64,000 nt of DNA from Promethearchaeota archaeon. Its GTDB lineage: Archaea > Asgardarchaeota > Lokiarchaeia > Sigyniarchaeales > SOKP01. Numbering within the stretch: position 1 is the stretch's first letter; every line of letters starts with the position of its first letter. This document shows positions 1-64,000 of the stretch, in pieces. Under the pieces are notes generated by a model. That model saw only the letters and a list, made by a program, of their open reading frames with translations, ran no database searches and was not told where the DNA came from. The stretch lies in assembly GCA_048941285.1 (NCBI GenBank), contig JBHLNS010000008.1, positions 1 to 64,000 on the forward strand. The letters run 5' to 3'. The translations under genes were made by a program, and so were the position numbers.

Positions 1-2
1 TT

Positions 3-518
3 AAACCGAAAAAATTATTACCAAAAAAGCAAGCTAAAATTGAGGATTCATTATTTTTCTTTACTGAAAAACCAAAAGTAGGTACTGAAGAGTTAGTTGA
101 TGAAGAACCCGTAGTACTTCTTATTATAAAAGTCGGTGGTATTCTCAGTTTTTCTTACTCTTTTGTTGAAGAGTGGGAACGGAACAATGATATGTTAGGG
201 AGTTTTATGTCTGCCTTTAGTTCCTTCAGTGATGAGTTTTTTTCTGAAGAGTTTGATCGCGCTAAATTTGGTAAATATACAGTGCTAATGGAAGCCATCC
301 CAAATTTTTCAGTATGCTATTTATTCAAAGGTCAAACCTACCTCGCCTCCCAAAAATTATCGAAATTTACAGAGCAGATTCAAAAAAGTTCACTTATATG
401 GCAAACTTTAAAAAAATATTCTAAGACAAATCAATTTTTGGAATTAAAAGATTGTCCCTCCCTTAAACCGCTTATAATTAAAATTTTTAAAGAAAATAGT
501 ATTGAATTGAATGTTTAA
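3..518 (+). CDS. C-terminal part of a protein with a longin-like domain (5'-truncated by window edge or start uncertain)
   Basis: Frame is open from position 3 (…EEPVVLLIIKVGGILSFSYSF…MLGSFMSAFSSFSDEFFSEEFDRAKFGKYTVLM), resembling the longin-like C-terminus of Lokiarchaeal TPR proteins. Confidence 0.55.
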   Translation, partial: KPKKLLPKKQAKIEDSLFFFTEKPKVGTEELVDEEPVVLLIIKVGGILSFSYSFVEEWERNNDMLGSFMSAFSSFSDEFFSEEFDRAKFGKYTVLMEAIPNFSVCYLFKGQTYLASQKLSKFTEQIQKSSLIWQTLKKYSKTNQFLELKDCPSLKPLIIKIFKENSIELNV

Positions 519-821
519 CTTTTTGAGGATAACTTTTTATGAATTTCTAACCGAGATTTATTAAAATTAAGTCTTTTTCTACTTTTTAACCTGACAAAAG
601 GCTTTTAAGGAAACACTGCTTCATTTTTTTTTTATCTGAGGTTAATTTTATGAAAAAAGATGTCTGATCCAGTACTAGAAGAAGTTATTTCATTTTATAT
701 TTATAATAATCTTTAAAACATTGATTTTTAATATGTTAAATCTTAGAGAAAGATTTTAAATGTAGGAACAATATCTTTACTAATCAAATTCAATTTGACC
801 TAAAAATAAGGATGATATAAA

Positions 822-2102
822 TTGAAATTAACAGATATTATTGGTTTAGAAGTAAAACATGCCCAACTTTTAGAGAAAGAAGGAATTTCTAGCACTGAAG
901 ATTTAATTCCGCTTACGTATAATCAGATTAGTAAACTCGCAAGAAAAATCGGTGTTGCAGTTAAAACGCTTGATACTTGGCAAGAACACGCAGAATTAAT
1001 GCAGATTCAGGGTGTAGGACCTGAAATTGCAAATGCATTAAACCTTATAGGTATCGATTCTGTAAAGGAATTTGCCTATAGAAATCCAAAAAGCACCTTA
1101 GAAAAACTAAAACAATTAAAAAATGATAATCCAAAAGCTCTTACAAAAATTCCTGCCCAAAAAGATGTTGAAGCTTGGATTAAAGTAGCTAAAGATCTTT
1201 CAGGAGCTTCAAAGAAAAAACCATCCAAAAAACCAGTAAAAAAAGAAGAACCTAAACCATCACCTATACCTAAAATTGATTATGTCCCTATTGAAGAATT
1301 CAAGGGGGATTATGGAGAATACGGTGCAAAGTATTGGAATTCTAAATGGGAAACGGCACCTATCATCTACACTGGAAGAGCACTAAGAGCAGAAGATTAC
1401 AAGAAACAAATTGACGTAGATGTCAAGGCATTTATTAAAAAGAACGATGCGATTCTCTGGCATGTTGTAACACAGGTAGGGTTACGGAAAGGAACTCCCA
1501 ATGAAACAGCGTTAGCGATCCAAAATTTCGTTTGTAATTTCTTAAAATATAAATACGATGATTTAACAGCAGAAGTTCCTGAGTTCTGGTTAATGCCTTG
1601 GGAATCGATACAGGCAGAGATAGGAGACTGTGAAGATGGTGCAATCTTAATAGCTGCACTATTAATAAATGCAGGCATCCCTAGTTGGCGTGTAAAAGTG
1701 GCAGCAGCAGAAGTAATAGCAGATCCTGTGTTTGCTCCATCAGAAACAGATGTGGGTGGTCATGCGTATTGTTTATATCTAGCAGATCGTTCTGATTCTG
1801 ATAGAAAATTGGAGTGGGTGATACTTGACTGGTGTTATTTGCAGGATCCAGAAATCCCTATTGAAAAAAAACCTCTAGCTAGAGATGGAGGTCAAGAAGG
1901 AGCTTATAAAGATGTTCTTTTTACGTTTAATGATGAGTTTAGTTGGGCACAAACCGCACTAGAAGTGAAAGAAGGAAGGATAAGCAACAATAGAACAACT
2001 TCTAAAGAAGAAATAATTGCACCCCTAGAGGATATCCTTAAACATTTAGCAGACGAAGAATTAAAAAAAATATTCAAAAAATATGGTATTATAATTGAAT
2101 AA
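822..2102 (+). CDS. DUF4332 (helix-hairpin-helix) domain fused to a transglutaminase-like cysteine protease domain
   Basis: N-terminal HhH-like motifs (IIGLEVK, IQGVGPEIANAL), Lys/Pro linker, GDCEDGA…GGHAY…VILDW Cys-His-Asp triad; TTG start after GGATGA-N6. Confidence 0.75.
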   Translation: MKLTDIIGLEVKHAQLLEKEGISSTEDLIPLTYNQISKLARKIGVAVKTLDTWQEHAELMQIQGVGPEIANALNLIGIDSVKEFAYRNPKSTLEKLKQLKNDNPKALTKIPAQKDVEAWIKVAKDLSGASKKKPSKKPVKKEEPKPSPIPKIDYVPIEEFKGDYGEYGAKYWNSKWETAPIIYTGRALRAEDYKKQIDVDVKAFIKKNDAILWHVVTQVGLRKGTPNETALAIQNFVCNFLKYKYDDLTAEVPEFWLMPWESIQAEIGDCEDGAILIAALLINAGIPSWRVKVAAAEVIADPVFAPSETDVGGHAYCLYLADRSDSDRKLEWVILDWCYLQDPEIPIEKKPLARDGGQEGAYKDVLFTFNDEFSWAQTALEVKEGRISNNRTTSKEEIIAPLEDILKHLADEELKKIFKKYGIIIE

Positions 2103-2130
2103 TATCTCATAAAATATTTTTTCTTAGTCT

Positions 2131-2757
2131 CTACTTTTTTTCAATTTCATCAAATAGAGATGCGCCACAGTTAGGGCAATATGCAACTTCTCGACCTATT
2201 TCAGAACCACACTCACCACACATTGTTTTAAATTCGAGAGTTGGCGGTATATTCTGCATTACGTTTTTAAATGTTTCATTTAGAGCATTCTGTATTTCCG
2301 AAATTTTTTTGATCTGATCTTTATTAGGAAATGAGCGTATGAAAATTGAAGAGAGCTCAACTAAAAAATTCTCCACAAACTTAAGTTGATCATAATAATT
2401 TTTACTAACCTTAAATTTTAAGAGCTCTTCGCCTGCTTCAGTTAAAGAATATACTTTTTTTATTGGTCCTATTGGACTTTTTACTTCTTGCGCTTTTAAA
2501 AAGCCATCTTTTTCTAATTTTCTTAATATGGGATAAATTGTACCAGATTGTGCTTCCCATGTGCCAGCAAAACTTCTATTCAAATTCTTTATTAAATCAT
2601 ATCCTGAAAGCTGTTGACTATTGAAAATTGTTTCAATTATTGTAAATTCTAGAGGTGTAAGTTTACTTTTTTGAAGGCTATTAAGCAGTTCTTTTTTAAT
2701 TATAGAACCCAATTCTTCAATATCATCTTCAAGATTCAAAAATTTACCTAACCACAT
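2131..2757 (-). CDS. PadR-family transcriptional regulator with C-terminal zinc ribbon
   Basis: SGYDLIK…SGTIYPILRKLEKDG…KVYSLTEAG; CGECG…CPNCG. Confidence 0.85.
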   Translation of the reverse strand: MWLGKFLNLEDDIEELGSIIKKELLNSLQKSKLTPLEFTIIETIFNSQQLSGYDLIKNLNRSFAGTWEAQSGTIYPILRKLEKDGFLKAQEVKSPIGPIKKVYSLTEAGEELLKFKVSKNYYDQLKFVENFLVELSSIFIRSFPNKDQIKKISEIQNALNETFKNVMQNIPPTLEFKTMCGECGSEIGREVAYCPNCGASLFDEIEKK

Positions 2758-2769
2758 TATAGTAATATC

Positions 2770-3282
2770 CTAACTTGCTTTTTCCCTTTTTTTTCTCATT
2801 TTTTCTAATTCTTTTTCAATAGCACGTTCCTTTCTTGATTTAAATTTACCACCTTCTTCTGCTTTTCCACTGAGATACTGAATATAAAAAATGATATGTA
2901 ATAAAACTGCTGCCCCCCAAAAAATTGCGGGGAAAATTACCCAAAAATACATTGGAAATGTAAGAAAGTTAACGATAAAGAGGAAAAGCATAACAAAAAT
3001 AAAAGAATTTAAGTGATATATTACTCCACGTTTAGCCATTGGATAAACACCTCTAGCGTACAAAACATAGGCTAAGATATGCATATTAACTCCTATTAAC
3101 CATGAGAAAAGGGGGAAAAAAAACCAATAAAGCCCTGGTGTAAAGAAAAAATTTACTAAAAAGAGTAAAATATTGACCAGAATAAAAACTGCTACATGGA
3201 TTTTCACGGAAAACCTAAAACTTACTTTTTGTGCGGCTATTTTTCTCAAACTTTCTTCTGAAAATGCATTATTTTCATTCAT
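2770..3282 (-). CDS. Membrane protein with tandem 2TM-type domains
   Basis: Two repeats of H-x-xx-FI…N…YWFFFP…W-x-I/A…H, charged C-terminus. Confidence 0.7.
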   Translation of the reverse strand: MNENNAFSEESLRKIAAQKVSFRFSVKIHVAVFILVNILLFLVNFFFTPGLYWFFFPLFSWLIGVNMHILAYVLYARGVYPMAKRGVIYHLNSFIFVMLFLFIVNFLTFPMYFWVIFPAIFWGAAVLLHIIFYIQYLSGKAEEGGKFKSRKERAIEKELEKMRKKREKAS

Positions 3283-3636
3283 AATTTAATCCAATATTTG
3301 GAATATCTAAAATTTATCGGCTATAGATGTTTTAAATAAATTCCAATATATAAAGTTTTGTTGATTCTACATAGTAATTTTACAAATAAGTAGATTATCC
3401 TTAAAAACTTTAAAATTGGACCGTTGGCTAATGCATAATCTCGAATTTTTCATGAAAGATACACTACTCATTCTAAAATTCTGTAATAGCATCAATAACT
3501 CTTATTTCTTTATATTAATACTAATTATATTCGGAAGAATAAAATCAAACAAGATGATTAAGAGTAGCAAAAAGTATAAATATCAATTTGTGTGATTAAT
3601 ATAAATTCTGCCCCATATTTTTCCAATACCTTAAGC

Positions 3637-4290
3637 ATGTCAACATTATCAGAATACCTTGAAAAGTTAGAAGCATGGGATAAAAAAACTTTTCTTACGA
3701 TTTATAAAAGTGGTTTTAGCAGAAGATCTAAAAAGTTTGCTATTATTTATAGCTTTCTTGGGTCTTTATATTTCTGGGGTCTTGTTTGGGTAATTTGGTT
3801 TATTTATGGGTACATTACAAAGGATTATTATCTATTAGTGCTCTTTACTGGGGGTTTTGAACAAAGCATTATTATACATAGTATTATTCGATATAGAATT
3901 ATTAGAAGGAATCGCCCATTTATCACCCTTCAAAAGGAAGGTGTGAAAAGACATGATGATTTTATAAAAATACCTTATATAATGAAAGAATCAGAAAAGC
4001 AATCATTCCCTTCTGGACATGTGACATTTCTACTATTTTTTGGTTTTATTTTTGCATTTTATTTTTCAGAATTTTTCTGGATTATCCTATCAGTATTTAT
4101 TGTTTTAGATATTATTATGGCGATTTCTAGATTAATATTAGGGGTGCATTTCCCCATTGACGTAATTTTTGGCTTTGTTTTTGGATTTTTATATGCCCTA
4201 TTATATCTTGGATTTACTTATGAATATTGGGTTATGTTTTATTATTGGTTAGGAGAAACTTTCTCTCCTATAATTCATTTTTGGTTATAA
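3637..4290 (+). CDS. PAP2-family membrane phosphatase
   Basis: RRNRP…SFPSGH…SRLILGVHFPIDV motifs; ATG at 3637 preferred over GTG 3592. Confidence 0.9.
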   Translation: MSTLSEYLEKLEAWDKKTFLTIYKSGFSRRSKKFAIIYSFLGSLYFWGLVWVIWFIYGYITKDYYLLVLFTGGFEQSIIIHSIIRYRIIRRNRPFITLQKEGVKRHDDFIKIPYIMKESEKQSFPSGHVTFLLFFGFIFAFYFSEFFWIILSVFIVLDIIMAISRLILGVHFPIDVIFGFVFGFLYALLYLGFTYEYWVMFYYWLGETFSPIIHFWL

Positions 4291-4331
4291 TTCTAAAATT
4301 ATTTTAATTTTACTTTTCTTTAACTATCATC

Positions 4332-5774
4332 ATGAATATGATTGATAGTCCAGAAAAACCTAAAACTGGATTTCTTTTATTAATAAAGAGGCTTTGGCCT
4401 AACTTTCTTATCTATAATTCTTATGCTTTTACTGTAGCTACTATATATATTAATATTCTTCTAGTAGCGAGAATTATGTGGCCTATTCCTAACGCATTTG
4501 CAGAACATTCTGGAGAGTTAGGGATCTTAACTGGAACTTCAACATATTTAATAGCTATCTCGGGGATTTTATTTGGTACTTTAGCTGATAAATATTCTAG
4601 GATAAAGTTAATGGTATTAGTTGAACTAATATATGGTATTGGTTTGCTTTTTAATGGATTTGTTCCAGAACATCAAGGTCTAATAACCTTTTATTATTTC
4701 TTAATCTTTAGCTTAGTAAGAGGATTTGCGAATGGAGGTTTGTGGCCCCTTATTACTTCTCATGTTAACGATTCTACGGAGGATCAAGAACGATCTCAAT
4801 TTTTTGGTGCTATACAAGGTTTATTTCAAGTATTTCAGATCATTGGCATGTTAGTTTCTGCAATATCCTTTCAAACGAATCTTTGGCGATATTATTTTAT
4901 ATTTGTGGGAATTATAGCATTGATTCTTGGATTTGTAATAATGATAAAAGGAAAAGAACCTAAAAGAGGGGCAATGCGTAAAGAATTAAAGGAAGTTCTT
5001 TCAAATGAGAATGTTATTTATGAATATAAGTTGACTAAAGAAACAATACAATCTACAATCTTCTCTCCGACTAATTTAATAGCTTTTTTTGAAGGTGTGT
5101 TTACCACAATTTTAATAGCTGTACCTGATTTTTTACTTGTGGCATATTTACAGTCTCCTCCTTTTAATATTTCTCCTTTTAATTTATCTCTTTTTCTGAT
5201 AATCTTTGGATTACCAGGAGGATTTATTGGTTCATTAGGTTTTGCAAAAATATCCGATAAATTAGGTAAGAAAAATATTAAATACCGAGTCTTTATGATT
5301 GTCTTATCAGCTTTTATAGTTTTTACTGGATTTATTTTTTTCTTTATACTACCAATTCCAAATATGACTGTTGAACAAGGGAATAACTTCTTGTTTATCC
5401 TCTCGATTCCAACTTTTTGGATATTGGGGGTTATAATGTTTATTGGTCGCTCTTTTGTTGGTCTTTGGAATATAAATCAACCTCCTATACTGCAGGAAAT
5501 AAATTTACCTGAAGCTCAAGGAAAAATTTCATCAGCGAACCAATTTTTAGAAGCTATTGGCAGTGGTACAGGCCCAATACTAGCAGGATTTGTCTTAATG
5601 GCATTTAATCAAAATTTCCAGATTACAGTTTTTTTAACATTAGTTTTAGGTATAATAGGTGCTCTTTTATGGTTACTCGCTACTAAATGGATAAATAGTG
5701 ATGTAAATCGTGTTTCTGATATTTTAAAACAACGAGAAGGAGAGTTGAAACGTAATACAGAAATAAAAAAGTAA
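4332..5774 (+). CDS. MFS transporter
   Basis: GTLADKYSR motif A, ~12 hydrophobic segments. Confidence 0.9.
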   Translation: MNMIDSPEKPKTGFLLLIKRLWPNFLIYNSYAFTVATIYINILLVARIMWPIPNAFAEHSGELGILTGTSTYLIAISGILFGTLADKYSRIKLMVLVELIYGIGLLFNGFVPEHQGLITFYYFLIFSLVRGFANGGLWPLITSHVNDSTEDQERSQFFGAIQGLFQVFQIIGMLVSAISFQTNLWRYYFIFVGIIALILGFVIMIKGKEPKRGAMRKELKEVLSNENVIYEYKLTKETIQSTIFSPTNLIAFFEGVFTTILIAVPDFLLVAYLQSPPFNISPFNLSLFLIIFGLPGGFIGSLGFAKISDKLGKKNIKYRVFMIVLSAFIVFTGFIFFFILPIPNMTVEQGNNFLFILSIPTFWILGVIMFIGRSFVGLWNINQPPILQEINLPEAQGKISSANQFLEAIGSGTGPILAGFVLMAFNQNFQITVFLTLVLGIIGALLWLLATKWINSDVNRVSDILKQREGELKRNTEIKK

Positions 5775-5837
5775 AATCTAACAGAACTGCATTTTCAAAA
5801 ATTTTTTTTTCTTTTAATTTTTTAACAAATTAACATA

Positions 5838-7166
5838 ATGAGTTCACGTATAAGAATTAGGAAAAAACAATTATTACCAGACCATCACAAATTTACTTCA
5901 GATTTCAACTCAGTTATTTTTATTGTGGTGTGGAATTCTCTCGGGTTTTTTTTTATTGAATATATAATGAATTACTATATTTATTTCGTATTAGGATATC
6001 CTACTCCTTATGTAGGATTATTTTATTCAGCTATCACATTTGGGGGGCTAATTAGTTCAAGTTTCATTGGATATTTAACGGATCGTTTTTCGAAGCGAAT
6101 TTTAGTTATGATAGGGGCTTTTGGAAGAGGTTTGTCATATTTTGTGCTCTATGTTTCTATAATTTCGCAATCATTGATAGGAATATATATAAGTGCGTTT
6201 CTTTTAGGGGTAGGTGCTCAGATTTTTTGGAATCCATTAGATACTATAATTTCTGAAAAATCTTCAAAATATCACCGATCAACTGCTTTTGGAAGAAGAA
6301 GACTTGCTTTAGGAATTGGTATGGTCCTTGGTACGATTATAGGGTTTACAACTTTTAGTATATCGAATTTCTTTGCACCTAATAACTCTTTTTTGATATA
6401 TATTGCAATTCCTCTTTTTGGGATCTCAAATTTTTATGCAGGAATTCAATTTTCAAGGAAAGTAGATGAAAATAAAAAGTTTGAATATCCAAACCTTGAA
6501 AATGATGATATTCAAGAAAATGAATCAAAAGACTCTGAAAAATCATTGAAAAAATTCCTAAGTAAGATATATTTTTTAGGAATTATAATATTATTTTCTG
6601 GGTTTTTTTTAACTGCGATTAATACTGGATTTTATAGACCCTTTATTCAAAACTATGTGCTGGATGAAATAGATCCTAATGTACAATTAGTTGTATGGTT
6701 TTATTTGCCTACTGCTTTACTTGGGGCGCTAATTGCTCCGAGATTAGGGACTTTAGCAGATAAACTAAATCCATATCTAATGGTTGCGATATCAAGTTTT
6801 TTTGGAGGATTGGTCACATGGCTTATTATTAATTCGGGTAATTTATGGATTTTTTCTATTTTACTTATTATTGATAATACGATAATGTTAACTGTTAGTT
6901 TTGTATTCATAAACTTCCTCAGTCGTGTTTCAATTAAGCATCGAGGAAAGATTTTTGGAATGATTACTCTTTTTGATTCAATAGGAATGATAATAGGTCC
7001 TTTTCTGGGTGGAATGGTGTATTTGAATATAAGTCATCAGGCACCTTTTATCATTTCAATTATTGTTGAATGGTCATTAATTTCTTTTTTTATTATAGGA
7101 ATGAAGCTCCTTAATCCCTATCTTGTGGAGCCAATTGAAGTCAAAAAAATGCGGAAGAAAAAATAA
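5838..7166 (+). CDS. MFS transporter
   Basis: GYLTDRFSKR and GTLADKL motifs, ~12 TM segments. Confidence 0.9.
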   Translation: MSSRIRIRKKQLLPDHHKFTSDFNSVIFIVVWNSLGFFFIEYIMNYYIYFVLGYPTPYVGLFYSAITFGGLISSSFIGYLTDRFSKRILVMIGAFGRGLSYFVLYVSIISQSLIGIYISAFLLGVGAQIFWNPLDTIISEKSSKYHRSTAFGRRRLALGIGMVLGTIIGFTTFSISNFFAPNNSFLIYIAIPLFGISNFYAGIQFSRKVDENKKFEYPNLENDDIQENESKDSEKSLKKFLSKIYFLGIIILFSGFFLTAINTGFYRPFIQNYVLDEIDPNVQLVVWFYLPTALLGALIAPRLGTLADKLNPYLMVAISSFFGGLVTWLIINSGNLWIFSILLIIDNTIMLTVSFVFINFLSRVSIKHRGKIFGMITLFDSIGMIIGPFLGGMVYLNISHQAPFIISIIVEWSLISFFIIGMKLLNPYLVEPIEVKKMRKKK

Positions 7167-7187
7167 AATTAGAACTTCAATCAATAA

Positions 7188-7724
7188 TTAATACCAATCT
7201 ATAAATTCATCTAAGGGACGTCGTTTTCGTTCTTTCTCACTTGCTTTTTCACGAGCCTCATCTACAACCCCAATTGCGATAACACCCATTAATTCGAATT
7301 TATCGTTGGAAAATTTAAATATTTCATTAACACTCTCCTTTCGGTCAAGAATTTCACCAATCCATACAGCCCCTAAATCTTCTTGGGCGTGAACTCCTAG
7401 TAAAATGTTTTCTATGAATGCCCCAATTGCTTGAACATCTTTTACTCTACTATAGCCCCTCTCAAGATCCAAAAATATTACTAAATTAACATAAGCGTCT
7501 TCGATAATCCCTCCATATTTAGAGAGTTCAGAAAGCATTCTTTTAACGGTAGGATGGATAACAATACAAACTCTCCATGGTTGGCTATTTTCTCCAGAAG
7601 GTGCCCATCTAGCACATTCCAAAATTTTTAATATCGTTTCTTTACCAATTTTTTGATAAATAAAATTTCTAGAACTTTTCCGCTTTTTAATGAATTCTAT
7701 AAAATCATTTTTAATAAGATCCAT
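7188..7724 (-). CDS. Nitroreductase family protein
   Basis: IKKRKSSRNF…ARWAPSGENSQPW…LGAVWIG. Confidence 0.9.
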   Translation of the reverse strand: MDLIKNDFIEFIKKRKSSRNFIYQKIGKETILKILECARWAPSGENSQPWRVCIVIHPTVKRMLSELSKYGGIIEDAYVNLVIFLDLERGYSRVKDVQAIGAFIENILLGVHAQEDLGAVWIGEILDRKESVNEIFKFSNDKFELMGVIAIGVVDEAREKASEKERKRRPLDEFIDWY

Positions 7725-7897
7725 ATTTTAACCATATTTTAACTATTGTTAAATACTTTTCCCAACTCACAATGATTCCGAATATCATGGGGATATTCAT
7801 CACGATATTTCTTCTATTTATGTTCATTAGAAATTATTATAAGTCTGTGTATTAAGTTACAAGAGTCTTTTTAAATACAAATTTTAAGGTTATTTTT

Positions 7898-8242
7898 ATG
7901 GGTAGATTATGGGGAAAAAAAGAAGATAATGAACTTTTAGGTTCACCACAGGAAACAATGGGATTTTCAAAGGAGTATTCTTCATTGCTCCATAATTTTA
8001 TTATACGAAAATATGACTTTACTAATCTTAATCAACTAGAAGATATAAAAAATCAATTATTAAAAAGGAAAATTTTAATTATAAATACCAAAGAAATCCT
8101 TGAATATGCTGATGTCACAGAACTTAAAAGAACTATTGAAGATTTAAAGTCTTTCCTAAGAGAAAATGGGGGTAGTATGGGTAGACTAGGAGATTATTAT
8201 TTAATTGTTACTCCTAATATGCATGTGAAAATAGCTAATTGA
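7898..8242 (+). CDS. sepF: Archaeal cell division protein SepF (DUF552-like)
   Basis: 114 aa; KILIIN…ELKRTIEDLK…GGSMGRLGDYYLIVTPNMHVKI matches the archaeal SepF core pattern. Confidence 0.7.
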   Translation: MGRLWGKKEDNELLGSPQETMGFSKEYSSLLHNFIIRKYDFTNLNQLEDIKNQLLKRKILIINTKEILEYADVTELKRTIEDLKSFLRENGGSMGRLGDYYLIVTPNMHVKIAN

Positions 8243-8246
8243 ATCT

Positions 8247-9506
8247 TTATCTTTTTTTTCTTTCTCGAAGAATTTCGATAAAACTTTCAATTTGATTGAG
8301 AACTTGAGTTTCATTCATCTTTCGAGGATCATTCATATCGCTAGTAATAACAAGTGAAGGAATATCAGCCTCTTCCATTAATTTTCGTTTCAAATCATAC
8401 ATTCCGCATGCATTTGGGCGACAAGAAAGGTTATCATGCAATATAACACCATCGATTTTCCAATCTTTCACTGTTTCTTTAAACATTCTTACCCGTGTCT
8501 CTAAATCATATATATACCAGAAACTCAGAACTAATTCCGCCATTGTTTCTACAGGATTTTTCAAAACATCATTTTTCGTAATATTTGGATTAGTATATTT
8601 AGTGAATGCATATACATAAGGTTCATACACGATAATAGCATTCCATCGCTCTAAATTCGAGAAAAATTTTAAGTTATACCAAAAAGGTATCCCTTCAAAC
8701 ATTAATCTATATTCTTCATGTTCTAATGCTCCAATTCCGTTATTTACTCGATCTTTTGCTTCTTTATACATACGTTTATATAATTTAATAGGAGATCTTA
8801 ATCCTGTCATGGTGAATAATGGAAAAAGACCGCCAAATGTATCTCTAGTCGAAACAGGACAAGGGATATTCTTTCTTAACTCAAAAACATCTTGCCATAC
8901 TTTTCCTAATTCATAAGAATTTAAAGCAACTTCCTTACCTTTTTCAGGATCATATTCATGACCAGTTACCTCAGTTATGAAATCTAATAATTCCCAGAGT
9001 TGTTCAATTATATATTTCTTAAAATATTCCCGTTGTCTATTAGTAGTATTACTTACAACATGAGGAACATCTATAGTAAAATGAGGTACATTGAATCTTT
9101 CTGCTTGTACTTGAAACCAATTAACATGTGTGTCACATATTACATCACTTGATAACATAAAAGTGGGTTTTCTTGTTCCACCAACACTCATATCAGCATT
9201 ACTTAAAACCGCACCAACATTAGTCTTAAAATATGAACAAAGATCATAAGAAAATCCTTCTGTTTCTGCTAATTCTATGAAATCTTGAGATTTTTTCAAG
9301 GCAGCTGAAATTGTTGCTGAATTTTCGGGTAACATTGGTTGCACGTTCATAGTATATAAAAATTCTACCGGAGTTCCCGCTGTAGCCCAAGCGGTAGGCT
9401 TACCATCTCTATAAGCTTGTTCAATTGCTAAAAAATGTCTTCCCATCTCATTCTTTAGTTTATTGGTGGCATTAAGCATCTTACCTGCTTTTTTAGTTAT
9501 TGACAT
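8247..9506 (-). CDS. 2-hydroxyacyl-CoA dehydratase / benzoyl-CoA reductase family subunit (HgdA/FldB/BzdO-like)
   Basis: PEN…DLCSY…ICD…IDGVILH…SCRP…SDMNDPR. Confidence 0.85.
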   Translation of the reverse strand: MSITKKAGKMLNATNKLKNEMGRHFLAIEQAYRDGKPTAWATAGTPVEFLYTMNVQPMLPENSATISAALKKSQDFIELAETEGFSYDLCSYFKTNVGAVLSNADMSVGGTRKPTFMLSSDVICDTHVNWFQVQAERFNVPHFTIDVPHVVSNTTNRQREYFKKYIIEQLWELLDFITEVTGHEYDPEKGKEVALNSYELGKVWQDVFELRKNIPCPVSTRDTFGGLFPLFTMTGLRSPIKLYKRMYKEAKDRVNNGIGALEHEEYRLMFEGIPFWYNLKFFSNLERWNAIIVYEPYVYAFTKYTNPNITKNDVLKNPVETMAELVLSFWYIYDLETRVRMFKETVKDWKIDGVILHDNLSCRPNACGMYDLKRKLMEEADIPSLVITSDMNDPRKMNETQVLNQIESFIEILRERKKR

Positions 9507-9518
9507 TTTTATCCTCTC

Positions 9519-10565
9519 TTAAATTATTTCTTTAAATGCTTCAAATCTAGTTTTTAATTGTTTATAAGATTCTCTATTGTATTCTATTTCAACAAATAGA
9601 TATGGAATTTCTAATTCTTTAAACTTTTTACTAAAATATGGATGGTCATATAAAATCGGTTCGCAAAATTTCTGAGCAATATTTATAACCCCACTAACGT
9701 TAATCTTTTTGGCTAAATCTTTTAAAGTTTCAAATCTTTTATAAGATGGAAATTTAGTAGAATATATAGGCTTATTCAAATGAAATTCAGCTAAAGCGTG
9801 GAGAGGTTCTTCAGTCTCATTGACATTATTCAAGAAATATTTAGTCCCTATACAGAGATCGTCAGTGATAATATGAAAACCAACATCCTCGAGAAATCTA
9901 ATGAATTCTGTATCATCTATTGCTGAACCTGTCAATAAAATTTTTTTTAAATTGTTATCTATTTGAGGTTTTTGTGTATTTAATTCTTTAAGTTTTGTTT
10001 CAAGCATTTCTAAAGCTTTATTTTTATCCATCTGTTGCACTTTCTTAATTAATCCGTGAAAATCAGAACCCTTTAAAATCATTTTCTCTCTAAAACTTGA
10101 AATTTCTCTTAACAAATCCCTTATTTTATTCATTTTTGTTATTGCTTCGCTGAGTTTACTAGGAGTTATATTTACTTGAAATTGTTGTTCCAATTGATTA
10201 ATTAACTCTTTCATATCATTAATAAAAAATTTTAAAGCGGTTTCATTACGTTTCAAAGGAGCATTCAGAAAGAATAAAAATGGCAAATTAACACACTCTA
10301 ACCAGATATCAAACTCTCTATTCGAACAATCACATCCATGAGTGCAAATCAAACCTTTTATATCATTGTTCATCCCATCAAGCGCTTGATCAAGAATATT
10401 CTTTGCCCAAACACAATGATTTGGAGGAATATGCTCATTTGCTTTTTCTATACTTCTAGTGGGATCTCCAAATAATCTATACGGAACCATACCGGCTGCA
10501 AGAATAATCTCTTCAGGTGTTTCAATCGCACTATCCCAGATTGCTATTTTTCTCATTTTTTTCAT
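9519..10565 (-). CDS. 2-hydroxyacyl-CoA dehydratase family subunit (HgdB/FldC/BzdN-like)
   Basis: PEEIILAAGMVPYRL…HGCD…DDLCIG…KFCEP…TRFEAF; upstream partner of 8247..9506. Confidence 0.85.
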   Translation of the reverse strand: MKKMRKIAIWDSAIETPEEIILAAGMVPYRLFGDPTRSIEKANEHIPPNHCVWAKNILDQALDGMNNDIKGLICTHGCDCSNREFDIWLECVNLPFLFFLNAPLKRNETALKFFINDMKELINQLEQQFQVNITPSKLSEAITKMNKIRDLLREISSFREKMILKGSDFHGLIKKVQQMDKNKALEMLETKLKELNTQKPQIDNNLKKILLTGSAIDDTEFIRFLEDVGFHIITDDLCIGTKYFLNNVNETEEPLHALAEFHLNKPIYSTKFPSYKRFETLKDLAKKINVSGVINIAQKFCEPILYDHPYFSKKFKELEIPYLFVEIEYNRESYKQLKTRFEAFKEII

Positions 10566-10687
10566 CTAAGTTAATTTAATATCCTATAAACCTATTGTTC
10601 TAAATCTTGAAATATTTAAAAAAATATTTATTTAATCCTTCTATTTAATCTTTATAATAGTAATAATTTTTGGATGATTTCGTTTCA

Positions 10688-10999
10688 ATGTCTCAACAGC
10701 AAACACTCCATCGAACTTTATCAAAAGCGATTCTGAAAGATGAAGTTAGGATTAAATTAAAGATATGGAATACGTATTTAACGGGCAAACTTGCTAAATT
10801 TGATAATTACATGAATTTAATAGTTAAAGACGCTAAGGAGATATACTTTGGGCGCGGTGGAAAGCGTTCGAAGGATTTAGGAGTTGTAATGATACGTGGA
10901 GCAAGTATAATCTTTGTAGGACAAGATCGAGAAAAGTTAATTTTCGCTCAAGATGACGAAGTAAAATTAATGCATAGAGAAGAATCAGAAGATATATAA
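10688..10999 (+). CDS. Sm/Lsm-family RNA-binding protein
   Basis: Sm1 (GKLAKFDNYMNLIVKDA) and Sm2 (LGVVMIRG) motifs; directly upstream of L37e, the conserved archaeal arrangement. Confidence 0.85.
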   Translation: MSQQQTLHRTLSKAILKDEVRIKLKIWNTYLTGKLAKFDNYMNLIVKDAKEIYFGRGGKRSKDLGVVMIRGASIIFVGQDREKLIFAQDDEVKLMHREESEDI

Positions 11000-11016
11000 T
11001 ATTTAGGGGTCTAAAA

Positions 11017-11217
11017 ATGGGAAAAGGAACACCGAGCAAGGGGAAAAAAAATAAAGCAGCGAGCCATAAAACATGTCGTCGATGCGGAAGACATTCTTAT
11101 CATCGCCGAAAGAGGTTCTGTGCTTATTGTGGATTTGGCCATACAGCAAAGCTTCGTCAACCAGGCTGGCGAAATAGATTCAGAAGTTTTAATGGTAAAA
11201 AGTCTTTTTATAGATAA
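11017..11217 (+). CDS. rpl37e: 50S ribosomal protein L37e
   Basis: MGKGTPS…H..CRRCGRHSYH…CAYCGFG. Confidence 0.95.
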   Translation: MGKGTPSKGKKNKAASHKTCRRCGRHSYHRRKRFCAYCGFGHTAKLRQPGWRNRFRSFNGKKSFYR

Positions 11218-11327
11218 TAATTCAATTCTAAAATTTTAAATACAATTGCCTAATTTTCTATTTTTGAATAATTGAATTATAATTCCTTTTATATCAAATT
11301 TCTTTTGGGAAAATAATTAATCTAATA

Positions 11328-11711
11328 ATGATGCTTAATGATAATTTATTAATTGGAAATATAAATAAAGAGCTTGAGAGATTAGAAAATTTAGCGGAGA
11401 TTATTGGGAGTGCTGTTGTGAATCGGAATGGATTACTAATTTCATCAAGATTACCGAGAGATATTGATGACAGAAAACTAGGCGCTTTAGCTGCCACAAT
11501 GTATGAAGGCATCGAAACAGCCACTTCAAACTTAAAGAATAATCAAATTAAAAGTATAACTGTAGAGTATCAGGATTACCAGTTAATAATTGTAGGGGTT
11601 AATGATAAAATTATTTTAGTTTCATTATCTGAATTAAACGTGAATTTAGGGCTAATATTAATAGAGATTGAAGAAAGCATAAATAATATTAAAAATATTA
11701 TAAAAAAGTGA
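11328..11711 (+). CDS. Roadblock/LC7 domain protein
   Basis: IIGSAVVNRNGLLISS…LGALAATM…ITVE…NLGLILIEI. Confidence 0.9.
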   Translation: MMLNDNLLIGNINKELERLENLAEIIGSAVVNRNGLLISSRLPRDIDDRKLGALAATMYEGIETATSNLKNNQIKSITVEYQDYQLIIVGVNDKIILVSLSELNVNLGLILIEIEESINNIKNIIKK

Positions 11712-11717
11712 TACCTT

Positions 11718-12455
11718 ATTTTAACCAAAGAACAAAAAGAAAGATTTAAAAGACAAATTATATCTCCTTTTATCGGAGAAAAAGGCCAAGAAATTATTTC
11801 GAAAATCAAAGTTCTACAAATTGGAGTAGGAGGCTTAGGTTCCCCTTTTGCAATATATCTCACAGCAGCAGGTATAAAAGAGTTAACTATTATCGATAAT
11901 GACACTCTTGATATTTCGAACTTACAACGACAGATCCTTTATAATGAAACTCAAATTGGAGAGGATAAAGTAAAATCAGCAAAAGAAGTATTAACTAAAC
12001 TTAATTCAGAAATTAAAATTAATGCTTGTAAGGATTATGTTGATGAAAAATCCATAAAGAGATACTTAAAGGAAGTTCAATATGATTTCATTGTTGATTG
12101 TTCTGATAATTTCCAAACTAAATTTTTGGTCAATAGAATCGCTGTAGAGAACAATTTGAAATGCATTATTGCGGGAATAAAGGATTTTTATGGACAAATT
12201 ATAACGATTGATCCAAAGCAGAGTGCTTGTTATGAATGCATTTTTACACCTATTAAATCTCTGCCTAGTGAAGCGCCTCTACCAGTAATAGGAGTTACTC
12301 CTGGGATTTTAGGAACTTTAGAAGCCTTAGAAGTTATAAAAACAGCATTAGGACTTCCGAACTTGGAAAACAAACTCCTAATGGTTAATCTAATGGACTT
12401 AAGCTTTAATATTATTGATATAATCAAGAATGAAAAATGCATTTGCTCACTATAA
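11718..12455 (+). CDS. ThiF/MoeB/HesA family E1-like adenylyltransferase (proposed ATT start; ORF track shows only 12126..12455)
   Basis: Frame open from 11712: RFKRQI…GEKGQ…IGVGGLGS…IIDND…SNLQRQ…VDCSDN…CYEC…CIC; no ATG/GTG/TTG before 12126. Confidence 0.88.
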   Translation: MLTKEQKERFKRQIISPFIGEKGQEIISKIKVLQIGVGGLGSPFAIYLTAAGIKELTIIDNDTLDISNLQRQILYNETQIGEDKVKSAKEVLTKLNSEIKINACKDYVDEKSIKRYLKEVQYDFIVDCSDNFQTKFLVNRIAVENNLKCIIAGIKDFYGQIITIDPKQSACYECIFTPIKSLPSEAPLPVIGVTPGILGTLEALEVIKTALGLPNLENKLLMVNLMDLSFNIIDIIKNEKCICSL

Positions 12456-12989
12456 ATTTGGATTATTCTCAAAATACTCTCTAAAATATTTACCCTTTTT
12501 CACGTAATTACCAGCTGTTTTCTCACCTATAAATTCTTCCTCCTTTGGCAAATTTTTTAAGAATTTAGCTGGAACACCAGCCCATAATTGCCTAGATGGC
12601 ACTTCTTTATTGGTTATTACTGCTCCTGCTGCGATCATTGAACCATCATTTATTTTAGTGTTATGAAGGATATTACTTCCAATACCAATCAAACATCCAT
12701 TTCCTATATTTACTGGGCCGTGAATCATTGCATGGTGCCCAATTATACAATTTGAGCCTATTAAAACTGATGTCCCCTCTTCAATATGAATTGTTACATT
12801 TTCTTGAATACTTGTGTTCTTTCCAATCTTTATTTGTCCTTGGTCTCCTCTTAAAACTGCTCCAAACCATACATTACTCCATTCACCTATTATCACATCT
12901 CCTATAATAACTGTAGTTGGGGAAATAAATGCCGTTTCGTGAATTTGTGGTCTTTTTCCTGTTCTTGGACATGGTATTATAATTGGCAT
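12450..12989 (-). CDS. Gamma-carbonic anhydrase / hexapeptide-repeat family protein
   Basis: IGDVIIG…WFGAVLRGD…IQENVTIH…IGHHAMIHG…WAGVPAK. Confidence 0.9.
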   Translation of the reverse strand: MPIIIPCPRTGKRPQIHETAFISPTTVIIGDVIIGEWSNVWFGAVLRGDQGQIKIGKNTSIQENVTIHIEEGTSVLIGSNCIIGHHAMIHGPVNIGNGCLIGIGSNILHNTKINDGSMIAAGAVITNKEVPSRQLWAGVPAKFLKNLPKEEEFIGEKTAGNYVKKGKYFREYFENNPNL

Positions 12990-13070
12990 AATTTTTCACA
13001 GCCTTTTTTTTATTGTAATATTATCCTAAAAATAAGAAACTTATGTTAATATGAAATTAAAAAATAGATA

Positions 13071-14744
13071 TTAATCTAGTAAATTGGCATGTTTAATTAT
13101 TTTTTTATGATCAAACGCTAGTTCTAAATCTTTCAAACGTTGTTTTGGTATAAGTTCTACATCTTTTGAATCATCACCACTTCTCATATTCGATGTATCA
13201 TCAGTTATGCATTTATAAGCAGTGGCATGAATATTACCTCTAGGATCACGTCCCTCTTCATCAAAAATGCCGACTTTTTCTATTATTTTCACGTTTAGAT
13301 TTGTTTCTTCTTTAACTTCTCGAAGTAATGCTTTCCTTGACTTTTCACGTCTTTCTATAAAGCCTCCTGGAAGTGCATAGAACCCTTGAAATGGTGGATA
13401 TTTACGTTTTATTAATACTATATTTCCATTTTTATCTTCTATAATCGCATCTACGGTGCGCCCAATTTTCACCTTCTTAACCTGCAATCTCATATAGATA
13501 TTAAATATTATAGTGACCACCAGGATTCCAGTTATTATTGTAGCAATTATAATATTTAGAAACATAGAAGCAAAATCTCCTTCTTGTAAACTAAAAGCGA
13601 TCATGATAACTCCACCTAAATCTGCTAATATTCCAGCTCCAAACAATAAATTTAACAAATTAAGACCTTTCTCTGTCCTTTTCTGAATTTCTTCGTTTTT
13701 CTTTTGATATAATTGTTGCATTGAGTCATAAATGATATCAAATTTCTCATTAATTCTCTTAACAATGCTTTCAATTTCAAATTCATTCAAAAGATGTTTT
13801 AATACAGTAGTATAATGTTGTCTCCTATTATAGTCCAATTCATTGTAAATCACACTTAAATTTGTTTGAATTAGGCCTCGTAAAAACCTCAAATTTCTAA
13901 TTTTATTTTCAATAGTCTCAATATCCTTAAATTCCTCTGATTGTGCTTTCAAGAATAGTAAATCGAGTGATTCATTAATTAATCTTAGAGCAAACAACAC
14001 CGTTCTCATTTTTGGGGTGGGTGTTATAACATATTCTTTCATATAGGAATCAAAGAAATTTTCGTAATTTTCTTCTGCCATATATACAAATCCAGAGTTT
14101 CTCCGAATGAAGTGCAATTCAGAAAGGCGATTGGACAAATTATTTTCAATACGTCTATCATAAAGAGTATCAGAATAGTCTGTCCATTGACCAGAATATA
14201 CTTCTGTCCAGTATCCGATTTCCTTTTTATACTTATTAATATTATCTTCCGTCCATTCGATAAGTTCAGGTTTTACTTTATTGGAAGTTGCGAATACAAA
14301 AATGGGACTTTCTAAATCGAAGATAATCCCTCTGTTTTCTTCTTTTGCAGAATATTCTCTTAGAAAAGATAATAAAATCTGAGGTATTTGCTGAATAAAA
14401 CTTGGTTTAATTTTGTTTTTTTTAATTGGTTCGCTCTTAAAATATTCTACATCAAATTGAAAGAAGCCAAGTGTATCATACTTTCTCTGGCTATTTTCAT
14501 CTTCATAAGCAAAATTCTCTAAATATGGAACCCAATTGCATCGTAATGACACATTTTTTGCCATATCAATAATCTCATCCCCGATTTCATCTCTAATTTT
14601 ATAATATATATCCTCTTTTTTCAAATTATTTAAGCGATTTTTTATCTGTTCCTCAAGGTCTTGGCTTTTTTTGTTCCCATCAACTAAATTGGCATTCAAA
14701 AAGCTACTAAAAAACCAAAATTCTTCGTTATATATAAATTCCAT
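13071..14744 (-). CDS. Membrane protein: CorA-like helical domain + 2 TM + C-terminal Nudix (ADP-ribose pyrophosphatase-like) hydrolase
   Basis: Long helical stalk into two TM segments, then TVDAII…LIKRK…ALPGGFIE…ALLREVKEETNL…RDPR…LAFDH. Confidence 0.75.
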   Translation of the reverse strand: MEFIYNEEFWFFSSFLNANLVDGNKKSQDLEEQIKNRLNNLKKEDIYYKIRDEIGDEIIDMAKNVSLRCNWVPYLENFAYEDENSQRKYDTLGFFQFDVEYFKSEPIKKNKIKPSFIQQIPQILLSFLREYSAKEENRGIIFDLESPIFVFATSNKVKPELIEWTEDNINKYKKEIGYWTEVYSGQWTDYSDTLYDRRIENNLSNRLSELHFIRRNSGFVYMAEENYENFFDSYMKEYVITPTPKMRTVLFALRLINESLDLLFLKAQSEEFKDIETIENKIRNLRFLRGLIQTNLSVIYNELDYNRRQHYTTVLKHLLNEFEIESIVKRINEKFDIIYDSMQQLYQKKNEEIQKRTEKGLNLLNLLFGAGILADLGGVIMIAFSLQEGDFASMFLNIIIATIITGILVVTIIFNIYMRLQVKKVKIGRTVDAIIEDKNGNIVLIKRKYPPFQGFYALPGGFIERREKSRKALLREVKEETNLNVKIIEKVGIFDEEGRDPRGNIHATAYKCITDDTSNMRSGDDSKDVELIPKQRLKDLELAFDHKKIIKHANLLD

Positions 14745-14852
14745 AATAAAGAGTTATTAATTAATTCAAGATATTAATATTAATAAAAAAAGGACTTATT
14801 TGTATTTAATTCTTTTAATAATATAATCTGTTTAAGTTCTCTATTTTGTAAA

Positions 14853-15797
14853 ATGACAGTTAAAGAATTACAGCAAGAAATTCTTAGTTTGAAGAATAAT
14901 AATGATGTAATCATTTTAGCACATTATTATCAACCAATAGAAATTCAAGAAATCGCTGACTTTTTAGGAGATTCTCTTGGTTTGTCACGTACAGCTAAGG
15001 AAAAAGCCAATTCTGAATATATAATTTTCGCAGGAGTAGATTTCATGGCTGAAACTGCTTCAATATTCAATCAAGATAAACATGTATTGATTCCCAATCC
15101 TGAATCTTGTTGCCCTATGGCTGCTTTTCTTACTCCAGAAATGGTTAGAAATTTTAAAAAGAATTATCCCAAACTTCCAGTAGTTGTATATGTTAATACA
15201 ACCGCAGCTGTAAAGGCAGAATCTGATATTTGCTGCACTTCTGCAAATTCTGTAAGGATTGTTGAAAAAATTAGCCATGAGTTTAAAGTTGATTCAGTAT
15301 TATTTGGCCCAGATGCAAATTTGGCAGATTATACTGAAGAGATCTCCAAGATAAAAACAATAAAAATGCCGGAGAAGGGGCATTGTTATGTTCATTCTCA
15401 AATTACTAAAGATGATATAATTATTATAAAAAAGAAATATCCGAAGGCAAAACTTATTGTTCACCCTGAGTGTAAAAGAGAAGTAAGAGAATTATCTGAT
15501 TATGTAGGTTCTACAACTCGGATGTATAATTATGTCAAAAAAAGTTCTTCTGAATATAATGAATTTATAATAGGGACAGAAGTTGGACTTTTAGAACGTT
15601 TAGCTCAAGATTTTCCAGATAAGAAATTCTATCTTGCAAAAGATAAACTTGTATGTTATAATATGAAGAAACATAATCTCGAATTAATTAAATACATTTT
15701 AGAAAATTTAGATGATAAAACGTTTGAGATTAAGGTTCCTCCTAAAATTGCTAAACGAGCTATTATACCAATTGAAAAGATGTTAGAATATTCTTGA
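14853..15797 (+). CDS. nadA: Quinolinate synthase
   Basis: ILAHYYQ…GDSL…GVDFMAET…CPMA…YVNT…CYVH…HPEC…CYNMK. Confidence 0.95.
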   Translation: MTVKELQQEILSLKNNNDVIILAHYYQPIEIQEIADFLGDSLGLSRTAKEKANSEYIIFAGVDFMAETASIFNQDKHVLIPNPESCCPMAAFLTPEMVRNFKKNYPKLPVVVYVNTTAAVKAESDICCTSANSVRIVEKISHEFKVDSVLFGPDANLADYTEEISKIKTIKMPEKGHCYVHSQITKDDIIIIKKKYPKAKLIVHPECKREVRELSDYVGSTTRMYNYVKKSSSEYNEFIIGTEVGLLERLAQDFPDKKFYLAKDKLVCYNMKKHNLELIKYILENLDDKTFEIKVPPKIAKRAIIPIEKMLEYS

Positions 15798-15836
15798 ACA
15801 CCAACTATAATTTCTTTATTTATAGGTATTAGTGAA

Positions 15837-16634
15837 ATGACATTTCTAATATTTAGAATCTGCTACATTATATTTGCTGCCATTATTGGAACTATAATGA
15901 TTATAATCTATACTAATAAATATAAGGGACTTCCTATTAATGTTTGGAAACCAGCAGTAGCTTGGACTCGAGCAATTATTTACTTTTCCTTCTGTAATAT
16001 AATTATAGCTATTTCTGGGACATTAGAACAATTAATAAATCAACCTTTTGCCACTATTGCCCAAATTACTAATCCTTATTGGTTATTATATTGTAGTTTT
16101 TGCTTTATTTATGTTTTTTTTGCATATTGGATCCTTTGGTCTCGTATGACACTCACGTTTAATCGTAAATATTTTTTAGTTTCAGAAATAATTTTTGGGA
16201 TAATATGGGGATTCAGCACAGGAGGATTACTACTTTCTTTTTATCATCTATGGAGTCTAATTGGAGTATTTGGATGGGTTAGATATTTGCTTAGTTTTGC
16301 ATCCATGGGTTTGTGGCAATATTTTATTCAAGATTATTTTTGGGACGTCTATGTTAGTCCAGAACATGACACTCCCAAATCTATTATAATTAAAACTTTA
16401 GTCTGTCATATCCCTAATATAGCAATCTGTCTAGGATTTCTCACAATTTGGAATAATTATGCTATTTATGTTTTACTTCAGACTTTTGCATTAATTGCAT
16501 CGACAATTTTTCAAAAATTCCCTGCACCGTGGGCAAAAGGAGAATTTAATGCACCTATGGTAAAAACAGGAATTGGAGGCCTGGCACGTGGTTCGGGATA
16601 TTTAGATGAAAAAAAGATTGAAATACATGAATAA
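15837..16634 (+). CDS. Hypothetical multi-pass membrane protein
   Basis: 265-aa ORF with ~7 hydrophobic segments. Confidence 0.7.
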   Translation: MTFLIFRICYIIFAAIIGTIMIIIYTNKYKGLPINVWKPAVAWTRAIIYFSFCNIIIAISGTLEQLINQPFATIAQITNPYWLLYCSFCFIYVFFAYWILWSRMTLTFNRKYFLVSEIIFGIIWGFSTGGLLLSFYHLWSLIGVFGWVRYLLSFASMGLWQYFIQDYFWDVYVSPEHDTPKSIIIKTLVCHIPNIAICLGFLTIWNNYAIYVLLQTFALIASTIFQKFPAPWAKGEFNAPMVKTGIGGLARGSGYLDEKKIEIHE

Positions 16635-16643
16635 ATAAATATC

Positions 16644-18257
16644 CTAAAAGAATGATGTTATTTTTCTTTGATTTCTTTTATTATCTAACCATTTCTTAAA
16701 ATCATTTGTTACTCTTCCTGACCATAATGCATTTTTTTTTGTTTCTTCATTAAAACTATAAATATCTTGATATGAAAAGTTATATTCGCCCATAAGGCGT
16801 CTCATTTTTAATACCCATTCTACAAATTTCTTATATAGTTTATTTTCTGATAAGGCAAATCTACTGTATGACTTTTCATAATAGTTTTTGTCATCCTCAT
16901 TGTAACCAGTGAAAAACCTATAATTTTGATTCGTCCAAAAAATCTTTTCTGTAGATGCCAAATATTTTTTGATATTGCAATCCCATAATTTTATCGTCTT
17001 AAGAGAAGGTAAATCGTTAAGTACTTCCGGTATTTCTGTTATAGTCGGATTATTAGATAAATCAATATGCTTTAAATTAACTAAATTTATAATACCATTA
17101 ATTTCTGTAATTCTATTATTCCTCAAAAATAATTTTTCCAATCTCTTAAGATTTTCCAGTCCTTCCACTTTTGTAATTTGATTATTATTTAATTTTAAAA
17201 CTCTTAGATTTGAAAATTTTTCAATCCCATCTAAATCAGAAATTTGATTATTGCTTAGATCGATCTCATTTAATGCATCTAATTTATCATTAATTGCATC
17301 TAAATTTGAAATTTTACGAATGTTTTGATTATTCAAATAAACCTTGTCATTTTTAAAAATAGTTACAACCCTGCCTTCATATTTTATGAAATTAAATTCG
17401 AATTTAAATTCTTTAAAATATTCGAAGTGTTTATTAAGATATTGGATCAATGGAAATTTTTTTCTTCCTTTTAATATTTTATATATACCCTTAACTAAAC
17501 CATCTCTATAGTTTTCAGGAACTTCATTTAATATTTTTGAGGTTATTAATGAAATATGTTCAATCCCAAAATCTCTAATTATTCTATGGATTAAGAAATT
17601 TATTTGAGATGTTAAATCTATGCCTGAATTTTGTTCAATTATCGCCCTTAGATCAATTGTAACATCACGTAAAAAACTTGGACTCAAATCATCTAAAATA
17701 CTTTCAAACTCATCAGAATTCAAATATCTTAAATAGCCATTTTGAATTAGGTATTGGATAACAGAAGGATGCTTACTCCCTAATCTTATGGCGATTTCCT
17801 CGGAAAAAACTCGTCTAGCCACAGGATCTCCAACTTCACATAATCTCTTCAATAGTGGAAAAGCTAAATTTCTATGAAGAATCCTAGTATCATAACCATT
17901 TTCCGCCCACACTTGAATATTAGAACAATGTCCTTGAAATTCTTCCTCAGGAGTTATACTCCTAGTTAAAAAATTATGATTACCTTCCATAGATCTGTCT
18001 AGTTTCTCCGCAGCTTCATCAATAGATTCAATCTCATTGTAATCTTCTATTTGTTCAACAGGAATATTAAGCAGTAAGTACATACACTGCTGGAATATAC
18101 GTCCTTTTACATAAATATTGGTTTTTCCACCCTCAAGTTTCAATTTAAGATATTCATTAATTTTGAATTCTTTTAATTTATTGAGAGTTTTGATTGAAAT
18201 GAAAAAGACCAATATTGAAATAACTAATAATAAATATATCCGATATTGATACATCAT
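16644..18257 (-). CDS. Lokiarchaeal-type leucine-rich repeat protein (start uncertain)
   Basis: N-terminal KEFKINEYL…SIDEAAEKL…EEEFQGHCSNIQVW…LAFPLLKRL domain; LRRs LxxLxLxNNxI. Confidence 0.8.
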   Translation of the reverse strand: MMYQYRIYLLLVISILVFFISIKTLNKLKEFKINEYLKLKLEGGKTNIYVKGRIFQQCMYLLLNIPVEQIEDYNEIESIDEAAEKLDRSMEGNHNFLTRSITPEEEFQGHCSNIQVWAENGYDTRILHRNLAFPLLKRLCEVGDPVARRVFSEEIAIRLGSKHPSVIQYLIQNGYLRYLNSDEFESILDDLSPSFLRDVTIDLRAIIEQNSGIDLTSQINFLIHRIIRDFGIEHISLITSKILNEVPENYRDGLVKGIYKILKGRKKFPLIQYLNKHFEYFKEFKFEFNFIKYEGRVVTIFKNDKVYLNNQNIRKISNLDAINDKLDALNEIDLSNNQISDLDGIEKFSNLRVLKLNNNQITKVEGLENLKRLEKLFLRNNRITEINGIINLVNLKHIDLSNNPTITEIPEVLNDLPSLKTIKLWDCNIKKYLASTEKIFWTNQNYRFFTGYNEDDKNYYEKSYSRFALSENKLYKKFVEWVLKMRRLMGEYNFSYQDIYSFNEETKKNALWSGRVTNDFKKWLDNKRNQRKITSFF

Positions 18258-18380
18258 TCAGATAGATTTGGATTTTTGGTGACACAGTTAAAGATAAATT
18301 AGTTTTTCAATATTAAAACCCCCATGATTTTAAAATTTATAAAAAAAAACTTAATTTAATCGGTCTTAATTACAATCGAC

Positions 18381-19481
18381 CTAATCTGGTATTAAAGTGA
18401 GCATATTAAGATTCAGATCCATATTAGTACCTTCCAAAATAGAATGTTGTATCATTTTTCCTTCTTCTGATAATGATAATTTTTTTGATTGAGCAATTCC
18501 TTCCATAAATTTTTCTCTTTCGATATCTAAAAACCCCATTTCTATAGCATTTTTAATAATTAGATTTAATACTAATAATTGAAATTGTTCTTGAATAGCA
18601 CCCCAAATTAAGCCCATTTCCTTTACCTGATCTGTTAATTCTTTAGCTATAACATCCAGATCATAAATTATATCGTAAATTCCTTCTTGAAGATTTATGA
18701 TTTCATCAATCAATTTATCTTTAATAAGTCGTAGTGTTGTGGTTCCCACCAAATCCTCTTCATGGAAAAAGAAATCGTTATTTTTACGTTTAATCAGGTA
18801 AAATCCAAAATCATTCCTTATTAACTTAAACCTAGCTAAATAATTGATTGCTTCTCTTGAAACACTGTATACTTCACAAAATTGATCTAAATTTAATTTA
18901 TACCCAGCAAATTCTTGAGAACTTGATTCATCAAAATGCCAATAATTTTTTGCAAAAGCGCCTTGACCTAAAATTGAGTTATAAAAAATGTAAAATAATG
19001 ACAAATACAAATCTCTGTCCTGTTGTAAATCAAAAAAATTGTCTCCAATTTTAGATATGATTCTTACAATATGCATTATAAAGTGAGCTTCAACATTAAT
19101 TTCTTTATAAAAATCTATTAAATCCTCAAGTTTTTTTACATTTTCTTTTAATTCATTAACTATAAATAACTCGTCTTTTAACTTTAATGGTTTTTCTCCC
19201 AATTTTTCTATTCCTTTCTCAGTGATAATGTAAGCACGGTACTGTTTATTCGTTTGTTTATTTGTAACTATCCGTTGTTCCACATATTTATTTCTTCTAT
19301 GGTTATTAAGATATTTAGAGACTGTAGATCTACTTAAATTTGAATATTTTATTAAATTGGTAAATCTTTGTGGTCCTAGATTTCTAAGAATGAATAATAT
19401 TCTTCTACTATTATCTTCAATGCTACTGGACTTTTTAAGTAACTCAATCTTTAACTTTTTTGAGATATTCCAGCTTTCCAT
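18381..19481 (-). CDS. Winged-helix (ArsR-like) transcriptional regulator with long C-terminal domain
   Basis: ILFILRNLGPQRFTNL…LSRSTVSKYL…YIITEKG. Confidence 0.7.
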   Translation of the reverse strand: MESWNISKKLKIELLKKSSSIEDNSRRILFILRNLGPQRFTNLIKYSNLSRSTVSKYLNNHRRNKYVEQRIVTNKQTNKQYRAYIITEKGIEKLGEKPLKLKDELFIVNELKENVKKLEDLIDFYKEINVEAHFIMHIVRIISKIGDNFFDLQQDRDLYLSLFYIFYNSILGQGAFAKNYWHFDESSSQEFAGYKLNLDQFCEVYSVSREAINYLARFKLIRNDFGFYLIKRKNNDFFFHEEDLVGTTTLRLIKDKLIDEIINLQEGIYDIIYDLDVIAKELTDQVKEMGLIWGAIQEQFQLLVLNLIIKNAIEMGFLDIEREKFMEGIAQSKKLSLSEEGKMIQHSILEGTNMDLNLNMLTLIPD

Positions 19482-19539
19482 AATAATATAATATAAGTCC
19501 AAATATATAAAACTATACCTTTTTTCTAAACTTAGTTTG

Positions 19540-19581
19540 AAAAATTACTAAAATACAAATGTTTGTAATTTTAGTATTTTT
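19540..19581. promoter_or_regulatory. Long imperfect inverted repeat, candidate operator
   Basis: TACTAAAAT-ACAAA-tg-TTTGT-a-ATTTTAGTA between a divergent wHTH regulator and a small ORF. Confidence 0.5.
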
Positions 19582-19674
19582 TAGATATCATTAATATAAA
19601 GCTTTAAAAACTATGCTTTTAATATGAGAAATTGGTTGTTTATTCAAAACTCATTTAAATGGAAAAAAAAAATT

Positions 19675-19866
19675 ATGGAAGATCCTAATATTTTAAAAAG
19701 AATAAAAAAGATTGAAGATAGGCTTGATAGAATTGAAGAACGTATTTCAAATATAGAACACAAAATCGGGCGGTTTCCACCTACACCAATACCAAAACCA
19801 GGTCCTATTCATCCACCAGGATCGCCTGGTCCACCTGGAACACCTCCAGAACCTTTTAGAATTTAG
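19675..19866 (+). CDS. Small protein: coiled coil + proline-rich tail
   Basis: MEDPNILKRIKKIEDRLDRIEERISNIEHKIG then PPTPIPKPGPIHPPGSPGPPGTPPEP. Confidence 0.7.
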   Translation: MEDPNILKRIKKIEDRLDRIEERISNIEHKIGRFPPTPIPKPGPIHPPGSPGPPGTPPEPFRI

Positions 19867-20023
19867 ATTATCTCAAAAATAGTATTAGATAAATAAAAAA
19901 AACACATTCTATCCCTTCTAAACCAAAGTTCGAGATCTTAAACGAAAATCCTTATCTTATAAATCTGATAATTATAAAGTAATATAAGTAAGTTTATAAA
20001 AGATTAAAGGGGTGTGATAAAAA

Positions 20024-20278
20024 ATTACCCAATATAGATTTAGGCTAACCGGAGTCCCTCCAGATCAAGCTATAAAATTAATTGAATTAGATCCAAATAA
20101 TTCAATTGCAGAAATTAAAAAAACAGTACAGCGTGAGTATAAATTAAATCCGATTTTAGCTATACAATTTATTTTTAAAGGAAAAGTCTTACCTGATCAA
20201 TTGAAGTTTGCTAAGATTGGTATTCATCCTAAAAAGGATGTAATAACAGTTATGGCTACTCAGGCTGGTGGAATTTAG
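20024..20278 (+). CDS. Ubiquitin-like protein (84 aa, proposed ATT start, not in ORF track)
   Basis: (M)TQYRFRLTG…IELDPNNSIAEIKKTV…IQFIFKGKVL…KIGIHPKKDVITVMATQAGGI*; SD-like GGGGTGTGA upstream. Confidence 0.85.
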   Translation: MTQYRFRLTGVPPDQAIKLIELDPNNSIAEIKKTVQREYKLNPILAIQFIFKGKVLPDQLKFAKIGIHPKKDVITVMATQAGGI

Positions 20279-20317
20279 ATAATTCCTATAAGGAGACGTA
20301 TTTTTCACGGGGTCATG

Positions 20318-20348
20318 GAGAGAAGAAATATTAATTATTTTTTCTCTT
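20318..20348. terminator. Hairpin between convergent genes, candidate bidirectional terminator
   Basis: GAGAGAAGAAATA-ttaat-TATTTTTTCTCTT (13-bp stem with two G-U pairs), followed by T-rich tract. Confidence 0.4.
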
Positions 20349-20381
20349 CTTATTATCTTATTTTTTTATTATAAAGGTTTC

Positions 20382-20807
20382 TCAATGTTCTAAATAATCA
20401 ATTTTTGTGAAATCCTTAAATTTAGAGTTAAGAATTTTGATGATCTTTTGTGAAAAATATTTAAAGCGAGAAATGTCTCCATTAAAATTATCTAGAATCT
20501 CTTTGTATTGAGTTAAAAAACAATTAATAATTGTTTCAGATATATTTTCTAATTTTTTTTTATCAAAATCTACATTCTCACATTTAAGAACTAGATGATA
20601 ATTAGATTTGTGAGTATAAAAGAAAAAAAGAAAACTGTCTAATACTAATGTTCTTAAACTTTCTTTAAAGCTCATTTTTGTGAACCGACAGATTATATCA
20701 AAATAGCTTGCTAAAGATTGTTCATCATGCAGTTTATTATTATTAATAAAATTATGATAAAATAAAGCAATTCCTGCTTGATCTATAATCATTAATTCTT
20801 TAATCAT
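20382..20807 (-). CDS. Longin-like domain protein
   Basis: MIKELMIIDQAGIALFYHNF…LASYFDIICRF…IINCFLTQY…FNGDISRF pattern typical of Asgard longins. Confidence 0.7.
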   Translation of the reverse strand: MIKELMIIDQAGIALFYHNFINNNKLHDEQSLASYFDIICRFTKMSFKESLRTLVLDSFLFFFYTHKSNYHLVLKCENVDFDKKKLENISETIINCFLTQYKEILDNFNGDISRFKYFSQKIIKILNSKFKDFTKIDYLEH

Positions 20808-21065
20808 CTTAATTACATATTCTTATCTGGATTTTCCAACTAAAATTATTGAATAACTTAGTTTTAAACTTTTATTCTAGATAATATAGAATTCACAATA
20901 ATATATTCTCTTGAATTTAATACGCAAATCTTGTATATAAATGCATATTATTTGTTTAATAATAAAATAGGAAATAATTTCGTCGAATATTTAAAAAAAA
21001 TAGAGTATTAATTAGCTTTAAACAAAATAATTCTTTAATATAATCAAGCAAATTATATTGACAAA

Positions 21066-21260
21066 TTGATGAAAATGGTATGGGGCGGTTCATTAAACAA
21101 ACAAGGTTCTAACCATATTAGAAAACTTAGAGAAACCGATAAAATAATTGAATTTTTAGAAAATTTTAAAGAGGATTTGAATCCCAAAGAAAAAGAATAT
21201 ATCTCTAAAACAATTGAAATCATAATAAATTATATATCAAAAATCTCAGAAAGAAAATAG
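21066..21260 (+). CDS. Small hypothetical helical protein (start uncertain)
   Basis: 64-aa ORF filling intergenic gap, charged amphipathic composition. Confidence 0.45.
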   Translation: MMKMVWGGSLNKQGSNHIRKLRETDKIIEFLENFKEDLNPKEKEYISKTIEIIINYISKISERK

Positions 21261-21267
21261 TTAGATT

Positions 21268-21837
21268 TTATAATTTGTTCATAATTTCTTTAATAATCTT
21301 AACGATCTGGTCAGCTACTTCTTGTACTTTATCGGTGAGATTGAATTCGAAAAAGGGTAGATCCTCGCTCTCACTCCTTTCCTCTAATGAATATTTACTT
21401 TCTTTATAGAAAACTAATTCTGAAAATCCATTAAGGCTTTTTGGCACAATTCCTATCATAAAAACCTTTAAATTTGGTAGTTTGCCAATAATTAAATCAA
21501 TAACAATATGGATTGGGATGGTATGTGAAGATATTGATGTAGATTCTTTAATATTTTCTCGTTCAATTATTGCAACTGTGCCAGGAGGTCTGCTTAGAGT
21601 ACATGTATCTAAAAGGACTAGATGAGATGGCCTAAATTCTAAAATTCTATCAATTCTGCTCATTGGATCAACTCCAGCGTTAATAAATAGATATCTTTCA
21701 TTTGAATAATTCAATAATTCACTTATAATGTAAGGTCCAACACCATCATCACTTAATTTTTCTTCTCCTATACCTATAAAAGCAATTTTCACTGCATTAT
21801 TTAGTTTTAATAAGAGCTTTTTAAGGAGTTCATACAT
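21268..21837 (-). CDS. Hydrogenase maturation endopeptidase (HycI-like)
   Basis: FIGIGEEKLSDDGVG…LVLLD…SSHTIP…IGIVP. Confidence 0.85.
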   Translation of the reverse strand: MYELLKKLLLKLNNAVKIAFIGIGEEKLSDDGVGPYIISELLNYSNERYLFINAGVDPMSRIDRILEFRPSHLVLLDTCTLSRPPGTVAIIERENIKESTSISSHTIPIHIVIDLIIGKLPNLKVFMIGIVPKSLNGFSELVFYKESKYSLEERSESEDLPFFEFNLTDKVQEVADQIVKIIKEIMNKL

Positions 21838-21984
21838 GATTATACTATTTATAAATATGTTAATACGCAATATATAATTAGATTATTTAAAAATAAGAAA
21901 CAAAGTAATATTTTATTATTAATTAAAATAAAAGTATATTCTCGTTAAGAATTAACTTTCTAAAAATGTAGAGGAAAATAATAT

Positions 21985-23841
21985 TTGGGTAAAAAAAATA
22001 TTGATAAAGGACTTTTTCAGCAGAAAATTCAACAATTAATTAATAATTTAGATATAATATATTTTAAAGGCGAACTGAAAGGTAAACTATTAATGCATAA
22101 TACTGCGCTTAATAGAATCTTGGGTTTAGCGCCATCTATAGATTTAACTGGATCTTTTGCATCTCAATTTTTTTCTGATGATGAAGTACAGAAAAAATAC
22201 TATGAAGAGTTAGAAGAAAATGGATTTGTTAAAGATTTAATTGTTAAAGTTAAAAAATCTGATGGTAACATAATTTACATGCAAATTAATTCACATCTTA
22301 TAAAAGATCCAGACGAAAAGAATATCCTTATAGAAGGAACTGCCGCAGATATTACTGAGAAATACTTCCTTGAGCAAAATTTAAAAGAAACGGAAAGACA
22401 ATACAAAATAATTTCAAATAATGTCAATGATTTAATTGCAATTCTAAATAAAGATTTAAAACATGAACATATCAATAATAATGCTTATTTTAATGTATTG
22501 GGATATACAAAAGATGAAGTTATCGGTAAATTAATAAGAGATTTCGTACATCCTGAGGATATTATGAAAATCTCAAAAGCTACTAAAGAAGGATTAATTA
22601 GAGGAGTGATGTTAGAAGAATATCGCATTAAACATAAAGATGGACATTATATTTGGGTAGAATCAAAAGGTAGTTTTTTAAAAGAGAATGACGAGATTAC
22701 TGGAGCGATATTCATTTCAAGAGATATTACGGATAAGAAAGAAGCTGAGCAAAGAATTAAAGAATCTGAAAATAAATACCGCACTCTATTTGAATCTAGC
22801 ACAGATGGAATTTATTCTACTGACATGGAGGGCAAATTTATTGAATTTAATGAAGCTTTTCTTAAAATGCTCGGATACTTGAGGGAGGAACTATTAGTTA
22901 AAAACACTCGTCAAATTACACCATCAAAGTGGTATGAGATAGATGATGAAATAACTTTTACGCAATTATCTGATGAACAAAGTAAAATATATGAAAAAGA
23001 ACTTATTCGAAAAGATGGTTCAACAATCCCTGTTAGTGTAAGATTTTGGATTTTACAAGATGAACAGAGTGATCCATACAGAATTTGGGCAATTGTAAGA
23101 GACATTACAGAACGCAAGCAAATGGAAAACGAATTAAAAGAAATCAATAGAATTAAATCTGAATTTTTAAGAAGATCTTCTCATGAATTAAAAACTCCCT
23201 TAGTTTCTATCAAAGGTTTTTCAGAGTTAATTTTATCGAAATATTCAGAAGATCTTAGCCCAAGTATTATTTCAAACTTAGAGGAAATAAATAAAGGCTG
23301 TGAAAGATTACAGGGTATAATCAATAACCTTTTACAAACTTCAAAATTGGAATCAACTGAATTTAAACCCAAATTTGAAATTGAAGATTTAACTTTCCTG
23401 ATTAATTACTGTATTGAAGAATTACACCCTTTTGTTGCAATGAGAGAACATTCTATTAATGTGGAGATCCCTGACAGAATAATAACTAAATTTGAAAAAG
23501 AAGAAATTCATGAAGTAATTACAAATTTACTAACTAATTCTATAAAATATACTCCTCCAAAAGGGTGGATTGATGTTAAAGCAGAAATAACAAAAGATTG
23601 TGTTATTGTTTCAATAAAAGATAACGGAATTGGTTTTACAGAAGAGGAGAAAAAAAAGATATTTCAACAATTTGGAAAAGTTGAACGTTATGGCCAAGGA
23701 CTCGATTTAGGAATTGATGGATCGGGTTTAGGTTTATATATTTCAAAGAAAATAGTAGAAGCTCATGGTGGGAAAATTTGGATGGAATCTCAAGGTAAAA
23801 ATAAAGGAAGTACTTTTTACTTTTCACTTCCAATTATTTAA
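21985..23841 (+). CDS. PAS-domain sensor histidine kinase
   Basis: Three PAS/PAC units (DITE/DITD), SHELKTPL H-box, NLLTNSIKYT, DNGIG, GSGLGL. Confidence 0.95.
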   Translation: MGKKNIDKGLFQQKIQQLINNLDIIYFKGELKGKLLMHNTALNRILGLAPSIDLTGSFASQFFSDDEVQKKYYEELEENGFVKDLIVKVKKSDGNIIYMQINSHLIKDPDEKNILIEGTAADITEKYFLEQNLKETERQYKIISNNVNDLIAILNKDLKHEHINNNAYFNVLGYTKDEVIGKLIRDFVHPEDIMKISKATKEGLIRGVMLEEYRIKHKDGHYIWVESKGSFLKENDEITGAIFISRDITDKKEAEQRIKESENKYRTLFESSTDGIYSTDMEGKFIEFNEAFLKMLGYLREELLVKNTRQITPSKWYEIDDEITFTQLSDEQSKIYEKELIRKDGSTIPVSVRFWILQDEQSDPYRIWAIVRDITERKQMENELKEINRIKSEFLRRSSHELKTPLVSIKGFSELILSKYSEDLSPSIISNLEEINKGCERLQGIINNLLQTSKLESTEFKPKFEIEDLTFLINYCIEELHPFVAMREHSINVEIPDRIITKFEKEEIHEVITNLLTNSIKYTPPKGWIDVKAEITKDCVIVSIKDNGIGFTEEEKKKIFQQFGKVERYGQGLDLGIDGSGLGLYISKKIVEAHGGKIWMESQGKNKGSTFYFSLPII

Positions 23842-23977
23842 GATTAGTTTATAAAATAATAGATAAATAAACATAGATTTCTACCTATCTTTTATATTTT
23901 TATTTTACTTAATTTAAAAATAGAGAAAAGAACACGTAAAAATTCATTAATTATGAATAATTCACATTTAATATTAT

Positions 23978-24583
23978 ATGACAGAAGATTTAGCTGAGAA
24001 AACTGAGAAAGTTCAGTTACAAGGAATAATCGAAAAAGATAAAGTAATTATTTCGGATAATAAATCATTTGAAGAATTCTATAACAGTTCATATATTGGC
24101 ACAATAGAAACAAATACTAGTGGTCACAAAATTTTAGTTTTAAACCCAACTGAAGTTTTACTTTTATGTGAGAGGAATAGGATACTAATATGGAAAGATA
24201 ATGATAAAACCAAGAATTTATATGATTTTGAAGAGTTATTGACTTATTTCACTCAATATGATGAGCGTCTTTGGCAAAAATATATAATTTATATGGATTT
24301 AAGAAAAAGAGGTTATATTGTTCGTACAGGTTATGGAGACGGTATAGATTTTCGAGTTTATAAAAGAGGTGCTGATTTTGAAAAAGATTCAGCAAAATTT
24401 TTAATATTTCCTGTATTTGAAGGAAATCCTATTGAATTGAGAGAACTAGATAAAATGTCTAGGGTCGCTATGAGTTCTCGCAAGGACCTAATAGTTGCTA
24501 CTGTTGATATATTGAGTAAACCTATATATTATTCAGTTAAAAAATTTCAAATATTAAATAAAGGAGAAGATAACAATGGCTAG
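23978..24583 (+). CDS. endA: tRNA-splicing endonuclease subunit (probably non-catalytic/structural)
   Basis: YMDLRKRGYIVRTG…DFRVY…RVAMSSRK…ATVD…YY; catalytic His position appears to be Ser. Confidence 0.8.
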   Translation: MTEDLAEKTEKVQLQGIIEKDKVIISDNKSFEEFYNSSYIGTIETNTSGHKILVLNPTEVLLLCERNRILIWKDNDKTKNLYDFEELLTYFTQYDERLWQKYIIYMDLRKRGYIVRTGYGDGIDFRVYKRGADFEKDSAKFLIFPVFEGNPIELRELDKMSRVAMSSRKDLIVATVDILSKPIYYSVKKFQILNKGEDNNG

Positions 24584-26234
24584 TAAATTCACATGCGACA
24601 CATCAGTAATTTTTGATGGGCAGATCCTTAATTTAATTGAAAATGGAGAATTAGGAGAAAAACCAGAAATTTTTATTTCGAATGTAGTTATTGCTGAAGT
24701 AGAATATAGAACTAATATTCAGAAAGAAATTGGTTTCTTCGGCTTAAATGTTCTAAAGCAGTTAAGAAAGTTTCATGATGAGAATGTTATTACCCTCCAT
24801 GTTATAGGAAAAAGACCAACAAGGGATGAAATAAAAATGGCTCCAGGTGGAGAATTAGATGCTTTAATTAGAGAATCAGCACTAGAAAATGGTGCAACTT
24901 TAATCACTTCAGACAGAATTCAAGGAGATGTTGGAGTTTTTGAAGGGTTAGATGTCTTTTTTACATGGGAAAAAAAAATTTTGAGAGAAAAAGAACCTCT
25001 TTCGCTAAAACTATTAGAATTTTTTGATGAAACCACAATGAGTGTTCATCTTAAAAGAAATTTACCACCTTATGCTAAGAAGGGTGCTCCCGGTAGTTGG
25101 CATCTTGAAAGGGTGAGTGAAGAACCATTAAACCCGCAAATGATTGAAGATATCGCTCTTGAAATTATTGAGAATGTACGAGAAGATCAGCATTCATTTA
25201 TAGAAATTGAAAGAGAAGGGGCAGTTGTAGCACAATTACGTGAATTTAGAATAGTAATAACCCGTCCACCTTTTTCTAATGATGTAGAAATAACTGCAGT
25301 AAGACCTCTAGTAAGTTTGAGTTTATCAGATTATTCGATTGATAATAGATTACAGAAAAGGTTGCAAAAAGCAGAAGGAATCCTTGTAGCTGGCCCTCCT
25401 GGAGCAGGAAAATCTACTTTTTCAGCAGCATTAGCGAATTATTATCTGAGTCAAGATAAAGTCATTAAAACACTTGAAAGTGTAAGAGATTTACAAGTTG
25501 AACCTGAAATAACTCAATACACTAAATTAGAAGGAAGTCTTGAGAATTCAGCAGATATTCTCTTACTTGTAAGACCTGATTTTACAATTTTTGATGAAGT
25601 CAGAACTACAAAAGATTTTGAAGTTTATTCAGATTTCCGATTATCTGGAGTAGGTATGGTCGGAGTAGTCCATTCATCGTCTGCTATTGACGCTATTCAA
25701 AGATTTATAGGGCGTATAGAACTTGGAATGTTACCTTCCATAATTGATACGATTATTTTTATTGAAGGTGGGGATATCTCAAGTGTTTTAGTTATAAAGA
25801 TGACTGTAAAAGTTCCCTCGGGTTTTAGAGACAGAGATCTTGCTAGACCTGTGGTTGAAGTAAGAGATTATAAAACTAGGCAATTAGAGTATGAAATCTA
25901 TTCGTTTGGGCAAGATATTGTAATAAATCCAATAAGACCTAAGAGACAAAAAGATAAATCTAGTCAATATATGGAATTAACTAAATATGGAAGAAATAAA
26001 TCTAAAAAGGAAAAGATAAATCTTGAAATAGAAGTATTGAAAGATAGAATAATTTTAAAAGCAGCTCCTGAATATGCCAGTCAAAATGTAATTATTTTTT
26101 CTAACCAACAAGAAATTTTTACTGGTTCTCTAAGTAGAAAAAGTGAGATTAATTTGTCCTTGTCTAACAAAGAGGGAAGAAAAATATTAAAGGAATTTGA
26201 TAGAAACAAAGATTTATACGCAATAGTAAAATAA
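24576..26234 (+). CDS. PINc/VapC-family ATPase (PINA-like)
   Basis: PIN domain (CDTSV…GELDALIR…LITSD), Walker A GPPGAGKST, FDEVR, GMVGVVHS. Confidence 0.9.
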   Translation: MASKFTCDTSVIFDGQILNLIENGELGEKPEIFISNVVIAEVEYRTNIQKEIGFFGLNVLKQLRKFHDENVITLHVIGKRPTRDEIKMAPGGELDALIRESALENGATLITSDRIQGDVGVFEGLDVFFTWEKKILREKEPLSLKLLEFFDETTMSVHLKRNLPPYAKKGAPGSWHLERVSEEPLNPQMIEDIALEIIENVREDQHSFIEIEREGAVVAQLREFRIVITRPPFSNDVEITAVRPLVSLSLSDYSIDNRLQKRLQKAEGILVAGPPGAGKSTFSAALANYYLSQDKVIKTLESVRDLQVEPEITQYTKLEGSLENSADILLLVRPDFTIFDEVRTTKDFEVYSDFRLSGVGMVGVVHSSSAIDAIQRFIGRIELGMLPSIIDTIIFIEGGDISSVLVIKMTVKVPSGFRDRDLARPVVEVRDYKTRQLEYEIYSFGQDIVINPIRPKRQKDKSSQYMELTKYGRNKSKKEKINLEIEVLKDRIILKAAPEYASQNVIIFSNQQEIFTGSLSRKSEINLSLSNKEGRKILKEFDRNKDLYAIVK

Positions 26235-26275
26235 GCTTGCAATAGATATCTAAAGAACCTATTTAGGTACAAAAA

Positions 26276-27037
26276 TTATTTATTTTTGTTTATTAATTCG
26301 TTCACTTTTTCCATTATTAGTGGAAAAACATCCTCAATTAAATTATCAAACCTTATATCTGCAATATTATCCAGTGGAGTAACTCCTTTATTAAGAATTA
26401 TTAATTTTGCACCACTTTCTTTTGCAATTTCTGGCATATAAGCAGCAGGACTCACCACTAAAGATGATCCTATAACAAAAAAAACATCAGCTCTCTCCGA
26501 GCGTCTTATTGACTCTTGAAGCTCATCATAAGGAAGAGAATCGCCAAAATTTACAATACTCGATATAATCCGTCCATTACAATGAGGACATGTTGGTTGG
26601 CCTTCTCGAACAGGGTAAGTCCTATATCCTGGCCCCCATATACTTTTGTCCCAACCAGCATCTTCAAATAATAATTTTTTGTTACATGATAAACACTTCA
26701 TAAAAAACTGATTACCATGAAGTTCTGCCAACATATGAAAAGGGATTCCTGATTTAGAGTGAAGCCCATCCACATTTTGTGATATTAAATAATTTAGCTT
26801 TCCCATTTCCATCAGTTCTACAATTGCATAATGACTTGAATTAGGTTTTACTTGATCCCATTCTACTTTTGGTTTAGGAGGTGGTAAGCCTTTGTCACGT
26901 CGAGTCCATAAACCATCTGGACCTCTAAAATCAGGTAATCCACTATCGGTTGAGATCCCAGCCCCTGTGAATACAACTAAGCGTTCTGATTCAGCTATCC
27001 ACATAGCTGCCAAGTTAATTTTTTTTTCAAAATCCAT
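26276..27037 (-). CDS. Sir2-family NAD-dependent deacylase (SIRT6/class IV-like)
   Basis: GAGISTDSGLPDFRG, SQNVDGLH, ELHGN, CxxC…CxxC, GSSLVVSPA. Confidence 0.93.
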   Translation of the reverse strand: MDFEKKINLAAMWIAESERLVVFTGAGISTDSGLPDFRGPDGLWTRRDKGLPPPKPKVEWDQVKPNSSHYAIVELMEMGKLNYLISQNVDGLHSKSGIPFHMLAELHGNQFFMKCLSCNKKLLFEDAGWDKSIWGPGYRTYPVREGQPTCPHCNGRIISSIVNFGDSLPYDELQESIRRSERADVFFVIGSSLVVSPAAYMPEIAKESGAKLIILNKGVTPLDNIADIRFDNLIEDVFPLIMEKVNELINKNK

Positions 27038-27078
27038 AACAAACAAAAAAAGAATTGAATTTAAAAAGCTTTTTATTA

Positions 27079-27249
27079 TTATTCAATATCACTTAAATTC
27101 ACACTCTTCGTTTCCTTCAAAAAAGCAAGTACTAGAAAAAAGACAATAAAAAGAAGTAAACTAAAACTAAAAAAAGATGCCGCTAAACCTTGAATGAAGG
27201 AAATTAAACTACTTAACATTAAGCCAACTGTTATATCTACAACATTCAA
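27079..27249 (-). pseudogene. C-terminal remnant of an MFS transporter (56 codons)
   Basis: …ITVGLMLSSLISFIQGLAASFFSFSLLLFIVFFLVLAFLKETKSVNLSDIE*, two TM helices plus MFS-like ETK tail; in-frame stop just upstream. Confidence 0.55.
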
Positions 27250-27348
27250 ACATTACCGTAACTAAATATATTAAAATTCTCAATACTTAATTTTTTAATA
27301 GAATTTTATGTGTCAAAAGAGATTATAGAATTTATTATCTTTTAGGTT

Positions 27349-28071
27349 TCAAAAGTTCAACATTTTTATTAGATTTTCTAAATTTCTTTCAAGGTTATAA
27401 TATTGAACCATCTCAAGAGGTTCTTCTAAATCATCTAATGTATTTAGAGTATGAGAATCACATCCAATCGCAACTGGTATTTTATATTCTCTCAATTTTT
27501 CAAAGAATCTTTCATATCGAGGAGAATAGAATGACGGATAACTAGAGTTAAATTCAAAATAGATATTATGTTTTTTGAGAAATTTCATTACGTTATCAAG
27601 ACTTCCTAACATAAAATACGAAGGATCAAAATGTGCTAATCCTAAAATAGGAAATCTATTAGGATCATTTATCTGATTTTTCCAATAATAAATTAGGTTT
27701 TCTACAAAAGCAAATGTTTCATAATTTTGCAGATATTCGAATAATATCAAATTCAGTTCATTTATTTTAATATATTTTTTAATAAAATGCTCTGAACTAG
27801 CGAGATCTACTTCTAATCCTTTTAAAAGAATTAAGTTAAGATTTTTTTTTGATAAATAGGTTTGCCAATATGATATTTCCGCTAAATAAGCTGAAATTGA
27901 GTCGTCATTATTTAGTGTAGAAACCCATGCTTTCCAAGAATTAGTTAGGTGATCCGTTATTGCAATATAATCAAGATTTAATTTGATGGATTTTTCCACT
28001 ATTTGATTAATGGTTTGTTTCCCATCAGAATAATTTGAATGGATATGTAAATTTAATTTCGGAAATTGCAT
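27349..28071 (-). CDS. PHP-domain protein
   Basis: NLHIHSNYSDG…AITDH…GLE…LAH…GCDSH. Confidence 0.9.
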   Translation of the reverse strand: MQFPKLNLHIHSNYSDGKQTINQIVEKSIKLNLDYIAITDHLTNSWKAWVSTLNNDDSISAYLAEISYWQTYLSKKNLNLILLKGLEVDLASSEHFIKKYIKINELNLILFEYLQNYETFAFVENLIYYWKNQINDPNRFPILGLAHFDPSYFMLGSLDNVMKFLKKHNIYFEFNSSYPSFYSPRYERFFEKLREYKIPVAIGCDSHTLNTLDDLEEPLEMVQYYNLERNLENLIKMLNF

Positions 28072-28082
28072 GAATAACCGTG

Positions 28083-29981
28083 CTACAAATTTAGAGTTTT
28101 CGTTTCCTTATTTAAATAAAGACTGAATAGCCCCCCAAATAATAACGTCGTACCAAGAAAGATCAGAACTGCGTTAAAAATATATTCTGCTGTCAATTGG
28201 GGTAAATTAACAGAACCAAAAGTAATTGAATCTATTGAAATTAAATCAACTGCAAATAAAATCATTAGAAGATAGATAAAAATTGAAGAACCAATTTGAA
28301 TTAAACTTATAATTATGTTTGCAGTGTAAATTAGCTTTGCTTTACTCTTTTTCAACTCAATTATTTGACCAATTCCAATATCAATAGCTACTTCTTTTTT
28401 ATTAACCCGTTTAATAAAAAAATAAACTATTTCTTTAAGAGGAAATATGTCTAAAATTATTGTCGCAATTGTAAAAATACTTATAGAAATTAGAATTCGC
28501 AATAATACATATGAAAAAATTGAAGTAAACCCAATTATCGGAGAATTTAGTACGCTGAAATTATTTAAAATTAAAATAAAAATTCCAACAATAATAAGAG
28601 CAAAAAATTTCAACCCTGCTAGAGTTAAAATCATTGAATGACGATCTGCTATTGTTACTAAATAATAGGTTATTCCAATAAATAGTATAATTAAACCAAG
28701 AAGAATAGCATTAGGATTTAATACAAAGCTTAGTATTAAACATGTAGACCCAATAATAACGGGCAAATAGGGAAAGAATGGAGCTTTAAATGGACGATCT
28801 AACTCTTTTCTTTTATATCTTAGAATAACTGCGGCAAAATTTACAAAAGCTAATCCAAAAAAATAAATAAATGTGGTAATATTTGCTGTGAATCCGACAT
28901 TAGCAAAAATGATGGCCAAGACAGTAAAAAATATTGCTATAGTGGTTGTTACTATCGTAACTAAAGTAGGAACCTTTGTTTTTTTACTTACTTTTAAAAA
29001 TCTTTTTGATATATAATGATCCCTTGCTAATGCATACATTACGGCCACAGCAGAACCTAAAGCAGCATTCATTGCAATAAATATTGAAATCGTTGCTGCG
29101 ATACCCATTAATATATACCCAGGAATTCCTAAAATATCATTCATCACAAAAGCTAATAAGATTGGAGAAGTTGTTAAATCTGATGAATAAGTACCTAAAT
29201 TAATCATCACGACTATTGTCATGGATATATAAATAATTAGGGTTATTAAAATTGCAAAAATATTAGTTTTTGGTATATTTTTTGATGGTGTTTTTAAATC
29301 TGCATTCAGGTAGGCTAAATTTGAGGTAATACTAGTAAAAAAAATAAATAAGGATGAAAACCAAAAAATTACTACAAAGAAATTGGTTTCAGAAACTAAA
29401 AAACTTGGATCAAAGTTGAATGGATTCGTACTTGGAGCAATTAAAAAACCTGCAAATATGAAAATCCCAAAAATAATTAATAAAATTATTGTTAAAGACA
29501 CTAGGGCTCTTAAAGCTATTTTTTGAGTCCGAAACATAACTACCGCTGTAAATAGAATTGATAAAACCGCGATTGGTATAAATAAATTTTGAAGAAATGT
29601 TCCTGGAAAAAAAGCTTCCACTAAAACAGTAAAGGCTTGAGCTGAAAATGAAAATGTAGCAATATTAGCGATCCATAAAAAAAAACCAATAATAAAAGCT
29701 AAAAATCCTCCTAAAGCCTCTTTACTAAAGTTATAAGCACCCCCTGATATTGGCAAACTGGTAGATAATTCACTATAATTCAGAGCTGTAAAAAATATCA
29801 ATATACCCCCAAGAATTAAGCTAACTAGAACTCCAGCTTGGGCTTCTTCAATAGCTGAACCTAGTAAGATAAAAATTGAACCCCCAATACCACACCCAAT
29901 ACCATATAAAATTCCTGTTATCAATCCTATATGTCGAGTTGAACGGACTTTTTCTTGGTCTTTTTCAGTCAATAAAACCAC
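28083..29981 (-). CDS. APC-family amino acid permease
   Basis: GIGGSIF…YSELSTSLPISGGAY…RPFKAPFFPYLP, many TM segments. Confidence 0.9.
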   Translation of the reverse strand: MVLLTEKDQEKVRSTRHIGLITGILYGIGCGIGGSIFILLGSAIEEAQAGVLVSLILGGILIFFTALNYSELSTSLPISGGAYNFSKEALGGFLAFIIGFFLWIANIATFSFSAQAFTVLVEAFFPGTFLQNLFIPIAVLSILFTAVVMFRTQKIALRALVSLTIILLIIFGIFIFAGFLIAPSTNPFNFDPSFLVSETNFFVVIFWFSSLFIFFTSITSNLAYLNADLKTPSKNIPKTNIFAILITLIIYISMTIVVMINLGTYSSDLTTSPILLAFVMNDILGIPGYILMGIAATISIFIAMNAALGSAVAVMYALARDHYISKRFLKVSKKTKVPTLVTIVTTTIAIFFTVLAIIFANVGFTANITTFIYFFGLAFVNFAAVILRYKRKELDRPFKAPFFPYLPVIIGSTCLILSFVLNPNAILLGLIILFIGITYYLVTIADRHSMILTLAGLKFFALIIVGIFILILNNFSVLNSPIIGFTSIFSYVLLRILISISIFTIATIILDIFPLKEIVYFFIKRVNKKEVAIDIGIGQIIELKKSKAKLIYTANIIISLIQIGSSIFIYLLMILFAVDLISIDSITFGSVNLPQLTAEYIFNAVLIFLGTTLLFGGLFSLYLNKETKTLNL

Positions 29982-30021
29982 AATAAATTTATTCCAAGAA
30001 TATTAAATAGTTAAATTAATA

Positions 30022-31476
30022 TCACGACTTTTCCAAATGGAATATACCTGAAATAATTGATAAAATAGCTCCTACTAATAGGAGTAATCCCATTACAAAA
30101 CTATTGGCATTACCAAAGTCAATAAAATTATAAAACACACCTAATGACCAAATTATAAAAAACACACCAATTCCTATCAAAATACCTCCAAAAAATTTAG
30201 AAGCTCGATAAATTGCGGAGAGAATTTCTAATCTATGTATTCTACTCTCTTTATCTCTAATTTCTTTTTCTTGACTCTCTAATTCTAGTTTAAGTTTTTG
30301 TAAAATTGCTCTCGAGTCATTAGTACTTGATTCAATTGATTCTTTAGCTTTACTTAATCTCTCATGTTCTGTTTCCATATGCTTTAATTTTTCAGTCAAT
30401 GCTTCTAATCTTTCTTCTCGTTCAATATACTCAGTGTTTGAAGTTTCAATATCTTTTTTCAAATCTACAATTCTTTTTTCATTAGCTTCAATTAGGTTTT
30501 CCTTAGAAATAATTTGTTCAATCAAATTGTTTGCTGTATCATTTAATTCTTGTATCCTAGATTCAATTTCAATTAATTTTTGCTGTTTATCAGTTAACTG
30601 TACTTTATATTTAGCTAGAAGTTCTTCATATGTACCTCTTTGTTTTTCCATTTCGGGAAAACCTTCTTTATATTCTTCAAGTCTTAGTTCGATCTCTTTA
30701 ATCCTACTCTCTTTTTTTTCAATCTGTTCGGTTAAAAGGTTCTTTTCCTCTTCCTTTGCTTCGATTTCTGAATTTGAATGTTCTAATTCAATTTTATTCT
30801 TACTAATTGAGATTTTTAAAGTATCATTTTCAGCGCGTTGACTTTTCAATTTTTTCTCAAATGCTTCAGCTTCTTCTCTTTGTTTGATAAGGAGATCTTC
30901 GTTTGATTGGATCTCTTGATTCAATTTCGAAATTTTATTACGAAGTTCTTCTTGAGTAGTAATTTTCTCTTTTATTGAGTCAGTAAGAACTATTAAATCC
31001 ACTTGCCTTGTTTCATATGTTTTTACCAATTGTTCATTGTTTTTCAAGAGTTCCATATATTCTTGTTCGAGATTGTCTTTACTTTCTGAGGTAATTTTTA
31101 ATCTCTCTTCTAGATTTCCCATTTCTTCATTTTTACGATTATATTTATCCTCAAGCTGTTTAATGGTTTCTTCAATCGCACCAAGATATTCTTCTTTGTC
31201 ATCAATCTTTTTTTGAATAGTATCTAGATTTTTTTGAGCTTCTTTTATTTCGTCACTTATCTCTTCAAGAGGTTTCTTCTCACTCTCTTTTTTTTCAGCA
31301 GCTTCTCCGTTTGTTATAGTTTCTGATATGTCTTCAATGCTATCTTCAAATTTTCTTAATTTTTTATCAATCATATCTCTCGAGTTTTTAGCTTTCGATA
31401 AATATTCCTTATCTACTCTATCAACTTCCCTTTCCGATTTACTTTCCTTCTCTTCTCCTTTGAACTCGTCAGTCAT
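30022..31476 (-). CDS. Long coiled-coil protein with C-terminal two-TM anchor
   Basis: ~420 aa E/K/L heptads, then two hydrophobic helices at the extreme C-terminus. Confidence 0.8.
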   Translation of the reverse strand: MTDEFKGEEKESKSEREVDRVDKEYLSKAKNSRDMIDKKLRKFEDSIEDISETITNGEAAEKKESEKKPLEEISDEIKEAQKNLDTIQKKIDDKEEYLGAIEETIKQLEDKYNRKNEEMGNLEERLKITSESKDNLEQEYMELLKNNEQLVKTYETRQVDLIVLTDSIKEKITTQEELRNKISKLNQEIQSNEDLLIKQREEAEAFEKKLKSQRAENDTLKISISKNKIELEHSNSEIEAKEEEKNLLTEQIEKKESRIKEIELRLEEYKEGFPEMEKQRGTYEELLAKYKVQLTDKQQKLIEIESRIQELNDTANNLIEQIISKENLIEANEKRIVDLKKDIETSNTEYIEREERLEALTEKLKHMETEHERLSKAKESIESSTNDSRAILQKLKLELESQEKEIRDKESRIHRLEILSAIYRASKFFGGILIGIGVFFIIWSLGVFYNFIDFGNANSFVMGLLLLVGAILSIISGIFHLEKS

Positions 31477-31901
31477 TTTATGAATATTGGATTATAATAA
31501 TTTATGTTTCATATAGAATAAGAAAACGAATATTTAATTAATTTCTGCAAAAATAAAATTTTTGTTTAAACAAGTGTCGATTTAAATAATAATTTAAATA
31601 ACCAATCATGAAATCATACACTTCTTAAAACTACCTTATGAAATATTAAAATTATAGATATTTAAATTTTGATTTTTCTTTTTTTTTGTTTTGATTTAAG
31701 GATAAAATTAATGAATAAATTTATATACGATCATGGGTTAGATGATAATTTTGATATTCCTAATAAATATAATGATTAACTTTAGGTTATTTTTTTATTT
31801 TAACCAGATTAAAAGATGTAATGTGGTATTTATCTAAGAGTAGCTTTTAAAATATAAGTGATTTCTGTCTTGAATTGTTTTAAAACTGCTAATTGAAGAA
31901 A

Positions 31902-32876
31902 TTATGATTTATTTTTTCTCATAAATAATAACACCTCATCATATGAAGTATTAGGCATAGGCCCAAAAGATGCAACTTTTAAAGCACCAATTGCATTTGC
32001 AAACGTGGCAATATCTTTAAGTGCCCAACCCGCTAAATATCCTATAATAAATGCACCTCCAAAGCAATCTCCTGCGCCTGTAGGGTCTTTTTCCACAGCT
32101 TTAAAACCTTTTACCTTTAAACCTTCAAATTTCTCTGAACTAAAAACTGTACATCCCTCACTTCCTTGTTTTAATACCACAATTTTTGGCCCCATCTCAA
32201 GTAATTTTTGGCATGATTCCTTAGATCCCTTCATACCTGCTAAATTTTCAGCTTCTTCTCCACTTGGTAGTAAAATTTCCGTTTTTTCTAAAATAGGTTT
32301 ACTGATCTTTAAAATCGTTTTTAAATCTAGCATTTCAGCCCTAAGATTAGGATCAAATGATACTATTACATTTGGATTATTTTCTTTTGCTATTTTTATT
32401 GCTTTATAACATGCATCTCGTGATTTATCACTAATAGAAAGAGCACTACCCATTATATGGAGGTTCTTTATATTCTTAAAATATTCTTTTTTTATATCCG
32501 ATACTGATGTTTCTCCAGCAGCTCCTTGCGAGAAAATAAATTTACGAGAACCATCTGAATTATATTGGTTAAAAGCGATTCCTGTAGTTAGATCATTGGT
32601 AATTCTGATTTGAGAAGTATCCACATTGTCATAATATAATTTTTTCATAATACAATGTCCAAACTCATCATTTCCTATAACCCCAATAAATCCAGTAGAT
32701 AAATTAAATGGTTTTCCCATTCTAGCTGCAGTGTCAATAAATATTGCAGGTGCTCCACTTGGGAAAGGGCCTCTATAAATTTCTCCAATCTCCCCATGTT
32801 GGGCATCTTTTTTCTCTCGCATTATTTCTACTAACAATTCTCCAAGTGAAATAATATCAGGATATTTCGTCATCAT
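31902..32876 (-). CDS. PfkB-family sugar kinase
   Basis: PSGAPAI…GVIGNDEFG…FDPNLR…DPTGAGDCFGG. Confidence 0.92.
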   Translation of the reverse strand: MMTKYPDIISLGELLVEIMREKKDAQHGEIGEIYRGPFPSGAPAIFIDTAARMGKPFNLSTGFIGVIGNDEFGHCIMKKLYYDNVDTSQIRITNDLTTGIAFNQYNSDGSRKFIFSQGAAGETSVSDIKKEYFKNIKNLHIMGSALSISDKSRDACYKAIKIAKENNPNVIVSFDPNLRAEMLDLKTILKISKPILEKTEILLPSGEEAENLAGMKGSKESCQKLLEMGPKIVVLKQGSEGCTVFSSEKFEGLKVKGFKAVEKDPTGAGDCFGGAFIIGYLAGWALKDIATFANAIGALKVASFGPMPNTSYDEVLLFMRKNKS

Positions 32877-32984
32877 AATTTAGTAATCTCTTTTCTAGCA
32901 GATTTTTATTATAAACTAATTTGGATTTGAAAAAATTAGTTTCTATAAGATTTCGAATATAATATTTCTAAGTTGAAAAAGATG

Positions 32985-33899
32985 TCATTTTATAAATTTC
33001 TGTTTAAATGATTCGATAGTACTTGATATTTCATTAATGTGAATTTTTAATTCCTTTGGATGAATTTCTTTTAATTTATCTAGATTTTCTATAATTTCCT
33101 TCAATTCATCTATCCAAAGATTCATAAGAATTTCTTTTTCTTTGTTTTTACAAGCTAATTTTATTTCATCATTTATCCATTCTTTTGCGCTTTCTTTTAT
33201 CTGTTTTTTTTGAACATCAAGGGTGATTTTTACTAAATCTTGTTCATTTTTTAAGCTCTCTAACATGAGTTCTAGATTATTCTTAAACTCTGTGTTTTCT
33301 TCATTATATTTTTTAATTATATCTCGTAGAACTTCTTCTTTAATACCAAACTCTTCCCTGACATGATTAACCTTTGTAGCAAATTCTTCACTCAAATTGT
33401 TGATTTTTCCTATGATTGATTCTATGTGATTTTTAAAATTAGTTATATGTTTATCTAACTTTTGGTCAACCGTCATAAATTTATTTTCTATCTCTAAATT
33501 AAGTGTTTTAAAGTTAGTCTCTAGTTTATTTGAAAGTGATGTGAATTTATCTTTTAATTCACTTTCAAACAAGTTTGTTGAATCCTCGATTATCTTGGTT
33601 GTTGAAGTTTCTTGTTTTTCTAGGTTTTGCTTTTGTTGCGTGAGCTGTTCTTTTGTATATTGTTCTAATTTATTGATTTGGTCACTCGATTTCGCTTCAA
33701 GAGCATCAACTTTTTCATTTAGACCTTGATCAAGTTTATTCAACCGATTAGATAATTTTTTTTCTAAATTGTTTATTTGTTCATTTGTTTTTTGCTCTGA
33801 TTTTTTTATCTGTTCATTAATTTTGTTATCTAGCTTGCTAAGTAGTTCTTTTAATTTCTGGAATTCCTTTAAAGATATTTCTTCAGATATTTTGTTCAC
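32985..33899 (-). CDS. All-helical coiled-coil protein
   Basis: 304 aa rich in K/E/N/L heptads, no catalytic motif. Confidence 0.75.
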   Translation of the reverse strand: MNKISEEISLKEFQKLKELLSKLDNKINEQIKKSEQKTNEQINNLEKKLSNRLNKLDQGLNEKVDALEAKSSDQINKLEQYTKEQLTQQKQNLEKQETSTTKIIEDSTNLFESELKDKFTSLSNKLETNFKTLNLEIENKFMTVDQKLDKHITNFKNHIESIIGKINNLSEEFATKVNHVREEFGIKEEVLRDIIKKYNEENTEFKNNLELMLESLKNEQDLVKITLDVQKKQIKESAKEWINDEIKLACKNKEKEILMNLWIDELKEIIENLDKLKEIHPKELKIHINEISSTIESFKQKFIK

Positions 33900-33958
33900 C
33901 TTTTTTCATCATTAATTCTTCAATTATATTTATTTTGTTTAATAAACAAAAAATATAC

Positions 33959-34963
33959 TTAATCAAATTGAAATTGTTCCTCTTTTGTTTTTAAGATTAT
34001 TTTCACCAATTCAAATTCTTCTCTTTTTAATTTTTCAATTATTTCAATATTGTTTTCAAAGTCTTTTTTAGCTATAATTAAAAGCTCTCTAAGGTTGTAA
34101 ATTAAATCATTAACTGATTTAGAGTAAGTTCTTTTTAATTTCATTATAGTTTTACTAAGTTCAGATAAATTAATCAAAAATGTATCAATAATATCGAGTT
34201 TTTGAATCGAGTTGTTTTCTAACTCTTTTTTTAGAAAGTCGTAGAATTTCAATTCTTTAGTTTCTTTTTCCTCAATACTAACTTCTTTGATTTTTGGTGA
34301 TATTTCCTGCTTTTTTAGTATTACATCTAAATTATTTAAAGTTACTAATTCAGTTTTTAATTGTTTTTCGTTTTTATTGATTGATTTCAAAAATCCTGAA
34401 GCTGTATTATTCTGAACAATATCAGGATATAAGATTTCTGCTTTTCGTAAAAAAGTATAAACTAATAATTCAAAAGAATCATTAATATTTTTGCCTGTTT
34501 TAGCAGATACGAATACTAAATTATCATTCTTAGTTAAAAAATTAGTGAGATTAGTTTTAATCTGTTTGTCATTGGTGACTAGATCCAATTTATTACCGAT
34601 AAAAAGTCTTAAAACATCCTCAGAATGATAATTTACATTTTCTAAGAACTCATCTCTTAGGTGTTTTAAAGTTTCTTTTGGTTTTGTTAAATCGAAAACT
34701 AAAAGCACGATATCGATATTTTTATATAATGCGGGATTAAAGGGATTAAACGACCTTTGACCTCCTATATCCCATATCGAAAGCAAAACTCTTATTATAT
34801 TTCCATTATCTTTCATAACATATTCTTTTTTAGTAGTTTCACTACCAATTGTTGGTAAATATTGATCGGGAAATTGACGCCCCATAAACGCGTTTATAAT
34901 TGAAGTTTTCCCAACATCTCCTTCTCCGAGAACAACCAGTTTTAAATTTATAGTATTATCCAA
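33959..34963 (-). CDS. Rab/Ras-like small GTPase with C-terminal helical/coiled-coil extension
   Basis: G1 GEGDVGKTS, G2 PTIG, G3 WDIGGQ, G4 NKLD, G5 SAK. Confidence 0.9.
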   Translation of the reverse strand: MDNTINLKLVVLGEGDVGKTSIINAFMGRQFPDQYLPTIGSETTKKEYVMKDNGNIIRVLLSIWDIGGQRSFNPFNPALYKNIDIVLLVFDLTKPKETLKHLRDEFLENVNYHSEDVLRLFIGNKLDLVTNDKQIKTNLTNFLTKNDNLVFVSAKTGKNINDSFELLVYTFLRKAEILYPDIVQNNTASGFLKSINKNEKQLKTELVTLNNLDVILKKQEISPKIKEVSIEEKETKELKFYDFLKKELENNSIQKLDIIDTFLINLSELSKTIMKLKRTYSKSVNDLIYNLRELLIIAKKDFENNIEIIEKLKREEFELVKIILKTKEEQFQFD

Positions 34964-35284
34964 CTTATTAACAGCCTAGAAAATGTTAGTAAGATTCTTG
35001 TTTTGTAAATTTTCCGGCGCGAAGAACCTTTATGAAGAATAATTTAATTTATTAAAACAAAAACGAAACTTATATTTAAATATATTTAGAACTATTGTTC
35101 CAAAAACCCCAAAAATACAATTTAAATCTAAAATTAAACAAACTTTCATTTATAAAAAAAAGCACCTGCTATCCAATTAATTTCTTTTAAATATCTAAAA
35201 ACTTTATATTACTATTTGATTTTTCACTATCATTATTATTATGTTATGATAATTATTAAAAATAGTTGAAATTGGTATAAGAAC

Positions 35285-36322
35285 ATGGGATTAAGAACAA
35301 ATATAACAGAAATGTTTGGAATTAAGCATCCAATAATTGCAGCTCCTATGGGACCATTTTATACAAAAGAATTGACGGTAGCTGTTTCTGAAGCAGGAGG
35401 ATTAGGTGTATTAAGCCATACTAACCTATTTGGGAAAAGTAGCTTAGAAGAAATGAAATCTGATATGGAATATGTAGTTGAACATACAGATAAACCTTTT
35501 GGATTTAATATTAGAACTTCTAGATTACAACTAGATGCGCCGGGACTTTGTCGAGGGATTTCAAGGTTCATTATGGAGAATCCTAAAATAAAAGAACAAT
35601 GTCTTTATGCCGTAACTAGTGCAGGTTCTCCAAGAACATTACCAAAAGCAAAAACCTATCAGAAATTGAAAGAAAGTGGATCCAATATTAAGCACTTTCA
35701 TGTTGCACCAGCCTTATGGCTTGCTGACAAATGTGTGGAATCCGGTGTTGATGGAATGGTTATTACTGGATGGGAAGGTGGAGGGCATCAAAGTTATGAA
35801 AAAATTAGTTCCTTAGTTCTATTGCAGCAAGTCACAAGAAAACATCCAAATACTCCAATAATAGCATGTGGAGGATTTTCTAGTGGAGAAGGATTAGCAT
35901 CAGCCCTAGCTATGGGCGCAGGAGCTATAGCGATGGGTTCAAGATTTATTGCTTCAAAAGAAAGTGAATTCCATGAAAAGTATAAAAATATTATCCCTCC
36001 ATCAAAAGCCGATGATACCTTATGGGTTACTGGTGTTCTTGGGCCAATTCGCCTTTGGAAAAATAATTACTCTTTACATCATGGAGTTGTGAAAAGCAAA
36101 GAGGAAAAAATGGCTCAAGAAGCACAGATAACACCAGAAATGGCTATGGAAGATCAAAAACATTATGAAATGACCTATAAAGGTAATATTGAAGATGGAG
36201 CTGTTTTATTAGGCCAGAGTATTGGCTTAATTAATTCTGTAGATAGTGTTCAAGACATTATAGCATCTATTGTTAGGGATGCTGAAAAAAGATTAAAAGA
36301 GGCAAATAGCTGTATTGTATAA
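35285..36322 (+). CDS. Nitronate monooxygenase / enoyl-ACP reductase II family flavoprotein
   Basis: IKHPIIAAPM…VSEAGGLG…GWEGGGH…IIACGG…MGSRFIASKES. Confidence 0.9.
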   Translation: MGLRTNITEMFGIKHPIIAAPMGPFYTKELTVAVSEAGGLGVLSHTNLFGKSSLEEMKSDMEYVVEHTDKPFGFNIRTSRLQLDAPGLCRGISRFIMENPKIKEQCLYAVTSAGSPRTLPKAKTYQKLKESGSNIKHFHVAPALWLADKCVESGVDGMVITGWEGGGHQSYEKISSLVLLQQVTRKHPNTPIIACGGFSSGEGLASALAMGAGAIAMGSRFIASKESEFHEKYKNIIPPSKADDTLWVTGVLGPIRLWKNNYSLHHGVVKSKEEKMAQEAQITPEMAMEDQKHYEMTYKGNIEDGAVLLGQSIGLINSVDSVQDIIASIVRDAEKRLKEANSCIV

Positions 36323-36539
36323 TTATATGCAATACTTATATTATTTTTTATCTTAATTTATTATATTTTAACTAAATCATCTTATCTAAAAATAAATTCA
36401 AAGATAGAATTACAATTAATGCATAAATATGATGATAGCTAAAAGTACATAAATTATAATTTTATAAATTATAATTATAGATTGATCTTGTTTAGTTATC
36501 TAAGTAAAGTTCCTTACATTAAATATGGAGTTGTTTGTT

Positions 36540-36773
36540 ATGGGTGAGTATGATGATGAGGATTATGTTTATTGTGAAAATTGCGAGAAAGAAATACTCC
36601 AAGATAACGCAATTTATGTAGGAGGGAAACCTTATTGTAAAAACTGTTATCGTGATGCTGAGGAATATGAGACAATTGATGTATATAATGATGAGGAAGA
36701 TGATAATGAGGAAGATGATGATGATGATGATGATGACGATGAAGATGATGATGACGAGGACGATTATGATTAA
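36540..36773 (+). CDS. Small zinc-finger (LIM-like knuckle) protein with poly-acidic tail
   Basis: CENCEKEI…GGKPYCKNCY followed by an Asp/Glu run; ATG 36540 (alternative 36525). Confidence 0.7.
   Translation: MGEYDDEDYVYCENCEKEILQDNAIYVGGKPYCKNCYRDAEEYETIDVYNDEEDDNEEDDDDDDDDDEDDDDEDDYD
36714..36734 (+). repeat. (GAT)7 trinucleotide repeat encoding poly-Asp
   Basis: Direct reading; lies in a wider GAY/GAR-rich tract 36687-36770. Confidence 0.85.
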
Positions 36774-36842
36774 AGTCGTACGTGTCTAAAACTTCGAAGC
36801 CTGATTATCGAATTTAATAATTACCAAACAATCTATTTAAAG

Positions 36843-37328
36843 ATGGTAAAAATGTCAAGCAGCAGACAAGAAATTAGTCCATATAATTATATTAAGTATT
36901 TTAAGAGACATACTGCATTATTAGTTTCTATGGATAAAAATGGAAAACTCAACGTTATGGCTTTAGATTGGAAGAATATTGAAGAGCTAGATGGCAGCCC
37001 TGTCATTAGAGTACAGGTGGCCTATAGTAGATATACTTATAAATTACTTACTGAAGGAGTAAATGAATTTACAGTAAATATACCTTCAGAAAAAATATAT
37101 GACGCTATAGATATTGCTGGTAGTTATTCTGGAAGAAATTTTGATAAATTTAAAGAAATTCACTTAGAAACTATTCCAGGAAAACGAACTCAAGTACCTA
37201 CTATAAAAGATTGTTTATTAAACTATGAGTGTCAAATTGTTCATTCAAGTGAATCAAATTTAAGTAGTCATCACTATTTTTATGGAAAGATCTTAACCGC
37301 TTATGCCTTAAATGACATTTTCAAATAA
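36843..37328 (+). CDS. Flavin reductase-like family protein
   Basis: LLVS…NVMALDW…RYTY…EFTVNIP…GSYSGRNFDKF…YECQI. Confidence 0.85.
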   Translation: MVKMSSSRQEISPYNYIKYFKRHTALLVSMDKNGKLNVMALDWKNIEELDGSPVIRVQVAYSRYTYKLLTEGVNEFTVNIPSEKIYDAIDIAGSYSGRNFDKFKEIHLETIPGKRTQVPTIKDCLLNYECQIVHSSESNLSSHHYFYGKILTAYALNDIFK

Positions 37329-37380
37329 TATTTTGTGTATATTAAGGTAGACTTCAAATAATTTTAGGATTAAATTCATT

Positions 37381-38814
37381 ATGAGGGAGCCAATAGCATT
37401 AACTTGTATAAATTGTAAGAAAACATTTGAATTTACGTTTATTAATAATATATGTCCTGAATGTAGGGGTATGTTATGGGTTGAATCTAATTTAGATAAA
37501 ATTAGAGAAAATTTTACTAAAGTTAAAACAGACTACAGATTTTGGGATTATAAGTTTACTTTTCCTCCCATTGAAAACGATTTTATTATTTCATTAGGGG
37601 AAGGTGGAACTCCCTGCAGAAGTTCAAAGCAATTTGGTAAAAAATTGGGATATAAAAATCTATATTTTAAAGATGAAACTCAAAATCCAACTAATTCTTT
37701 TAAAGATCGTGTAGCAGCATTATTAATTTCGCATGCACGGAGCTGGGGTTATGAAAAAGTAGTTTGCGCTTCTAATGGAAACCAAGGCGCTTCAATTGCT
37801 GCATATTGTTCTCTTGAGGGAATTGAATGTATGAACATTATACCTAGAGAAATTGATGCAGGTAAAAAGGCTCAAATGATCGCATATAATTCAGATTTAA
37901 AAATAGAAGGAGAAACTGTTGATGATGCTATTGATTATGTTATAAAGAATAAAAATTTTGAAAATTATTATCAATGCACTCCAGAATTAAATCCACTTAC
38001 ACTTGAAGCCCAAAAAACGATAGCTTATGAAATTATTAACCAGATTGATAACCCAAATTGGATTATAGTTCCAATGGGAAGTGGGGAGCTATTGGTAAGC
38101 ATGTGGAAAGGATTTAATGAACTTAAACAAATAAAAATTATTGAAGAAATACCTAAATTAATAGGTGTTCAATCTGAATCCTCATCACCAATAGTAAATG
38201 AATATTTTAGCAAAGATACATCAAAAGCTAAAAAAAAGAATACTCACAAATCAATAGCATTAGGGATATTGGTTAAAAATCCAATATATAAAGATTTAGC
38301 TATAAAATGTATAAGAGACACTGATGGAACTGTAATTGCAGTTCCCGAAGATCTAATATTAAACTCAATTGAAGAACTTATAAGGAGTGAAGGGATATTT
38401 GCAGAACCATCATCAGCTCTAACTTTAGCTGCTTTACAATTACTTGATCAAAAATCCTTATTTAAATCTAAAGATAATATCATCTGTCTTATTACTGGAA
38501 GCGGATTAAAAGCACCATATATATTAGAAGCAATTTCATCCCAAACTAAGACAACAGGAAAAGGATCTATAATTATTACAAAACTAAAAATTTTATCTCA
38601 AATATCTCTTTCAAGTATTAAAGGTATAACTGGGACAGATATTAAGGAAATCATGGAGAATATAAGTTTAGCCGCTATTTATCAGCATCTTAAGGAATTG
38701 GAAATAAAGGGCTTAATCACAAGAAAAAAAGAAGGTAAAAATGTGTTATATTTTATATCTGATTCTGGAAAAAAAGTCTTAGATGCTCTAGATGTTTTAA
38801 TTACCTTGCTTTAA
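37381..38814 (+). CDS. thrC: Threonine synthase with C-terminal winged-helix domain
   Basis: N-terminal CxxC…CxxC, SLGEGGTP, NPTNSFKDR, ASNGN, EPSSA, TGSGLK; C-terminal LAAIYQHLKELE…YFISDSG. Confidence 0.85.
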   Translation: MREPIALTCINCKKTFEFTFINNICPECRGMLWVESNLDKIRENFTKVKTDYRFWDYKFTFPPIENDFIISLGEGGTPCRSSKQFGKKLGYKNLYFKDETQNPTNSFKDRVAALLISHARSWGYEKVVCASNGNQGASIAAYCSLEGIECMNIIPREIDAGKKAQMIAYNSDLKIEGETVDDAIDYVIKNKNFENYYQCTPELNPLTLEAQKTIAYEIINQIDNPNWIIVPMGSGELLVSMWKGFNELKQIKIIEEIPKLIGVQSESSSPIVNEYFSKDTSKAKKKNTHKSIALGILVKNPIYKDLAIKCIRDTDGTVIAVPEDLILNSIEELIRSEGIFAEPSSALTLAALQLLDQKSLFKSKDNIICLITGSGLKAPYILEAISSQTKTTGKGSIIITKLKILSQISLSSIKGITGTDIKEIMENISLAAIYQHLKELEIKGLITRKKEGKNVLYFISDSGKKVLDALDVLITLL

Positions 38815-39449
38815 TATTTTTCCTCTACATCCTTCCCTGTTTCCGTATAAATAAATATTTTATCAAAAACTTGAGGTAAATTAACTATAATATTTTTTCG
38901 AGCAAAAATTGCGAACAAGATTGCTGCAGCCACTCCAAAACCGAATTGAATTGCACTATTAAAGAAAAATTCGAATATTGCCGCTGGAAATCCATATATG
39001 ATAATCTCTGTTATAAGGTACCCGAAAATCATTATTAATCCTCCTAATATTACTGCAATTATGTCTCTATAATTAAATTTTAAATAATTTTTTTTTGGAT
39101 TAGCAATAAAACCCACAATAAATCCTTCCAATCCTTTTATTATTAATGTAGGAAAAACATATAAAGGCGCTAAAAAAATATCTGTAATAGCAGAACCTAA
39201 CCCTCCTGCAATGCCACCAATTATGGGCCCAAACAAAATACCTGAAATCATAACTCCAATATCCCCAAGATTAATATAACCTCCAGTTGCAGGGATCGTC
39301 AAAGGCACAATGAAGGTTAATAGACACGTTAAAGCTGTAAAAATAGCAATCATTGAAATTAATAATGCATTATTAGGTATAAAATAACCATATAGGCCTC
39401 TTTGATTAAAAGAACTTTTACTTCTTACAATCTTACTTTTTACACCCAT
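38811..39449 (-). CDS. ECF transporter S component
   Basis: IPATGGYINLGD…LFGP…GGLGSAITD…TLIIKGLEG. Confidence 0.9.
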   Translation of the reverse strand: MGVKSKIVRSKSSFNQRGLYGYFIPNNALLISMIAIFTALTCLLTFIVPLTIPATGGYINLGDIGVMISGILFGPIIGGIAGGLGSAITDIFLAPLYVFPTLIIKGLEGFIVGFIANPKKNYLKFNYRDIIAVILGGLIMIFGYLITEIIIYGFPAAIFEFFFNSAIQFGFGVAAAILFAIFARKNIIVNLPQVFDKIFIYTETGKDVEEKY

Positions 39450-39495
39450 CTTTTCTCATTTCATTAATGTAAGTCTGAACTTATATATAATCATT

Positions 39496-39517
39496 TATAT
39501 AAGTTTAAACTTATATA
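39496..39517. promoter_or_regulatory. Perfect 22-bp palindrome upstream of ECF S gene
   Basis: TATATAAGTTTAAACTTATATA, overlapping a near-direct repeat (39471-39490 / 39501-39520). Confidence 0.4.
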
Positions 39518-39563
39518 TAAATATTTCTGAAAAATTTGAAATCTTATTTTATAATAAATTCAG

Positions 39564-39707
39564 TTAGTTAGATTTACAATTTTCACATTCAATTTCATCA
39601 AAATCCTCCCAATCATCTCTATAAATCTTAATTTTGCCTGTATCACGACAATGCACGCATTTGTATTCTGAACTTATGAATGTTTCTTTTTCAACTAATT
39701 TAGTCAT
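39564..39707 (-). CDS. 47-aa zinc-finger microprotein (not in ORF track)
   Basis: MTKLVEKETFISSEYKCVHCRDTGKIKIYRDDWEDFDEIECENCKSN*. Confidence 0.65.
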   Translation of the reverse strand: MTKLVEKETFISSEYKCVHCRDTGKIKIYRDDWEDFDEIECENCKSN

Positions 39708-39882
39708 AATGCTAAATTTATTTCTATTTATTTAAATAAAAAATTCTCAATAAAAAATGGCAATTCCACTTATTTATAAGTTTGGGTTAAGAAATTTATT
39801 CAATTAAGATATCATAACAAAATTTAGGATAAAAATGAAAATGTCTTGATTAATTAATTCTATTAATTATAGAAAAGAAGAA

Positions 39883-40842
39883 TTAGAAGTTGGAATATAC
39901 CATAAATTTATCTCCGGAGCCTAAACTGTAAAGTTCGAATTTACCTCCTCGTTTGGTTTCACAAAACATTTGGATCAAAGGGAATAGGTAAATTTGTGTA
40001 GTTACTTGTGAATCTTTATCTTTAGTATATGTTCTGTAGTCGCTGTTTGCAGCATTTATAGTCTTTTTAATATTTTTATTCCAGTATCCTAATGAGGGTT
40101 CTGCTTTTGATTCTAATTCTTTAAAATCACTAAATTTTATACCTTCCACTTCTTCAATCATCTTGTGGAGATCTTCCCCTATTTCTTTCTCATATTTCGT
40201 TTGTGCACTTGAATGAAGTATAGGGACACCGGTAACGACAGTTTGAAAAGGTACAGGTAGTTCCTCATATTTATAAAGGTTTTTATGGCCTCCACATTCT
40301 TTACACTGCTCGGTTCTGTTTCCAGTACCATAACAAGCCCCACAAGGGTAAGAAAACACTTTTTTCTCTTTTTTTTGTTCTTGGCCAACTAATACTGTAA
40401 GATTTTCTTCAATTTTACCAGTTCCTTTACAAGTTTTGCATTTCTCTTCAATATATCCTTTGCCTCTACAGTTTTTACAAACTACAGCTTGTAGTGATTC
40501 AAACTGAGGTAATATCTCATCTCCTTTCCATTCATCCTTATTTATTTTTCCAGTACCTTTAAATGAATAGAATTGTACTCTTCCTACCCTAGGAGCAGTT
40601 ATAGTATTTTCCTCTTTTCCCTTTGGTACTGGACCAAGTGACTTTTTTACTGCAAAATAAATTGCTGCTTCCTTATTAGTATCTTTTACGTATTCAGCAG
40701 CACTTATAGCATCTAACGAAAAAACTGCTCCTTTTGTTCCAAATTGTTTTTCCATCTTTTTCCTATCTGTCCTAGCCGCTTTTTGTTTCCATTTCTCAAA
40801 AATATCATCTAAATTAGGTGTTTTTATTCTCACATCAGGCAT
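39883..40842 (-). CDS. DnaJ-type CxxCxGxG zinc-finger protein without J domain (SSUH2-like)
   Basis: CKNCRGKG, CKTCKGTG, CGACYGTG, CKECGG; no HPD motif. Confidence 0.7.
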   Translation of the reverse strand: MPDVRIKTPNLDDIFEKWKQKAARTDRKKMEKQFGTKGAVFSLDAISAAEYVKDTNKEAAIYFAVKKSLGPVPKGKEENTITAPRVGRVQFYSFKGTGKINKDEWKGDEILPQFESLQAVVCKNCRGKGYIEEKCKTCKGTGKIEENLTVLVGQEQKKEKKVFSYPCGACYGTGNRTEQCKECGGHKNLYKYEELPVPFQTVVTGVPILHSSAQTKYEKEIGEDLHKMIEEVEGIKFSDFKELESKAEPSLGYWNKNIKKTINAANSDYRTYTKDKDSQVTTQIYLFPLIQMFCETKRGGKFELYSLGSGDKFMVYSNF

Positions 40843-40990
40843 GATTTCTCATTTTTTTTTTTTTAAAATATTGCGTTAACTTTATTTAATTGATTTAGAA
40901 TTATAAAAATATAAAATAGAATAATTTATAATCTTTATATAGAAGATAAATAAAATATAAAACAAATTTAAGAGAAAAGTCGATAATAAA

Positions 40991-41152
40991 ATGTCTGCTG
41001 AAGAACGTCAATCAGTTGAATACTTCTTACAATGGATACAACAGGGCGGATTGGGCCAATGGTTGGAGCATTTCTTAAATCAGGGCGATGAAACAAAACT
41101 TAGACAGATAAAAGAAGTTTATGACAAAATAAAACATGTTTTTGGTTTTTAA
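40991..41152 (+). CDS. 53-aa hypothetical protein (not in ORF track)
   Basis: MSAEERQSVEYFLQWIQQGGLGQWLEHFLNQGDETKLRQIKEVYDKIKHVFGF*; GC-richer than flanks, T-tract downstream. Confidence 0.65.
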   Translation: MSAEERQSVEYFLQWIQQGGLGQWLEHFLNQGDETKLRQIKEVYDKIKHVFGF

Positions 41153-41280
41153 TTTTTAATTTATTTTTATTCTCTAATTTTTATATACTATTTGGGCCTT
41201 CTTATTTGAAAATTAGAAAATTTGATTTGGTCTTTTTAATTTTATTTTATTAGTAGATAATTGCTAAAATGGTTTCGTAA

Positions 41281-43947
41281 TTGAGTGTTAACTTAAGGAA
41301 TTTCTTTATAGTATTTGATAGAAATCGTGAACATAAGAAAGATCTGTTATTTAATGTTAATTTCTTTTATTTAAAATCATTTAAGAAAAAGAAATTTGCA
41401 TTTTCTTACATAAAAGAACCATTTTTCAAGGGAACGGTAATTTTTGGGCCAGATTTTAAAAATAGAATACGTCCTCTAAATTTTAGTAAAATTGAGAAAG
41501 AAGGAAGTTCACAACCAATTAACCCGAGATTACTTAAAAAGTTCATTTTATCAGACAAAAATAAATTTATTGCTTTTTCGAGTCAAACTTCTTCTCAAGA
41601 TGTTTCACCTATCAAAGAAATGCTACAGAATTTTCAATATGATACAGATAAGATTATTAATTTAACCTTATGTAATTCATGTATGGAAAAGAACACCTTT
41701 ACATTATTAAATGAAAATCTTCAAATTAAATCCTACAAAGATCAAATTATTTGTTCTGATTGTGCTTATGAGACTGTTTTAAATAGAATCAAGCTAGCAG
41801 GGCTTATTTCTCAAGAGAAAGTCAGTCCTAAATTAAAGAACTTTTTAATGCACTTAATACTCAAATTTAGGGATATTAGGAAGGTATTGGAAGCATTTAA
41901 AGCAGATTTCAATCCCGTTCGATCTCCTGAGATAACTCTTTATGATATTGAAAAAACTCCTCTAATAAGTAAAAAATTTCTTAATCAAGCAATAGAAGGT
42001 CTAGATATTCCTTTATCTTTTAAAGATATATTGAAAGGATTAAAACTAATTAATTTACTGCCAATCCAAGCAATTTCTATCGAACAAGGCTTATTAACAA
42101 GACGAAACAATCAATTAATTATGGCTCCTACCAGTGGAGGTAAAACATTAATAGGAGAATTAGCTGGAATTTCAAGGGTTTTAAATGAAAAAACCAAAAA
42201 GATGTTATATTTAGTACCAATTGTTGCTTTAGCTAATATTAGAACTGAAGAGTTTAAAGAAAAATATAAATCAATTAAACTGAAAGTTATCAAAAGAGTT
42301 GGAGAATCATTATTTGAGAAAAAAGAAGATGATGACATTAAAGATTTAGCGAATTCACATATTATTATTGCAACATATGAAGCAATTGATTACATATTAA
42401 GAAGTGGGAATAAAGATCTATTAGGAAAAATTGGCACAATCGTAATTGATGAAATTCAAACATTAATTGATCCAGATAGAGGATTTATATTAGATGGTTT
42501 AATCGCTAGGTTAAAAACTCAATACCAATCTCAATTTCTATATTTAAGCGCAACATTAGGAGAACCAGAGTTTTTGGCGAAAAAATTGAATTGTGATCTA
42601 ATAAAATATAATGATCGTCCTGTTCCAGTTGAGCGTCATTTATTACTTTGTTTGAATGAAGCCCAGAAACTAAAATTTATCTCATTATTAATGAAAAGTT
42701 CTTATTCAAAGAAATCTAAATACGGGTTCAAAGGTCAATCAATAGTTTTTACAAATACTCGAAAAAAGTGTGAATCGATAACATCCTATTTGCAATTAAA
42801 AAGCCTTAATGTGGCAGCTTATCATTCAGGTTTAACAAATGATGAAAGAAAAATTATTGAAGATGAATTTCAATCGCAGAAGTTGGCAGGAGTAGTAGCT
42901 ACCGCAGCATTAGCAGCAGGGGTTGATCTTCCAGCTAGGCAAGTAATATTTGAATCTTTAGCAATGGGGATAAATTGGTTAACAGTTGCAGAATTTGAAC
43001 AGATGCTTGGACGAAGTGGTAGATTAAAAAAACATGAAAAGGGTTTAGCTTATATCTTAGTAGAACCTGGAAAGATATATTCACCTAAAATGAAAAATAC
43101 TGAAGAAAATATAGCTATAAAATTATTAAATGGAAGAATCAAAGATTATGAGCTAATACCTAATGAGGATAGATCTCAGACTGAAATTTTAGCATATATT
43201 TCTATGTATAATGAGTGGATTCCAAAAAAAATGGTATTTAATTTTTATAATCATCTAATAAATGAACATTTTAATTTAGAGGAAGTTTTAAAGAAATTAA
43301 TATCTCTTAATTTAGTTCGAATAAAGGAAGATCTGACAGTTAAAACAACGCGATTAGGAAGAGCAATTGCTAATTCATTTTTAAGTGTTGATGATAGTCT
43401 TATAATCATTGAGAAATTACAAAGTAAATCAAAAACTCCTTTAGATATTGCTTTAGATATAGAATCTTTAAGAAATGTATACATATCAAAAAATATTGTT
43501 GCGGATTTATCAAAAAATGTAAATATGAAATATTTTTCAAATAATCTCTTTAGTGCTAGTGTTTTATCTCTAATGAATGCGGAATATGTAAAAAAGAGAA
43601 AATCATTTTCCCGTGATTTTATTGATTTTATAATGAAATTAACTAATGATATATTCAATTGCAATTGTAAAGATAATCCATATTGCGATTGTGGGCGTTT
43701 AAATTTAGAAAAGCTAATCCTTGACTTAAGGATCACCCATAACATGACTATTGAAGAGATTTCTAATTATTTATTAGAAGAATATAAAATCATGGTTTTT
43801 AAAGGGGATCTTATTGATTATTTAGAGAGTTTAATCTATAGTTTGGAAAGCATTAAAAACATCGCAGAAGGTATATCTAATTTAGATGAAGATTTCAATA
43901 ACGAAATTAAAGAAATTCCTAACTTGATTGAGAGCATTAAATATTAA
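41281..43947 (+). CDS. Archaeal Ski2-like DEAD/DEAH helicase (ASH-Ski2, DUF5814)
   Basis: APTSGGKT, IDEIQ, YLSAT, YHSGL, QMLGRSGR; N-terminal CxxC pairs and C-terminal CNCKDNPYCDCG. Confidence 0.9.
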   Translation: MSVNLRNFFIVFDRNREHKKDLLFNVNFFYLKSFKKKKFAFSYIKEPFFKGTVIFGPDFKNRIRPLNFSKIEKEGSSQPINPRLLKKFILSDKNKFIAFSSQTSSQDVSPIKEMLQNFQYDTDKIINLTLCNSCMEKNTFTLLNENLQIKSYKDQIICSDCAYETVLNRIKLAGLISQEKVSPKLKNFLMHLILKFRDIRKVLEAFKADFNPVRSPEITLYDIEKTPLISKKFLNQAIEGLDIPLSFKDILKGLKLINLLPIQAISIEQGLLTRRNNQLIMAPTSGGKTLIGELAGISRVLNEKTKKMLYLVPIVALANIRTEEFKEKYKSIKLKVIKRVGESLFEKKEDDDIKDLANSHIIIATYEAIDYILRSGNKDLLGKIGTIVIDEIQTLIDPDRGFILDGLIARLKTQYQSQFLYLSATLGEPEFLAKKLNCDLIKYNDRPVPVERHLLLCLNEAQKLKFISLLMKSSYSKKSKYGFKGQSIVFTNTRKKCESITSYLQLKSLNVAAYHSGLTNDERKIIEDEFQSQKLAGVVATAALAAGVDLPARQVIFESLAMGINWLTVAEFEQMLGRSGRLKKHEKGLAYILVEPGKIYSPKMKNTEENIAIKLLNGRIKDYELIPNEDRSQTEILAYISMYNEWIPKKMVFNFYNHLINEHFNLEEVLKKLISLNLVRIKEDLTVKTTRLGRAIANSFLSVDDSLIIIEKLQSKSKTPLDIALDIESLRNVYISKNIVADLSKNVNMKYFSNNLFSASVLSLMNAEYVKKRKSFSRDFIDFIMKLTNDIFNCNCKDNPYCDCGRLNLEKLILDLRITHNMTIEEISNYLLEEYKIMVFKGDLIDYLESLIYSLESIKNIAEGISNLDEDFNNEIKEIPNLIESIKY

Positions 43948-45137
43948 GTTATATGTATTTCTACAATATCATAATCTTTTAGTGCATAATCTAATCCAAC
44001 TTTTTTGCGTTTTTGCCTTACTCCTTCACGTATTACAATTGCATGTTCAAAGTTCTCAAAGAAGCTTCTATGAATCTTTTCAGCAACTTCTTTTACGGTT
44101 ACACCCTGTTCCATTAGGAGAGGTTGATCAGCCACTCTTCCACTGCTCATAGTAAATATTCTAATTTTTTTTAGAAATTTTATGATTATCTCACCAAAAT
44201 CTTTTGGGAAATTCTCTTTTTCAAAGCTTGTACCAAGAATTATTGGAAATCTATTTGAATATGTTGTTTTTAACATCTCAAAAGTCTCTTGAGTGTGTGG
44301 AAGATCTCCTTTAGTTCCTAATATAATTACTTTTTTATAAACAATAGAAGGAGTAAGAACATCAATAAGATTATTTATATTAATTTTTCCATATATTTTT
44401 ACAATTCCATTACGAATTCCATTTTCTTTCACAATTTCTTTTATATCTTCTGTTAGCTTATCCAATTCCTCAATTTGTTTTGCTTCCTTAGTCATATATA
44501 AAACCTGAATTTTATTTGCTCCAGTTTTTTCAATAGAAAGAGGGGGAGGGGGTATATTAATTCGAATGTCAGCTCTAGTTAACTCATTTAATAATAAATC
44601 CATCTGTTCTTTAACATTTCGAGATAAGTCTATACAAAAGCATAGTAGATCTGCTGCTCTAAGTTGTGAAAGAATTTCTTTTCCATTACCAATTCCTTCA
44701 GAAGCTCCTTCCATAATTGAGGGCATATCAACAATTTGAAATCTAATTTTTTGATATTTATAAATTCCAATTTCTGGGAGAGGGGTAAACCTACCAATTT
44801 TTTCGTTTGCAGCACCTGTTAAATAATTCAAAAGAGTAGTTTTCCCTACTCCTGGAGTATAATAACTGCTAACTAATATTATTTGAAGTCCTTCCTTTTT
44901 TATTGAAAAAGGACTAACAATCTTCTGGGTACTTTTCTGCTTTATTCTACGTTCCTCTACTTCACGTTTCATCTTTGCTAAACGGGATTTATTTAGAGCA
45001 ACGATTTTTTCAGTAGCTTTATGCTTAGGTACTAGAGACAGAAATTCTTCTAATTTCTTGATTTTTTCTTCTGTTGAATTAGCATCAAGATATTCTTGAT
45101 ATTTTGTTTTTGCAGCAGTTGGTAAATTTGAGCTCAA
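43944..45137 (-). CDS. OBG-family DRG/RBG-like GTPase with TGS domain
   Basis: PKHKATE…PGVGKTT…FT…QIVDMP…TKGD…KIH…KKVGLDYALKDYDIVEIH. Confidence 0.88.
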   Translation of the reverse strand: MSSNLPTAAKTKYQEYLDANSTEEKIKKLEEFLSLVPKHKATEKIVALNKSRLAKMKREVEERRIKQKSTQKIVSPFSIKKEGLQIILVSSYYTPGVGKTTLLNYLTGAANEKIGRFTPLPEIGIYKYQKIRFQIVDMPSIMEGASEGIGNGKEILSQLRAADLLCFCIDLSRNVKEQMDLLLNELTRADIRINIPPPPLSIEKTGANKIQVLYMTKEAKQIEELDKLTEDIKEIVKENGIRNGIVKIYGKININNLIDVLTPSIVYKKVIILGTKGDLPHTQETFEMLKTTYSNRFPIILGTSFEKENFPKDFGEIIIKFLKKIRIFTMSSGRVADQPLLMEQGVTVKEVAEKIHRSFFENFEHAIVIREGVRQKRKKVGLDYALKDYDIVEIHIT

Positions 45138-45159
45138 GACAAAACACTTAGCTATTAAG

Positions 45160-45615
45160 TTAAAATAAAGAACGAAATCTATCTTCTGTTTTTAATTTTA
45201 AATCTCCTAATACTTCATTTATTCGGGTTTCAAATTCTTTGAAATATTTAGGTTTTTTTGAGAATATATCATTAAGAGGATAGCGATTCAGGAAATAGGT
45301 AATGATTTGATTTAACTGGCGTTTAACAACTGACGAATCTGTGGCTTTTTCTATAATAGCATATGACAATAAAGGTTGTTTATTATTTTCATCTTCGGTA
45401 GGTAAATTAACCATCTCACAGTAACATACTAATTTAAAGGACGCAAGGGAGATTACGTTTATATCATCACCGAAAACTTCACTAGTAAAACTTTCTAGTG
45501 CTGTTAAAAATCCTGCACGCAAGTTTGGGTCTAAGACATCATCTGAGGAAGAGTAATATTTGATTTCAACTAAGTTTCTCATGCCTAAATTTATTCCTAC
45601 TTCAAGAACAGCCAT
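45160..45615 (-). CDS. Longin-like domain protein
   Basis: LRAGFLTALESFTSEVFGDDI…YAII…IITYFLNRY…F.EF pattern of Asgard longins. Confidence 0.65.
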   Translation of the reverse strand: MAVLEVGINLGMRNLVEIKYYSSSDDVLDPNLRAGFLTALESFTSEVFGDDINVISLASFKLVCYCEMVNLPTEDENNKQPLLSYAIIEKATDSSVVKRQLNQIITYFLNRYPLNDIFSKKPKYFKEFETRINEVLGDLKLKTEDRFRSLF

Positions 45616-45810
45616 TTTAAAAAAGAATGTCTATATTCTAAAATGTAATTTATTATAATTTTTTATTTCTATTTTTTTTTAAAAACTTTATTTAATATAA
45701 TTTTAATTATTTTTAAAAGGATAAAAGAGCTCATTGAAAATTTTTTTTTGGATTATCCTATTATAACTGATAAATAATGTTGTGATTTAAATGATTAGCT
45801 TATAGAAAAA

Positions 45811-46674
45811 TCAAATAGACTCCATCTGTTTTTTATAAAGAAAAAACGTGTTCTCACAAAGCATCGCAACGGTCATAGGACCTATACCTCCTGGAACAGG
45901 TGTAATTTTTCCGCACTTTTCAAAAACATCTTCAAAATCGATATCACCATATAATTTACCTGCAACTCTATTGATACTGACATCAACAAGAATGGCTCCA
46001 TCTTTAATTTTTTCTTTAGTTATGAAATTTGGTTTTCCAACGGCGACTATTAATATATCTGCTTTTTGGATATAATTGTTGATATTCTTCGTGGAAGTGT
46101 GACATATTGTAACGGTGGCATTTCTTTTCAACAACATAAAAATTAAAGGTTTGCCAACTAAATTTGAACGATTAATAATGACTACATCTTTACCTTTCAA
46201 CTCTATATTATTATTTTCTAATAATGAAATGATACCTTTTGGTGTGCAAGGTGCATGTTCTTCATTATAATCAAATAGTTTTCCTCTTGTAATAGGATTT
46301 AAACCATCTGCATCTTTTATTGGCAAGATTTTCTCTAAAAATTCAGGTGTATAATCTTTTAGATGTTCTGGAAGAGGTATTTGCAATAAAATTCCGTGAA
46401 TATTTGTATTTTTATTAAGCTTATCAATATCTTCTAAAAGTTCCTCCTTTGAAATTTGCTCATCTAACTCAATAATCATGGAATCAATGCCTACACTTTC
46501 ACATGTTCTTTTTTTAATGTTAACATAGACTTTAGATGCAGGATCTTTCCCTACAATTATAGTAGCTAGTTTTGGTCTAATACCGGTTTTTTCAACTGCC
46601 TTTTTAATTTGTTTTTTTAATTCTAAATTTAATTGTTCTGCTAATTTCGTTCCATCCAATATTTTATTATTCAT
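45811..46674 (-). CDS. folD: Bifunctional methylenetetrahydrofolate dehydrogenase/cyclohydrolase
   Basis: ILDG…VGKDPASKVY…HGILLQIPLP…PCTP…RSNLVGKP…TPVPGGIGPMT. Confidence 0.95.
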   Translation of the reverse strand: MNNKILDGTKLAEQLNLELKKQIKKAVEKTGIRPKLATIIVGKDPASKVYVNIKKRTCESVGIDSMIIELDEQISKEELLEDIDKLNKNTNIHGILLQIPLPEHLKDYTPEFLEKILPIKDADGLNPITRGKLFDYNEEHAPCTPKGIISLLENNNIELKGKDVVIINRSNLVGKPLIFMLLKRNATVTICHTSTKNINNYIQKADILIVAVGKPNFITKEKIKDGAILVDVSINRVAGKLYGDIDFEDVFEKCGKITPVPGGIGPMTVAMLCENTFFLYKKQMESI

Positions 46675-46762
46675 AGTATTTCTTGTTTATAATAAAATTC
46701 GAAAGTAAAAAAGGAATAATATTAATATCAAAATATAGTGTTTATTTAAAAAAATATAATAC

Positions 46763-47872
46763 TTAAATTCTTCTTCTTCTCCAAAGAAAAATAGCTATAG
46801 CGATAATTAATCCAATTGAACCTAAAACAATTCCTAAAATAAGGAAATTAAACTCAACCGTCCAGATCTCGTAAAGTAAACTAGATAATAAATTTAGTAT
46901 TTCTAAAGTTTTAAAAGCATAAAAACAAGAGACAACAGAAGAGATTTTTGGTTGAAATTCTCCAGTATTCTCGAAAAATCCGCCATCCTCGAAATTTTGG
47001 TGTTTTAATACCCATAATTGTATTTCACGATTATTTAAAATATTATTATCAATTATTGAAATTGCTTTTACACAATAATATGTACTACTTAATAATGCAT
47101 TTCCAGCTAATTCATTAGGAAGAAATCCTCCATAATTGTGTAAATCGGCAGAATTATTAACATAAAAAGACTTTAGATATGCTAATGTGCTATCAATATT
47201 AATTAAATCATGAATATCTCCAAACCTTTCATCATCTAGAATAAATACTGCAAAACTTGTATCAAGATATGTAGATAATGAGGTTTCATTCCCTCCATAT
47301 CCACCATCAGGATTATTGCATGAAAGAACCCAATTTTTATGAATTGATACATTTAAAATAGGTTGTTCTATTAGCGCGTAAATTTGTATGGCATAAAACG
47401 TTGAACTTATGGTTGGTAAACCAGTTGTGTTTGAAAAAGAAAAACCCCCACTTATTTGAGCAATATTATTTAGATAGTTATAAATTCTATTTGATAGACT
47501 TGAGTCAATGGTGTACTCTAATAGATTTAGTGAATTTAATAGATAATATAAGTTATATATATTTATTCGAGTACTATCAAACATGTCTTCAATTTTTCCT
47601 TCTAAATGAGTCTCTAAAGTGTCATCACTTTTGGGATTTCTTCCCAAATTATTTAATAAATACAAAGCATAAGCTGTTGCTTCAAAAGAAACTAAATCAC
47701 CACTAGGATCATCCATAATGGCATTGGAAAAGCCTCTTCCTTCAATTTCAGTATCTAATATAAAATCTGCTAAATATGATTGGCGTGTTTTTCCTAATAC
47801 GTTCGGAATTGTATTTACTGTGAAAAATAATATGAGCGTAATTATGATAAAATTCCGATATTTATATTTCAA
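46763..47872 (-). CDS. Prenyltransferase/squalene-cyclase repeat protein with signal peptide and C-terminal TM anchor
   Basis: Repeats GGFSF, NPDGGYGG, NYGGF, QNFEDGGF; hydrophobic N-terminus; C-terminal TM + WRRRRI. Confidence 0.8.
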   Translation of the reverse strand: MKYKYRNFIIITLILFFTVNTIPNVLGKTRQSYLADFILDTEIEGRGFSNAIMDDPSGDLVSFEATAYALYLLNNLGRNPKSDDTLETHLEGKIEDMFDSTRINIYNLYYLLNSLNLLEYTIDSSLSNRIYNYLNNIAQISGGFSFSNTTGLPTISSTFYAIQIYALIEQPILNVSIHKNWVLSCNNPDGGYGGNETSLSTYLDTSFAVFILDDERFGDIHDLINIDSTLAYLKSFYVNNSADLHNYGGFLPNELAGNALLSSTYYCVKAISIIDNNILNNREIQLWVLKHQNFEDGGFFENTGEFQPKISSVVSCFYAFKTLEILNLLSSLLYEIWTVEFNFLILGIVLGSIGLIIAIAIFLWRRRRI

Positions 47873-48029
47873 TTAAAAGTACCTGATTCTGATTGATTAA
47901 AATTTAATTTGTTAAATATATCTTGAAATTAAAAATTAACTATATGTTTAATGAACTTAAAGTGATATTTCAATTTTTTACTATTTATATAGAGTTATAA
48001 ATTAAAAAACTGATATTTTAAACATTTAG

Positions 48030-49550
48030 TTAAAGAATTTCACTAATATCTCTATATAATAATTCTCTATTAACTTGAAATTGATCATATGTGATAAAGA
48101 GTTTTCGAAAGGATCCTAAACTTCCAAGTATTGCCGCTCCATTAAAAATAGCATATTGAAGATTATCGGGTATAAAAAATTTGAGTACTTTGCTTGCTGA
48201 TTTAATCGATTCAGAGAATTCCTGGGCTGGTGATTTTTCTTTTAACTTTTTTGGTAGATTACTTGTCTCTAAAGTTTCTATTGGTTTTCCACAATATGGG
48301 CAAAATAGTGATTCTGAGTCAGGAAGATCCTTACTGCAATAGGGGCATTTTACTACTTTGATCTTTTGTTTACTATCATCTATTTCACCAATCTTAATCT
48401 CTGGTAAGACTAATACTCCTCCACATGAGGGACATACATTTTTTCCATCACTGAGATCTATAAATGCTCCACAGTGAGGGCAAGTATCCTCTTTCTTTTT
48501 TGAAATTTCAACGGCTTGGAGCTTGATTAGTTCGCTTTTAACAGCAGAAAGAGGTGTGACTGGTTTTGGAATAGATCCTAATTCAGGAAGTCCTAATTCT
48601 AACTCTGTTTCAAAGCGTTCTTGAAAGCCAGAATAGGAAAGATTGCCTCCTGAAAAAACTATATGAGATAAAAGATCATACCAATATAAACTATCTATAT
48701 TTCTCAAACTAGCGATAATCGCTTGAGGGATATTCATAACATTACTGTAACCTAGCATTGCAGGATTGAATAATACTTCCGGAGCTTGATAAAGAATGTA
48801 AGTTGGAACCTTTATTGTTGAACCATCAGGCATTGGAACACTAAACATATCTCCTGTCTTCATAGACTTATTGGCGTCTAAAACAAAATAACAATTCTTC
48901 TCTTTAATTTCTTGTAAAATTTCATCTGCGGCACTAGATGCGATACTAACACCTTCTCTCATTAAAAGGCTTTTTAAATTTTGATTTACATCAATTCCAG
49001 CAAGAGGAAGCTTCTGAACTGCATGTTGAACAATTGTCCCGTTTATTATTGGGGCAATCCAAGTTAAACCATCTCCCGATTCGATAACCATACCTGTTGT
49101 TAGACCAACACTAAATAAGGATAGTAGCGGTGTTGGCATCATTATCAGACTGTTAACTCGGTGGGTTTCAAAGAAAACTCTAGCAATGTATTCTTTTGTT
49201 TCTTTATGCATAAAAGGAGATTCGCAATAGAACACTGGATATTGAGAAAGATCTTCAATTCTAAGTAGTGAATAAAAAATGTAATTCAATATTTCATAAT
49301 AGCTATCCCAATCCATGATATTACCTCTTTCGATTGGATGTTTAATTTTTAGTACACCCCGCATTCGAGAAACATCATTTCCAACATATATACTACGAGC
49401 ACTTACATCAACCATAACAGATTTATATTTCTCAGTGCCAGTAATACAAGGAAACACAAATCTTGGTCCAGGTTCTCCTGCAAATCCGATTTTGACGTAT
49501 GCTGATCCCATATCAATTATGATAGGTGTTCCAGGTAAAGGCAGTGCCAT
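48030..49550 (-). CDS. Actin-related protein with double zinc-ribbon insertion
   Basis: IIIDMGS.YVKIGFAGE..PRFVFP, HPIERG.I.DWD, ESGDG, IKEK.CY, PDG, PEVLFNP, SGG, GAAILGSL; four CxxC inserted near the C-terminus. Confidence 0.92.
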   Translation of the reverse strand: MALPLPGTPIIIDMGSAYVKIGFAGEPGPRFVFPCITGTEKYKSVMVDVSARSIYVGNDVSRMRGVLKIKHPIERGNIMDWDSYYEILNYIFYSLLRIEDLSQYPVFYCESPFMHKETKEYIARVFFETHRVNSLIMMPTPLLSLFSVGLTTGMVIESGDGLTWIAPIINGTIVQHAVQKLPLAGIDVNQNLKSLLMREGVSIASSAADEILQEIKEKNCYFVLDANKSMKTGDMFSVPMPDGSTIKVPTYILYQAPEVLFNPAMLGYSNVMNIPQAIIASLRNIDSLYWYDLLSHIVFSGGNLSYSGFQERFETELELGLPELGSIPKPVTPLSAVKSELIKLQAVEISKKKEDTCPHCGAFIDLSDGKNVCPSCGGVLVLPEIKIGEIDDSKQKIKVVKCPYCSKDLPDSESLFCPYCGKPIETLETSNLPKKLKEKSPAQEFSESIKSASKVLKFFIPDNLQYAIFNGAAILGSLGSFRKLFITYDQFQVNRELLYRDISEIL

Positions 49551-49649
49551 TTTTTATCACTATTTTTTTTTTATTTTTTTTTTAATAATAATCTAAATTT
49601 ATGATTTTTATAATTACTTTATAGAATTTAAAAATAAGAATTCTTTTAA

Positions 49650-50075
49650 TTATTTTTTTATATATTTAAGCAGAGTTTTGAGGATCTCTTTTTGCATAAC
49701 TAATCCAATAAGTTCATTATTTTCATTTATAACAGGTAATCGTTGTACTTTTTTATTGAACATTATCTCTAAAACATAAATTAATGTGTCATTTTCTTTT
49801 ACAACGAAAGGTTCTGGAGTCATTAAGTCCTTGACAAGTGTATTAGGTGAGTCTAGACTCATCGCAAATCTTGCAAGACGTATATCTCTCTGTGTAATTA
49901 TTCCAATTAATTTCTTATCCTTGCGATCCTTAACAATTGGAAGGCCTCCAATATTTTTTCTAATCATTAATAGTTCAGTAGCACTAATTTTTTCATTTGG
50001 AAATGAATATAGCGGATCTTTTATCATTATCTCAGATACTTTTATATTACCTAATTTTTTTAAGCAATCTTCCAT
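49650..50075 (-). CDS. CBS-domain pair protein
   Basis: VSEIM…GGLPIV…LIGIITQRDI…VKDLMT…RLPVI…LIGLV. Confidence 0.9.
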   Translation of the reverse strand: MEDCLKKLGNIKVSEIMIKDPLYSFPNEKISATELLMIRKNIGGLPIVKDRKDKKLIGIITQRDIRLARFAMSLDSPNTLVKDLMTPEPFVVKENDTLIYVLEIMFNKKVQRLPVINENNELIGLVMQKEILKTLLKYIKK

Positions 50076-50166
50076 CTTAATACCCCAAATTCGACTTAAT
50101 TATTCAAAAATCTTTATTAGAAGTTTTTTATGGAAAGTAATCAATATGAAAATTAAAGTTTAATTA

Positions 50167-50547
50167 TCAGTTCCTACTTATTGATTCTCCTAAATTTTTC
50201 TCAATGATTATTAGCTGTTTTAGATATTCCTTATATATTTTTAAGAGGTATTCGCCCCAATTATTTAATTTAACCCAACCTCCTCCCCCGCGACCTCCTT
50301 TACCAGTTTTTACAACAGACATACCAGTTCTTTTTTCTATTCTTTTCAAAATATTCCATGCATATTTGTAAGAATAACCACATTCCTTAGCGGCTAAAGT
50401 GAGGGATCCATCTTCATTTTTTTCTATTCTGTCTAGCAATTCAGCCCATCCTGATCCTAAAATACTTTTATTATCAAATTCTAACCAAAATTTTATACCA
50501 AAACCTACTTTTGACTTTAAACTTTCAATATTGGATTGATTTTCCAT
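50167..50547 (-). CDS. ModE-type (LysR-like HTH) transcriptional regulator
   Basis: KFWLE…LGSG..ELL…GSLTLAAKECGYSYKYAW…GGRGGGG. Confidence 0.85.
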   Translation of the reverse strand: MENQSNIESLKSKVGFGIKFWLEFDNKSILGSGWAELLDRIEKNEDGSLTLAAKECGYSYKYAWNILKRIEKRTGMSVVKTGKGGRGGGGWVKLNNWGEYLLKIYKEYLKQLIIIEKNLGESISRN

Positions 50548-50659
50548 ACTAATATTATTGGTTTTTTAATGATTTAATAATTTCTTTTATATCAGAAAAG
50601 AAAAACATAAATGTTAAGCTCTTTTTATCTCTTTAGTTATATAGATTAAAATATAGATT

Positions 50660-51421
50660 ATGTTTTTTTCGAGTGGAGAATCTGAAAAAAAGGGGAGAGA
50701 AGTTTTAAAAAATCTTTATTATTTTTCAGAAAGTCAAATGTTAGATTGCAATCAATATATCATACAAGATTTAGGAACTAAAGAACTAGCTTTATTTGAT
50801 ACAGGTAATGGAATTTCTCTCAAAGGTTTATTTAAAGGTATGGCAAAACACAATCTTGAACCTTCCAATATAACAAAAGTCTTCTTAACTCATGAGCATG
50901 TAGATCATACTCTAGGACTTTATCCATTAATTAAATTAATGGCTGATAACCCTCCTCAGATTTATGCTTACGGTGAAACTACTAAAATATTAAGAGAGGG
51001 AGATGTAAGTAGAATATTTCCTGGAAATCTTGGCATCAAACCAAGCATGTTTGGAGTGGAAATTATTCCATTGAAAGTGATAAATTTAGAAAAGACTAAT
51101 AAAGTTAGAATATCTTCTGAATTTGAGTTTCAAATTCATTATACTCCGGGACATTCTTTAGGATCAATATGTTATTATGAATCTGCTAAAAAGATTTTAA
51201 TTCCTGGAGATTTAATTTTTCAAATGGATAAATTTTATAATATTGGGAGTTTTGGTCGTTATGATTTTCCAGGAGGATCATTAAATGCTTTGAAAAAATC
51301 GATTAAATACATTGCAGAATTTGATGTTTCGATTTTACTTCCTGGTCATATGGGCATTGTCTTGGAAAACGCAAACCAGCATATCGCAGCAGCTTATAAA
51401 ACTATACAGACACTTCGATAA
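50660..51421 (+). CDS. Metallo-beta-lactamase fold hydrolase
   Basis: THEHVDH, TPGHSLG, GD, LLPGH. Confidence 0.9.
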   Translation: MFFSSGESEKKGREVLKNLYYFSESQMLDCNQYIIQDLGTKELALFDTGNGISLKGLFKGMAKHNLEPSNITKVFLTHEHVDHTLGLYPLIKLMADNPPQIYAYGETTKILREGDVSRIFPGNLGIKPSMFGVEIIPLKVINLEKTNKVRISSEFEFQIHYTPGHSLGSICYYESAKKILIPGDLIFQMDKFYNIGSFGRYDFPGGSLNALKKSIKYIAEFDVSILLPGHMGIVLENANQHIAAAYKTIQTLR

Positions 51422-51576
51422 TAGAATCATGCACTCAATGCATAAAATGATAACACTCACCATTAATATTCTGCTTTTAAATTAATTCTCCAAGATACTA
51501 ATATTTAAATAACCCTTCAATCTATTATCTTTATAATCTACCTTAAAATTTAAAAAAAAAAAAGTGAAAATATATT

Positions 51577-52245
51577 ATGTCCGAACAAAAAAAACAAGTT
51601 AAGCACCCAACTGAAATTTTTATTCGTTCTTATCCAAAAATAATCTTTTTCTATCCATTATTAGTTACATCCTTGATTCTCTGGCTGATTCAGATGTTCA
51701 TAGCCCCAAATAATGTTTTAGGATATATTTGGTTTATAGTATTTTTTGTAAATATTTTTGTAACCGCATTTGATTTCTCTTCGACTAAATTCTTCGTCTT
51801 AATTTTGGCCATAGTAATCGTTGTCTTAATTGTTGCTTTCTTAGTCCTTCCGAATGTTACAATTTCGCTTATAGGAATTAGTCTTGATCTGGCATTGCCT
51901 TGGGAGTTCTATATGTTAATGACTTTAATATTAGGATTTATCTTGGGAATTATATTCATAAGTACGAGATTTGATTATTATAAAATAGAAAGAAATGAAA
52001 TAATCCATAAAAATGGTATTTTTAGTTCAGCTGAACGATTCCCAGTAAAAAGCCTAAGATTTAAAAAAGAGATTCCTGATGTATTTGAATTTTTTATGTT
52101 GCGTGCTGGGCGATTGACTATAATGCCTGGAAAAGCTGATGAAGTAATGATCTTACCCACAGTCTTAAATATTAATAAAAGGGAAGAGCAACTTGATTGG
52201 TTGCTTTCTCACGTGTCTGTTGAACCAGATGAAATAGATCAATAA
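51577..52245 (+). CDS. Membrane protein, 4 TM plus possible PH-like C-terminal domain
   Basis: Four hydrophobic segments, then YYKIERNEIIHKNGIF…ERF…GRLTI. Confidence 0.65.
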   Translation: MSEQKKQVKHPTEIFIRSYPKIIFFYPLLVTSLILWLIQMFIAPNNVLGYIWFIVFFVNIFVTAFDFSSTKFFVLILAIVIVVLIVAFLVLPNVTISLIGISLDLALPWEFYMLMTLILGFILGIIFISTRFDYYKIERNEIIHKNGIFSSAERFPVKSLRFKKEIPDVFEFFMLRAGRLTIMPGKADEVMILPTVLNINKREEQLDWLLSHVSVEPDEIDQ

Positions 52246-52345
52246 AATTAGAAATAATACATATTCTTTTTTTTTAATTTTTTATCCTTTTTCTAAAATT
52301 AACATAGATAAATTTAATTTGTAAATAGCACTTTAAAATACAGTT

Positions 52346-53071
52346 ATGTCTCATCCACCCATTTTGTTATTTGATTTTGATGGTGTTGTTATAACTCAAA
52401 AATCTCTGGAATATACGGCATCCAAATTAATAAAAAATGATTTTTATGGATGGAAAAATATTCAGAATATGAGATTAATAGATTTTGCTAGACTTATTGA
52501 GGAATCCGACTCCAAAAATCAATTGGCAGCTCTAAAAAGAATTAACAAAGCATATAAGCCATATATTCCAAGTATATGGAAAAGAAATCTATTTTTCATT
52601 AAATTCAGGCGTATGTATCCTATGCTTGAAAAGTATGAGATATTAAAACCTAATCTAGAACTAATTTTAAACCACCTTAAAAGGAACAATTTTCAATTAG
52701 GAATTGTCTCTAATACAAGTAAAAATAGATTAGATTTTTTTCGAAAGAAATTTAATTTAGATAAGTATTTTTCTGTCTTTATCTCTCGTGATGATTCTCC
52801 ATTAAGGAAACCTAACCCATACCCAATTATAGTAGCATTAATTAAAATTAAGAAAAATTTTAATTATTCAATAAATAAGAACAATGTGTATTATATCGGT
52901 GATCTTCCAGCAGATATAGAATGTGCTAGGAACGCAGGTATCAAAAGTATTGCTTTACTTTCTGGTCATGGCAGAAAGGGTGATTTAGAAAAATCGAATC
53001 CAACTTATTTGATTCCAAATATTAAGAACATTTTAGAAATTGATTATTTCAAAAAATTCTTATTGAATTGA
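52346..53071 (+). CDS. HAD-family hydrolase (phosphoglycolate phosphatase-like)
   Basis: FDFDGV, IVSN, RKPNP, YIGDLPADI. Confidence 0.9.
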   Translation: MSHPPILLFDFDGVVITQKSLEYTASKLIKNDFYGWKNIQNMRLIDFARLIEESDSKNQLAALKRINKAYKPYIPSIWKRNLFFIKFRRMYPMLEKYEILKPNLELILNHLKRNNFQLGIVSNTSKNRLDFFRKKFNLDKYFSVFISRDDSPLRKPNPYPIIVALIKIKKNFNYSINKNNVYYIGDLPADIECARNAGIKSIALLSGHGRKGDLEKSNPTYLIPNIKNILEIDYFKKFLLN

Positions 53072-53090
53072 ACACTTTTTAACATTAAAT

Positions 53091-55820
53091 ATGTTTAATC
53101 TTGAAGAATTTAAGGATAGCTTAATTCTTGAAAAAGTTGATAAGCTAAATAAATACTTTTTTAAGAAAAAATCTGATAAAATATCTAAAATACTCAAAGA
53201 ATTTTTAGCTTTATTAGATCAACAAGAATATGTTGTACCAATTACATATATTTTAAGTATTATAGCAGAAAAGGAAATAGAACTTATTTCTGAAGGATTA
53301 ATAGAAAGAATTGAGGTTTTTTTCAACTCTGAGAATACTAAACTAAGGATTAACTCACTAATTATTATTGGATTTTTTATACAAGCAAATCCAAATTATA
53401 TTAAAAAATATTTTCAAGAATTCGTAAAATTCCTATTAGATGATTTTGAGGATGTTAGAAATAATATTCACTACTTTCTGCCAAAATTGGTTGAATTAAA
53501 ACCTGAATTAGCAAAAGATAATATAGATATCATCTTACAGAGTTTTGAAATTGAACAAAACAATGATAATCTTATTTCTTTATTAAAATTATTGCTTAAA
53601 TGTGAAATTCTTGAATTTGATCAGTTATATACTATTAAAAATATTTTAAAATCAATTCTTAACATAATTGAAATCAAAGAAAACTCTAAATTATTTAGAG
53701 AAGTAATAAATATAATAAAAAAGGTATATTCAGAGCTCGTTAAACTCGATTTGGAGAAAGAAGGTGCTGGAATAATCATAAACTTATTAGAAAATCAATT
53801 TTTAATGAAAAAAACAAATTTTACTGAAGTAGGTAGAAAAACTGGGATACAATTAAAAGACTATTTAAAGAAATTTGTAAAATCTAAGTTAAAGGATAAA
53901 AAAATCTTTTTTTATATTAAAACAAAAGAAAATTTGATATATATTTATGAATTAGAAAAAAGCAAATTAAAAAGATTCTTTGAGCAGAAAATTAAAATAT
54001 CAGATGAGCTTATCAAGAAAACTTTTTCGCAAGTTATAGATAATGGCTCAGAATTAAAAATTTTTATCAAAACGTTAAATAACTTAAAATTAATTGATGG
54101 TTATTATTCTAACATTGGATTTTTTTATCCAACTATTTATATAAAGTCAATGTTATTAGAAGATTTACAAACAAATGGAGCTATAAGCATAAAAAAGTTC
54201 AATTTTCTTCCACATAATTTTATTGAAAGAATCATTAAAGATATTTCCAAGGTTACCAATCAAAAATTTTTAAGACATAAAGATAAAGAAACTTATATAT
54301 CTTTAAAAAAAGTTAAAGATCAAATTAATTCTGAAGCAGCAAAAAAAAGTGTTATAGAATTACGACAATATCGTGAGATTTTATTTGATGAAGATTTCAT
54401 AAAATTGATAAAAAATATGCCTAGAGCGTTTTTATCAGAATTTCATAAAGGAACACAGTGGTTAACTAATCTAGGGTCACAAAAAATTAGTAATGAGATC
54501 CAAAATTCTAAAATAGTTGGTTATTTTAACATTTCTAAAGTATCTGATAAATTAAATATAGCAGAGCTTCTATTATTAGACGTTTTTGAACAATTTGTAG
54601 ATTATAGAAGTGGGATTTGGAATAGAGAAAAAAATATCTTTTATTATTCAAAGTATTTAAAAGAAAAAATCGATCAAATTAGTTTAGTTTCTGATGAACA
54701 TGAAAAATTGCAGCAAATTGAAGTGATCTCTACAGAACTTAATATTGATAAGAATCATATTTTATCCAAAATAGATGAAAATTTACAATTGATTGCAGAA
54801 GAAATAAAACAGAAAGATCAAATAATATTAAGTGAATACCTCCAAAAAACAGGGATGGAATTAGATGATTTTTTGACATTTATTGATGATTTAGATATTC
54901 ATTACTTCAGAAAGGCGGATTTATTAATTTTTAATACTCAGAAAATTGATGAGGCAAAAAATGAAATAAAATATATGTTAATTGATAAGTCTAAATCAGA
55001 GGATTATATACCACTAGGAACAATGAAATTTATTCAATCAACTCTGATTGAAGATTTAATGAAGGAATTACTACAAGATGGAAAGTTAAAAGGCATTTTT
55101 CATGAAGAGGAAGGAGAACTCATTTTTTATACGGAACGAGGAATCGGTAAGTTGATGCTAGAAAATAGCTTACTTTTTTCATTTCATGATTTATTTTATG
55201 GTAAGGAATTAAATCAAGAAGAAATTGATTTATTGAAGGGAATATTTGAAGATTTAATTAAAAGTAGAGTTATCAAAGGAGATTTTGATGAGGAAACGTT
55301 AACTTTTTCTAGTGATGAAGTATTATTTGCGAAAGATTACAATATTGTTTTATCGGAATTTGAAAAAATGGTAGAAAATTATATTAAGAATTTTGAAATT
55401 GAATTCCAAAAGATCAAAAAAATTCTTATTAAGAGAGAAGAAACAATTTTTCCACAAGAGATAAAGTATATTCAAGATATTATTGACAAAATTAATGAGA
55501 AATATATTAATTGGAGAAGTGGTTTAGAAGCTTTTATACGTAGAACTAATAAAAAGTTATTAAGAGATCAAGGTATTAGCGTAAGACAATATAAAACCAT
55601 TCTCTCAAAAGAAAAAAAAGAAGAAATAAAATCATTAGAGCAAGATCCCGAAGTACATGAGCTTTTAAATAAATTTAATAATTGGGTAAAAAGATATAAT
55701 AAAATTGAATTAAAATATCCAAATATAATATTTTACCAAAAAAGATTGATGAATAATCCAGAAGACAGGGAGTCTAATACTAAATTAATAGAATTATTAG
55801 ATGAATTAGAGTTAAAATAG
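53091..55820 (+). CDS. Large protein: HEAT-like repeats + tandem winged-helix/PCI-like repeats
   Basis: N-terminal helical repeats (LLDDFEDVRNN); repeated helix-G-x-I-x-I…wing units; IKGDFDEETLTF PCI-like wing. Confidence 0.6.
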   Translation: MFNLEEFKDSLILEKVDKLNKYFFKKKSDKISKILKEFLALLDQQEYVVPITYILSIIAEKEIELISEGLIERIEVFFNSENTKLRINSLIIIGFFIQANPNYIKKYFQEFVKFLLDDFEDVRNNIHYFLPKLVELKPELAKDNIDIILQSFEIEQNNDNLISLLKLLLKCEILEFDQLYTIKNILKSILNIIEIKENSKLFREVINIIKKVYSELVKLDLEKEGAGIIINLLENQFLMKKTNFTEVGRKTGIQLKDYLKKFVKSKLKDKKIFFYIKTKENLIYIYELEKSKLKRFFEQKIKISDELIKKTFSQVIDNGSELKIFIKTLNNLKLIDGYYSNIGFFYPTIYIKSMLLEDLQTNGAISIKKFNFLPHNFIERIIKDISKVTNQKFLRHKDKETYISLKKVKDQINSEAAKKSVIELRQYREILFDEDFIKLIKNMPRAFLSEFHKGTQWLTNLGSQKISNEIQNSKIVGYFNISKVSDKLNIAELLLLDVFEQFVDYRSGIWNREKNIFYYSKYLKEKIDQISLVSDEHEKLQQIEVISTELNIDKNHILSKIDENLQLIAEEIKQKDQIILSEYLQKTGMELDDFLTFIDDLDIHYFRKADLLIFNTQKIDEAKNEIKYMLIDKSKSEDYIPLGTMKFIQSTLIEDLMKELLQDGKLKGIFHEEEGELIFYTERGIGKLMLENSLLFSFHDLFYGKELNQEEIDLLKGIFEDLIKSRVIKGDFDEETLTFSSDEVLFAKDYNIVLSEFEKMVENYIKNFEIEFQKIKKILIKREETIFPQEIKYIQDIIDKINEKYINWRSGLEAFIRRTNKKLLRDQGISVRQYKTILSKEKKEEIKSLEQDPEVHELLNKFNNWVKRYNKIELKYPNIIFYQKRLMNNPEDRESNTKLIELLDELELK

Positions 55821-55827
55821 GTCATTT

Positions 55828-56109
55828 TTATTTTCTTTTACCGTTATTAGCAAGAAAATCGTCTACATCAATTTTTTCTCTTGAAATAATTTTATAAGTT
55901 TTTGGATTAGTGATCCCGTTCAACCTTAAAATTCCTTGATCTTCAAGATATTTCAAAGCTCTCCAAATAAAATTAATTTTAGATCGATTTGAAGATTTAA
56001 TATTATTACATCTTCTTATTCTTTTAGCATTTACAATAGTTACATTGTTATCAATTAATTTATTAATCGCTTCTACTGTTTCTTTTAAATTCTTCTGAAA
56101 AAAATCCAT
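55828..56109 (-). CDS. Small winged-helix-like protein
   Basis: INFIWRALKYLEDQGIL…PKTYKI. Confidence 0.65.
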   Translation of the reverse strand: MDFFQKNLKETVEAINKLIDNNVTIVNAKRIRRCNNIKSSNRSKINFIWRALKYLEDQGILRLNGITNPKTYKIISREKIDVDDFLANNGKRK

Positions 56110-56335
56110 ATTTAAAGCGAACCCTCAAATTAAAAGTTAATTACTAGTACTCTCCTCAATTAAAATAATAATTAAAAAAGTTAAATTGACATTGCTTAAG
56201 TATTATAAAATTATATTTAGAAGTTTATATAGTTTTTGCATGTAAAGAGACTGAGCCTCAAAACTTTAACTCATCGAAATATTGAATAGAATAGACAATT
56301 TAATTTAATAGAAGTTAACTCATTTATTTTTTGGA

Positions 56336-57940
56336 TTAATGTCGGAAAACTCTTTTTCCACAGAATATTAAAGCACAGCCTAATTCGTCTGCGCGTTTAA
56401 TTACTTCCTTGTCTCTTATGGAACCTCCGGGATTAATAATAGCTTTTGCACCACTATTTACAGCAACTTCTAAACCATCAGGAAATGGAAAAAAAGAATC
56501 TGTACCCATAAAGGCCCCTTTTAGTTCTTCTTCATGCCCAAATTCTTTTGCTTTTTGAGCTGCTAACTTAACTACATGAACTCTACTATGTTGTCCAGCT
56601 CCAATACCCAATGTATAAATACCATCATCATAGATTTGAGCAAAACATGCTGAATTTGATTTAGCCCATTTTGATACTCTATAAGCAAAAAGTAATGCCT
56701 CTTTTTCAAGTTCATTTACTTTTTTTTTGCTAACTACATTCCATTCTTTAACAATTGGTTTAGTATCATACTCTTGAACAAGAATACCCCCTAATACTCC
56801 CCTAATTTCTAAATTCTTATTAATTTTACTACTTTTACTAATTAATTCTTTATAGTCAATAATTCTTAAATTCTCCTTTTGTTTTAATATCTCTAAAGCT
56901 TCTTCCTCGAAAGAGGGTGCGATTATAACTTCTACAAATATTTTTTCTTGATTTATGATAAAATCTGCTACTTCCCTCTTTAGTTCTTTGTTAACTCCCC
57001 AAATCCCTCCGAATGCAGATAAAGGATCTGTACTAAATGCTTTTTTAACTGAGGTTAATTGATCTTTTTTATCTATAGCTACCCCATTTGGACTTGTATG
57101 TTTTAAAATTGCTGTTACGTAGTGTTGAGTATCAAAATCCAAAAGAACCCGTATACAAGAGTCTATATCTAAATAATTGTTAAATGAGAGGTCTTTACCA
57201 CTAAGTTGTTTCAAGAGATGAAGCCCATATTGAGAAGAAGTATCTTTATAATAAGCAGCTTCTTGATCCCAGTTTTCTCCATATCTGCAATCTTGTACTT
57301 TTTCATAAACTTTTATCATGGTATTAGGAAAAATAGCAGCTGGATTGTAAAATTTTTGTAAAAAGTTTGCAATTGAAGCATTATAATCTGCCATAATTGA
57401 AAAAACCTCTTGGGCTAGTAATAATCGAGTATTTTCGGTAATTGCTCCCTTATTTTTTCTCATCTCATCAATAATTTCATCATAATATTCTGGACTGGGA
57501 ACTACAATAACATCTGGAAAATTTTTTGCTGCTGCGCGAATCATTGTAGGGCCACCGATATCAATCATCTCTAATGCATCATCAATTTTTATTCCAGGTT
57601 TCTCAATTGCTTCTTTAAATTGATATAAATTACAAACAACCATATCGATTGGTTTAATATTATATTTTTCAGCTTCGTCGGTATCTTTCTTTAATCCTCT
57701 ACGATATAAAATGCCTCCTTCAATTCTTGGATGTAATGTCTTAATTCTGCCATTAAACATCTCAGGAGTTTCAGTGAAGTTAGAGATTTTTGTATAAGAA
57801 ATTCCATTTTTCTCCAAAATATTTCCAGTACCTCCTGTAGATAAGATGTCAACTCCAAACTCACTTACCAATACCTTTACAAACTCAAGGATTCCAGTTT
57901 TATCAAAGACACTAATAATTGCTCTTTCTATTTTTTTCAT
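56336..57940 (-). CDS. purH: Bifunctional AICAR transformylase/IMP cyclohydrolase
   Basis: AIISVFDKTG, STGGT, GRIKTLHP, IDIGGPTMIRAAAKN, RYGEN, KHTSP, DSFFPF, PGGSIRD, RVFRH. Confidence 0.97.
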   Translation of the reverse strand: MKKIERAIISVFDKTGILEFVKVLVSEFGVDILSTGGTGNILEKNGISYTKISNFTETPEMFNGRIKTLHPRIEGGILYRRGLKKDTDEAEKYNIKPIDMVVCNLYQFKEAIEKPGIKIDDALEMIDIGGPTMIRAAAKNFPDVIVVPSPEYYDEIIDEMRKNKGAITENTRLLLAQEVFSIMADYNASIANFLQKFYNPAAIFPNTMIKVYEKVQDCRYGENWDQEAAYYKDTSSQYGLHLLKQLSGKDLSFNNYLDIDSCIRVLLDFDTQHYVTAILKHTSPNGVAIDKKDQLTSVKKAFSTDPLSAFGGIWGVNKELKREVADFIINQEKIFVEVIIAPSFEEEALEILKQKENLRIIDYKELISKSSKINKNLEIRGVLGGILVQEYDTKPIVKEWNVVSKKKVNELEKEALLFAYRVSKWAKSNSACFAQIYDDGIYTLGIGAGQHSRVHVVKLAAQKAKEFGHEEELKGAFMGTDSFFPFPDGLEVAVNSGAKAIINPGGSIRDKEVIKRADELGCALIFCGKRVFRH

Positions 57941-57999
57941 AAAAATCAATTTGGACTAATTTAGTTACATTTTAATAATATATGTAAAATAGAAAAGTT

Positions 58000-58039
58000 T
58001 ACTATTGTTGAAACCTAAATTTATAAAGTTTCAATAGTA
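58000..58039. promoter_or_regulatory. Inverted repeat flanking a TATA-like box between purH and the SRPBCC gene
   Basis: TACTAT-tgt-TGAAAC-ctaaatttataaa-GTTTCA-ATAGTA. Confidence 0.4.
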
Positions 58040-58156
58040 GAATACAAAGCAATTAGTATTATAAAAAAATCCTGTTTTTTTCTATTTCTACGACACAAAT
58101 GTATAAAAATGATGATGCCCTAAATTAAACCGAAATCAAATGGAGGTTATCATTAT

Positions 58157-58588
58157 ATGAGATTAGAGAAAAAAATTGAGATTAATTCTACTCCTAAAAG
58201 GATATATGATATTGTAATTGATGGTGAAATTGTAACAAAATGGAACTTAGGGGTTGATGATATACAACCGAAAGAGGAAGGTAAAAATTTTCTGTTAAAA
58301 ACTAAAGTTGGAGATATCCTAATTGTTAATTGGGAACAAAAGGAAAATGAATATGTAACTTGGCATATGAAAGATAGTGACATGAATTCTATTGGATATA
58401 TTCTAAAACCAAAAGGAGATATGGTGCATACAACCCTATGGGTTGATTTTGAGAACAAGAAACTCAAAAAGTCTTTTGAGAAAATAGGTGACTTAACATT
58501 AAAAAGTTTAAAGAATTTCATTGATTTTATTGAAGAAGGTGGAAACATAGAAGATTATGATAAGAAACAACTCATGGTAATTCCTTAA
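58157..58588 (+). CDS. SRPBCC (START-like) family protein
   Basis: KKIEINSTPKRIYDIV.D…KWN…LKSLKNFI; SD GGAGG. Confidence 0.75.
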   Translation: MRLEKKIEINSTPKRIYDIVIDGEIVTKWNLGVDDIQPKEEGKNFLLKTKVGDILIVNWEQKENEYVTWHMKDSDMNSIGYILKPKGDMVHTTLWVDFENKKLKKSFEKIGDLTLKSLKNFIDFIEEGGNIEDYDKKQLMVIP

Positions 58589-58642
58589 GTTATTCCTAAT
58601 CTTTTTTTTTTTTATATAAAGGCTGAAAGTCAGCGAGGAAAA

Positions 58643-60118
58643 TTAAAACTTTCCAATAAGATCATGAGGTTGAGTTTCAAGTTGCCCTACTGCTGAAATA
58701 ATTCCTAAAGCAGCTTCCTTCATCTCTTGAACAGATTTTGCTCCCGCATATATCATCCCGTTAGCTAATCCTTCTTTTAATGTTGCTAAAACTCCATTTA
58801 CATCTCCCACATAAGGCACATAATTTGAAACTCCCTCTGTTAGCATTTTTGAACCTTCAACATAACGATCTGATATATAACCAAATGTTCTTGCTTCTTT
58901 ACTTCCCATTCCGCGATAGACTTTTACCTTCCTTCCAGCGATAGTGTCAATAAAACCTGGAGATTCATCTGTACCAGCAAAAAAATGTCCAGACATTATC
59001 AAATCAGCCCCAGCAGCAATCGCTTTTGGTAAGTCACCTGGTTTAGTAAAACCTCCGTCTGCAATTAATGATAATTTTGGATTATAATCTTGTATGGCAT
59101 CAGCTACTTGCGCTGTAGCAAATAGAGTAGGAGCACCAACTCCAGTTTGTATCGAAGTTGTGCAAATAGACCCAGAGCCCATTCCCACTTTCAATCCAAT
59201 AAATCTTTCCTCTACAAAATCACATTTTGTAATCAAATATTCTGCTGCTTGATAAGTTCCAATATTCCCAAGAACAAAATCAGAATTTAAGAGCTTCATA
59301 ATTTTTGCTGTACCTTCAATGTCAGCCTTTTTAAAAAAATCAGCAACATCAATAAAGAAAATGTCAACATATTTATCAATTTCTTTTAACATATTCTGAG
59401 CTTGTGAGGATTCTGGAAATCTAGGTGACAATGCTAAAGCACATAATAAATGTCCTTCTTCATCTTTTGAAGCGAGAGGAAATTCTGGAGCTAAATCTTT
59501 TTTCGTAATCAATCCTTTTAAATACCCATCTTTGTCTATAATTGGCAATTTTTCTTTCCGTGACTCATAAAGAATTTTCAAAGCATCCTCCCTAGAGGCT
59601 CCTGGTTTAATAGAAATGACATTTTTTGTCATATAATCTTTTACAACCCCATTTTGCATATCATGCTCTGAAAAGGGAATATCCCGCTTGGTGAAAATAC
59701 CACAAACTTTCTTAGATTCGTTTACTACCACTATACCGCTTATATTATAGTTATCCATCATGTATTTTGCTTTAGCAACTTTGGCATCAGGATTAATAGT
59801 AGCTACATGTTCATCATCAATTACAAAGGATCTAGCTCTTTTTACAATTCTACACATTTCTAATTGTCTCTCGTAGGAGCAATTACGGTGGAGAACTCCT
59901 AATCCCCCATGTAATGCCATATTGATCGCCATTAACTCCTCAGTAACAGTGTCCATAGCTGAAGACATTATAGGAAGTGCTAAATGATGATTTCCTAAAT
60001 TTGAGGATAAATCAATTTCTTGAGGCGTGAAATTTGTAAATCCGGGGAGGATCAATACATCTTGAAATGTAGCAATTATATCTTCTGAATGGACTTTTTT
60101 GCGATAATTCTCAGTAAT
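58643..60118 (-). CDS. guaB: IMP dehydrogenase with CBS pair (proposed ATT start at 60118)
   Basis: TFQDVLILPG, SSAMDTVT, GMGSGSICTT, IADGG, YRGMGS; the conserved N-terminus extends 21 codons upstream of TTG 60055. Confidence 0.95.
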   Translation of the reverse strand: MTENYRKKVHSEDIIATFQDVLILPGFTNFTPQEIDLSSNLGNHHLALPIMSSAMDTVTEELMAINMALHGGLGVLHRNCSYERQLEMCRIVKRARSFVIDDEHVATINPDAKVAKAKYMMDNYNISGIVVVNESKKVCGIFTKRDIPFSEHDMQNGVVKDYMTKNVISIKPGASREDALKILYESRKEKLPIIDKDGYLKGLITKKDLAPEFPLASKDEEGHLLCALALSPRFPESSQAQNMLKEIDKYVDIFFIDVADFFKKADIEGTAKIMKLLNSDFVLGNIGTYQAAEYLITKCDFVEERFIGLKVGMGSGSICTTSIQTGVGAPTLFATAQVADAIQDYNPKLSLIADGGFTKPGDLPKAIAAGADLIMSGHFFAGTDESPGFIDTIAGRKVKVYRGMGSKEARTFGYISDRYVEGSKMLTEGVSNYVPYVGDVNGVLATLKEGLANGMIYAGAKSVQEMKEAALGIISAVGQLETQPHDLIGKF

Positions 60119-60246
60119 TTCTAGTCACCTTCTTGAAAATCAAATATAAATTGATTTCTATTCCTATTAAAACATATATAAATTATATCAGACTTAAAAA
60201 TTTTAGTATTGAATTACTGATTAAAAAAAAAGAAAAATTAAAAAAT

Positions 60247-61062
60247 TTAGACTGGAATATCTCGTTTATTAAATATTATAATGGATGAAGTTGCCAAACC
60301 TATAGAATAACCTAAAAGGATTAAAACATGTAACGCTACGTTATCCCAAATATGGTTCACGAGGAGATTAGACATATCTGAATAAAAGAAGATGCTCATA
60401 CGTTTAATCTCTTGAACTCCTTCTGGAAATGATTTCCAAAATTGTCCAACGGCGTAGAAAAATATCACTGCTCCTAATCCTAAAGCTAATGCCTTTTTTG
60501 ACGATAAGAAAGTAGAGAAAACGAATCCCGTACTTATTAATGCAACCATAAAAATAAAATTCCATAAAAATGCGAAGAGTATTTCGTTGAAAAAAATATC
60601 ATTAGCATTTACGGAAGGAAATATTAAAATTCCTGAAAGAACGCTCATCATGACAAAATAATATATTATTAAAATTTCAATAATTAGAGATAAATACTTC
60701 CCTAAACTAAGTTCGAAGCGTTTAACGGGTTTTGAGAGTAACATTTCAATTGTTTTATCCTCTATCTCTTTTGGGATGTTCTGTGCAGACTTTAATATAA
60801 AATAGATACCAAAGTAGAAAAAAGATACTGAAAACAAATAAACGTTAAGAAAACCTCCAAATTCAGCGAGATTATAAAATTCTCCAACAATCTGCTTGAT
60901 AGCATCGGGATAACCCTCAAATATTTCCTCCATACCGGCAAATAGCTCAGGATCAAAAAATGTTACAAACCAGATGAAGAAGAGTGACATAATACCTGTA
61001 TAAATCAAGAGACTTTTGTAATGATTTTGTAGTTCATTCCAGACAATTTGTATTACTTTCAT
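60247..61062 (-). CDS. ABC-2 type transporter permease
   Basis: EIEDKTIEMLLSKPVKR…FNKRDIP, six TM segments. Confidence 0.9.
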   Translation of the reverse strand: MKVIQIVWNELQNHYKSLLIYTGIMSLFFIWFVTFFDPELFAGMEEIFEGYPDAIKQIVGEFYNLAEFGGFLNVYLFSVSFFYFGIYFILKSAQNIPKEIEDKTIEMLLSKPVKRFELSLGKYLSLIIEILIIYYFVMMSVLSGILIFPSVNANDIFFNEILFAFLWNFIFMVALISTGFVFSTFLSSKKALALGLGAVIFFYAVGQFWKSFPEGVQEIKRMSIFFYSDMSNLLVNHIWDNVALHVLILLGYSIGLATSSIIIFNKRDIPV

Positions 61063-62015
61063 GCGATTTCCCCTCCTTTTGATCCACTTTCTTCATAATA
61101 CTGCAAAAAAATATTCTCTAGTGTTGAATGTGTAATCGAGAAATCTTTTATAGGCATACCAGCCCAATCTCTTTCACTAATTTCGCATAATATCTTTCGA
61201 GTTGAATATGGTGGTAATAAAAATTCAAGTTGATTTTGGAAATCATATTTTATTATCGATTCAGGGTACTCTGATCCTAAGAATTTTTTAAATGACTTCT
61301 TACTTTCTGGAGTTTTAAATAACAATTCTATATGTTTCAAATTTTTAGCTTTAAGTTCGTCTACTTCAGATATTTCAGCTATTTTTCCCTTCTTGATAAT
61401 AGCTACTTGATCACAGAATTTATCTACTTCAGCGAGAACATGACTACAAAGAAATACAGTGCAATTTGATTCTTTCTGGCGCTCTGATACGATTCGATAA
61501 AATTCTGACTGCATCAAAGGATCTAACCCCGAAGTAGGTTCATCCATTATTAATAAATCAAATTTACCCATTAATGCTGATAATACACCAACTTTTTGTT
61601 TATTACCCTTACTTAAAACTCCCACCTTTCGATTCATATCTAGTTTAAGACGTTCTGTTATTTCTTTTACAAATTCCCAATCTATATCTATATCATAAAG
61701 TTTAGCAAAATATTTTATCAGTTCATATGCGGTCATATTTTTATATAGTCCCAATTCACCTGGTAAATATCCAATTCGGTTTCGAACCATTATATCCTTT
61801 TTTGGATTGATCTTTTCCCCTAATATTGTAATATCTCCAGCATCAGGATTAAGAAAACCAAGTATACATCGAATCGTGGTAGTTTTTCCTGCTCCATTTG
61901 GTCCTAAATACCCAAATCGTGATCCTTGGGGCACCTCAAATGAAATGTCGTCAACAGCTTTAACTCTACCGCGATTATAATATTTGATTAAATTTTCAAC
62001 TTCTATAGCATTCAT
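61059..62015 (-). CDS. ABC transporter ATP-binding protein
   Basis: GPNGAGKTT, LSKGNKQK, MDEPTSGLDP, CSH. Confidence 0.95.
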   Translation of the reverse strand: MNAIEVENLIKYYNRGRVKAVDDISFEVPQGSRFGYLGPNGAGKTTTIRCILGFLNPDAGDITILGEKINPKKDIMVRNRIGYLPGELGLYKNMTAYELIKYFAKLYDIDIDWEFVKEITERLKLDMNRKVGVLSKGNKQKVGVLSALMGKFDLLIMDEPTSGLDPLMQSEFYRIVSERQKESNCTVFLCSHVLAEVDKFCDQVAIIKKGKIAEISEVDELKAKNLKHIELLFKTPESKKSFKKFLGSEYPESIIKYDFQNQLEFLLPPYSTRKILCEISERDWAGMPIKDFSITHSTLENIFLQYYEESGSKGGEIA

Positions 62016-62041
62016 TTTGATTGACCTTAAGTTTTTTATTT

Positions 62042-62113
62042 TTCATGAATAATAAAGAACCCAATAAAATAATATGAAGAATGCATATTTAAATGTTCTT
62101 CATCCTTCATGAA
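62042..62113. promoter_or_regulatory. Operator-like palindromes in divergent promoter region
   Basis: TTCATGAA at 62042 and 62106; ATGAAGAA(62074)…TTCTTCAT(62096) flanking TATTTAAA. Confidence 0.5.
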
Positions 62114-62160
62114 AGATAAAAAATTATAAATAGTTTCTTGCACATTAATTATAGTAAGAA

Positions 62161-62679
62161 ATGATAGATGAGGAACTTTTGCTCGAAAATCATAAATTTG
62201 AGGGCAAAATTAAAGAATATGAACAAATTCTTATTGATTTTGTATTAGATTCAGGAAGAGCAAAAAGTGTTGATCCAAATCTTCAGTTAATTCTTGGATA
62301 CATTGGAATACACAAAAGATTAACTCAAAAACAGTTAAAAGGGCTAACAGGGCTTTCTTCAGGTACAATTTCAAAGAAATTGAGAGATATATTAGCTTTA
62401 CATGTTGTAAAAAAAGAAAGTATCCCGAAATCTAATGAATATCTTTATATCAATACCCCTGAAACTTATGGAGACACAGCTGATGCAACTCTAGAAGAAT
62501 TCATAGAAATTAATGAATTTCTTAAAAAAAAAGTTAGTGTGCTTGAGAAACTTAACGATAAAAAAGGAGCTAAATTTCTTTCACATCGAATAAAAGGATT
62601 AATAAAGACTTTTGATACAGTTCAAAATATCTGGTCTGATATAGAGTTTATTTTTACACAAAAAAAGGATAAAAATTAA
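62161..62679 (+). CDS. MarR/GbsR-like winged-helix regulator
   Basis: LTQKQLKGLTGLSSGTISKKL. Confidence 0.8.
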   Translation: MIDEELLLENHKFEGKIKEYEQILIDFVLDSGRAKSVDPNLQLILGYIGIHKRLTQKQLKGLTGLSSGTISKKLRDILALHVVKKESIPKSNEYLYINTPETYGDTADATLEEFIEINEFLKKKVSVLEKLNDKKGAKFLSHRIKGLIKTFDTVQNIWSDIEFIFTQKKDKN

Positions 62680-62681
62680 AA

Positions 62682-63212
62682 ATGAAATTAGAGGAAATAT
62701 TTGATCCTAAAATTATAGAGATTGAAAAGGAGATTATTGATAAACTATTAAATTATACAGTTTTTACTGTTCGGGGTGAAATAACATCAACGATACTCTT
62801 CTATTTTATAACTCGGAAAGATTTAACACAATCTAAGCTCCGAAAATTGACTGGTTTTTCTGCGGGAAAAATTTCTCAGGAACTTAATAATTTTCTAGAA
62901 TTTAATTTAATAAAAATTTCTAAATATTCAAAACCATGGGTTTATTCTATGGATTCTGTAGTGACAGAAACCTTCAGTAGAGCAATTAACCTCTTGAAAG
63001 CAAATATTAAATGGGAGGAGAAATTCCTCGAAATAAAAAAAGATTTGGATAATAATAAAGAAACACTTCAAAAATTAAATGGATACGACAAAGTAAAAGA
63101 TTTTCTTGAGATAAATCTAATGAGATTTGCTGGTTTTAAGGTTATAATAAAACTTTGGGAAGATCTTAAAAAAAAATATGAAAATAAATCCCTACCAAAT
63201 CAGGGGAATTAA
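62682..63212 (+). CDS. MarR/GbsR-like winged-helix regulator (tandem paralog)
   Basis: LTQSKLRKLTGFSAGKISQEL. Confidence 0.8.
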   Translation: MKLEEIFDPKIIEIEKEIIDKLLNYTVFTVRGEITSTILFYFITRKDLTQSKLRKLTGFSAGKISQELNNFLEFNLIKISKYSKPWVYSMDSVVTETFSRAINLLKANIKWEEKFLEIKKDLDNNKETLQKLNGYDKVKDFLEINLMRFAGFKVIIKLWEDLKKKYENKSLPNQGN

Positions 63213-63872
63213 TTTTTTCTTGGTTTTTTGAGCATATTCTGTGTATCCTTCAAGCTCTTCATGTAGCATTCTATCCTCCAAAACGGTACGAATTATTAAC
63301 CCGGCAACTCCAAGCATTGTAGGTATAAGTGAATAAAGAGAACCAAGGGCTAAACAATAAAATACTATAAATAAAACAAATCCAAAATACATTGGATGCC
63401 GTACTAATCTATAAGGTCCAGTAGTTATTACTTTATGATCTCGATCTTTTTGAATCTCGACTGATTTTGACAAAAAAGTGTTTTCTTTCATTACTAAAAA
63501 GATAATTGCTAATCCTAAAGTCATTCCAATAAACCCAATGATTTCAACCCAGAATGGAATGTATGACCAGCCATACTTTCGTTCAAATCCTGGTATCATA
63601 AATGTTGGAAAAAATCCGAATCCCATTAATATCATGACAATTTTATCCCATTTTTCTGTGAATTTGGGTTTAGCCCTTTTCTGGAGCATTTCAGGGTCGT
63701 GTTTATCAAAATATAAGACTACTGTTGTGAAAAAGATTGAAAATATAATAAGATAGATCCACGTCTCAAGCCAGAAAAATGTTCCCGCTGGGATAAATAA
63801 ACCTAATCCTAGGAAGGCGGTAACAATATATACAATTAATAATAATGTTGATTTGGTAATTTTTTTAGGCAT
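63192..63872 (-). CDS. Isoprenylcysteine carboxyl methyltransferase (ICMT/Ste14) family membrane protein
   Basis: ENTFLS…HKVITTGPYRLVRHPMY…EDRML..EL.GY.EY…LIPLIW. Confidence 0.88.
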   Translation of the reverse strand: MPKKITKSTLLLIVYIVTAFLGLGLFIPAGTFFWLETWIYLIIFSIFFTTVVLYFDKHDPEMLQKRAKPKFTEKWDKIVMILMGFGFFPTFMIPGFERKYGWSYIPFWVEIIGFIGMTLGLAIIFLVMKENTFLSKSVEIQKDRDHKVITTGPYRLVRHPMYFGFVLFIVFYCLALGSLYSLIPTMLGVAGLIIRTVLEDRMLHEELEGYTEYAQKTKKKLIPLIW

Positions 63873-64000
63873 AAATAAGATTAATTTTTATCACATTTAA
63901 CATTATTAGACATTTTTCTAAAAATAATATTAGATAGCATTCTGTTTTTACTAATACAAAATTATACGACATCCAATATATTTTAGCGCGATTTTTATAA

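Follow-up and report, generated by a model that had tools for sequence, protein, structure and literature searches.

Probable Shine-Dalgarno-led AUU start codons in conserved genes of a Promethearchaeota archaeon

The window, i.e., the first 64,000 nucleotides of contig JBHLNS010000008.1 of a Promethearchaeota archaeon (assembly GCA_048941285.1), carries three conserved genes with ATT at the place of the start codon: a ThiF/MoeB-type E1-like gene, a gene for a ubiquitin-like protein (Ubl), and guaB, coding for IMP dehydrogenase (Table 1). As the initial annotation had described, each of them displays GTGA, a 6-base gap and ATT, with a stop codon in frame two codons before the ATT, and in none does an upstream ATG, GTG or TTG keep the conserved N-terminus. 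Counted from the ATT, the Pfam ThiF domain comprises residues 11-199 (profile positions 2-191), and the Pfam IMPDH domain residues 17-104 (profile positions 3-91). The sites with canonical codons that had been set beside them for comparison are real as well: GTGATAAAAAATG at 49560-49548 on the minus strand, whose 13-mer family has two matches vs. 0.06 expected, ATGA-N6-TTG at 822, and ATGA-N6-GTG at 33899.

Table 1. Genes, Shine-Dalgarno motifs and start sites discussed in the text
Feature	Position	Strand	Remarks
Roadblock/LC7-like gene	11283..11711	+	TGA stop 11709-11711 inside the GTGA motif; frame shared with ThiF
Shine-Dalgarno-like AAGTGAT before ThiF	11706..11712	+	GTGA-to-ATT gap of 6 bases
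ThiF site	GTGA 11708-11711, spacer TACCTT, ATT 11718-11720	+	in-frame TGA 11709-11711
ThiF/MoeB-type E1-like gene	11718..12455	+	start ATT 11718
Shine-Dalgarno GGGGTGTGAT before Ubl	20010..20018	+	followed by in-frame TGA, TAA
Ubl site	GTGA 20014-20017, spacer TAAAAA, ATT 20024-20026	+	in-frame TGA and TAA 20015-20020
Ubiquitin-like gene	20024..20278	+	84 aa, end GG-I; start ATT 20024
Canonical comparison site	49548..49560	-	GTGATAAAAA spacer as at Ubl, then ATG; ORF at 49553 is a putative actin
IMP dehydrogenase gene guaB	58643..60118	-	491 aa; start ATT 60118
guaB site	GTGA 60128-60125, spacer CTAGAA, ATT 60118-60116	-	in-frame TGA 60127-60125
Shine-Dalgarno AAGGTGA before guaB	60125..60131	-	its TGA is the in-frame stop

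The ThiF gene lies behind a gene whose roadblock/LC7 name is a reading of its translation; Pfam Robl_LC7 is matched by one of its paralogs at another place in this genome (L133). Past the ATT, the earliest in-frame ATG, GTG or TTG of ThiF is codon 137 of 245. Among 21 loci of the genus the gene starts with ATT in 15, ATC in five, and ATA in one, and GTGA-N6-ATH precedes it in all 21. In other families, ATG is found at the aligned codon (7/7), an eighth locus having it one codon on.

In the Ubl gene, the database relatives of which bear PF00240, the earliest canonical in-frame codon is a TTG at codon 60 of 84. The start codon in 20 loci of the genus is ATT (16), ATA (1) or ATG (3), while all ten loci from other families have ATG at the aligned codon or at most two codons away. 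The motif [GA]GTGTGAT (GGGTGTGAT; GAGTGTGAT in L009) is kept before the gene in 14 of the 16 same-genus ATT loci; the remaining two read AAAGGTGGAAT (L007) and GGAGCGTGAAG (L012).

The earliest canonical codon of guaB is a TTG, codon 22 of 491, situated within the conserved DVLILPG. The 24 same-genus loci comprise 13 with ATG, four with ATG one codon downstream, four with GTG, one with ATA and then TTG, and two with ATT, namely the gene described here and L069. The four nearest relatives have GGTGAC or GGTGTC followed by ATG at identical spacing. A separately built contig of the public run X1, possibly the source sample, carries the ATT and has no differences over 59959-60188. The guaB ATT, confined to this genome and one other, might be a recent and possibly deleterious mutation. 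Instead of starting downstream, the orthologs read ATG or else ATT, ATC or ATA at the position aligned with the ATT, and the near-cognate codon sits where orthologs have a canonical start; the ortholog counts come from related genomes, which are no independent samples.

The same arrangement recurs throughout the genome. A scan for strong Shine-Dalgarno motifs where ORFs of 100 codons or more begin without a canonical codon in the vicinity gave 98 hits. At spacing 6, near-cognate codons make up 34 of the 55 in-frame codons (ATT 15, ATA 11, ATC 5, CTG 3), vs. 28 of 217 at spacings 0, 3, 9 and 12 (Fisher p = 9e-13); their peak lies at spacing 6, and that of ATG at 5-6. GTGA-N6-ATT opens a 100-codon ORF 20 times genome-wide, vs. 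four times for AAT, three for TAT, and seven for TTT as control codons, which agrees with the expected enrichment of ATT at the Shine-Dalgarno optimum. The signal rests on the spacing contrast, because at spacing 3 after GTGA ATT is not commoner than AAT. Where the leader spans 20 codons or more, a Shine-Dalgarno motif of at least a 5-mer precedes 42 of 834 ATT codons vs. 67 of 3322 AAT, TAT, TTA, TTT and AAA codons (p = 8e-6), and its frequency is also raised before ATA, ATC and CTG. Fifty-four candidates were compared with Pfam, support being defined as a domain that adjoins the candidate start and begins before any canonical codon is reached; 19 were supported, 4 contradicted, 2 ambiguous, and 29 uninformative, the four false ones among the 23 judgeable being internal fragments or having a canonical start nearby. 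Expectation-maximisation of start-codon use in 2854 ORFs, which assigned 10% to AAA and several percent to second-codon types, was dropped as too noisy.

Routine initiation at Shine-Dalgarno-positioned AUU, as claimed by the initial annotation, is supported, and more broadly than proposed (spacing test p = 9e-13; Pfam 19/23). ATT is indeed enriched, but it does not stand alone, since ATA, ATC and CTG act alike. Similarly, the GTGA-N6 arrangement is real, but it is the general Shine-Dalgarno optimum with the motif's TGA in frame and no special signal. The spacing test yielded 8 of 14 vs. 13 of 55 near-cognate codons in G006, a positive control from the same genus. In two further genomes the test was underpowered. 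In 800 kb of G038, near-cognate codons were 3 of 8 at spacing 6 and likewise 4 of 8 at spacing 9; in 400 kb of G032 they were 3 of 4 at spacing 6. The values are suggestive of a near-cognate habit there too.

The 3' end of the 16S rRNA of this genome is GGATCACCTCCT. GGTGA, named earlier as the Shine-Dalgarno core, is part of the complement of this anti-Shine-Dalgarno end, and the motif found before the near-cognate codons is complementary to the genome's own 16S end and spaced as in ATG genes. ARAGORN reported 13 tRNAs, with introns allowed or not, and a CAU tRNA was absent from its output. A short motif then led to a single initiator-type tRNA, of the ordinary kind, and blastn together with one pattern returned no initiator-like tRNA with a different anticodon. 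In the mechanism that we propose, pairing of the Shine-Dalgarno motif with the 16S 3' end would position the small ribosomal subunit and bring the codon located 5-7 bases behind GGTGA into the P site, where the ordinary initiator tRNA (anticodon CAU) would pair with AUU, the third position being mismatched; the protein would then presumably start with methionine. Initiation at AUU by the ribosome, like any regulatory purpose of it, is what we infer from these features.

With a probability of about 0.87, the three ATT codons are real translation starts of a Shine-Dalgarno-led near-cognate type and part of a genome-wide habit, a reading drawn from sequence comparison. At least 1-1.5% of the long genes of this genome and genus, and probably of the order too, would start at AUU, AUA, AUC or CUG; the rate in the window, three per ca. 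55-60 genes, exceeds this genome-wide lower bound. Among the users are probably an E2 gene, the genes for the ribosomal proteins L7Ae, S10 and L21e, and that for aIF1, whose usual role is to reject codons of this kind. Start-codon selection in this lineage may be relaxed, as the initial annotation had it.

Were the proteins to start at the next downstream canonical codon, the upstream open frame being untranslated, ThiF would lose 136 of its 245 residues, Ubl 59 of 84, and IMP dehydrogenase the start of its barrel. Such models are what gene finders restricted to ATG, GTG and TTG yield, and truncated L7Ae proteins of 112 and 104 aa are present in public databases; the putative leader, however, is conserved as protein, and the Pfam profiles cover it from position 2-3, which makes downstream starts highly improbable. 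An ATG changed to ATT by a sequencing or assembly error, or by a recent inactivating mutation, would fit guaB, with its ATG in near-identical context in the four nearest relatives, and the metagenome-type assembly in 101 contigs. Nevertheless, 17 of the 20 Ubl loci and all 21 ThiF loci of the genus, which come from separate assemblies, have ATT, ATC or ATA, and the X1 contig, separately built though possibly from the source sample, has the same guaB start region; as an explanation of the three sites, such a change is very unlikely.

Two further explanations concern ThiF alone. Ribosomes terminating at the roadblock TGA might re-initiate 6 bases on, this coupling being the sole reason why AUU is tolerated, and the roadblock stop does lie within the Shine-Dalgarno motif, two codons before the ThiF ATT (or its ATC or ATA counterpart), in 21 of 21 loci of the genus. 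Ubl, guaB, L7Ae, S10 and aIF1, however, are preceded by intergenic DNA with no terminating ORF, so coupling as the only cause is quite unlikely, and at ThiF it would come on top of near-cognate initiation instead of replacing it. The roadblock and ThiF ORFs also share one frame and the genome has a tRNA-Sec gene (tRNA-SeC of ARAGORN), which would fit production of ThiF as a roadblock fusion by TGA read-through. Such a fusion is extremely improbable given the tandem TGATGA in 5 of 21 relatives, the variation of the two spacer codons, whereas GTGA-N6-ATH is invariant, and the ThiF orthologs of other families, which are separate genes with ATG.

Near-cognate starts are also seen in other conserved genes. 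L7Ae has ATT in 21 and ATA in 3 of 24 loci of the genus and ATG in 6 of 6 elsewhere; S10 has ATA in 20 of 20 loci of the genus. The E2 gene starts with CTG here and with TTG (6), GTG (1), ATG (15) or ACG (1) in relatives, and MvhD with CTG (6) or TTG (8). In aIF1 the start is ATT in all 21 readable loci of the genus, so that the gene for the fidelity factor has a weak, conserved start of its own; other families have TTG (3), ATG (2) or GTG (1), and, of two further loci, one has GTG three codons upstream of ATA and the other ATA behind an in-frame stop. Residues 5-103 of the protein align to 3-101 of the solved aIF1 of M. jannaschii, and no canonical codon occurs before codon 30, which lies past the zinc knuckle. 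The initial annotation had advised inspecting aIF1 for changes in its fidelity residues; an alignment of 22 sequences from the genus and 8 from other families revealed no obvious genus-specific one. By analogy with bacterial IF3 and eukaryotic eIF1, the conserved AUU of aIF1 might form a stringency feedback loop co-regulating the genes with near-cognate starts, which we consider conceivable but doubtful; just as tentatively, L7Ae, S10, L21e, RNase P Pop5, Ubl, and the E1-like and E2 genes might make up the set so regulated. If true, start-codon stringency would be a tunable global control in archaeal relatives of eukaryotes. As a side observation, the aEF-2 gene contains an insert of 30 bases, possibly an intron or a stretch skipped by translational bypass.

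The accepted archaeal starts are AUG, GUG and UUG. NCBI table 11 includes AUU, AUA and AUC among starts. In bacteria, Shine-Dalgarno-led AUU, AUA and AUC starts reportedly occur in infC and pcnB of E. coli. The genes described here resemble these two in the near-cognate codon at the Shine-Dalgarno optimum, kept among relatives, and infC in particular in that the gene of a start-policing factor (IF3 in bacteria, aIF1 here) itself has AUU. They differ in belonging to Archaea, where the fidelity factor is an eIF1 homologue, and in comprising dozens of genes, ribosomal protein genes included, instead of a few regulatory cases. Near-cognate initiation is also known in eukaryotes, where eIF1 limits itself via a poor start context. 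The similarity to the latter lies in aIF1 being homologous to eIF1, in the use of CUG and AUU-type codons, and in the weak start of the fidelity factor, but here positioning would be due to Shine-Dalgarno pairing and not scanning, and the weak feature is the codon, not its context.

In a ribosome profiling study of Haloferax volcanii, near-cognate codons made up ca. 30% of the putative alternative initiation sites and were left out of further consideration (PMC7261190). This hints at an ability of archaeal ribosomes to initiate at such codons. Those described there are minor alternative sites, unlike the codons reported here, which are the only places at which conserved main ORFs can begin. 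A full-text literature search yielded, in the text it covered, no published genome-wide account of such starts, only a comment on the Loki-type tubulin gene AtubA, whose ATT start is called rare (PMC13394414). That case is alike in lineage, in the truncated database entry, and in the reasoning, i.e., a missing first beta strand and a plausible distance to the ribosome-binding site; the passage in question differs in treating a single gene in passing, without a genome-wide or comparative statement.

Since the initiation factors of this lineage are of the eukaryote type, one would not expect routine weak starts on ribosomal protein genes and on aIF1. They raise a question testable in cultured relatives, namely when start-codon stringency and its self-regulation evolved, and how. 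Asgard gene models are raw material for arguments about the origin of eukaryotes, and callers limited to ATG, GTG and TTG lose or truncate conserved genes; Ubl would be left with 25 residues and ThiF with 109. The expectation that annotation systematically misses or shortens such genes holds in part: some proteins are cut short or read through, but others are full-length in public databases, with the ATT called, and public entries for one protein differ in length.

The ATT codons opening the ThiF/E1-like gene, the ubiquitin-like gene (Ubl), and guaB, coding for IMP dehydrogenase, are most likely genuine near-cognate start codons led by a Shine-Dalgarno (SD) sequence (probability about 0.87) belonging to a habit of starting genes at AUU, AUA, AUC, and CUG that runs through the lineage; the mechanism is deduced from sequence and comparison with relatives. 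At all three sites the GTGA-N6-ATT arrangement is exactly as the initial annotation gave it, and the canonical starts used there for comparison are also present in the window. The ATT of ThiF is preceded by an in-frame TGA (11709-11711), which is also the stop of a roadblock/LC7-like ORF (11283..11711), that of Ubl by in-frame TGA and TAA, while in guaB the motif itself contains an in-frame TGA. The next in-frame ATG, GTG, or TTG is codon 137 of 245 in ThiF, 60 of 84 in Ubl, and 22 of 491 in guaB. Counted from ATT, residues 11-199 of the ThiF protein match positions 2-191 of the Pfam ThiF profile, and residues 17-104 of the guaB product match positions 3-91 of the IMPDH profile. The sequencing runs listed all consist of contigs, none of them from RNA; the guaB start is spanned (59959-60188) by one 230-base contig of run X1, which may be the source sample, with zero differences. 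Elsewhere in the window, an open frame of 152 codons, led by a strong SD and ATA, has no Pfam match; it overlaps an opposite-strand ORF (4308-5774) and is therefore probably a shadow frame.

Locations of the genes, inserts, and frames discussed (C numbers are contigs of the window's own genome, G000; L numbers are individual loci)
Feature	Location	Strand	Sequence detail
ThiF/E1-like gene	window 11718-12455		AAGTGA-TACCTT-ATT
Ubl gene	window 20024-20278		GGGGTGTGA-TAAAAA-ATT
guaB	window, ATT at 60118	minus	AAGGTGA-CTAGAA-ATT
E2 gene	C40:26455-27018		CTG start
SUI1/aIF1 gene	C34, start at 2696	minus	AGGTTGTGA TAA TAG AGT ATT AAA GAC...
152-codon frame	window 5018-5476	minus	ATA at 5473
aEF-2 insert (L391)	C1:142733-142762		in-frame TAA at 142739-142741
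L11 insert (L392)	C52, ~72301-72336		two in-frame stops
Family III CoA-transferase (L393)	C33, just upstream of 43248	minus	T7A4 run
HdrA-like gene	C67, upstream of 11274	minus	RIGVYICR*GVNIS

The window comprises the opening 64 kb of C68, one of 101 contigs in a 3.55-Mb assembly with 29.7% G+C. Its nearest proteins in the database bear names that point to Promethearchaeota/Lokiarchaeota. The 16S rRNA encoded in this assembly ends in ...GCGGCTGGATCACCTCCT, which gives the SD consensus AGGAGGTGATCC, with GGTGA as its part. ATG starts are preceded by an excess of G at -14 to -8, with GTGA most frequent at a spacer of 6-7 bases. The only initiator-type tRNA found is ordinary, with A1:U72, a GGG/CCC stem, a CAU anticodon, and an intron.

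The initial annotation had held SD-positioned AUU initiation to be routine in this lineage, and a genome-wide scan of the kind it called for does find near-cognate codons enriched six bases behind the SD core. Where GTGA-N6-X stands at the head of an ORF of 100 codons or more, codon X is ATG in 58 cases, TTG in 23, ATT in 20, AAA in 15, GTG in 9, ATA in 8, ATC in 5, CTG and AAT in 4 each, and TAT in 3. A broadened motif, i.e., any match of at least 5 bases to the anti-SD complement with normalised spacing, gave 1322 matches close to the 5' ends of the 2854 ORFs judged likely to be coding; 98 of these have no canonical codon in frame between the ORF start and a point 8 codons past the search window. 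Within this subset a near-cognate in-frame codon stands at spacing 6 in 34 of 55 cases (ATT 15, ATA 11, ATC 5, CTG 3), as against 4/52, 9/55, 10/55, and 5/55 at the control spacings of 0, 3, 9, and 12 (Fisher p = 9e-13). For ATG, these motifs are most often found at spacings 5-6. When leaders of 20 codons or more are considered, a strong SD precedes ATT in 42/834 cases versus 67/3322 for five pooled AT-only control codons (p = 8e-6); the values for ATA, ATC, and CTG are 27/602, 10/215, and 6/40. Background subtraction leaves ~40 near-cognate-start genes, ~1.4% of long ORFs and roughly a tenth of the strong-SD-led starts (253 ATG, 23 GTG, 99 TTG). This is a lower bound; the screen does not take in Ubl (85 codons) or aIF1 (spacing 9).

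All 54 candidate ORFs were translated from the candidate codon and compared with Pfam, a domain being taken as support when it starts only a few residues from the candidate and ahead of any canonical codon. The outcome was supporting for 19, ambiguous for 2, without useful match for 29, and against for 4, of which two are internal fragments and two have a canonical Met fitting the family N-terminus. Besides ThiF and IMPDH, the supported genes code for L21e (ATA), L7Ae (ATT), S10 (ATA), Pop5 (ATC), MvhD/FlpD and a ubiquitin-conjugating E2 (both CTG), two Ras-like GTPases, a roadblock protein, two ferredoxin-type proteins, enoyl-CoA hydratase, a CoA-binding synthetase, DUF134, DsrE, a phosphodiesterase, and Usp.

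Orthologous loci came from 24 genomes of the same genus and 16 of three other families of the order, 40 relatives in all. The aligned Ubl codon is ATT in 16, ATA in 1, and ATG in 3 of 20 same-genus loci; [GA]GTGTGAT lies at the same distance in 14 of the 16 with ATT, and in the three with ATG the motif is weaker (AGGTTTGA, AGGTTAGA, TAGTTTGA). In other families ATG is at the aligned codon or at most 2 codons away (10/10 loci). In ThiF the genus has ATT 15, ATC 5, and ATA 1, and elsewhere ATG occupies the aligned codon in 7/7 loci, an eighth having it one codon on. In 21/21 same-genus loci the near-cognate codon lies six bases past the GTGA ending the roadblock gene. Both spacer codons vary freely among these loci and five of them have TGATGA, which argues against read-through of the roadblock-gene stop. 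The ATT of both Ubl and ThiF is old and maintained. The guaB codon in 24 same-genus loci is ATG in 13, ATG one codon downstream in 4, GTG in 4, ATT in 2 (own genome and L069), and ATA followed by TTG in 1. The four nearest relatives have GGTGAC (or GGTGTC)-N5-ATG in an almost identical context, so the guaB ATT has arisen recently, at what is a bona fide start codon.

Orthologous starts were also compared for further candidates. L7Ae starts with ATT in 21 and ATA in 3 of 24 genus loci and with ATG in 6/6 elsewhere. S10 has ATA in 20/20 genus loci; ten loci of other families comprise six with aligned ATG, two with ATG one or two codons upstream, one with GTG directly behind ATG, and one with ATT (G030). 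MvhD has CTG in 6 loci (own genome included), TTG in 8, and another codon in 1. The E2 gene starts with CTG in the own genome and with TTG (6), GTG (1), ATG (15), or ACG (1) in 23 relatives. All three parts of a ubiquitin-like system of this genome, i.e., Ubl, the E1-like ThiF, and E2, have non-canonical starts, and Ubl ends in GG plus one extra residue.

The single gene for aIF1, the archaeal homologue of the start-codon fidelity factor eIF1, itself opens with ATT in 21/21 readable genus loci, a 22nd being masked by N. No canonical codon occurs in frame before the GTG at codon 30, past the zinc knuckle, and residues 5-103 of the protein align with 3-101 of M. jannaschii aIF1, whose structure is solved (4mo0, E = 2e-25). 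Eight loci of other families have TTG (3), ATG (2), GTG (1), GTG three codons upstream of ATA (1), and ATA behind an in-frame stop (1). The initial annotation had proposed inspecting aIF1 for changes in fidelity residues; no obvious genus-specific change was seen in the protein.

The near-cognate start habit is probably order-wide, on small counts: 8/14 at spacing 6 versus 13/55 at controls in 800 kb of a genome of the same genus (G006; p = 0.02), 3/8 at spacing 6 and 4/8 at spacing 9 in 800 kb of one from another family (G038), and 3/4 in 400 kb of a further one (G032). G038 and G006 gave the same ORF and SD-match totals (669, 328); the sequences were checked and differ, so the equality was taken as coincidence.

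Full-text literature searches found no published genome-wide account of such starts. A passage of an Asgard tubulin paper credits one Loki-type gene, too short in its database entry, with a 'rare ATT start codon' (PMC13394414), AUU is absent from the term-matched passages of a review of archaeal initiation (PMC7531240), the AUU matches in a P. abyssi aIF1 paper are letters inside a model mRNA sequence (PMC6237735), and the H. volcanii ribosome profiling report, in the passage concerned, sets aside ~30% near-cognate alternative sites (PMC7261190). For the own-genome L7Ae the public entry has 123 aa and opens with MSYVK, which means that some pipeline called ATT as the start; L7Ae relatives are listed with 125, 124, 123, 112, and 104 aa. 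Ubl relatives appear with MWKK or MWNN N-termini, the GTG-TGA of the SD being read as Met-Trp, and also as read-through and truncated forms; the own-genome 84-aa Ubl is absent from the best 120 database matches.

Further observations concern genes outside the window. In the single aEF-2 gene, 30 extra bases stand between ...MTDSD and DEEQERGITI, an insert found at the same place in 6 of 20 readable same-genus loci (own genome included) and missing from the other 14 and from 6/6 loci of other families. The folded insert has a 9-bp hairpin, which a compensatory change preserves in locus L396, and forms a 5-bp helix together with the upstream exon. A mini-intron and a translational bypass element are both possible readings; a literature search on this insert found nothing. 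In the ribosomal protein L11 gene ~36 bases separate ...VTGGR from ASGGPPIGP, and match lengths suggest that relatives G008 and G013 lack ~36-39 bases and that others have inserts of varying size. The first 16-17 residues of the CoA-transferase lie in another frame, ~34 bases from the T7A4 run onward separating them from the rest; a frameshift may account for this, or another insert of this kind. In the HdrA-like gene a TGA occupies a Cys position and is probably read as selenocysteine; ARAGORN found a tRNA-SeC gene in this genome.

Follow-up and report, generated by a model that had tools for sequence, protein, structure and literature searches.

The locus analysed here raises the question of what an actin paralogue may do when a zinc-ribbon module has been inserted into one of its filament-contact loops. 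The gene lies in a window of 64,000 nucleotides (the whole stretch of DNA that was analysed, positions 1 to 64,000 of contig JBHLNS010000008.1) from a Promethearchaeota archaeon, and its parts and neighbours are given in Table 1. The start codon is correct, since the N-terminus MA[LI]PLPGTP is kept among the orthologues.

Table 1. Positions in the window of the actin paralogue, the parts of its product and the two neighbouring genes.
Feature	Position	Strand	Details
Zinc-ribbon actin paralogue, whole gene	48030..49550	-	506 aa; stop codon 48030-48032
Actin core, N-terminal part	48585..49550	-	aa 1-322; subdomains 1, 2, 4 and most of 3
Insert at actin loop 322/323	48198..48584	-	aa 323-451, net 129 aa
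Zinc ribbon 1 (predicted)	48423..48482	-	C357/C360, C373/C376; Pfam Zn_ribbon_3 (PF13248) at 356-380
Zinc ribbon 2 (predicted)	48291..48347	-	C402/C405, C417/C420; Pfam DUF7575 and Zn_Ribbon_1 at 400-425
Actin core, C-terminal part	48033..48197	-	aa 452-506; back to subdomains 3 and 1
Downstream neighbour, membrane-anchored prenyltransferase-type alpha-alpha toroid protein	46763..47872	-	369 aa
Upstream neighbour, small HTH protein	50167..50547	-	126 aa; Pfam HTH_1 (LysR-type) 19.5 bits, below the 26.6 cut-off

The protein has a complete actin fold. Pfam Actin (PF00022) matched residues 9-318 (E 4.1e-64; 217.1 bits, cut-off 27) over profile positions 6-350 of 410, and a phmmer search against PDB chains aligned residues 10-319 with 8-319 of yeast actin (1yag_A) and, collinear with this first stretch, residues 452-492 with actin 323-363. 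The accepted AF2 model, built from a 95-sequence alignment, reached a pLDDT of 84.5 and a pTM of 0.74 for the whole protein, with pLDDT values mostly >90 in the N-terminal part of the core and ~93 in the C-terminal part; another model, from a shallow family alignment, was set aside (pLDDT 55). The best solved structural match was an actin, 4pl7_A, with Z 44.9 and an rmsd of 2.0 over 346 residues at 34% identity.

The two collinear phmmer stretches place the net insert between actin residues 322 and 323. Together with the Pfam matches they agree with the initial annotation, which had described an insert of about 130 residues with two zinc ribbons, followed by the actin C-terminus. The insert runs as linker, ribbon 1, linker, ribbon 2 and linker, the linkers having pLDDT values <50 and the first of them containing a low-confidence helix (333-345). 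Four CxxC pairs make up the two predicted Cys4 ribbons, and all eight cysteines are unchanged in 31/31 aligned close family members. Zn_ribbon_3 scored 46 bits on ribbon 1 (cut-off 27), DUF7575 (PF24460) 33.3 bits on ribbon 2 (cut-off 28.5) and DZR (PF12773) 28.5 bits over 357-421 (cut-off 27.3). The insert thus scores above the cut-offs of all three of these archaeal protein modules, which are themselves generic and small, with varied or unassigned functions. Ribbon 1 (pLDDT 77-85) was found in 14 of the 14 orthologue loci, distant ones included, and ribbon 2 was absent from two of them, L005 and L009; within the family the first ribbon appears universal and the second optional. Across 50 sequences the mean net charge was -2.4 for ribbon 1 and ~0 for the entire insert, which suggests that protein binding fits better than binding of nucleic acids or anionic lipids, both of which are unlikely for a mildly acidic ribbon in an about neutral insert. 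No close stand-alone relative of the insert was found in the genome (best other match E 1.2e-4), and an ESM Atlas search for its origin gave no usable match.

Of the 134 genomes in the window's family, 127 carry a full-length orthologue; further ones occur in related families of the order, and none was found outside it. Searched by itself, the insert was detected in 128/134 family genomes and in further families of that order, in 0/7 genomes of other orders of the class, and in 5/239 elsewhere in the phylum, where all five matches were weak (E about 1e-7) and the two listed fall in unrelated frames. Among the database clusters listed, 120/120 combined Actin with at least one zinc-ribbon Pfam family, at 62-100% identity, and mean column identity in the family alignment was 77%. 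The whole frame is stop-free in more than 120 genomes, and independent metagenome contigs bridge the junction between the insert and the C-terminal part (X1 record 3 and X5 record 27 show 0 differences, X2 record 11 shows 7). An assembly chimera, one of the findings that the initial annotation had named as fatal to its reading, is ruled out by these frames, clusters and bridging contigs and by the invariant cysteines. As gene order is conserved as well, the probability that the gene is a chimera, a pseudogene or a chance ORF is negligible. Among actin paralogues, the window protein is a divergent one, specific to a single Asgard order of the Lokiarchaeia type.

In actin, Q137, H161 and H73 drive or sense ATP hydrolysis. 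The equivalent positions were surveyed in 31 close and 10 distant sequences, numbered through the alignment to 1yag_A and counted along it by hand. In the window protein Q137 is replaced by T140, H161 by W164, H73 by R75 and D154 by E157; the first two replacements had been read from the sequence before, as a loss of hydrolysis-linked residues, and the survey extends that loss to the family. The Q137 position is T, S or A and the H73 position R in 41/41 sequences, and the D154 position is E in 40/41; at the H161 position, 30/31 close members have W, while the distant sequences vary. The hydrolysis and sensor residues Q137, H161 and H73 thus appear to be replaced across the family, the exception being one distant orthologue that retains H161. 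No change occurs at D11, G13, K18, G156, G158, E214, G301 or G302 in any of the 41 sequences, and K213 is K in 40/41; the phosphate-binding loops are retained in the close family. S14 is replaced by E or Q in all 10 distant sequences, which indicates that it is not nucleotide chemistry that is conserved across the family. Judging from these residues, the protein may be non-hydrolysing.

That the protein is distinct from Lokiactin had been proposed before, and the genome bears this out with a separate Lokiactin-like gene (contig 26; 441 bits to Pfam Actin) that carries no insert and retains Q137, H161 and H73. In a tree without labelled eukaryotic Arps, the zinc-ribbon proteins form a clade of their own (SH-aLRT 100) with the genome's Lokiactin outside it, and the placement of this clade relative to Lokiactin and other paralogues is at best tentative, with supports of 86-89 and a long stem (0.44). 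Lokiactin, a former of F-actin-like cytoskeleton, has the same fold (36% identity to the genome's own copy) and a similar D-loop, but Lokiactin-level matches occur phylum-wide whereas the insert-bearing form is confined to one order. Encoded by a separate gene, in a separate clade and in one order only, the window protein is not Lokiactin.

The term Arp-like, which the initial annotation had also used, holds only loosely. Eukaryotic Arps (Arp1-Arp11) are likewise actin-fold paralogues whose polymerisation faces and nucleotide chemistry have been altered and which have gained insertions in particular lineages, but the window protein is nearer to actin (34% identity) than to the PDB entries holding Arp3, Arp4, Arp8 and dynactin chains (17-26%), although Arp-containing entries match structurally with Z 34-40. 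On this identity, the protein probably falls outside the eukaryotic Arp classes. Arp4 and Arp8 are static scaffold subunits and Arp11 caps the Arp1 filament of dynactin at its pointed end, as against the barbed end proposed below for the window protein. To our knowledge, no Arp carries a zinc-ribbon insert.

A member of the same family occurs in Ca. Lokiarchaeum ossiferum, as the 'ARP' UYP44711.1 (Rodrigues-Oliveira et al., 2022; PMC9834061). The forward primer published for its gene has 0 mismatches to the orthologue ORF of locus L005, to which the primers of the other two L. ossiferum ARPs do not match. Identity between this orthologue and the window protein is only 38%; the orthologue carries a single ribbon and retains H161. 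The published tree puts the orthologue, loosely, among 'Asgard archaeal and eukaryotic ARPs'; the main text of that paper contains the word 'zinc' 0 times and gives no function for the orthologue. No paper describing a zinc-ribbon insert of this kind was found in the literature.

The insert had been assigned to a loop near the barbed end, and this loop contacts the next subunit in F-actin: in an extract of PMC7247010, F-actin residues 322-325 touch residues 243-245 of the adjacent subunit. PDG at 243-245 is of little diagnostic value, being shared by almost every actin-fold sequence. The same extract names Y169, A170 and P172 as D-loop receptor residues. In the family the Y169 position is Q, T, V or K and the P172 position Q, D, E or H, both varying within the family, A170 is replaced by I or M, and I341, a further D-loop-receiving residue, is also changed; Lokiactin retains F169 and A170. 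The barbed-end groove is not destroyed, since its core residues F146, T151, L475, L478 and F481 are invariant in the close family. In an extract of the IntAct paper, most internal tags, two subdomain 3 positions among them, abolished filament incorporation.

On the opposite face, the D-loop aligns without gaps to that of yeast actin (KYKSVMVDV vs RHQGIMVGM) and equals the D-loop of the genome's own Lokiactin at 6 of 10 positions (EKYKSVMVDV vs PKYESIMTDV). Across the survey K39 is kept in 40/41 sequences, Y40 in 41/41 and M44 in 37/41. A D-loop-like segment had thus been correctly recognised earlier; the hydrophobic-plug-like segment is kept too, but with a one-residue insertion in that region relative to yeast actin. 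A conserved D-loop combined with an unconserved receptor suggests that the groove of another protein is bound, rather than that the protein assembles with itself.

The reading that we tentatively prefer, with a probability of a little under 0.4, is that the protein is a static partner of Lokiactin that docks at filament ends, as a barbed-end cap or anchor, or binds a monomer, and presents its zinc ribbons. A nucleotide, or none, would be held as a static cofactor, and the paralogue would not treadmill. Its pointed-end face, chiefly the conserved Lokiactin-like D-loop, would fit into the groove at the barbed end of a Lokiactin subunit. The barbed-end face of the paralogue itself would be unable to take another subunit, because the insert lies at 322-325, which is among the three classical sites of longitudinal contact, and because the D-loop-receiving residues Y169, A170, P172 and I341 are changed and variable. 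The paralogue would then terminate the barbed end of a Lokiactin filament as its final subunit, or sit on a monomer, with the mildly acidic, sequence-conserved ribbons offered as a docking module to a protein partner. The analogy to CapZ and gelsolin-type barbed-end cappers is one of function only (barbed-end block and tethering): their folds are unrelated to that of the window protein, for which capping is something that we infer. Several observations count against capping. The two faces differ only modestly in how far they match the Lokiactin of the same genome (15/31 identical positions on the pointed face, 17/47 on the barbed face), and the D-loop of the distant family differs (e.g. PKYQQ-MAGG) though Lokiactin is highly conserved. 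The invariant core of the barbed-end groove and the H161 kept by one distant orthologue also speak against it.

It is rather unlikely that the protein instead forms filaments itself or copolymerises along Lokiactin, with the insert looping sideways so that the ribbons decorate the surface and recruit partners. The insert occupies the classical longitudinal contact of 322-325 with 243-245, but its ribbon linkers are long and flexible enough, to judge from their low pLDDT (<50), that it could swing aside. Similarly, the family retains its D-loop, its plug-like segment and the hydrophobic core of the groove, and conservation of the whole core is very high, at 62-90% identity among the 120 clusters listed, as expected if many surfaces are constrained, yet receptor positions 169 and 172 are those that vary most on that face. 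Residues on which dynamic actins depend for hydrolysis are replaced in 41/41 sequences, and the E or Q at S14 in the distant clade likewise argues against a filament former.

A scaffold subunit outside any filament, comparable to nuclear Arp4 and Arp8 in remodeller complexes and joined to other subunits through the ribbons, is also unlikely; its actin fold would be a static platform that holds nucleotide within a multi-protein assembly. Some eukaryotic Arps, like the window protein, have lost hydrolysis or sensor residues and kept the phosphate loops. PDB entries that include Arp4 and Arp8 score well in the structural comparison (Z 34-40) and a conserved small HTH gene lies upstream, but identity to the solved Arp entries is just 17-26%, neither the ribbons nor the insert are basic, no partner is known, and the conserved Lokiactin-like D-loop is left unexplained. 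It is very unlikely that the protein is a nucleator or monomer-binding regulator, whose D-loop face would bind a Lokiactin monomer, seed or sequester it and so set filament start sites. The asymmetry of the faces would serve this as well as it serves capping, and the two are inseparable by sequence alone; in vitro, eukaryotic proteins that bind the barbed end can nucleate growth at the pointed end, but blocking the fast-growing end would make nucleation inefficient.

The altered hydrolysis residues, the Lokiactin-like D-loop and the zinc-ribbon module on the barbed face would make this highly conserved protein a concrete and testable candidate for organising filament ends. Actin paralogues would then have been turned into non-polymerising helpers independently of the eukaryotic Arps. 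Whether or not the capping idea is right, the insertion of a zinc-ribbon domain into an actin fold is apparently undescribed in the literature, and the orthologue in a cultured species makes experiments feasible.

The toroid gene is directly downstream and co-directional in 13 of the 15 loci. Within the family 124/134 genomes have it, as do 16/19 genomes from the remainder of the order and 1/7 from other orders of the class. Its product matched Pfam Prenyltrans (1.6e-15) and has hydrophobic segments at its N- and C-terminal ends, the tail ending in WRRRRI. This product may be functionally linked to the actin paralogue. Both genes are jointly absent from six genomes, which is not independent evidence as they are adjacent. 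An operon with the toroid gene was considered and rejected; T-tracts after the stop codon and a conserved motif before the toroid gene make separate transcription likely. It is decidedly doubtful whether the paralogue is a dedicated actin-fold organiser that caps Lokiactin barbed ends, ties them to a membrane-associated assembly and positions ends in the protrusions of Loki-type Asgard cells. Such an assembly might include the toroid surface protein, which is co-inherited across the order. If so, an archaeal, actin-derived answer would exist to the task of eukaryotic capping protein, formins and Arp complexes.

The HTH gene is upstream and co-directional in 12 of the 15 loci, the distant family included. 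Rfam found no known RNA in the conserved intergenic stretch, with one chance-level match elsewhere. In metatranscriptome X20, near-identical contigs were present only in a neighbouring CBS gene; the pieces within the paralogue were only 34-50 nt long, each with 3-5 differences, and are not informative on expression. RT-qPCR of all four L. ossiferum homologues (PMC9834061) found Lokiactin severalfold the highest; the low transcript abundance of the orthologue fits an end-binding factor, if weakly.

Amongst PDB sequences the zinc-ribbon actin matched 9wc4_A best ('HC1 actin', 1.9e-67); many eukaryotic actins came next, at about 1e-63, and each match was split into two collinear stretches. Residues 8-319 of yeast actin (1yag_A) align with query residues 10-319 and residues 323-363 with query residues 452-492, which indicates a complete actin with a net insert of 129 aa at actin 322/323. 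This insert, the zinc-ribbon Pfam matches that go with it and the resumed actin C-terminus confirm the initial annotation, whose observations hold in full. Counting residue equivalences by hand along the 1yag_A alignment, actin D11, S14 and K18 correspond to D13, S16 and K20, while H73, D154 and K336 correspond to R75, E157 and Q465. The same count confirmed that Q137 is replaced by T140 and H161 by W164, and the D-loop, also thought to be kept, aligns to yeast actin without a gap.

Features of the zinc-ribbon actin and its conserved neighbourhood (aa, residues of the zinc-ribbon actin; other positions refer to the window)
Feature	Position	Strand	Details
Conserved gene block	45811-50547	-	conserved across the order
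FolD	45811-46674	-	11/15 loci
Prenyltransferase-type toroid protein, membrane-anchored	46763-47872	-	directly downstream of zinc-ribbon actin, 13/15 loci
Toroid-upstream motif	47890-47945	-	about 50 nt, intergenic; core GTTAATTTTTAATTTCAAG
Zinc-ribbon actin ORF	48030..49550	-	506 aa
129-aa insert	48198-48584		actin 322/323 junction
CBS-pair gene	49650-50075	-	between HTH-like gene and zinc-ribbon actin, 7/15 loci, own family only
Small HTH-like gene	50167-50547	-	upstream of zinc-ribbon actin, 12/15 loci
Pfam Actin match	aa 9-318		E 4.1e-64, 217 bits, profile positions 6-350 of 410
Pfam Zn_ribbon_3 match	aa 356-380		
Pfam DZR match	aa 357-421		
Pfam DUF7575 and Zn_Ribbon_1 matches	aa 400-425		

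The gene is real and conserved. A word-indexed search recovered 289 relatives, and the 120 listed show 62-100% identity, are nearly all 498-510 aa long and each combine an Actin match with one or more zinc-ribbon Pfam families. Aligning 31 of the listed relatives (mean column identity 77%) showed no variation in the eight cysteines, W164 or R75 and at least 90% conservation of T140. An assembly chimera, raised earlier as a possible source of the insert, is excluded by these conserved relatives and by independent metagenome contigs bridging the insert junctions.

All 14 orthologue loci read encode ribbon 1; two of them, L005 and L009, lack ribbon 2. In the tree the L009 type branches off first and L005 is nested among two-ribbon forms, implying at least one loss of ribbon 2. 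Active-site residues were tallied in 41 sequences, 31 of them close and 10 distant. Position 137 is T or S in the close set and S, A or T in the distant set; position 73 is R throughout; position 154 is E in all close sequences and in nine distant ones, the tenth having D. W at position 161 (30/31 close) gives way to T, F, Y or, once, H in the distant set, S14 (30/31) to E or Q in 10/10, and D157 (27/31) to E, C, S or T. D11, G13, K18, G156, G158, E214, G301 and G302 are invariant in 41/41, and K213 is K in 40/41. Judged from these residues, what is conserved in the family is the fold with its glycine loops, not the hydrolysis machinery. In the distant clade the gamma-phosphate serine, S14, has given way to an acidic or amide residue, and this together with the changes at D157 suggests that nucleotide binding itself may be lost in the distant orthologues (loci L005-L009, proteins P0122-P0127).

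By the genome-based tally the gene is placed in one order only. A six-frame search with the whole protein over 400 genomes of the phylum found full-length orthologues without stops (E below 1e-150) in 127 of the 134 genomes of the window's own family, and orthologues of 37-48% identity (frames of 489-566 aa) in 1/1, 10/14 and 4/4 genomes of the second, third and fourth families. None occurred in the seven genomes from other orders of the class, where scores were only at Lokiactin level (~1e-61 to 1e-65). No orthologue was seen in the rest of the phylum, where scores were no better than ~1e-74 and the six listed matches at that level span no more than aa ~5-325, within frames of 375-413 aa. Searching with the insert alone gave 128/134, 1/1, 7/14 and 1/4 in the same four families, adding three third-family genomes missed by the whole-protein query, and 0/7 in other orders of the class; elsewhere in the phylum 5/239 genomes gave matches, all weak (~1e-7), the two listed being in unrelated frames. 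Source labels of the close relatives vary between Promethearchaeota, Lokiarchaeota and several other Asgard labels. The seven own-family genomes without an orthologue are 61-100% complete. Six own-family genomes (G147, G152, G165, G167, G232 and G272), one rated 100% and one 92% complete, are without both the zinc-ribbon actin and the toroid gene, possibly through loss of the entire locus or because the region was not assembled.

Four actin-family genes were found in the window's genome. Only the Lokiactin-like gene (contig 26, 441 bits) keeps Q137 and H161, together with H73; it shares 36% identity with the zinc-ribbon actin. In two further paralogues, on contigs 91 and 66, positions 137/161 are D/R and E/I. 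In a quick maximum-likelihood tree (77 rows, LG+G4) all zinc-ribbon proteins fall into a single clade with SH-aLRT 100 and a long stem (0.44), with the Lokiactin-like gene outside it and a weakly supported sister position (86-89). An AF2 model built on a 95-sequence alignment was confident (pLDDT 84.5, pTM 0.74; core mostly >90, ribbons 77-85, linkers <50). When solved folds were ranked against it by exhaustive structural comparison, conventional actin 4pl7_A (Z 44.9, identity 34%, rmsd 2.0 over 346 residues) preceded entries with Arp4, Arp3, Arp8 or dynactin chains (Z 34-40, 17-26%), crenactin (Z 33.2, 20%) and MreB (Z 27.5, 17%). The earlier interpretation stands in part: the protein is an actin paralogue distinct from Lokiactin, and from the ranking and tree the term 'Arp' fits only loosely, as a name for a divergent actin paralogue, its identity being 34% to actin against 17-26% to the Arp entries. 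Three of the distant representatives (P0128, P0129 and P0133; 742-895 aa) have two tandem actin domains, a side observation with no bearing on the zinc-ribbon finding.

A published RT-qPCR forward primer for one of three unnamed Ca. L. ossiferum 'ARPs' has 0 mismatches to the L005 orthologue ORF; neither of the other two 'ARPs' has primers that match it. In the source paper all three are grouped with 'Asgard archaeal and eukaryotic ARPs', and RT-qPCR on transcription of all four homologues is reported, Lokiactin being highest (PMC9834061). The word 'zinc' is absent from the main text of that paper, and searches of the Asgard and Lokiactin literature on actin-related proteins with zinc ribbons or zinc fingers found no description of such an insert. 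The available portions of a 2026 crawling-motility paper mention only Lokiactin.

In F-actin, subdomain 3 residues 322-325 contact residues 243-245 of the adjacent subunit, and each D-loop makes contact with Y143, R372, F375, L110, Y169, A170 and P172 of the next subunit (PMC7247010). The insert is positioned exactly in the 322-325 contact. In the zinc-ribbon family, positions 169 and 172 of the receptor carry polar residues and rank with the most variable on that face, A170 is changed to I or M and I341 to N or K, while the D-loop is among the best-conserved segments, with 6/10 positions identical to Lokiactin's. That the D-loop is conserved and its receptor is not points to docking in the groove of another protein, which would most simply be the barbed-end groove of Lokiactin. 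The altered barbed face would then make the zinc-ribbon actin a terminal subunit, and the loss of Q137, H161 and H73 would fit a subunit without need of nucleotide-driven turnover. The ribbons are mildly acidic and, besides the cysteines, conserve surface residues, suggesting a specific protein partner. On this sequence evidence, docking on the Lokiactin barbed end as a terminal cap or anchor is put tentatively at a probability of about 0.38; such a protein would be a concrete candidate for the control of filament ends in the archaea most closely related to eukaryotes.

Serious caveats attach to this mechanism: the two faces differ only modestly in their identity to Lokiactin (15/31 vs 17/47), the hydrophobic core of the groove is conserved and the D-loop is different in the distant clade. 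A protein that itself forms filaments or copolymers, to be weighed with that conserved core on one side and the position of the insert on the other, is rather unlikely. A non-filament scaffold, which would leave the conserved D-loop unexplained, is somewhat less probable again, and the nucleator of the initial annotation, or a monomer binder, is improbable.

The order of the gene block around the zinc-ribbon actin is kept even where identity falls to 38% for the actin paralogue and ~25% for the toroid protein. Nearly all genomes holding the toroid gene (124/134, 1/1, 12/14 and 3/4 in the own, second, third and fourth families; 1/7 in other orders of the class) have a single copy of it, and it adjoins the zinc-ribbon actin gene in every case compared by coordinates; five genomes have the zinc-ribbon actin gene but no toroid gene. 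Direct contact between the two proteins is doubtful, since the toroid protein would be mostly extracellular with a six-residue cytoplasmic tail. T-tracts follow the zinc-ribbon actin stop codon, and together with the motif before the toroid gene they suggest that the two genes are transcribed separately. This motif, which has no Rfam match, occurs once only in the genome, is conserved at related loci (L011-L014 and L017) and coincides with a peak of metagenome contig depth (288 in library X1 for its bin); it is probably a promoter or operator. Near-identical contigs (records 22 and 23; 0-1 differences) to the CBS-pair gene were found in the metatranscriptome X20, an RNA library in which DNA can be present.
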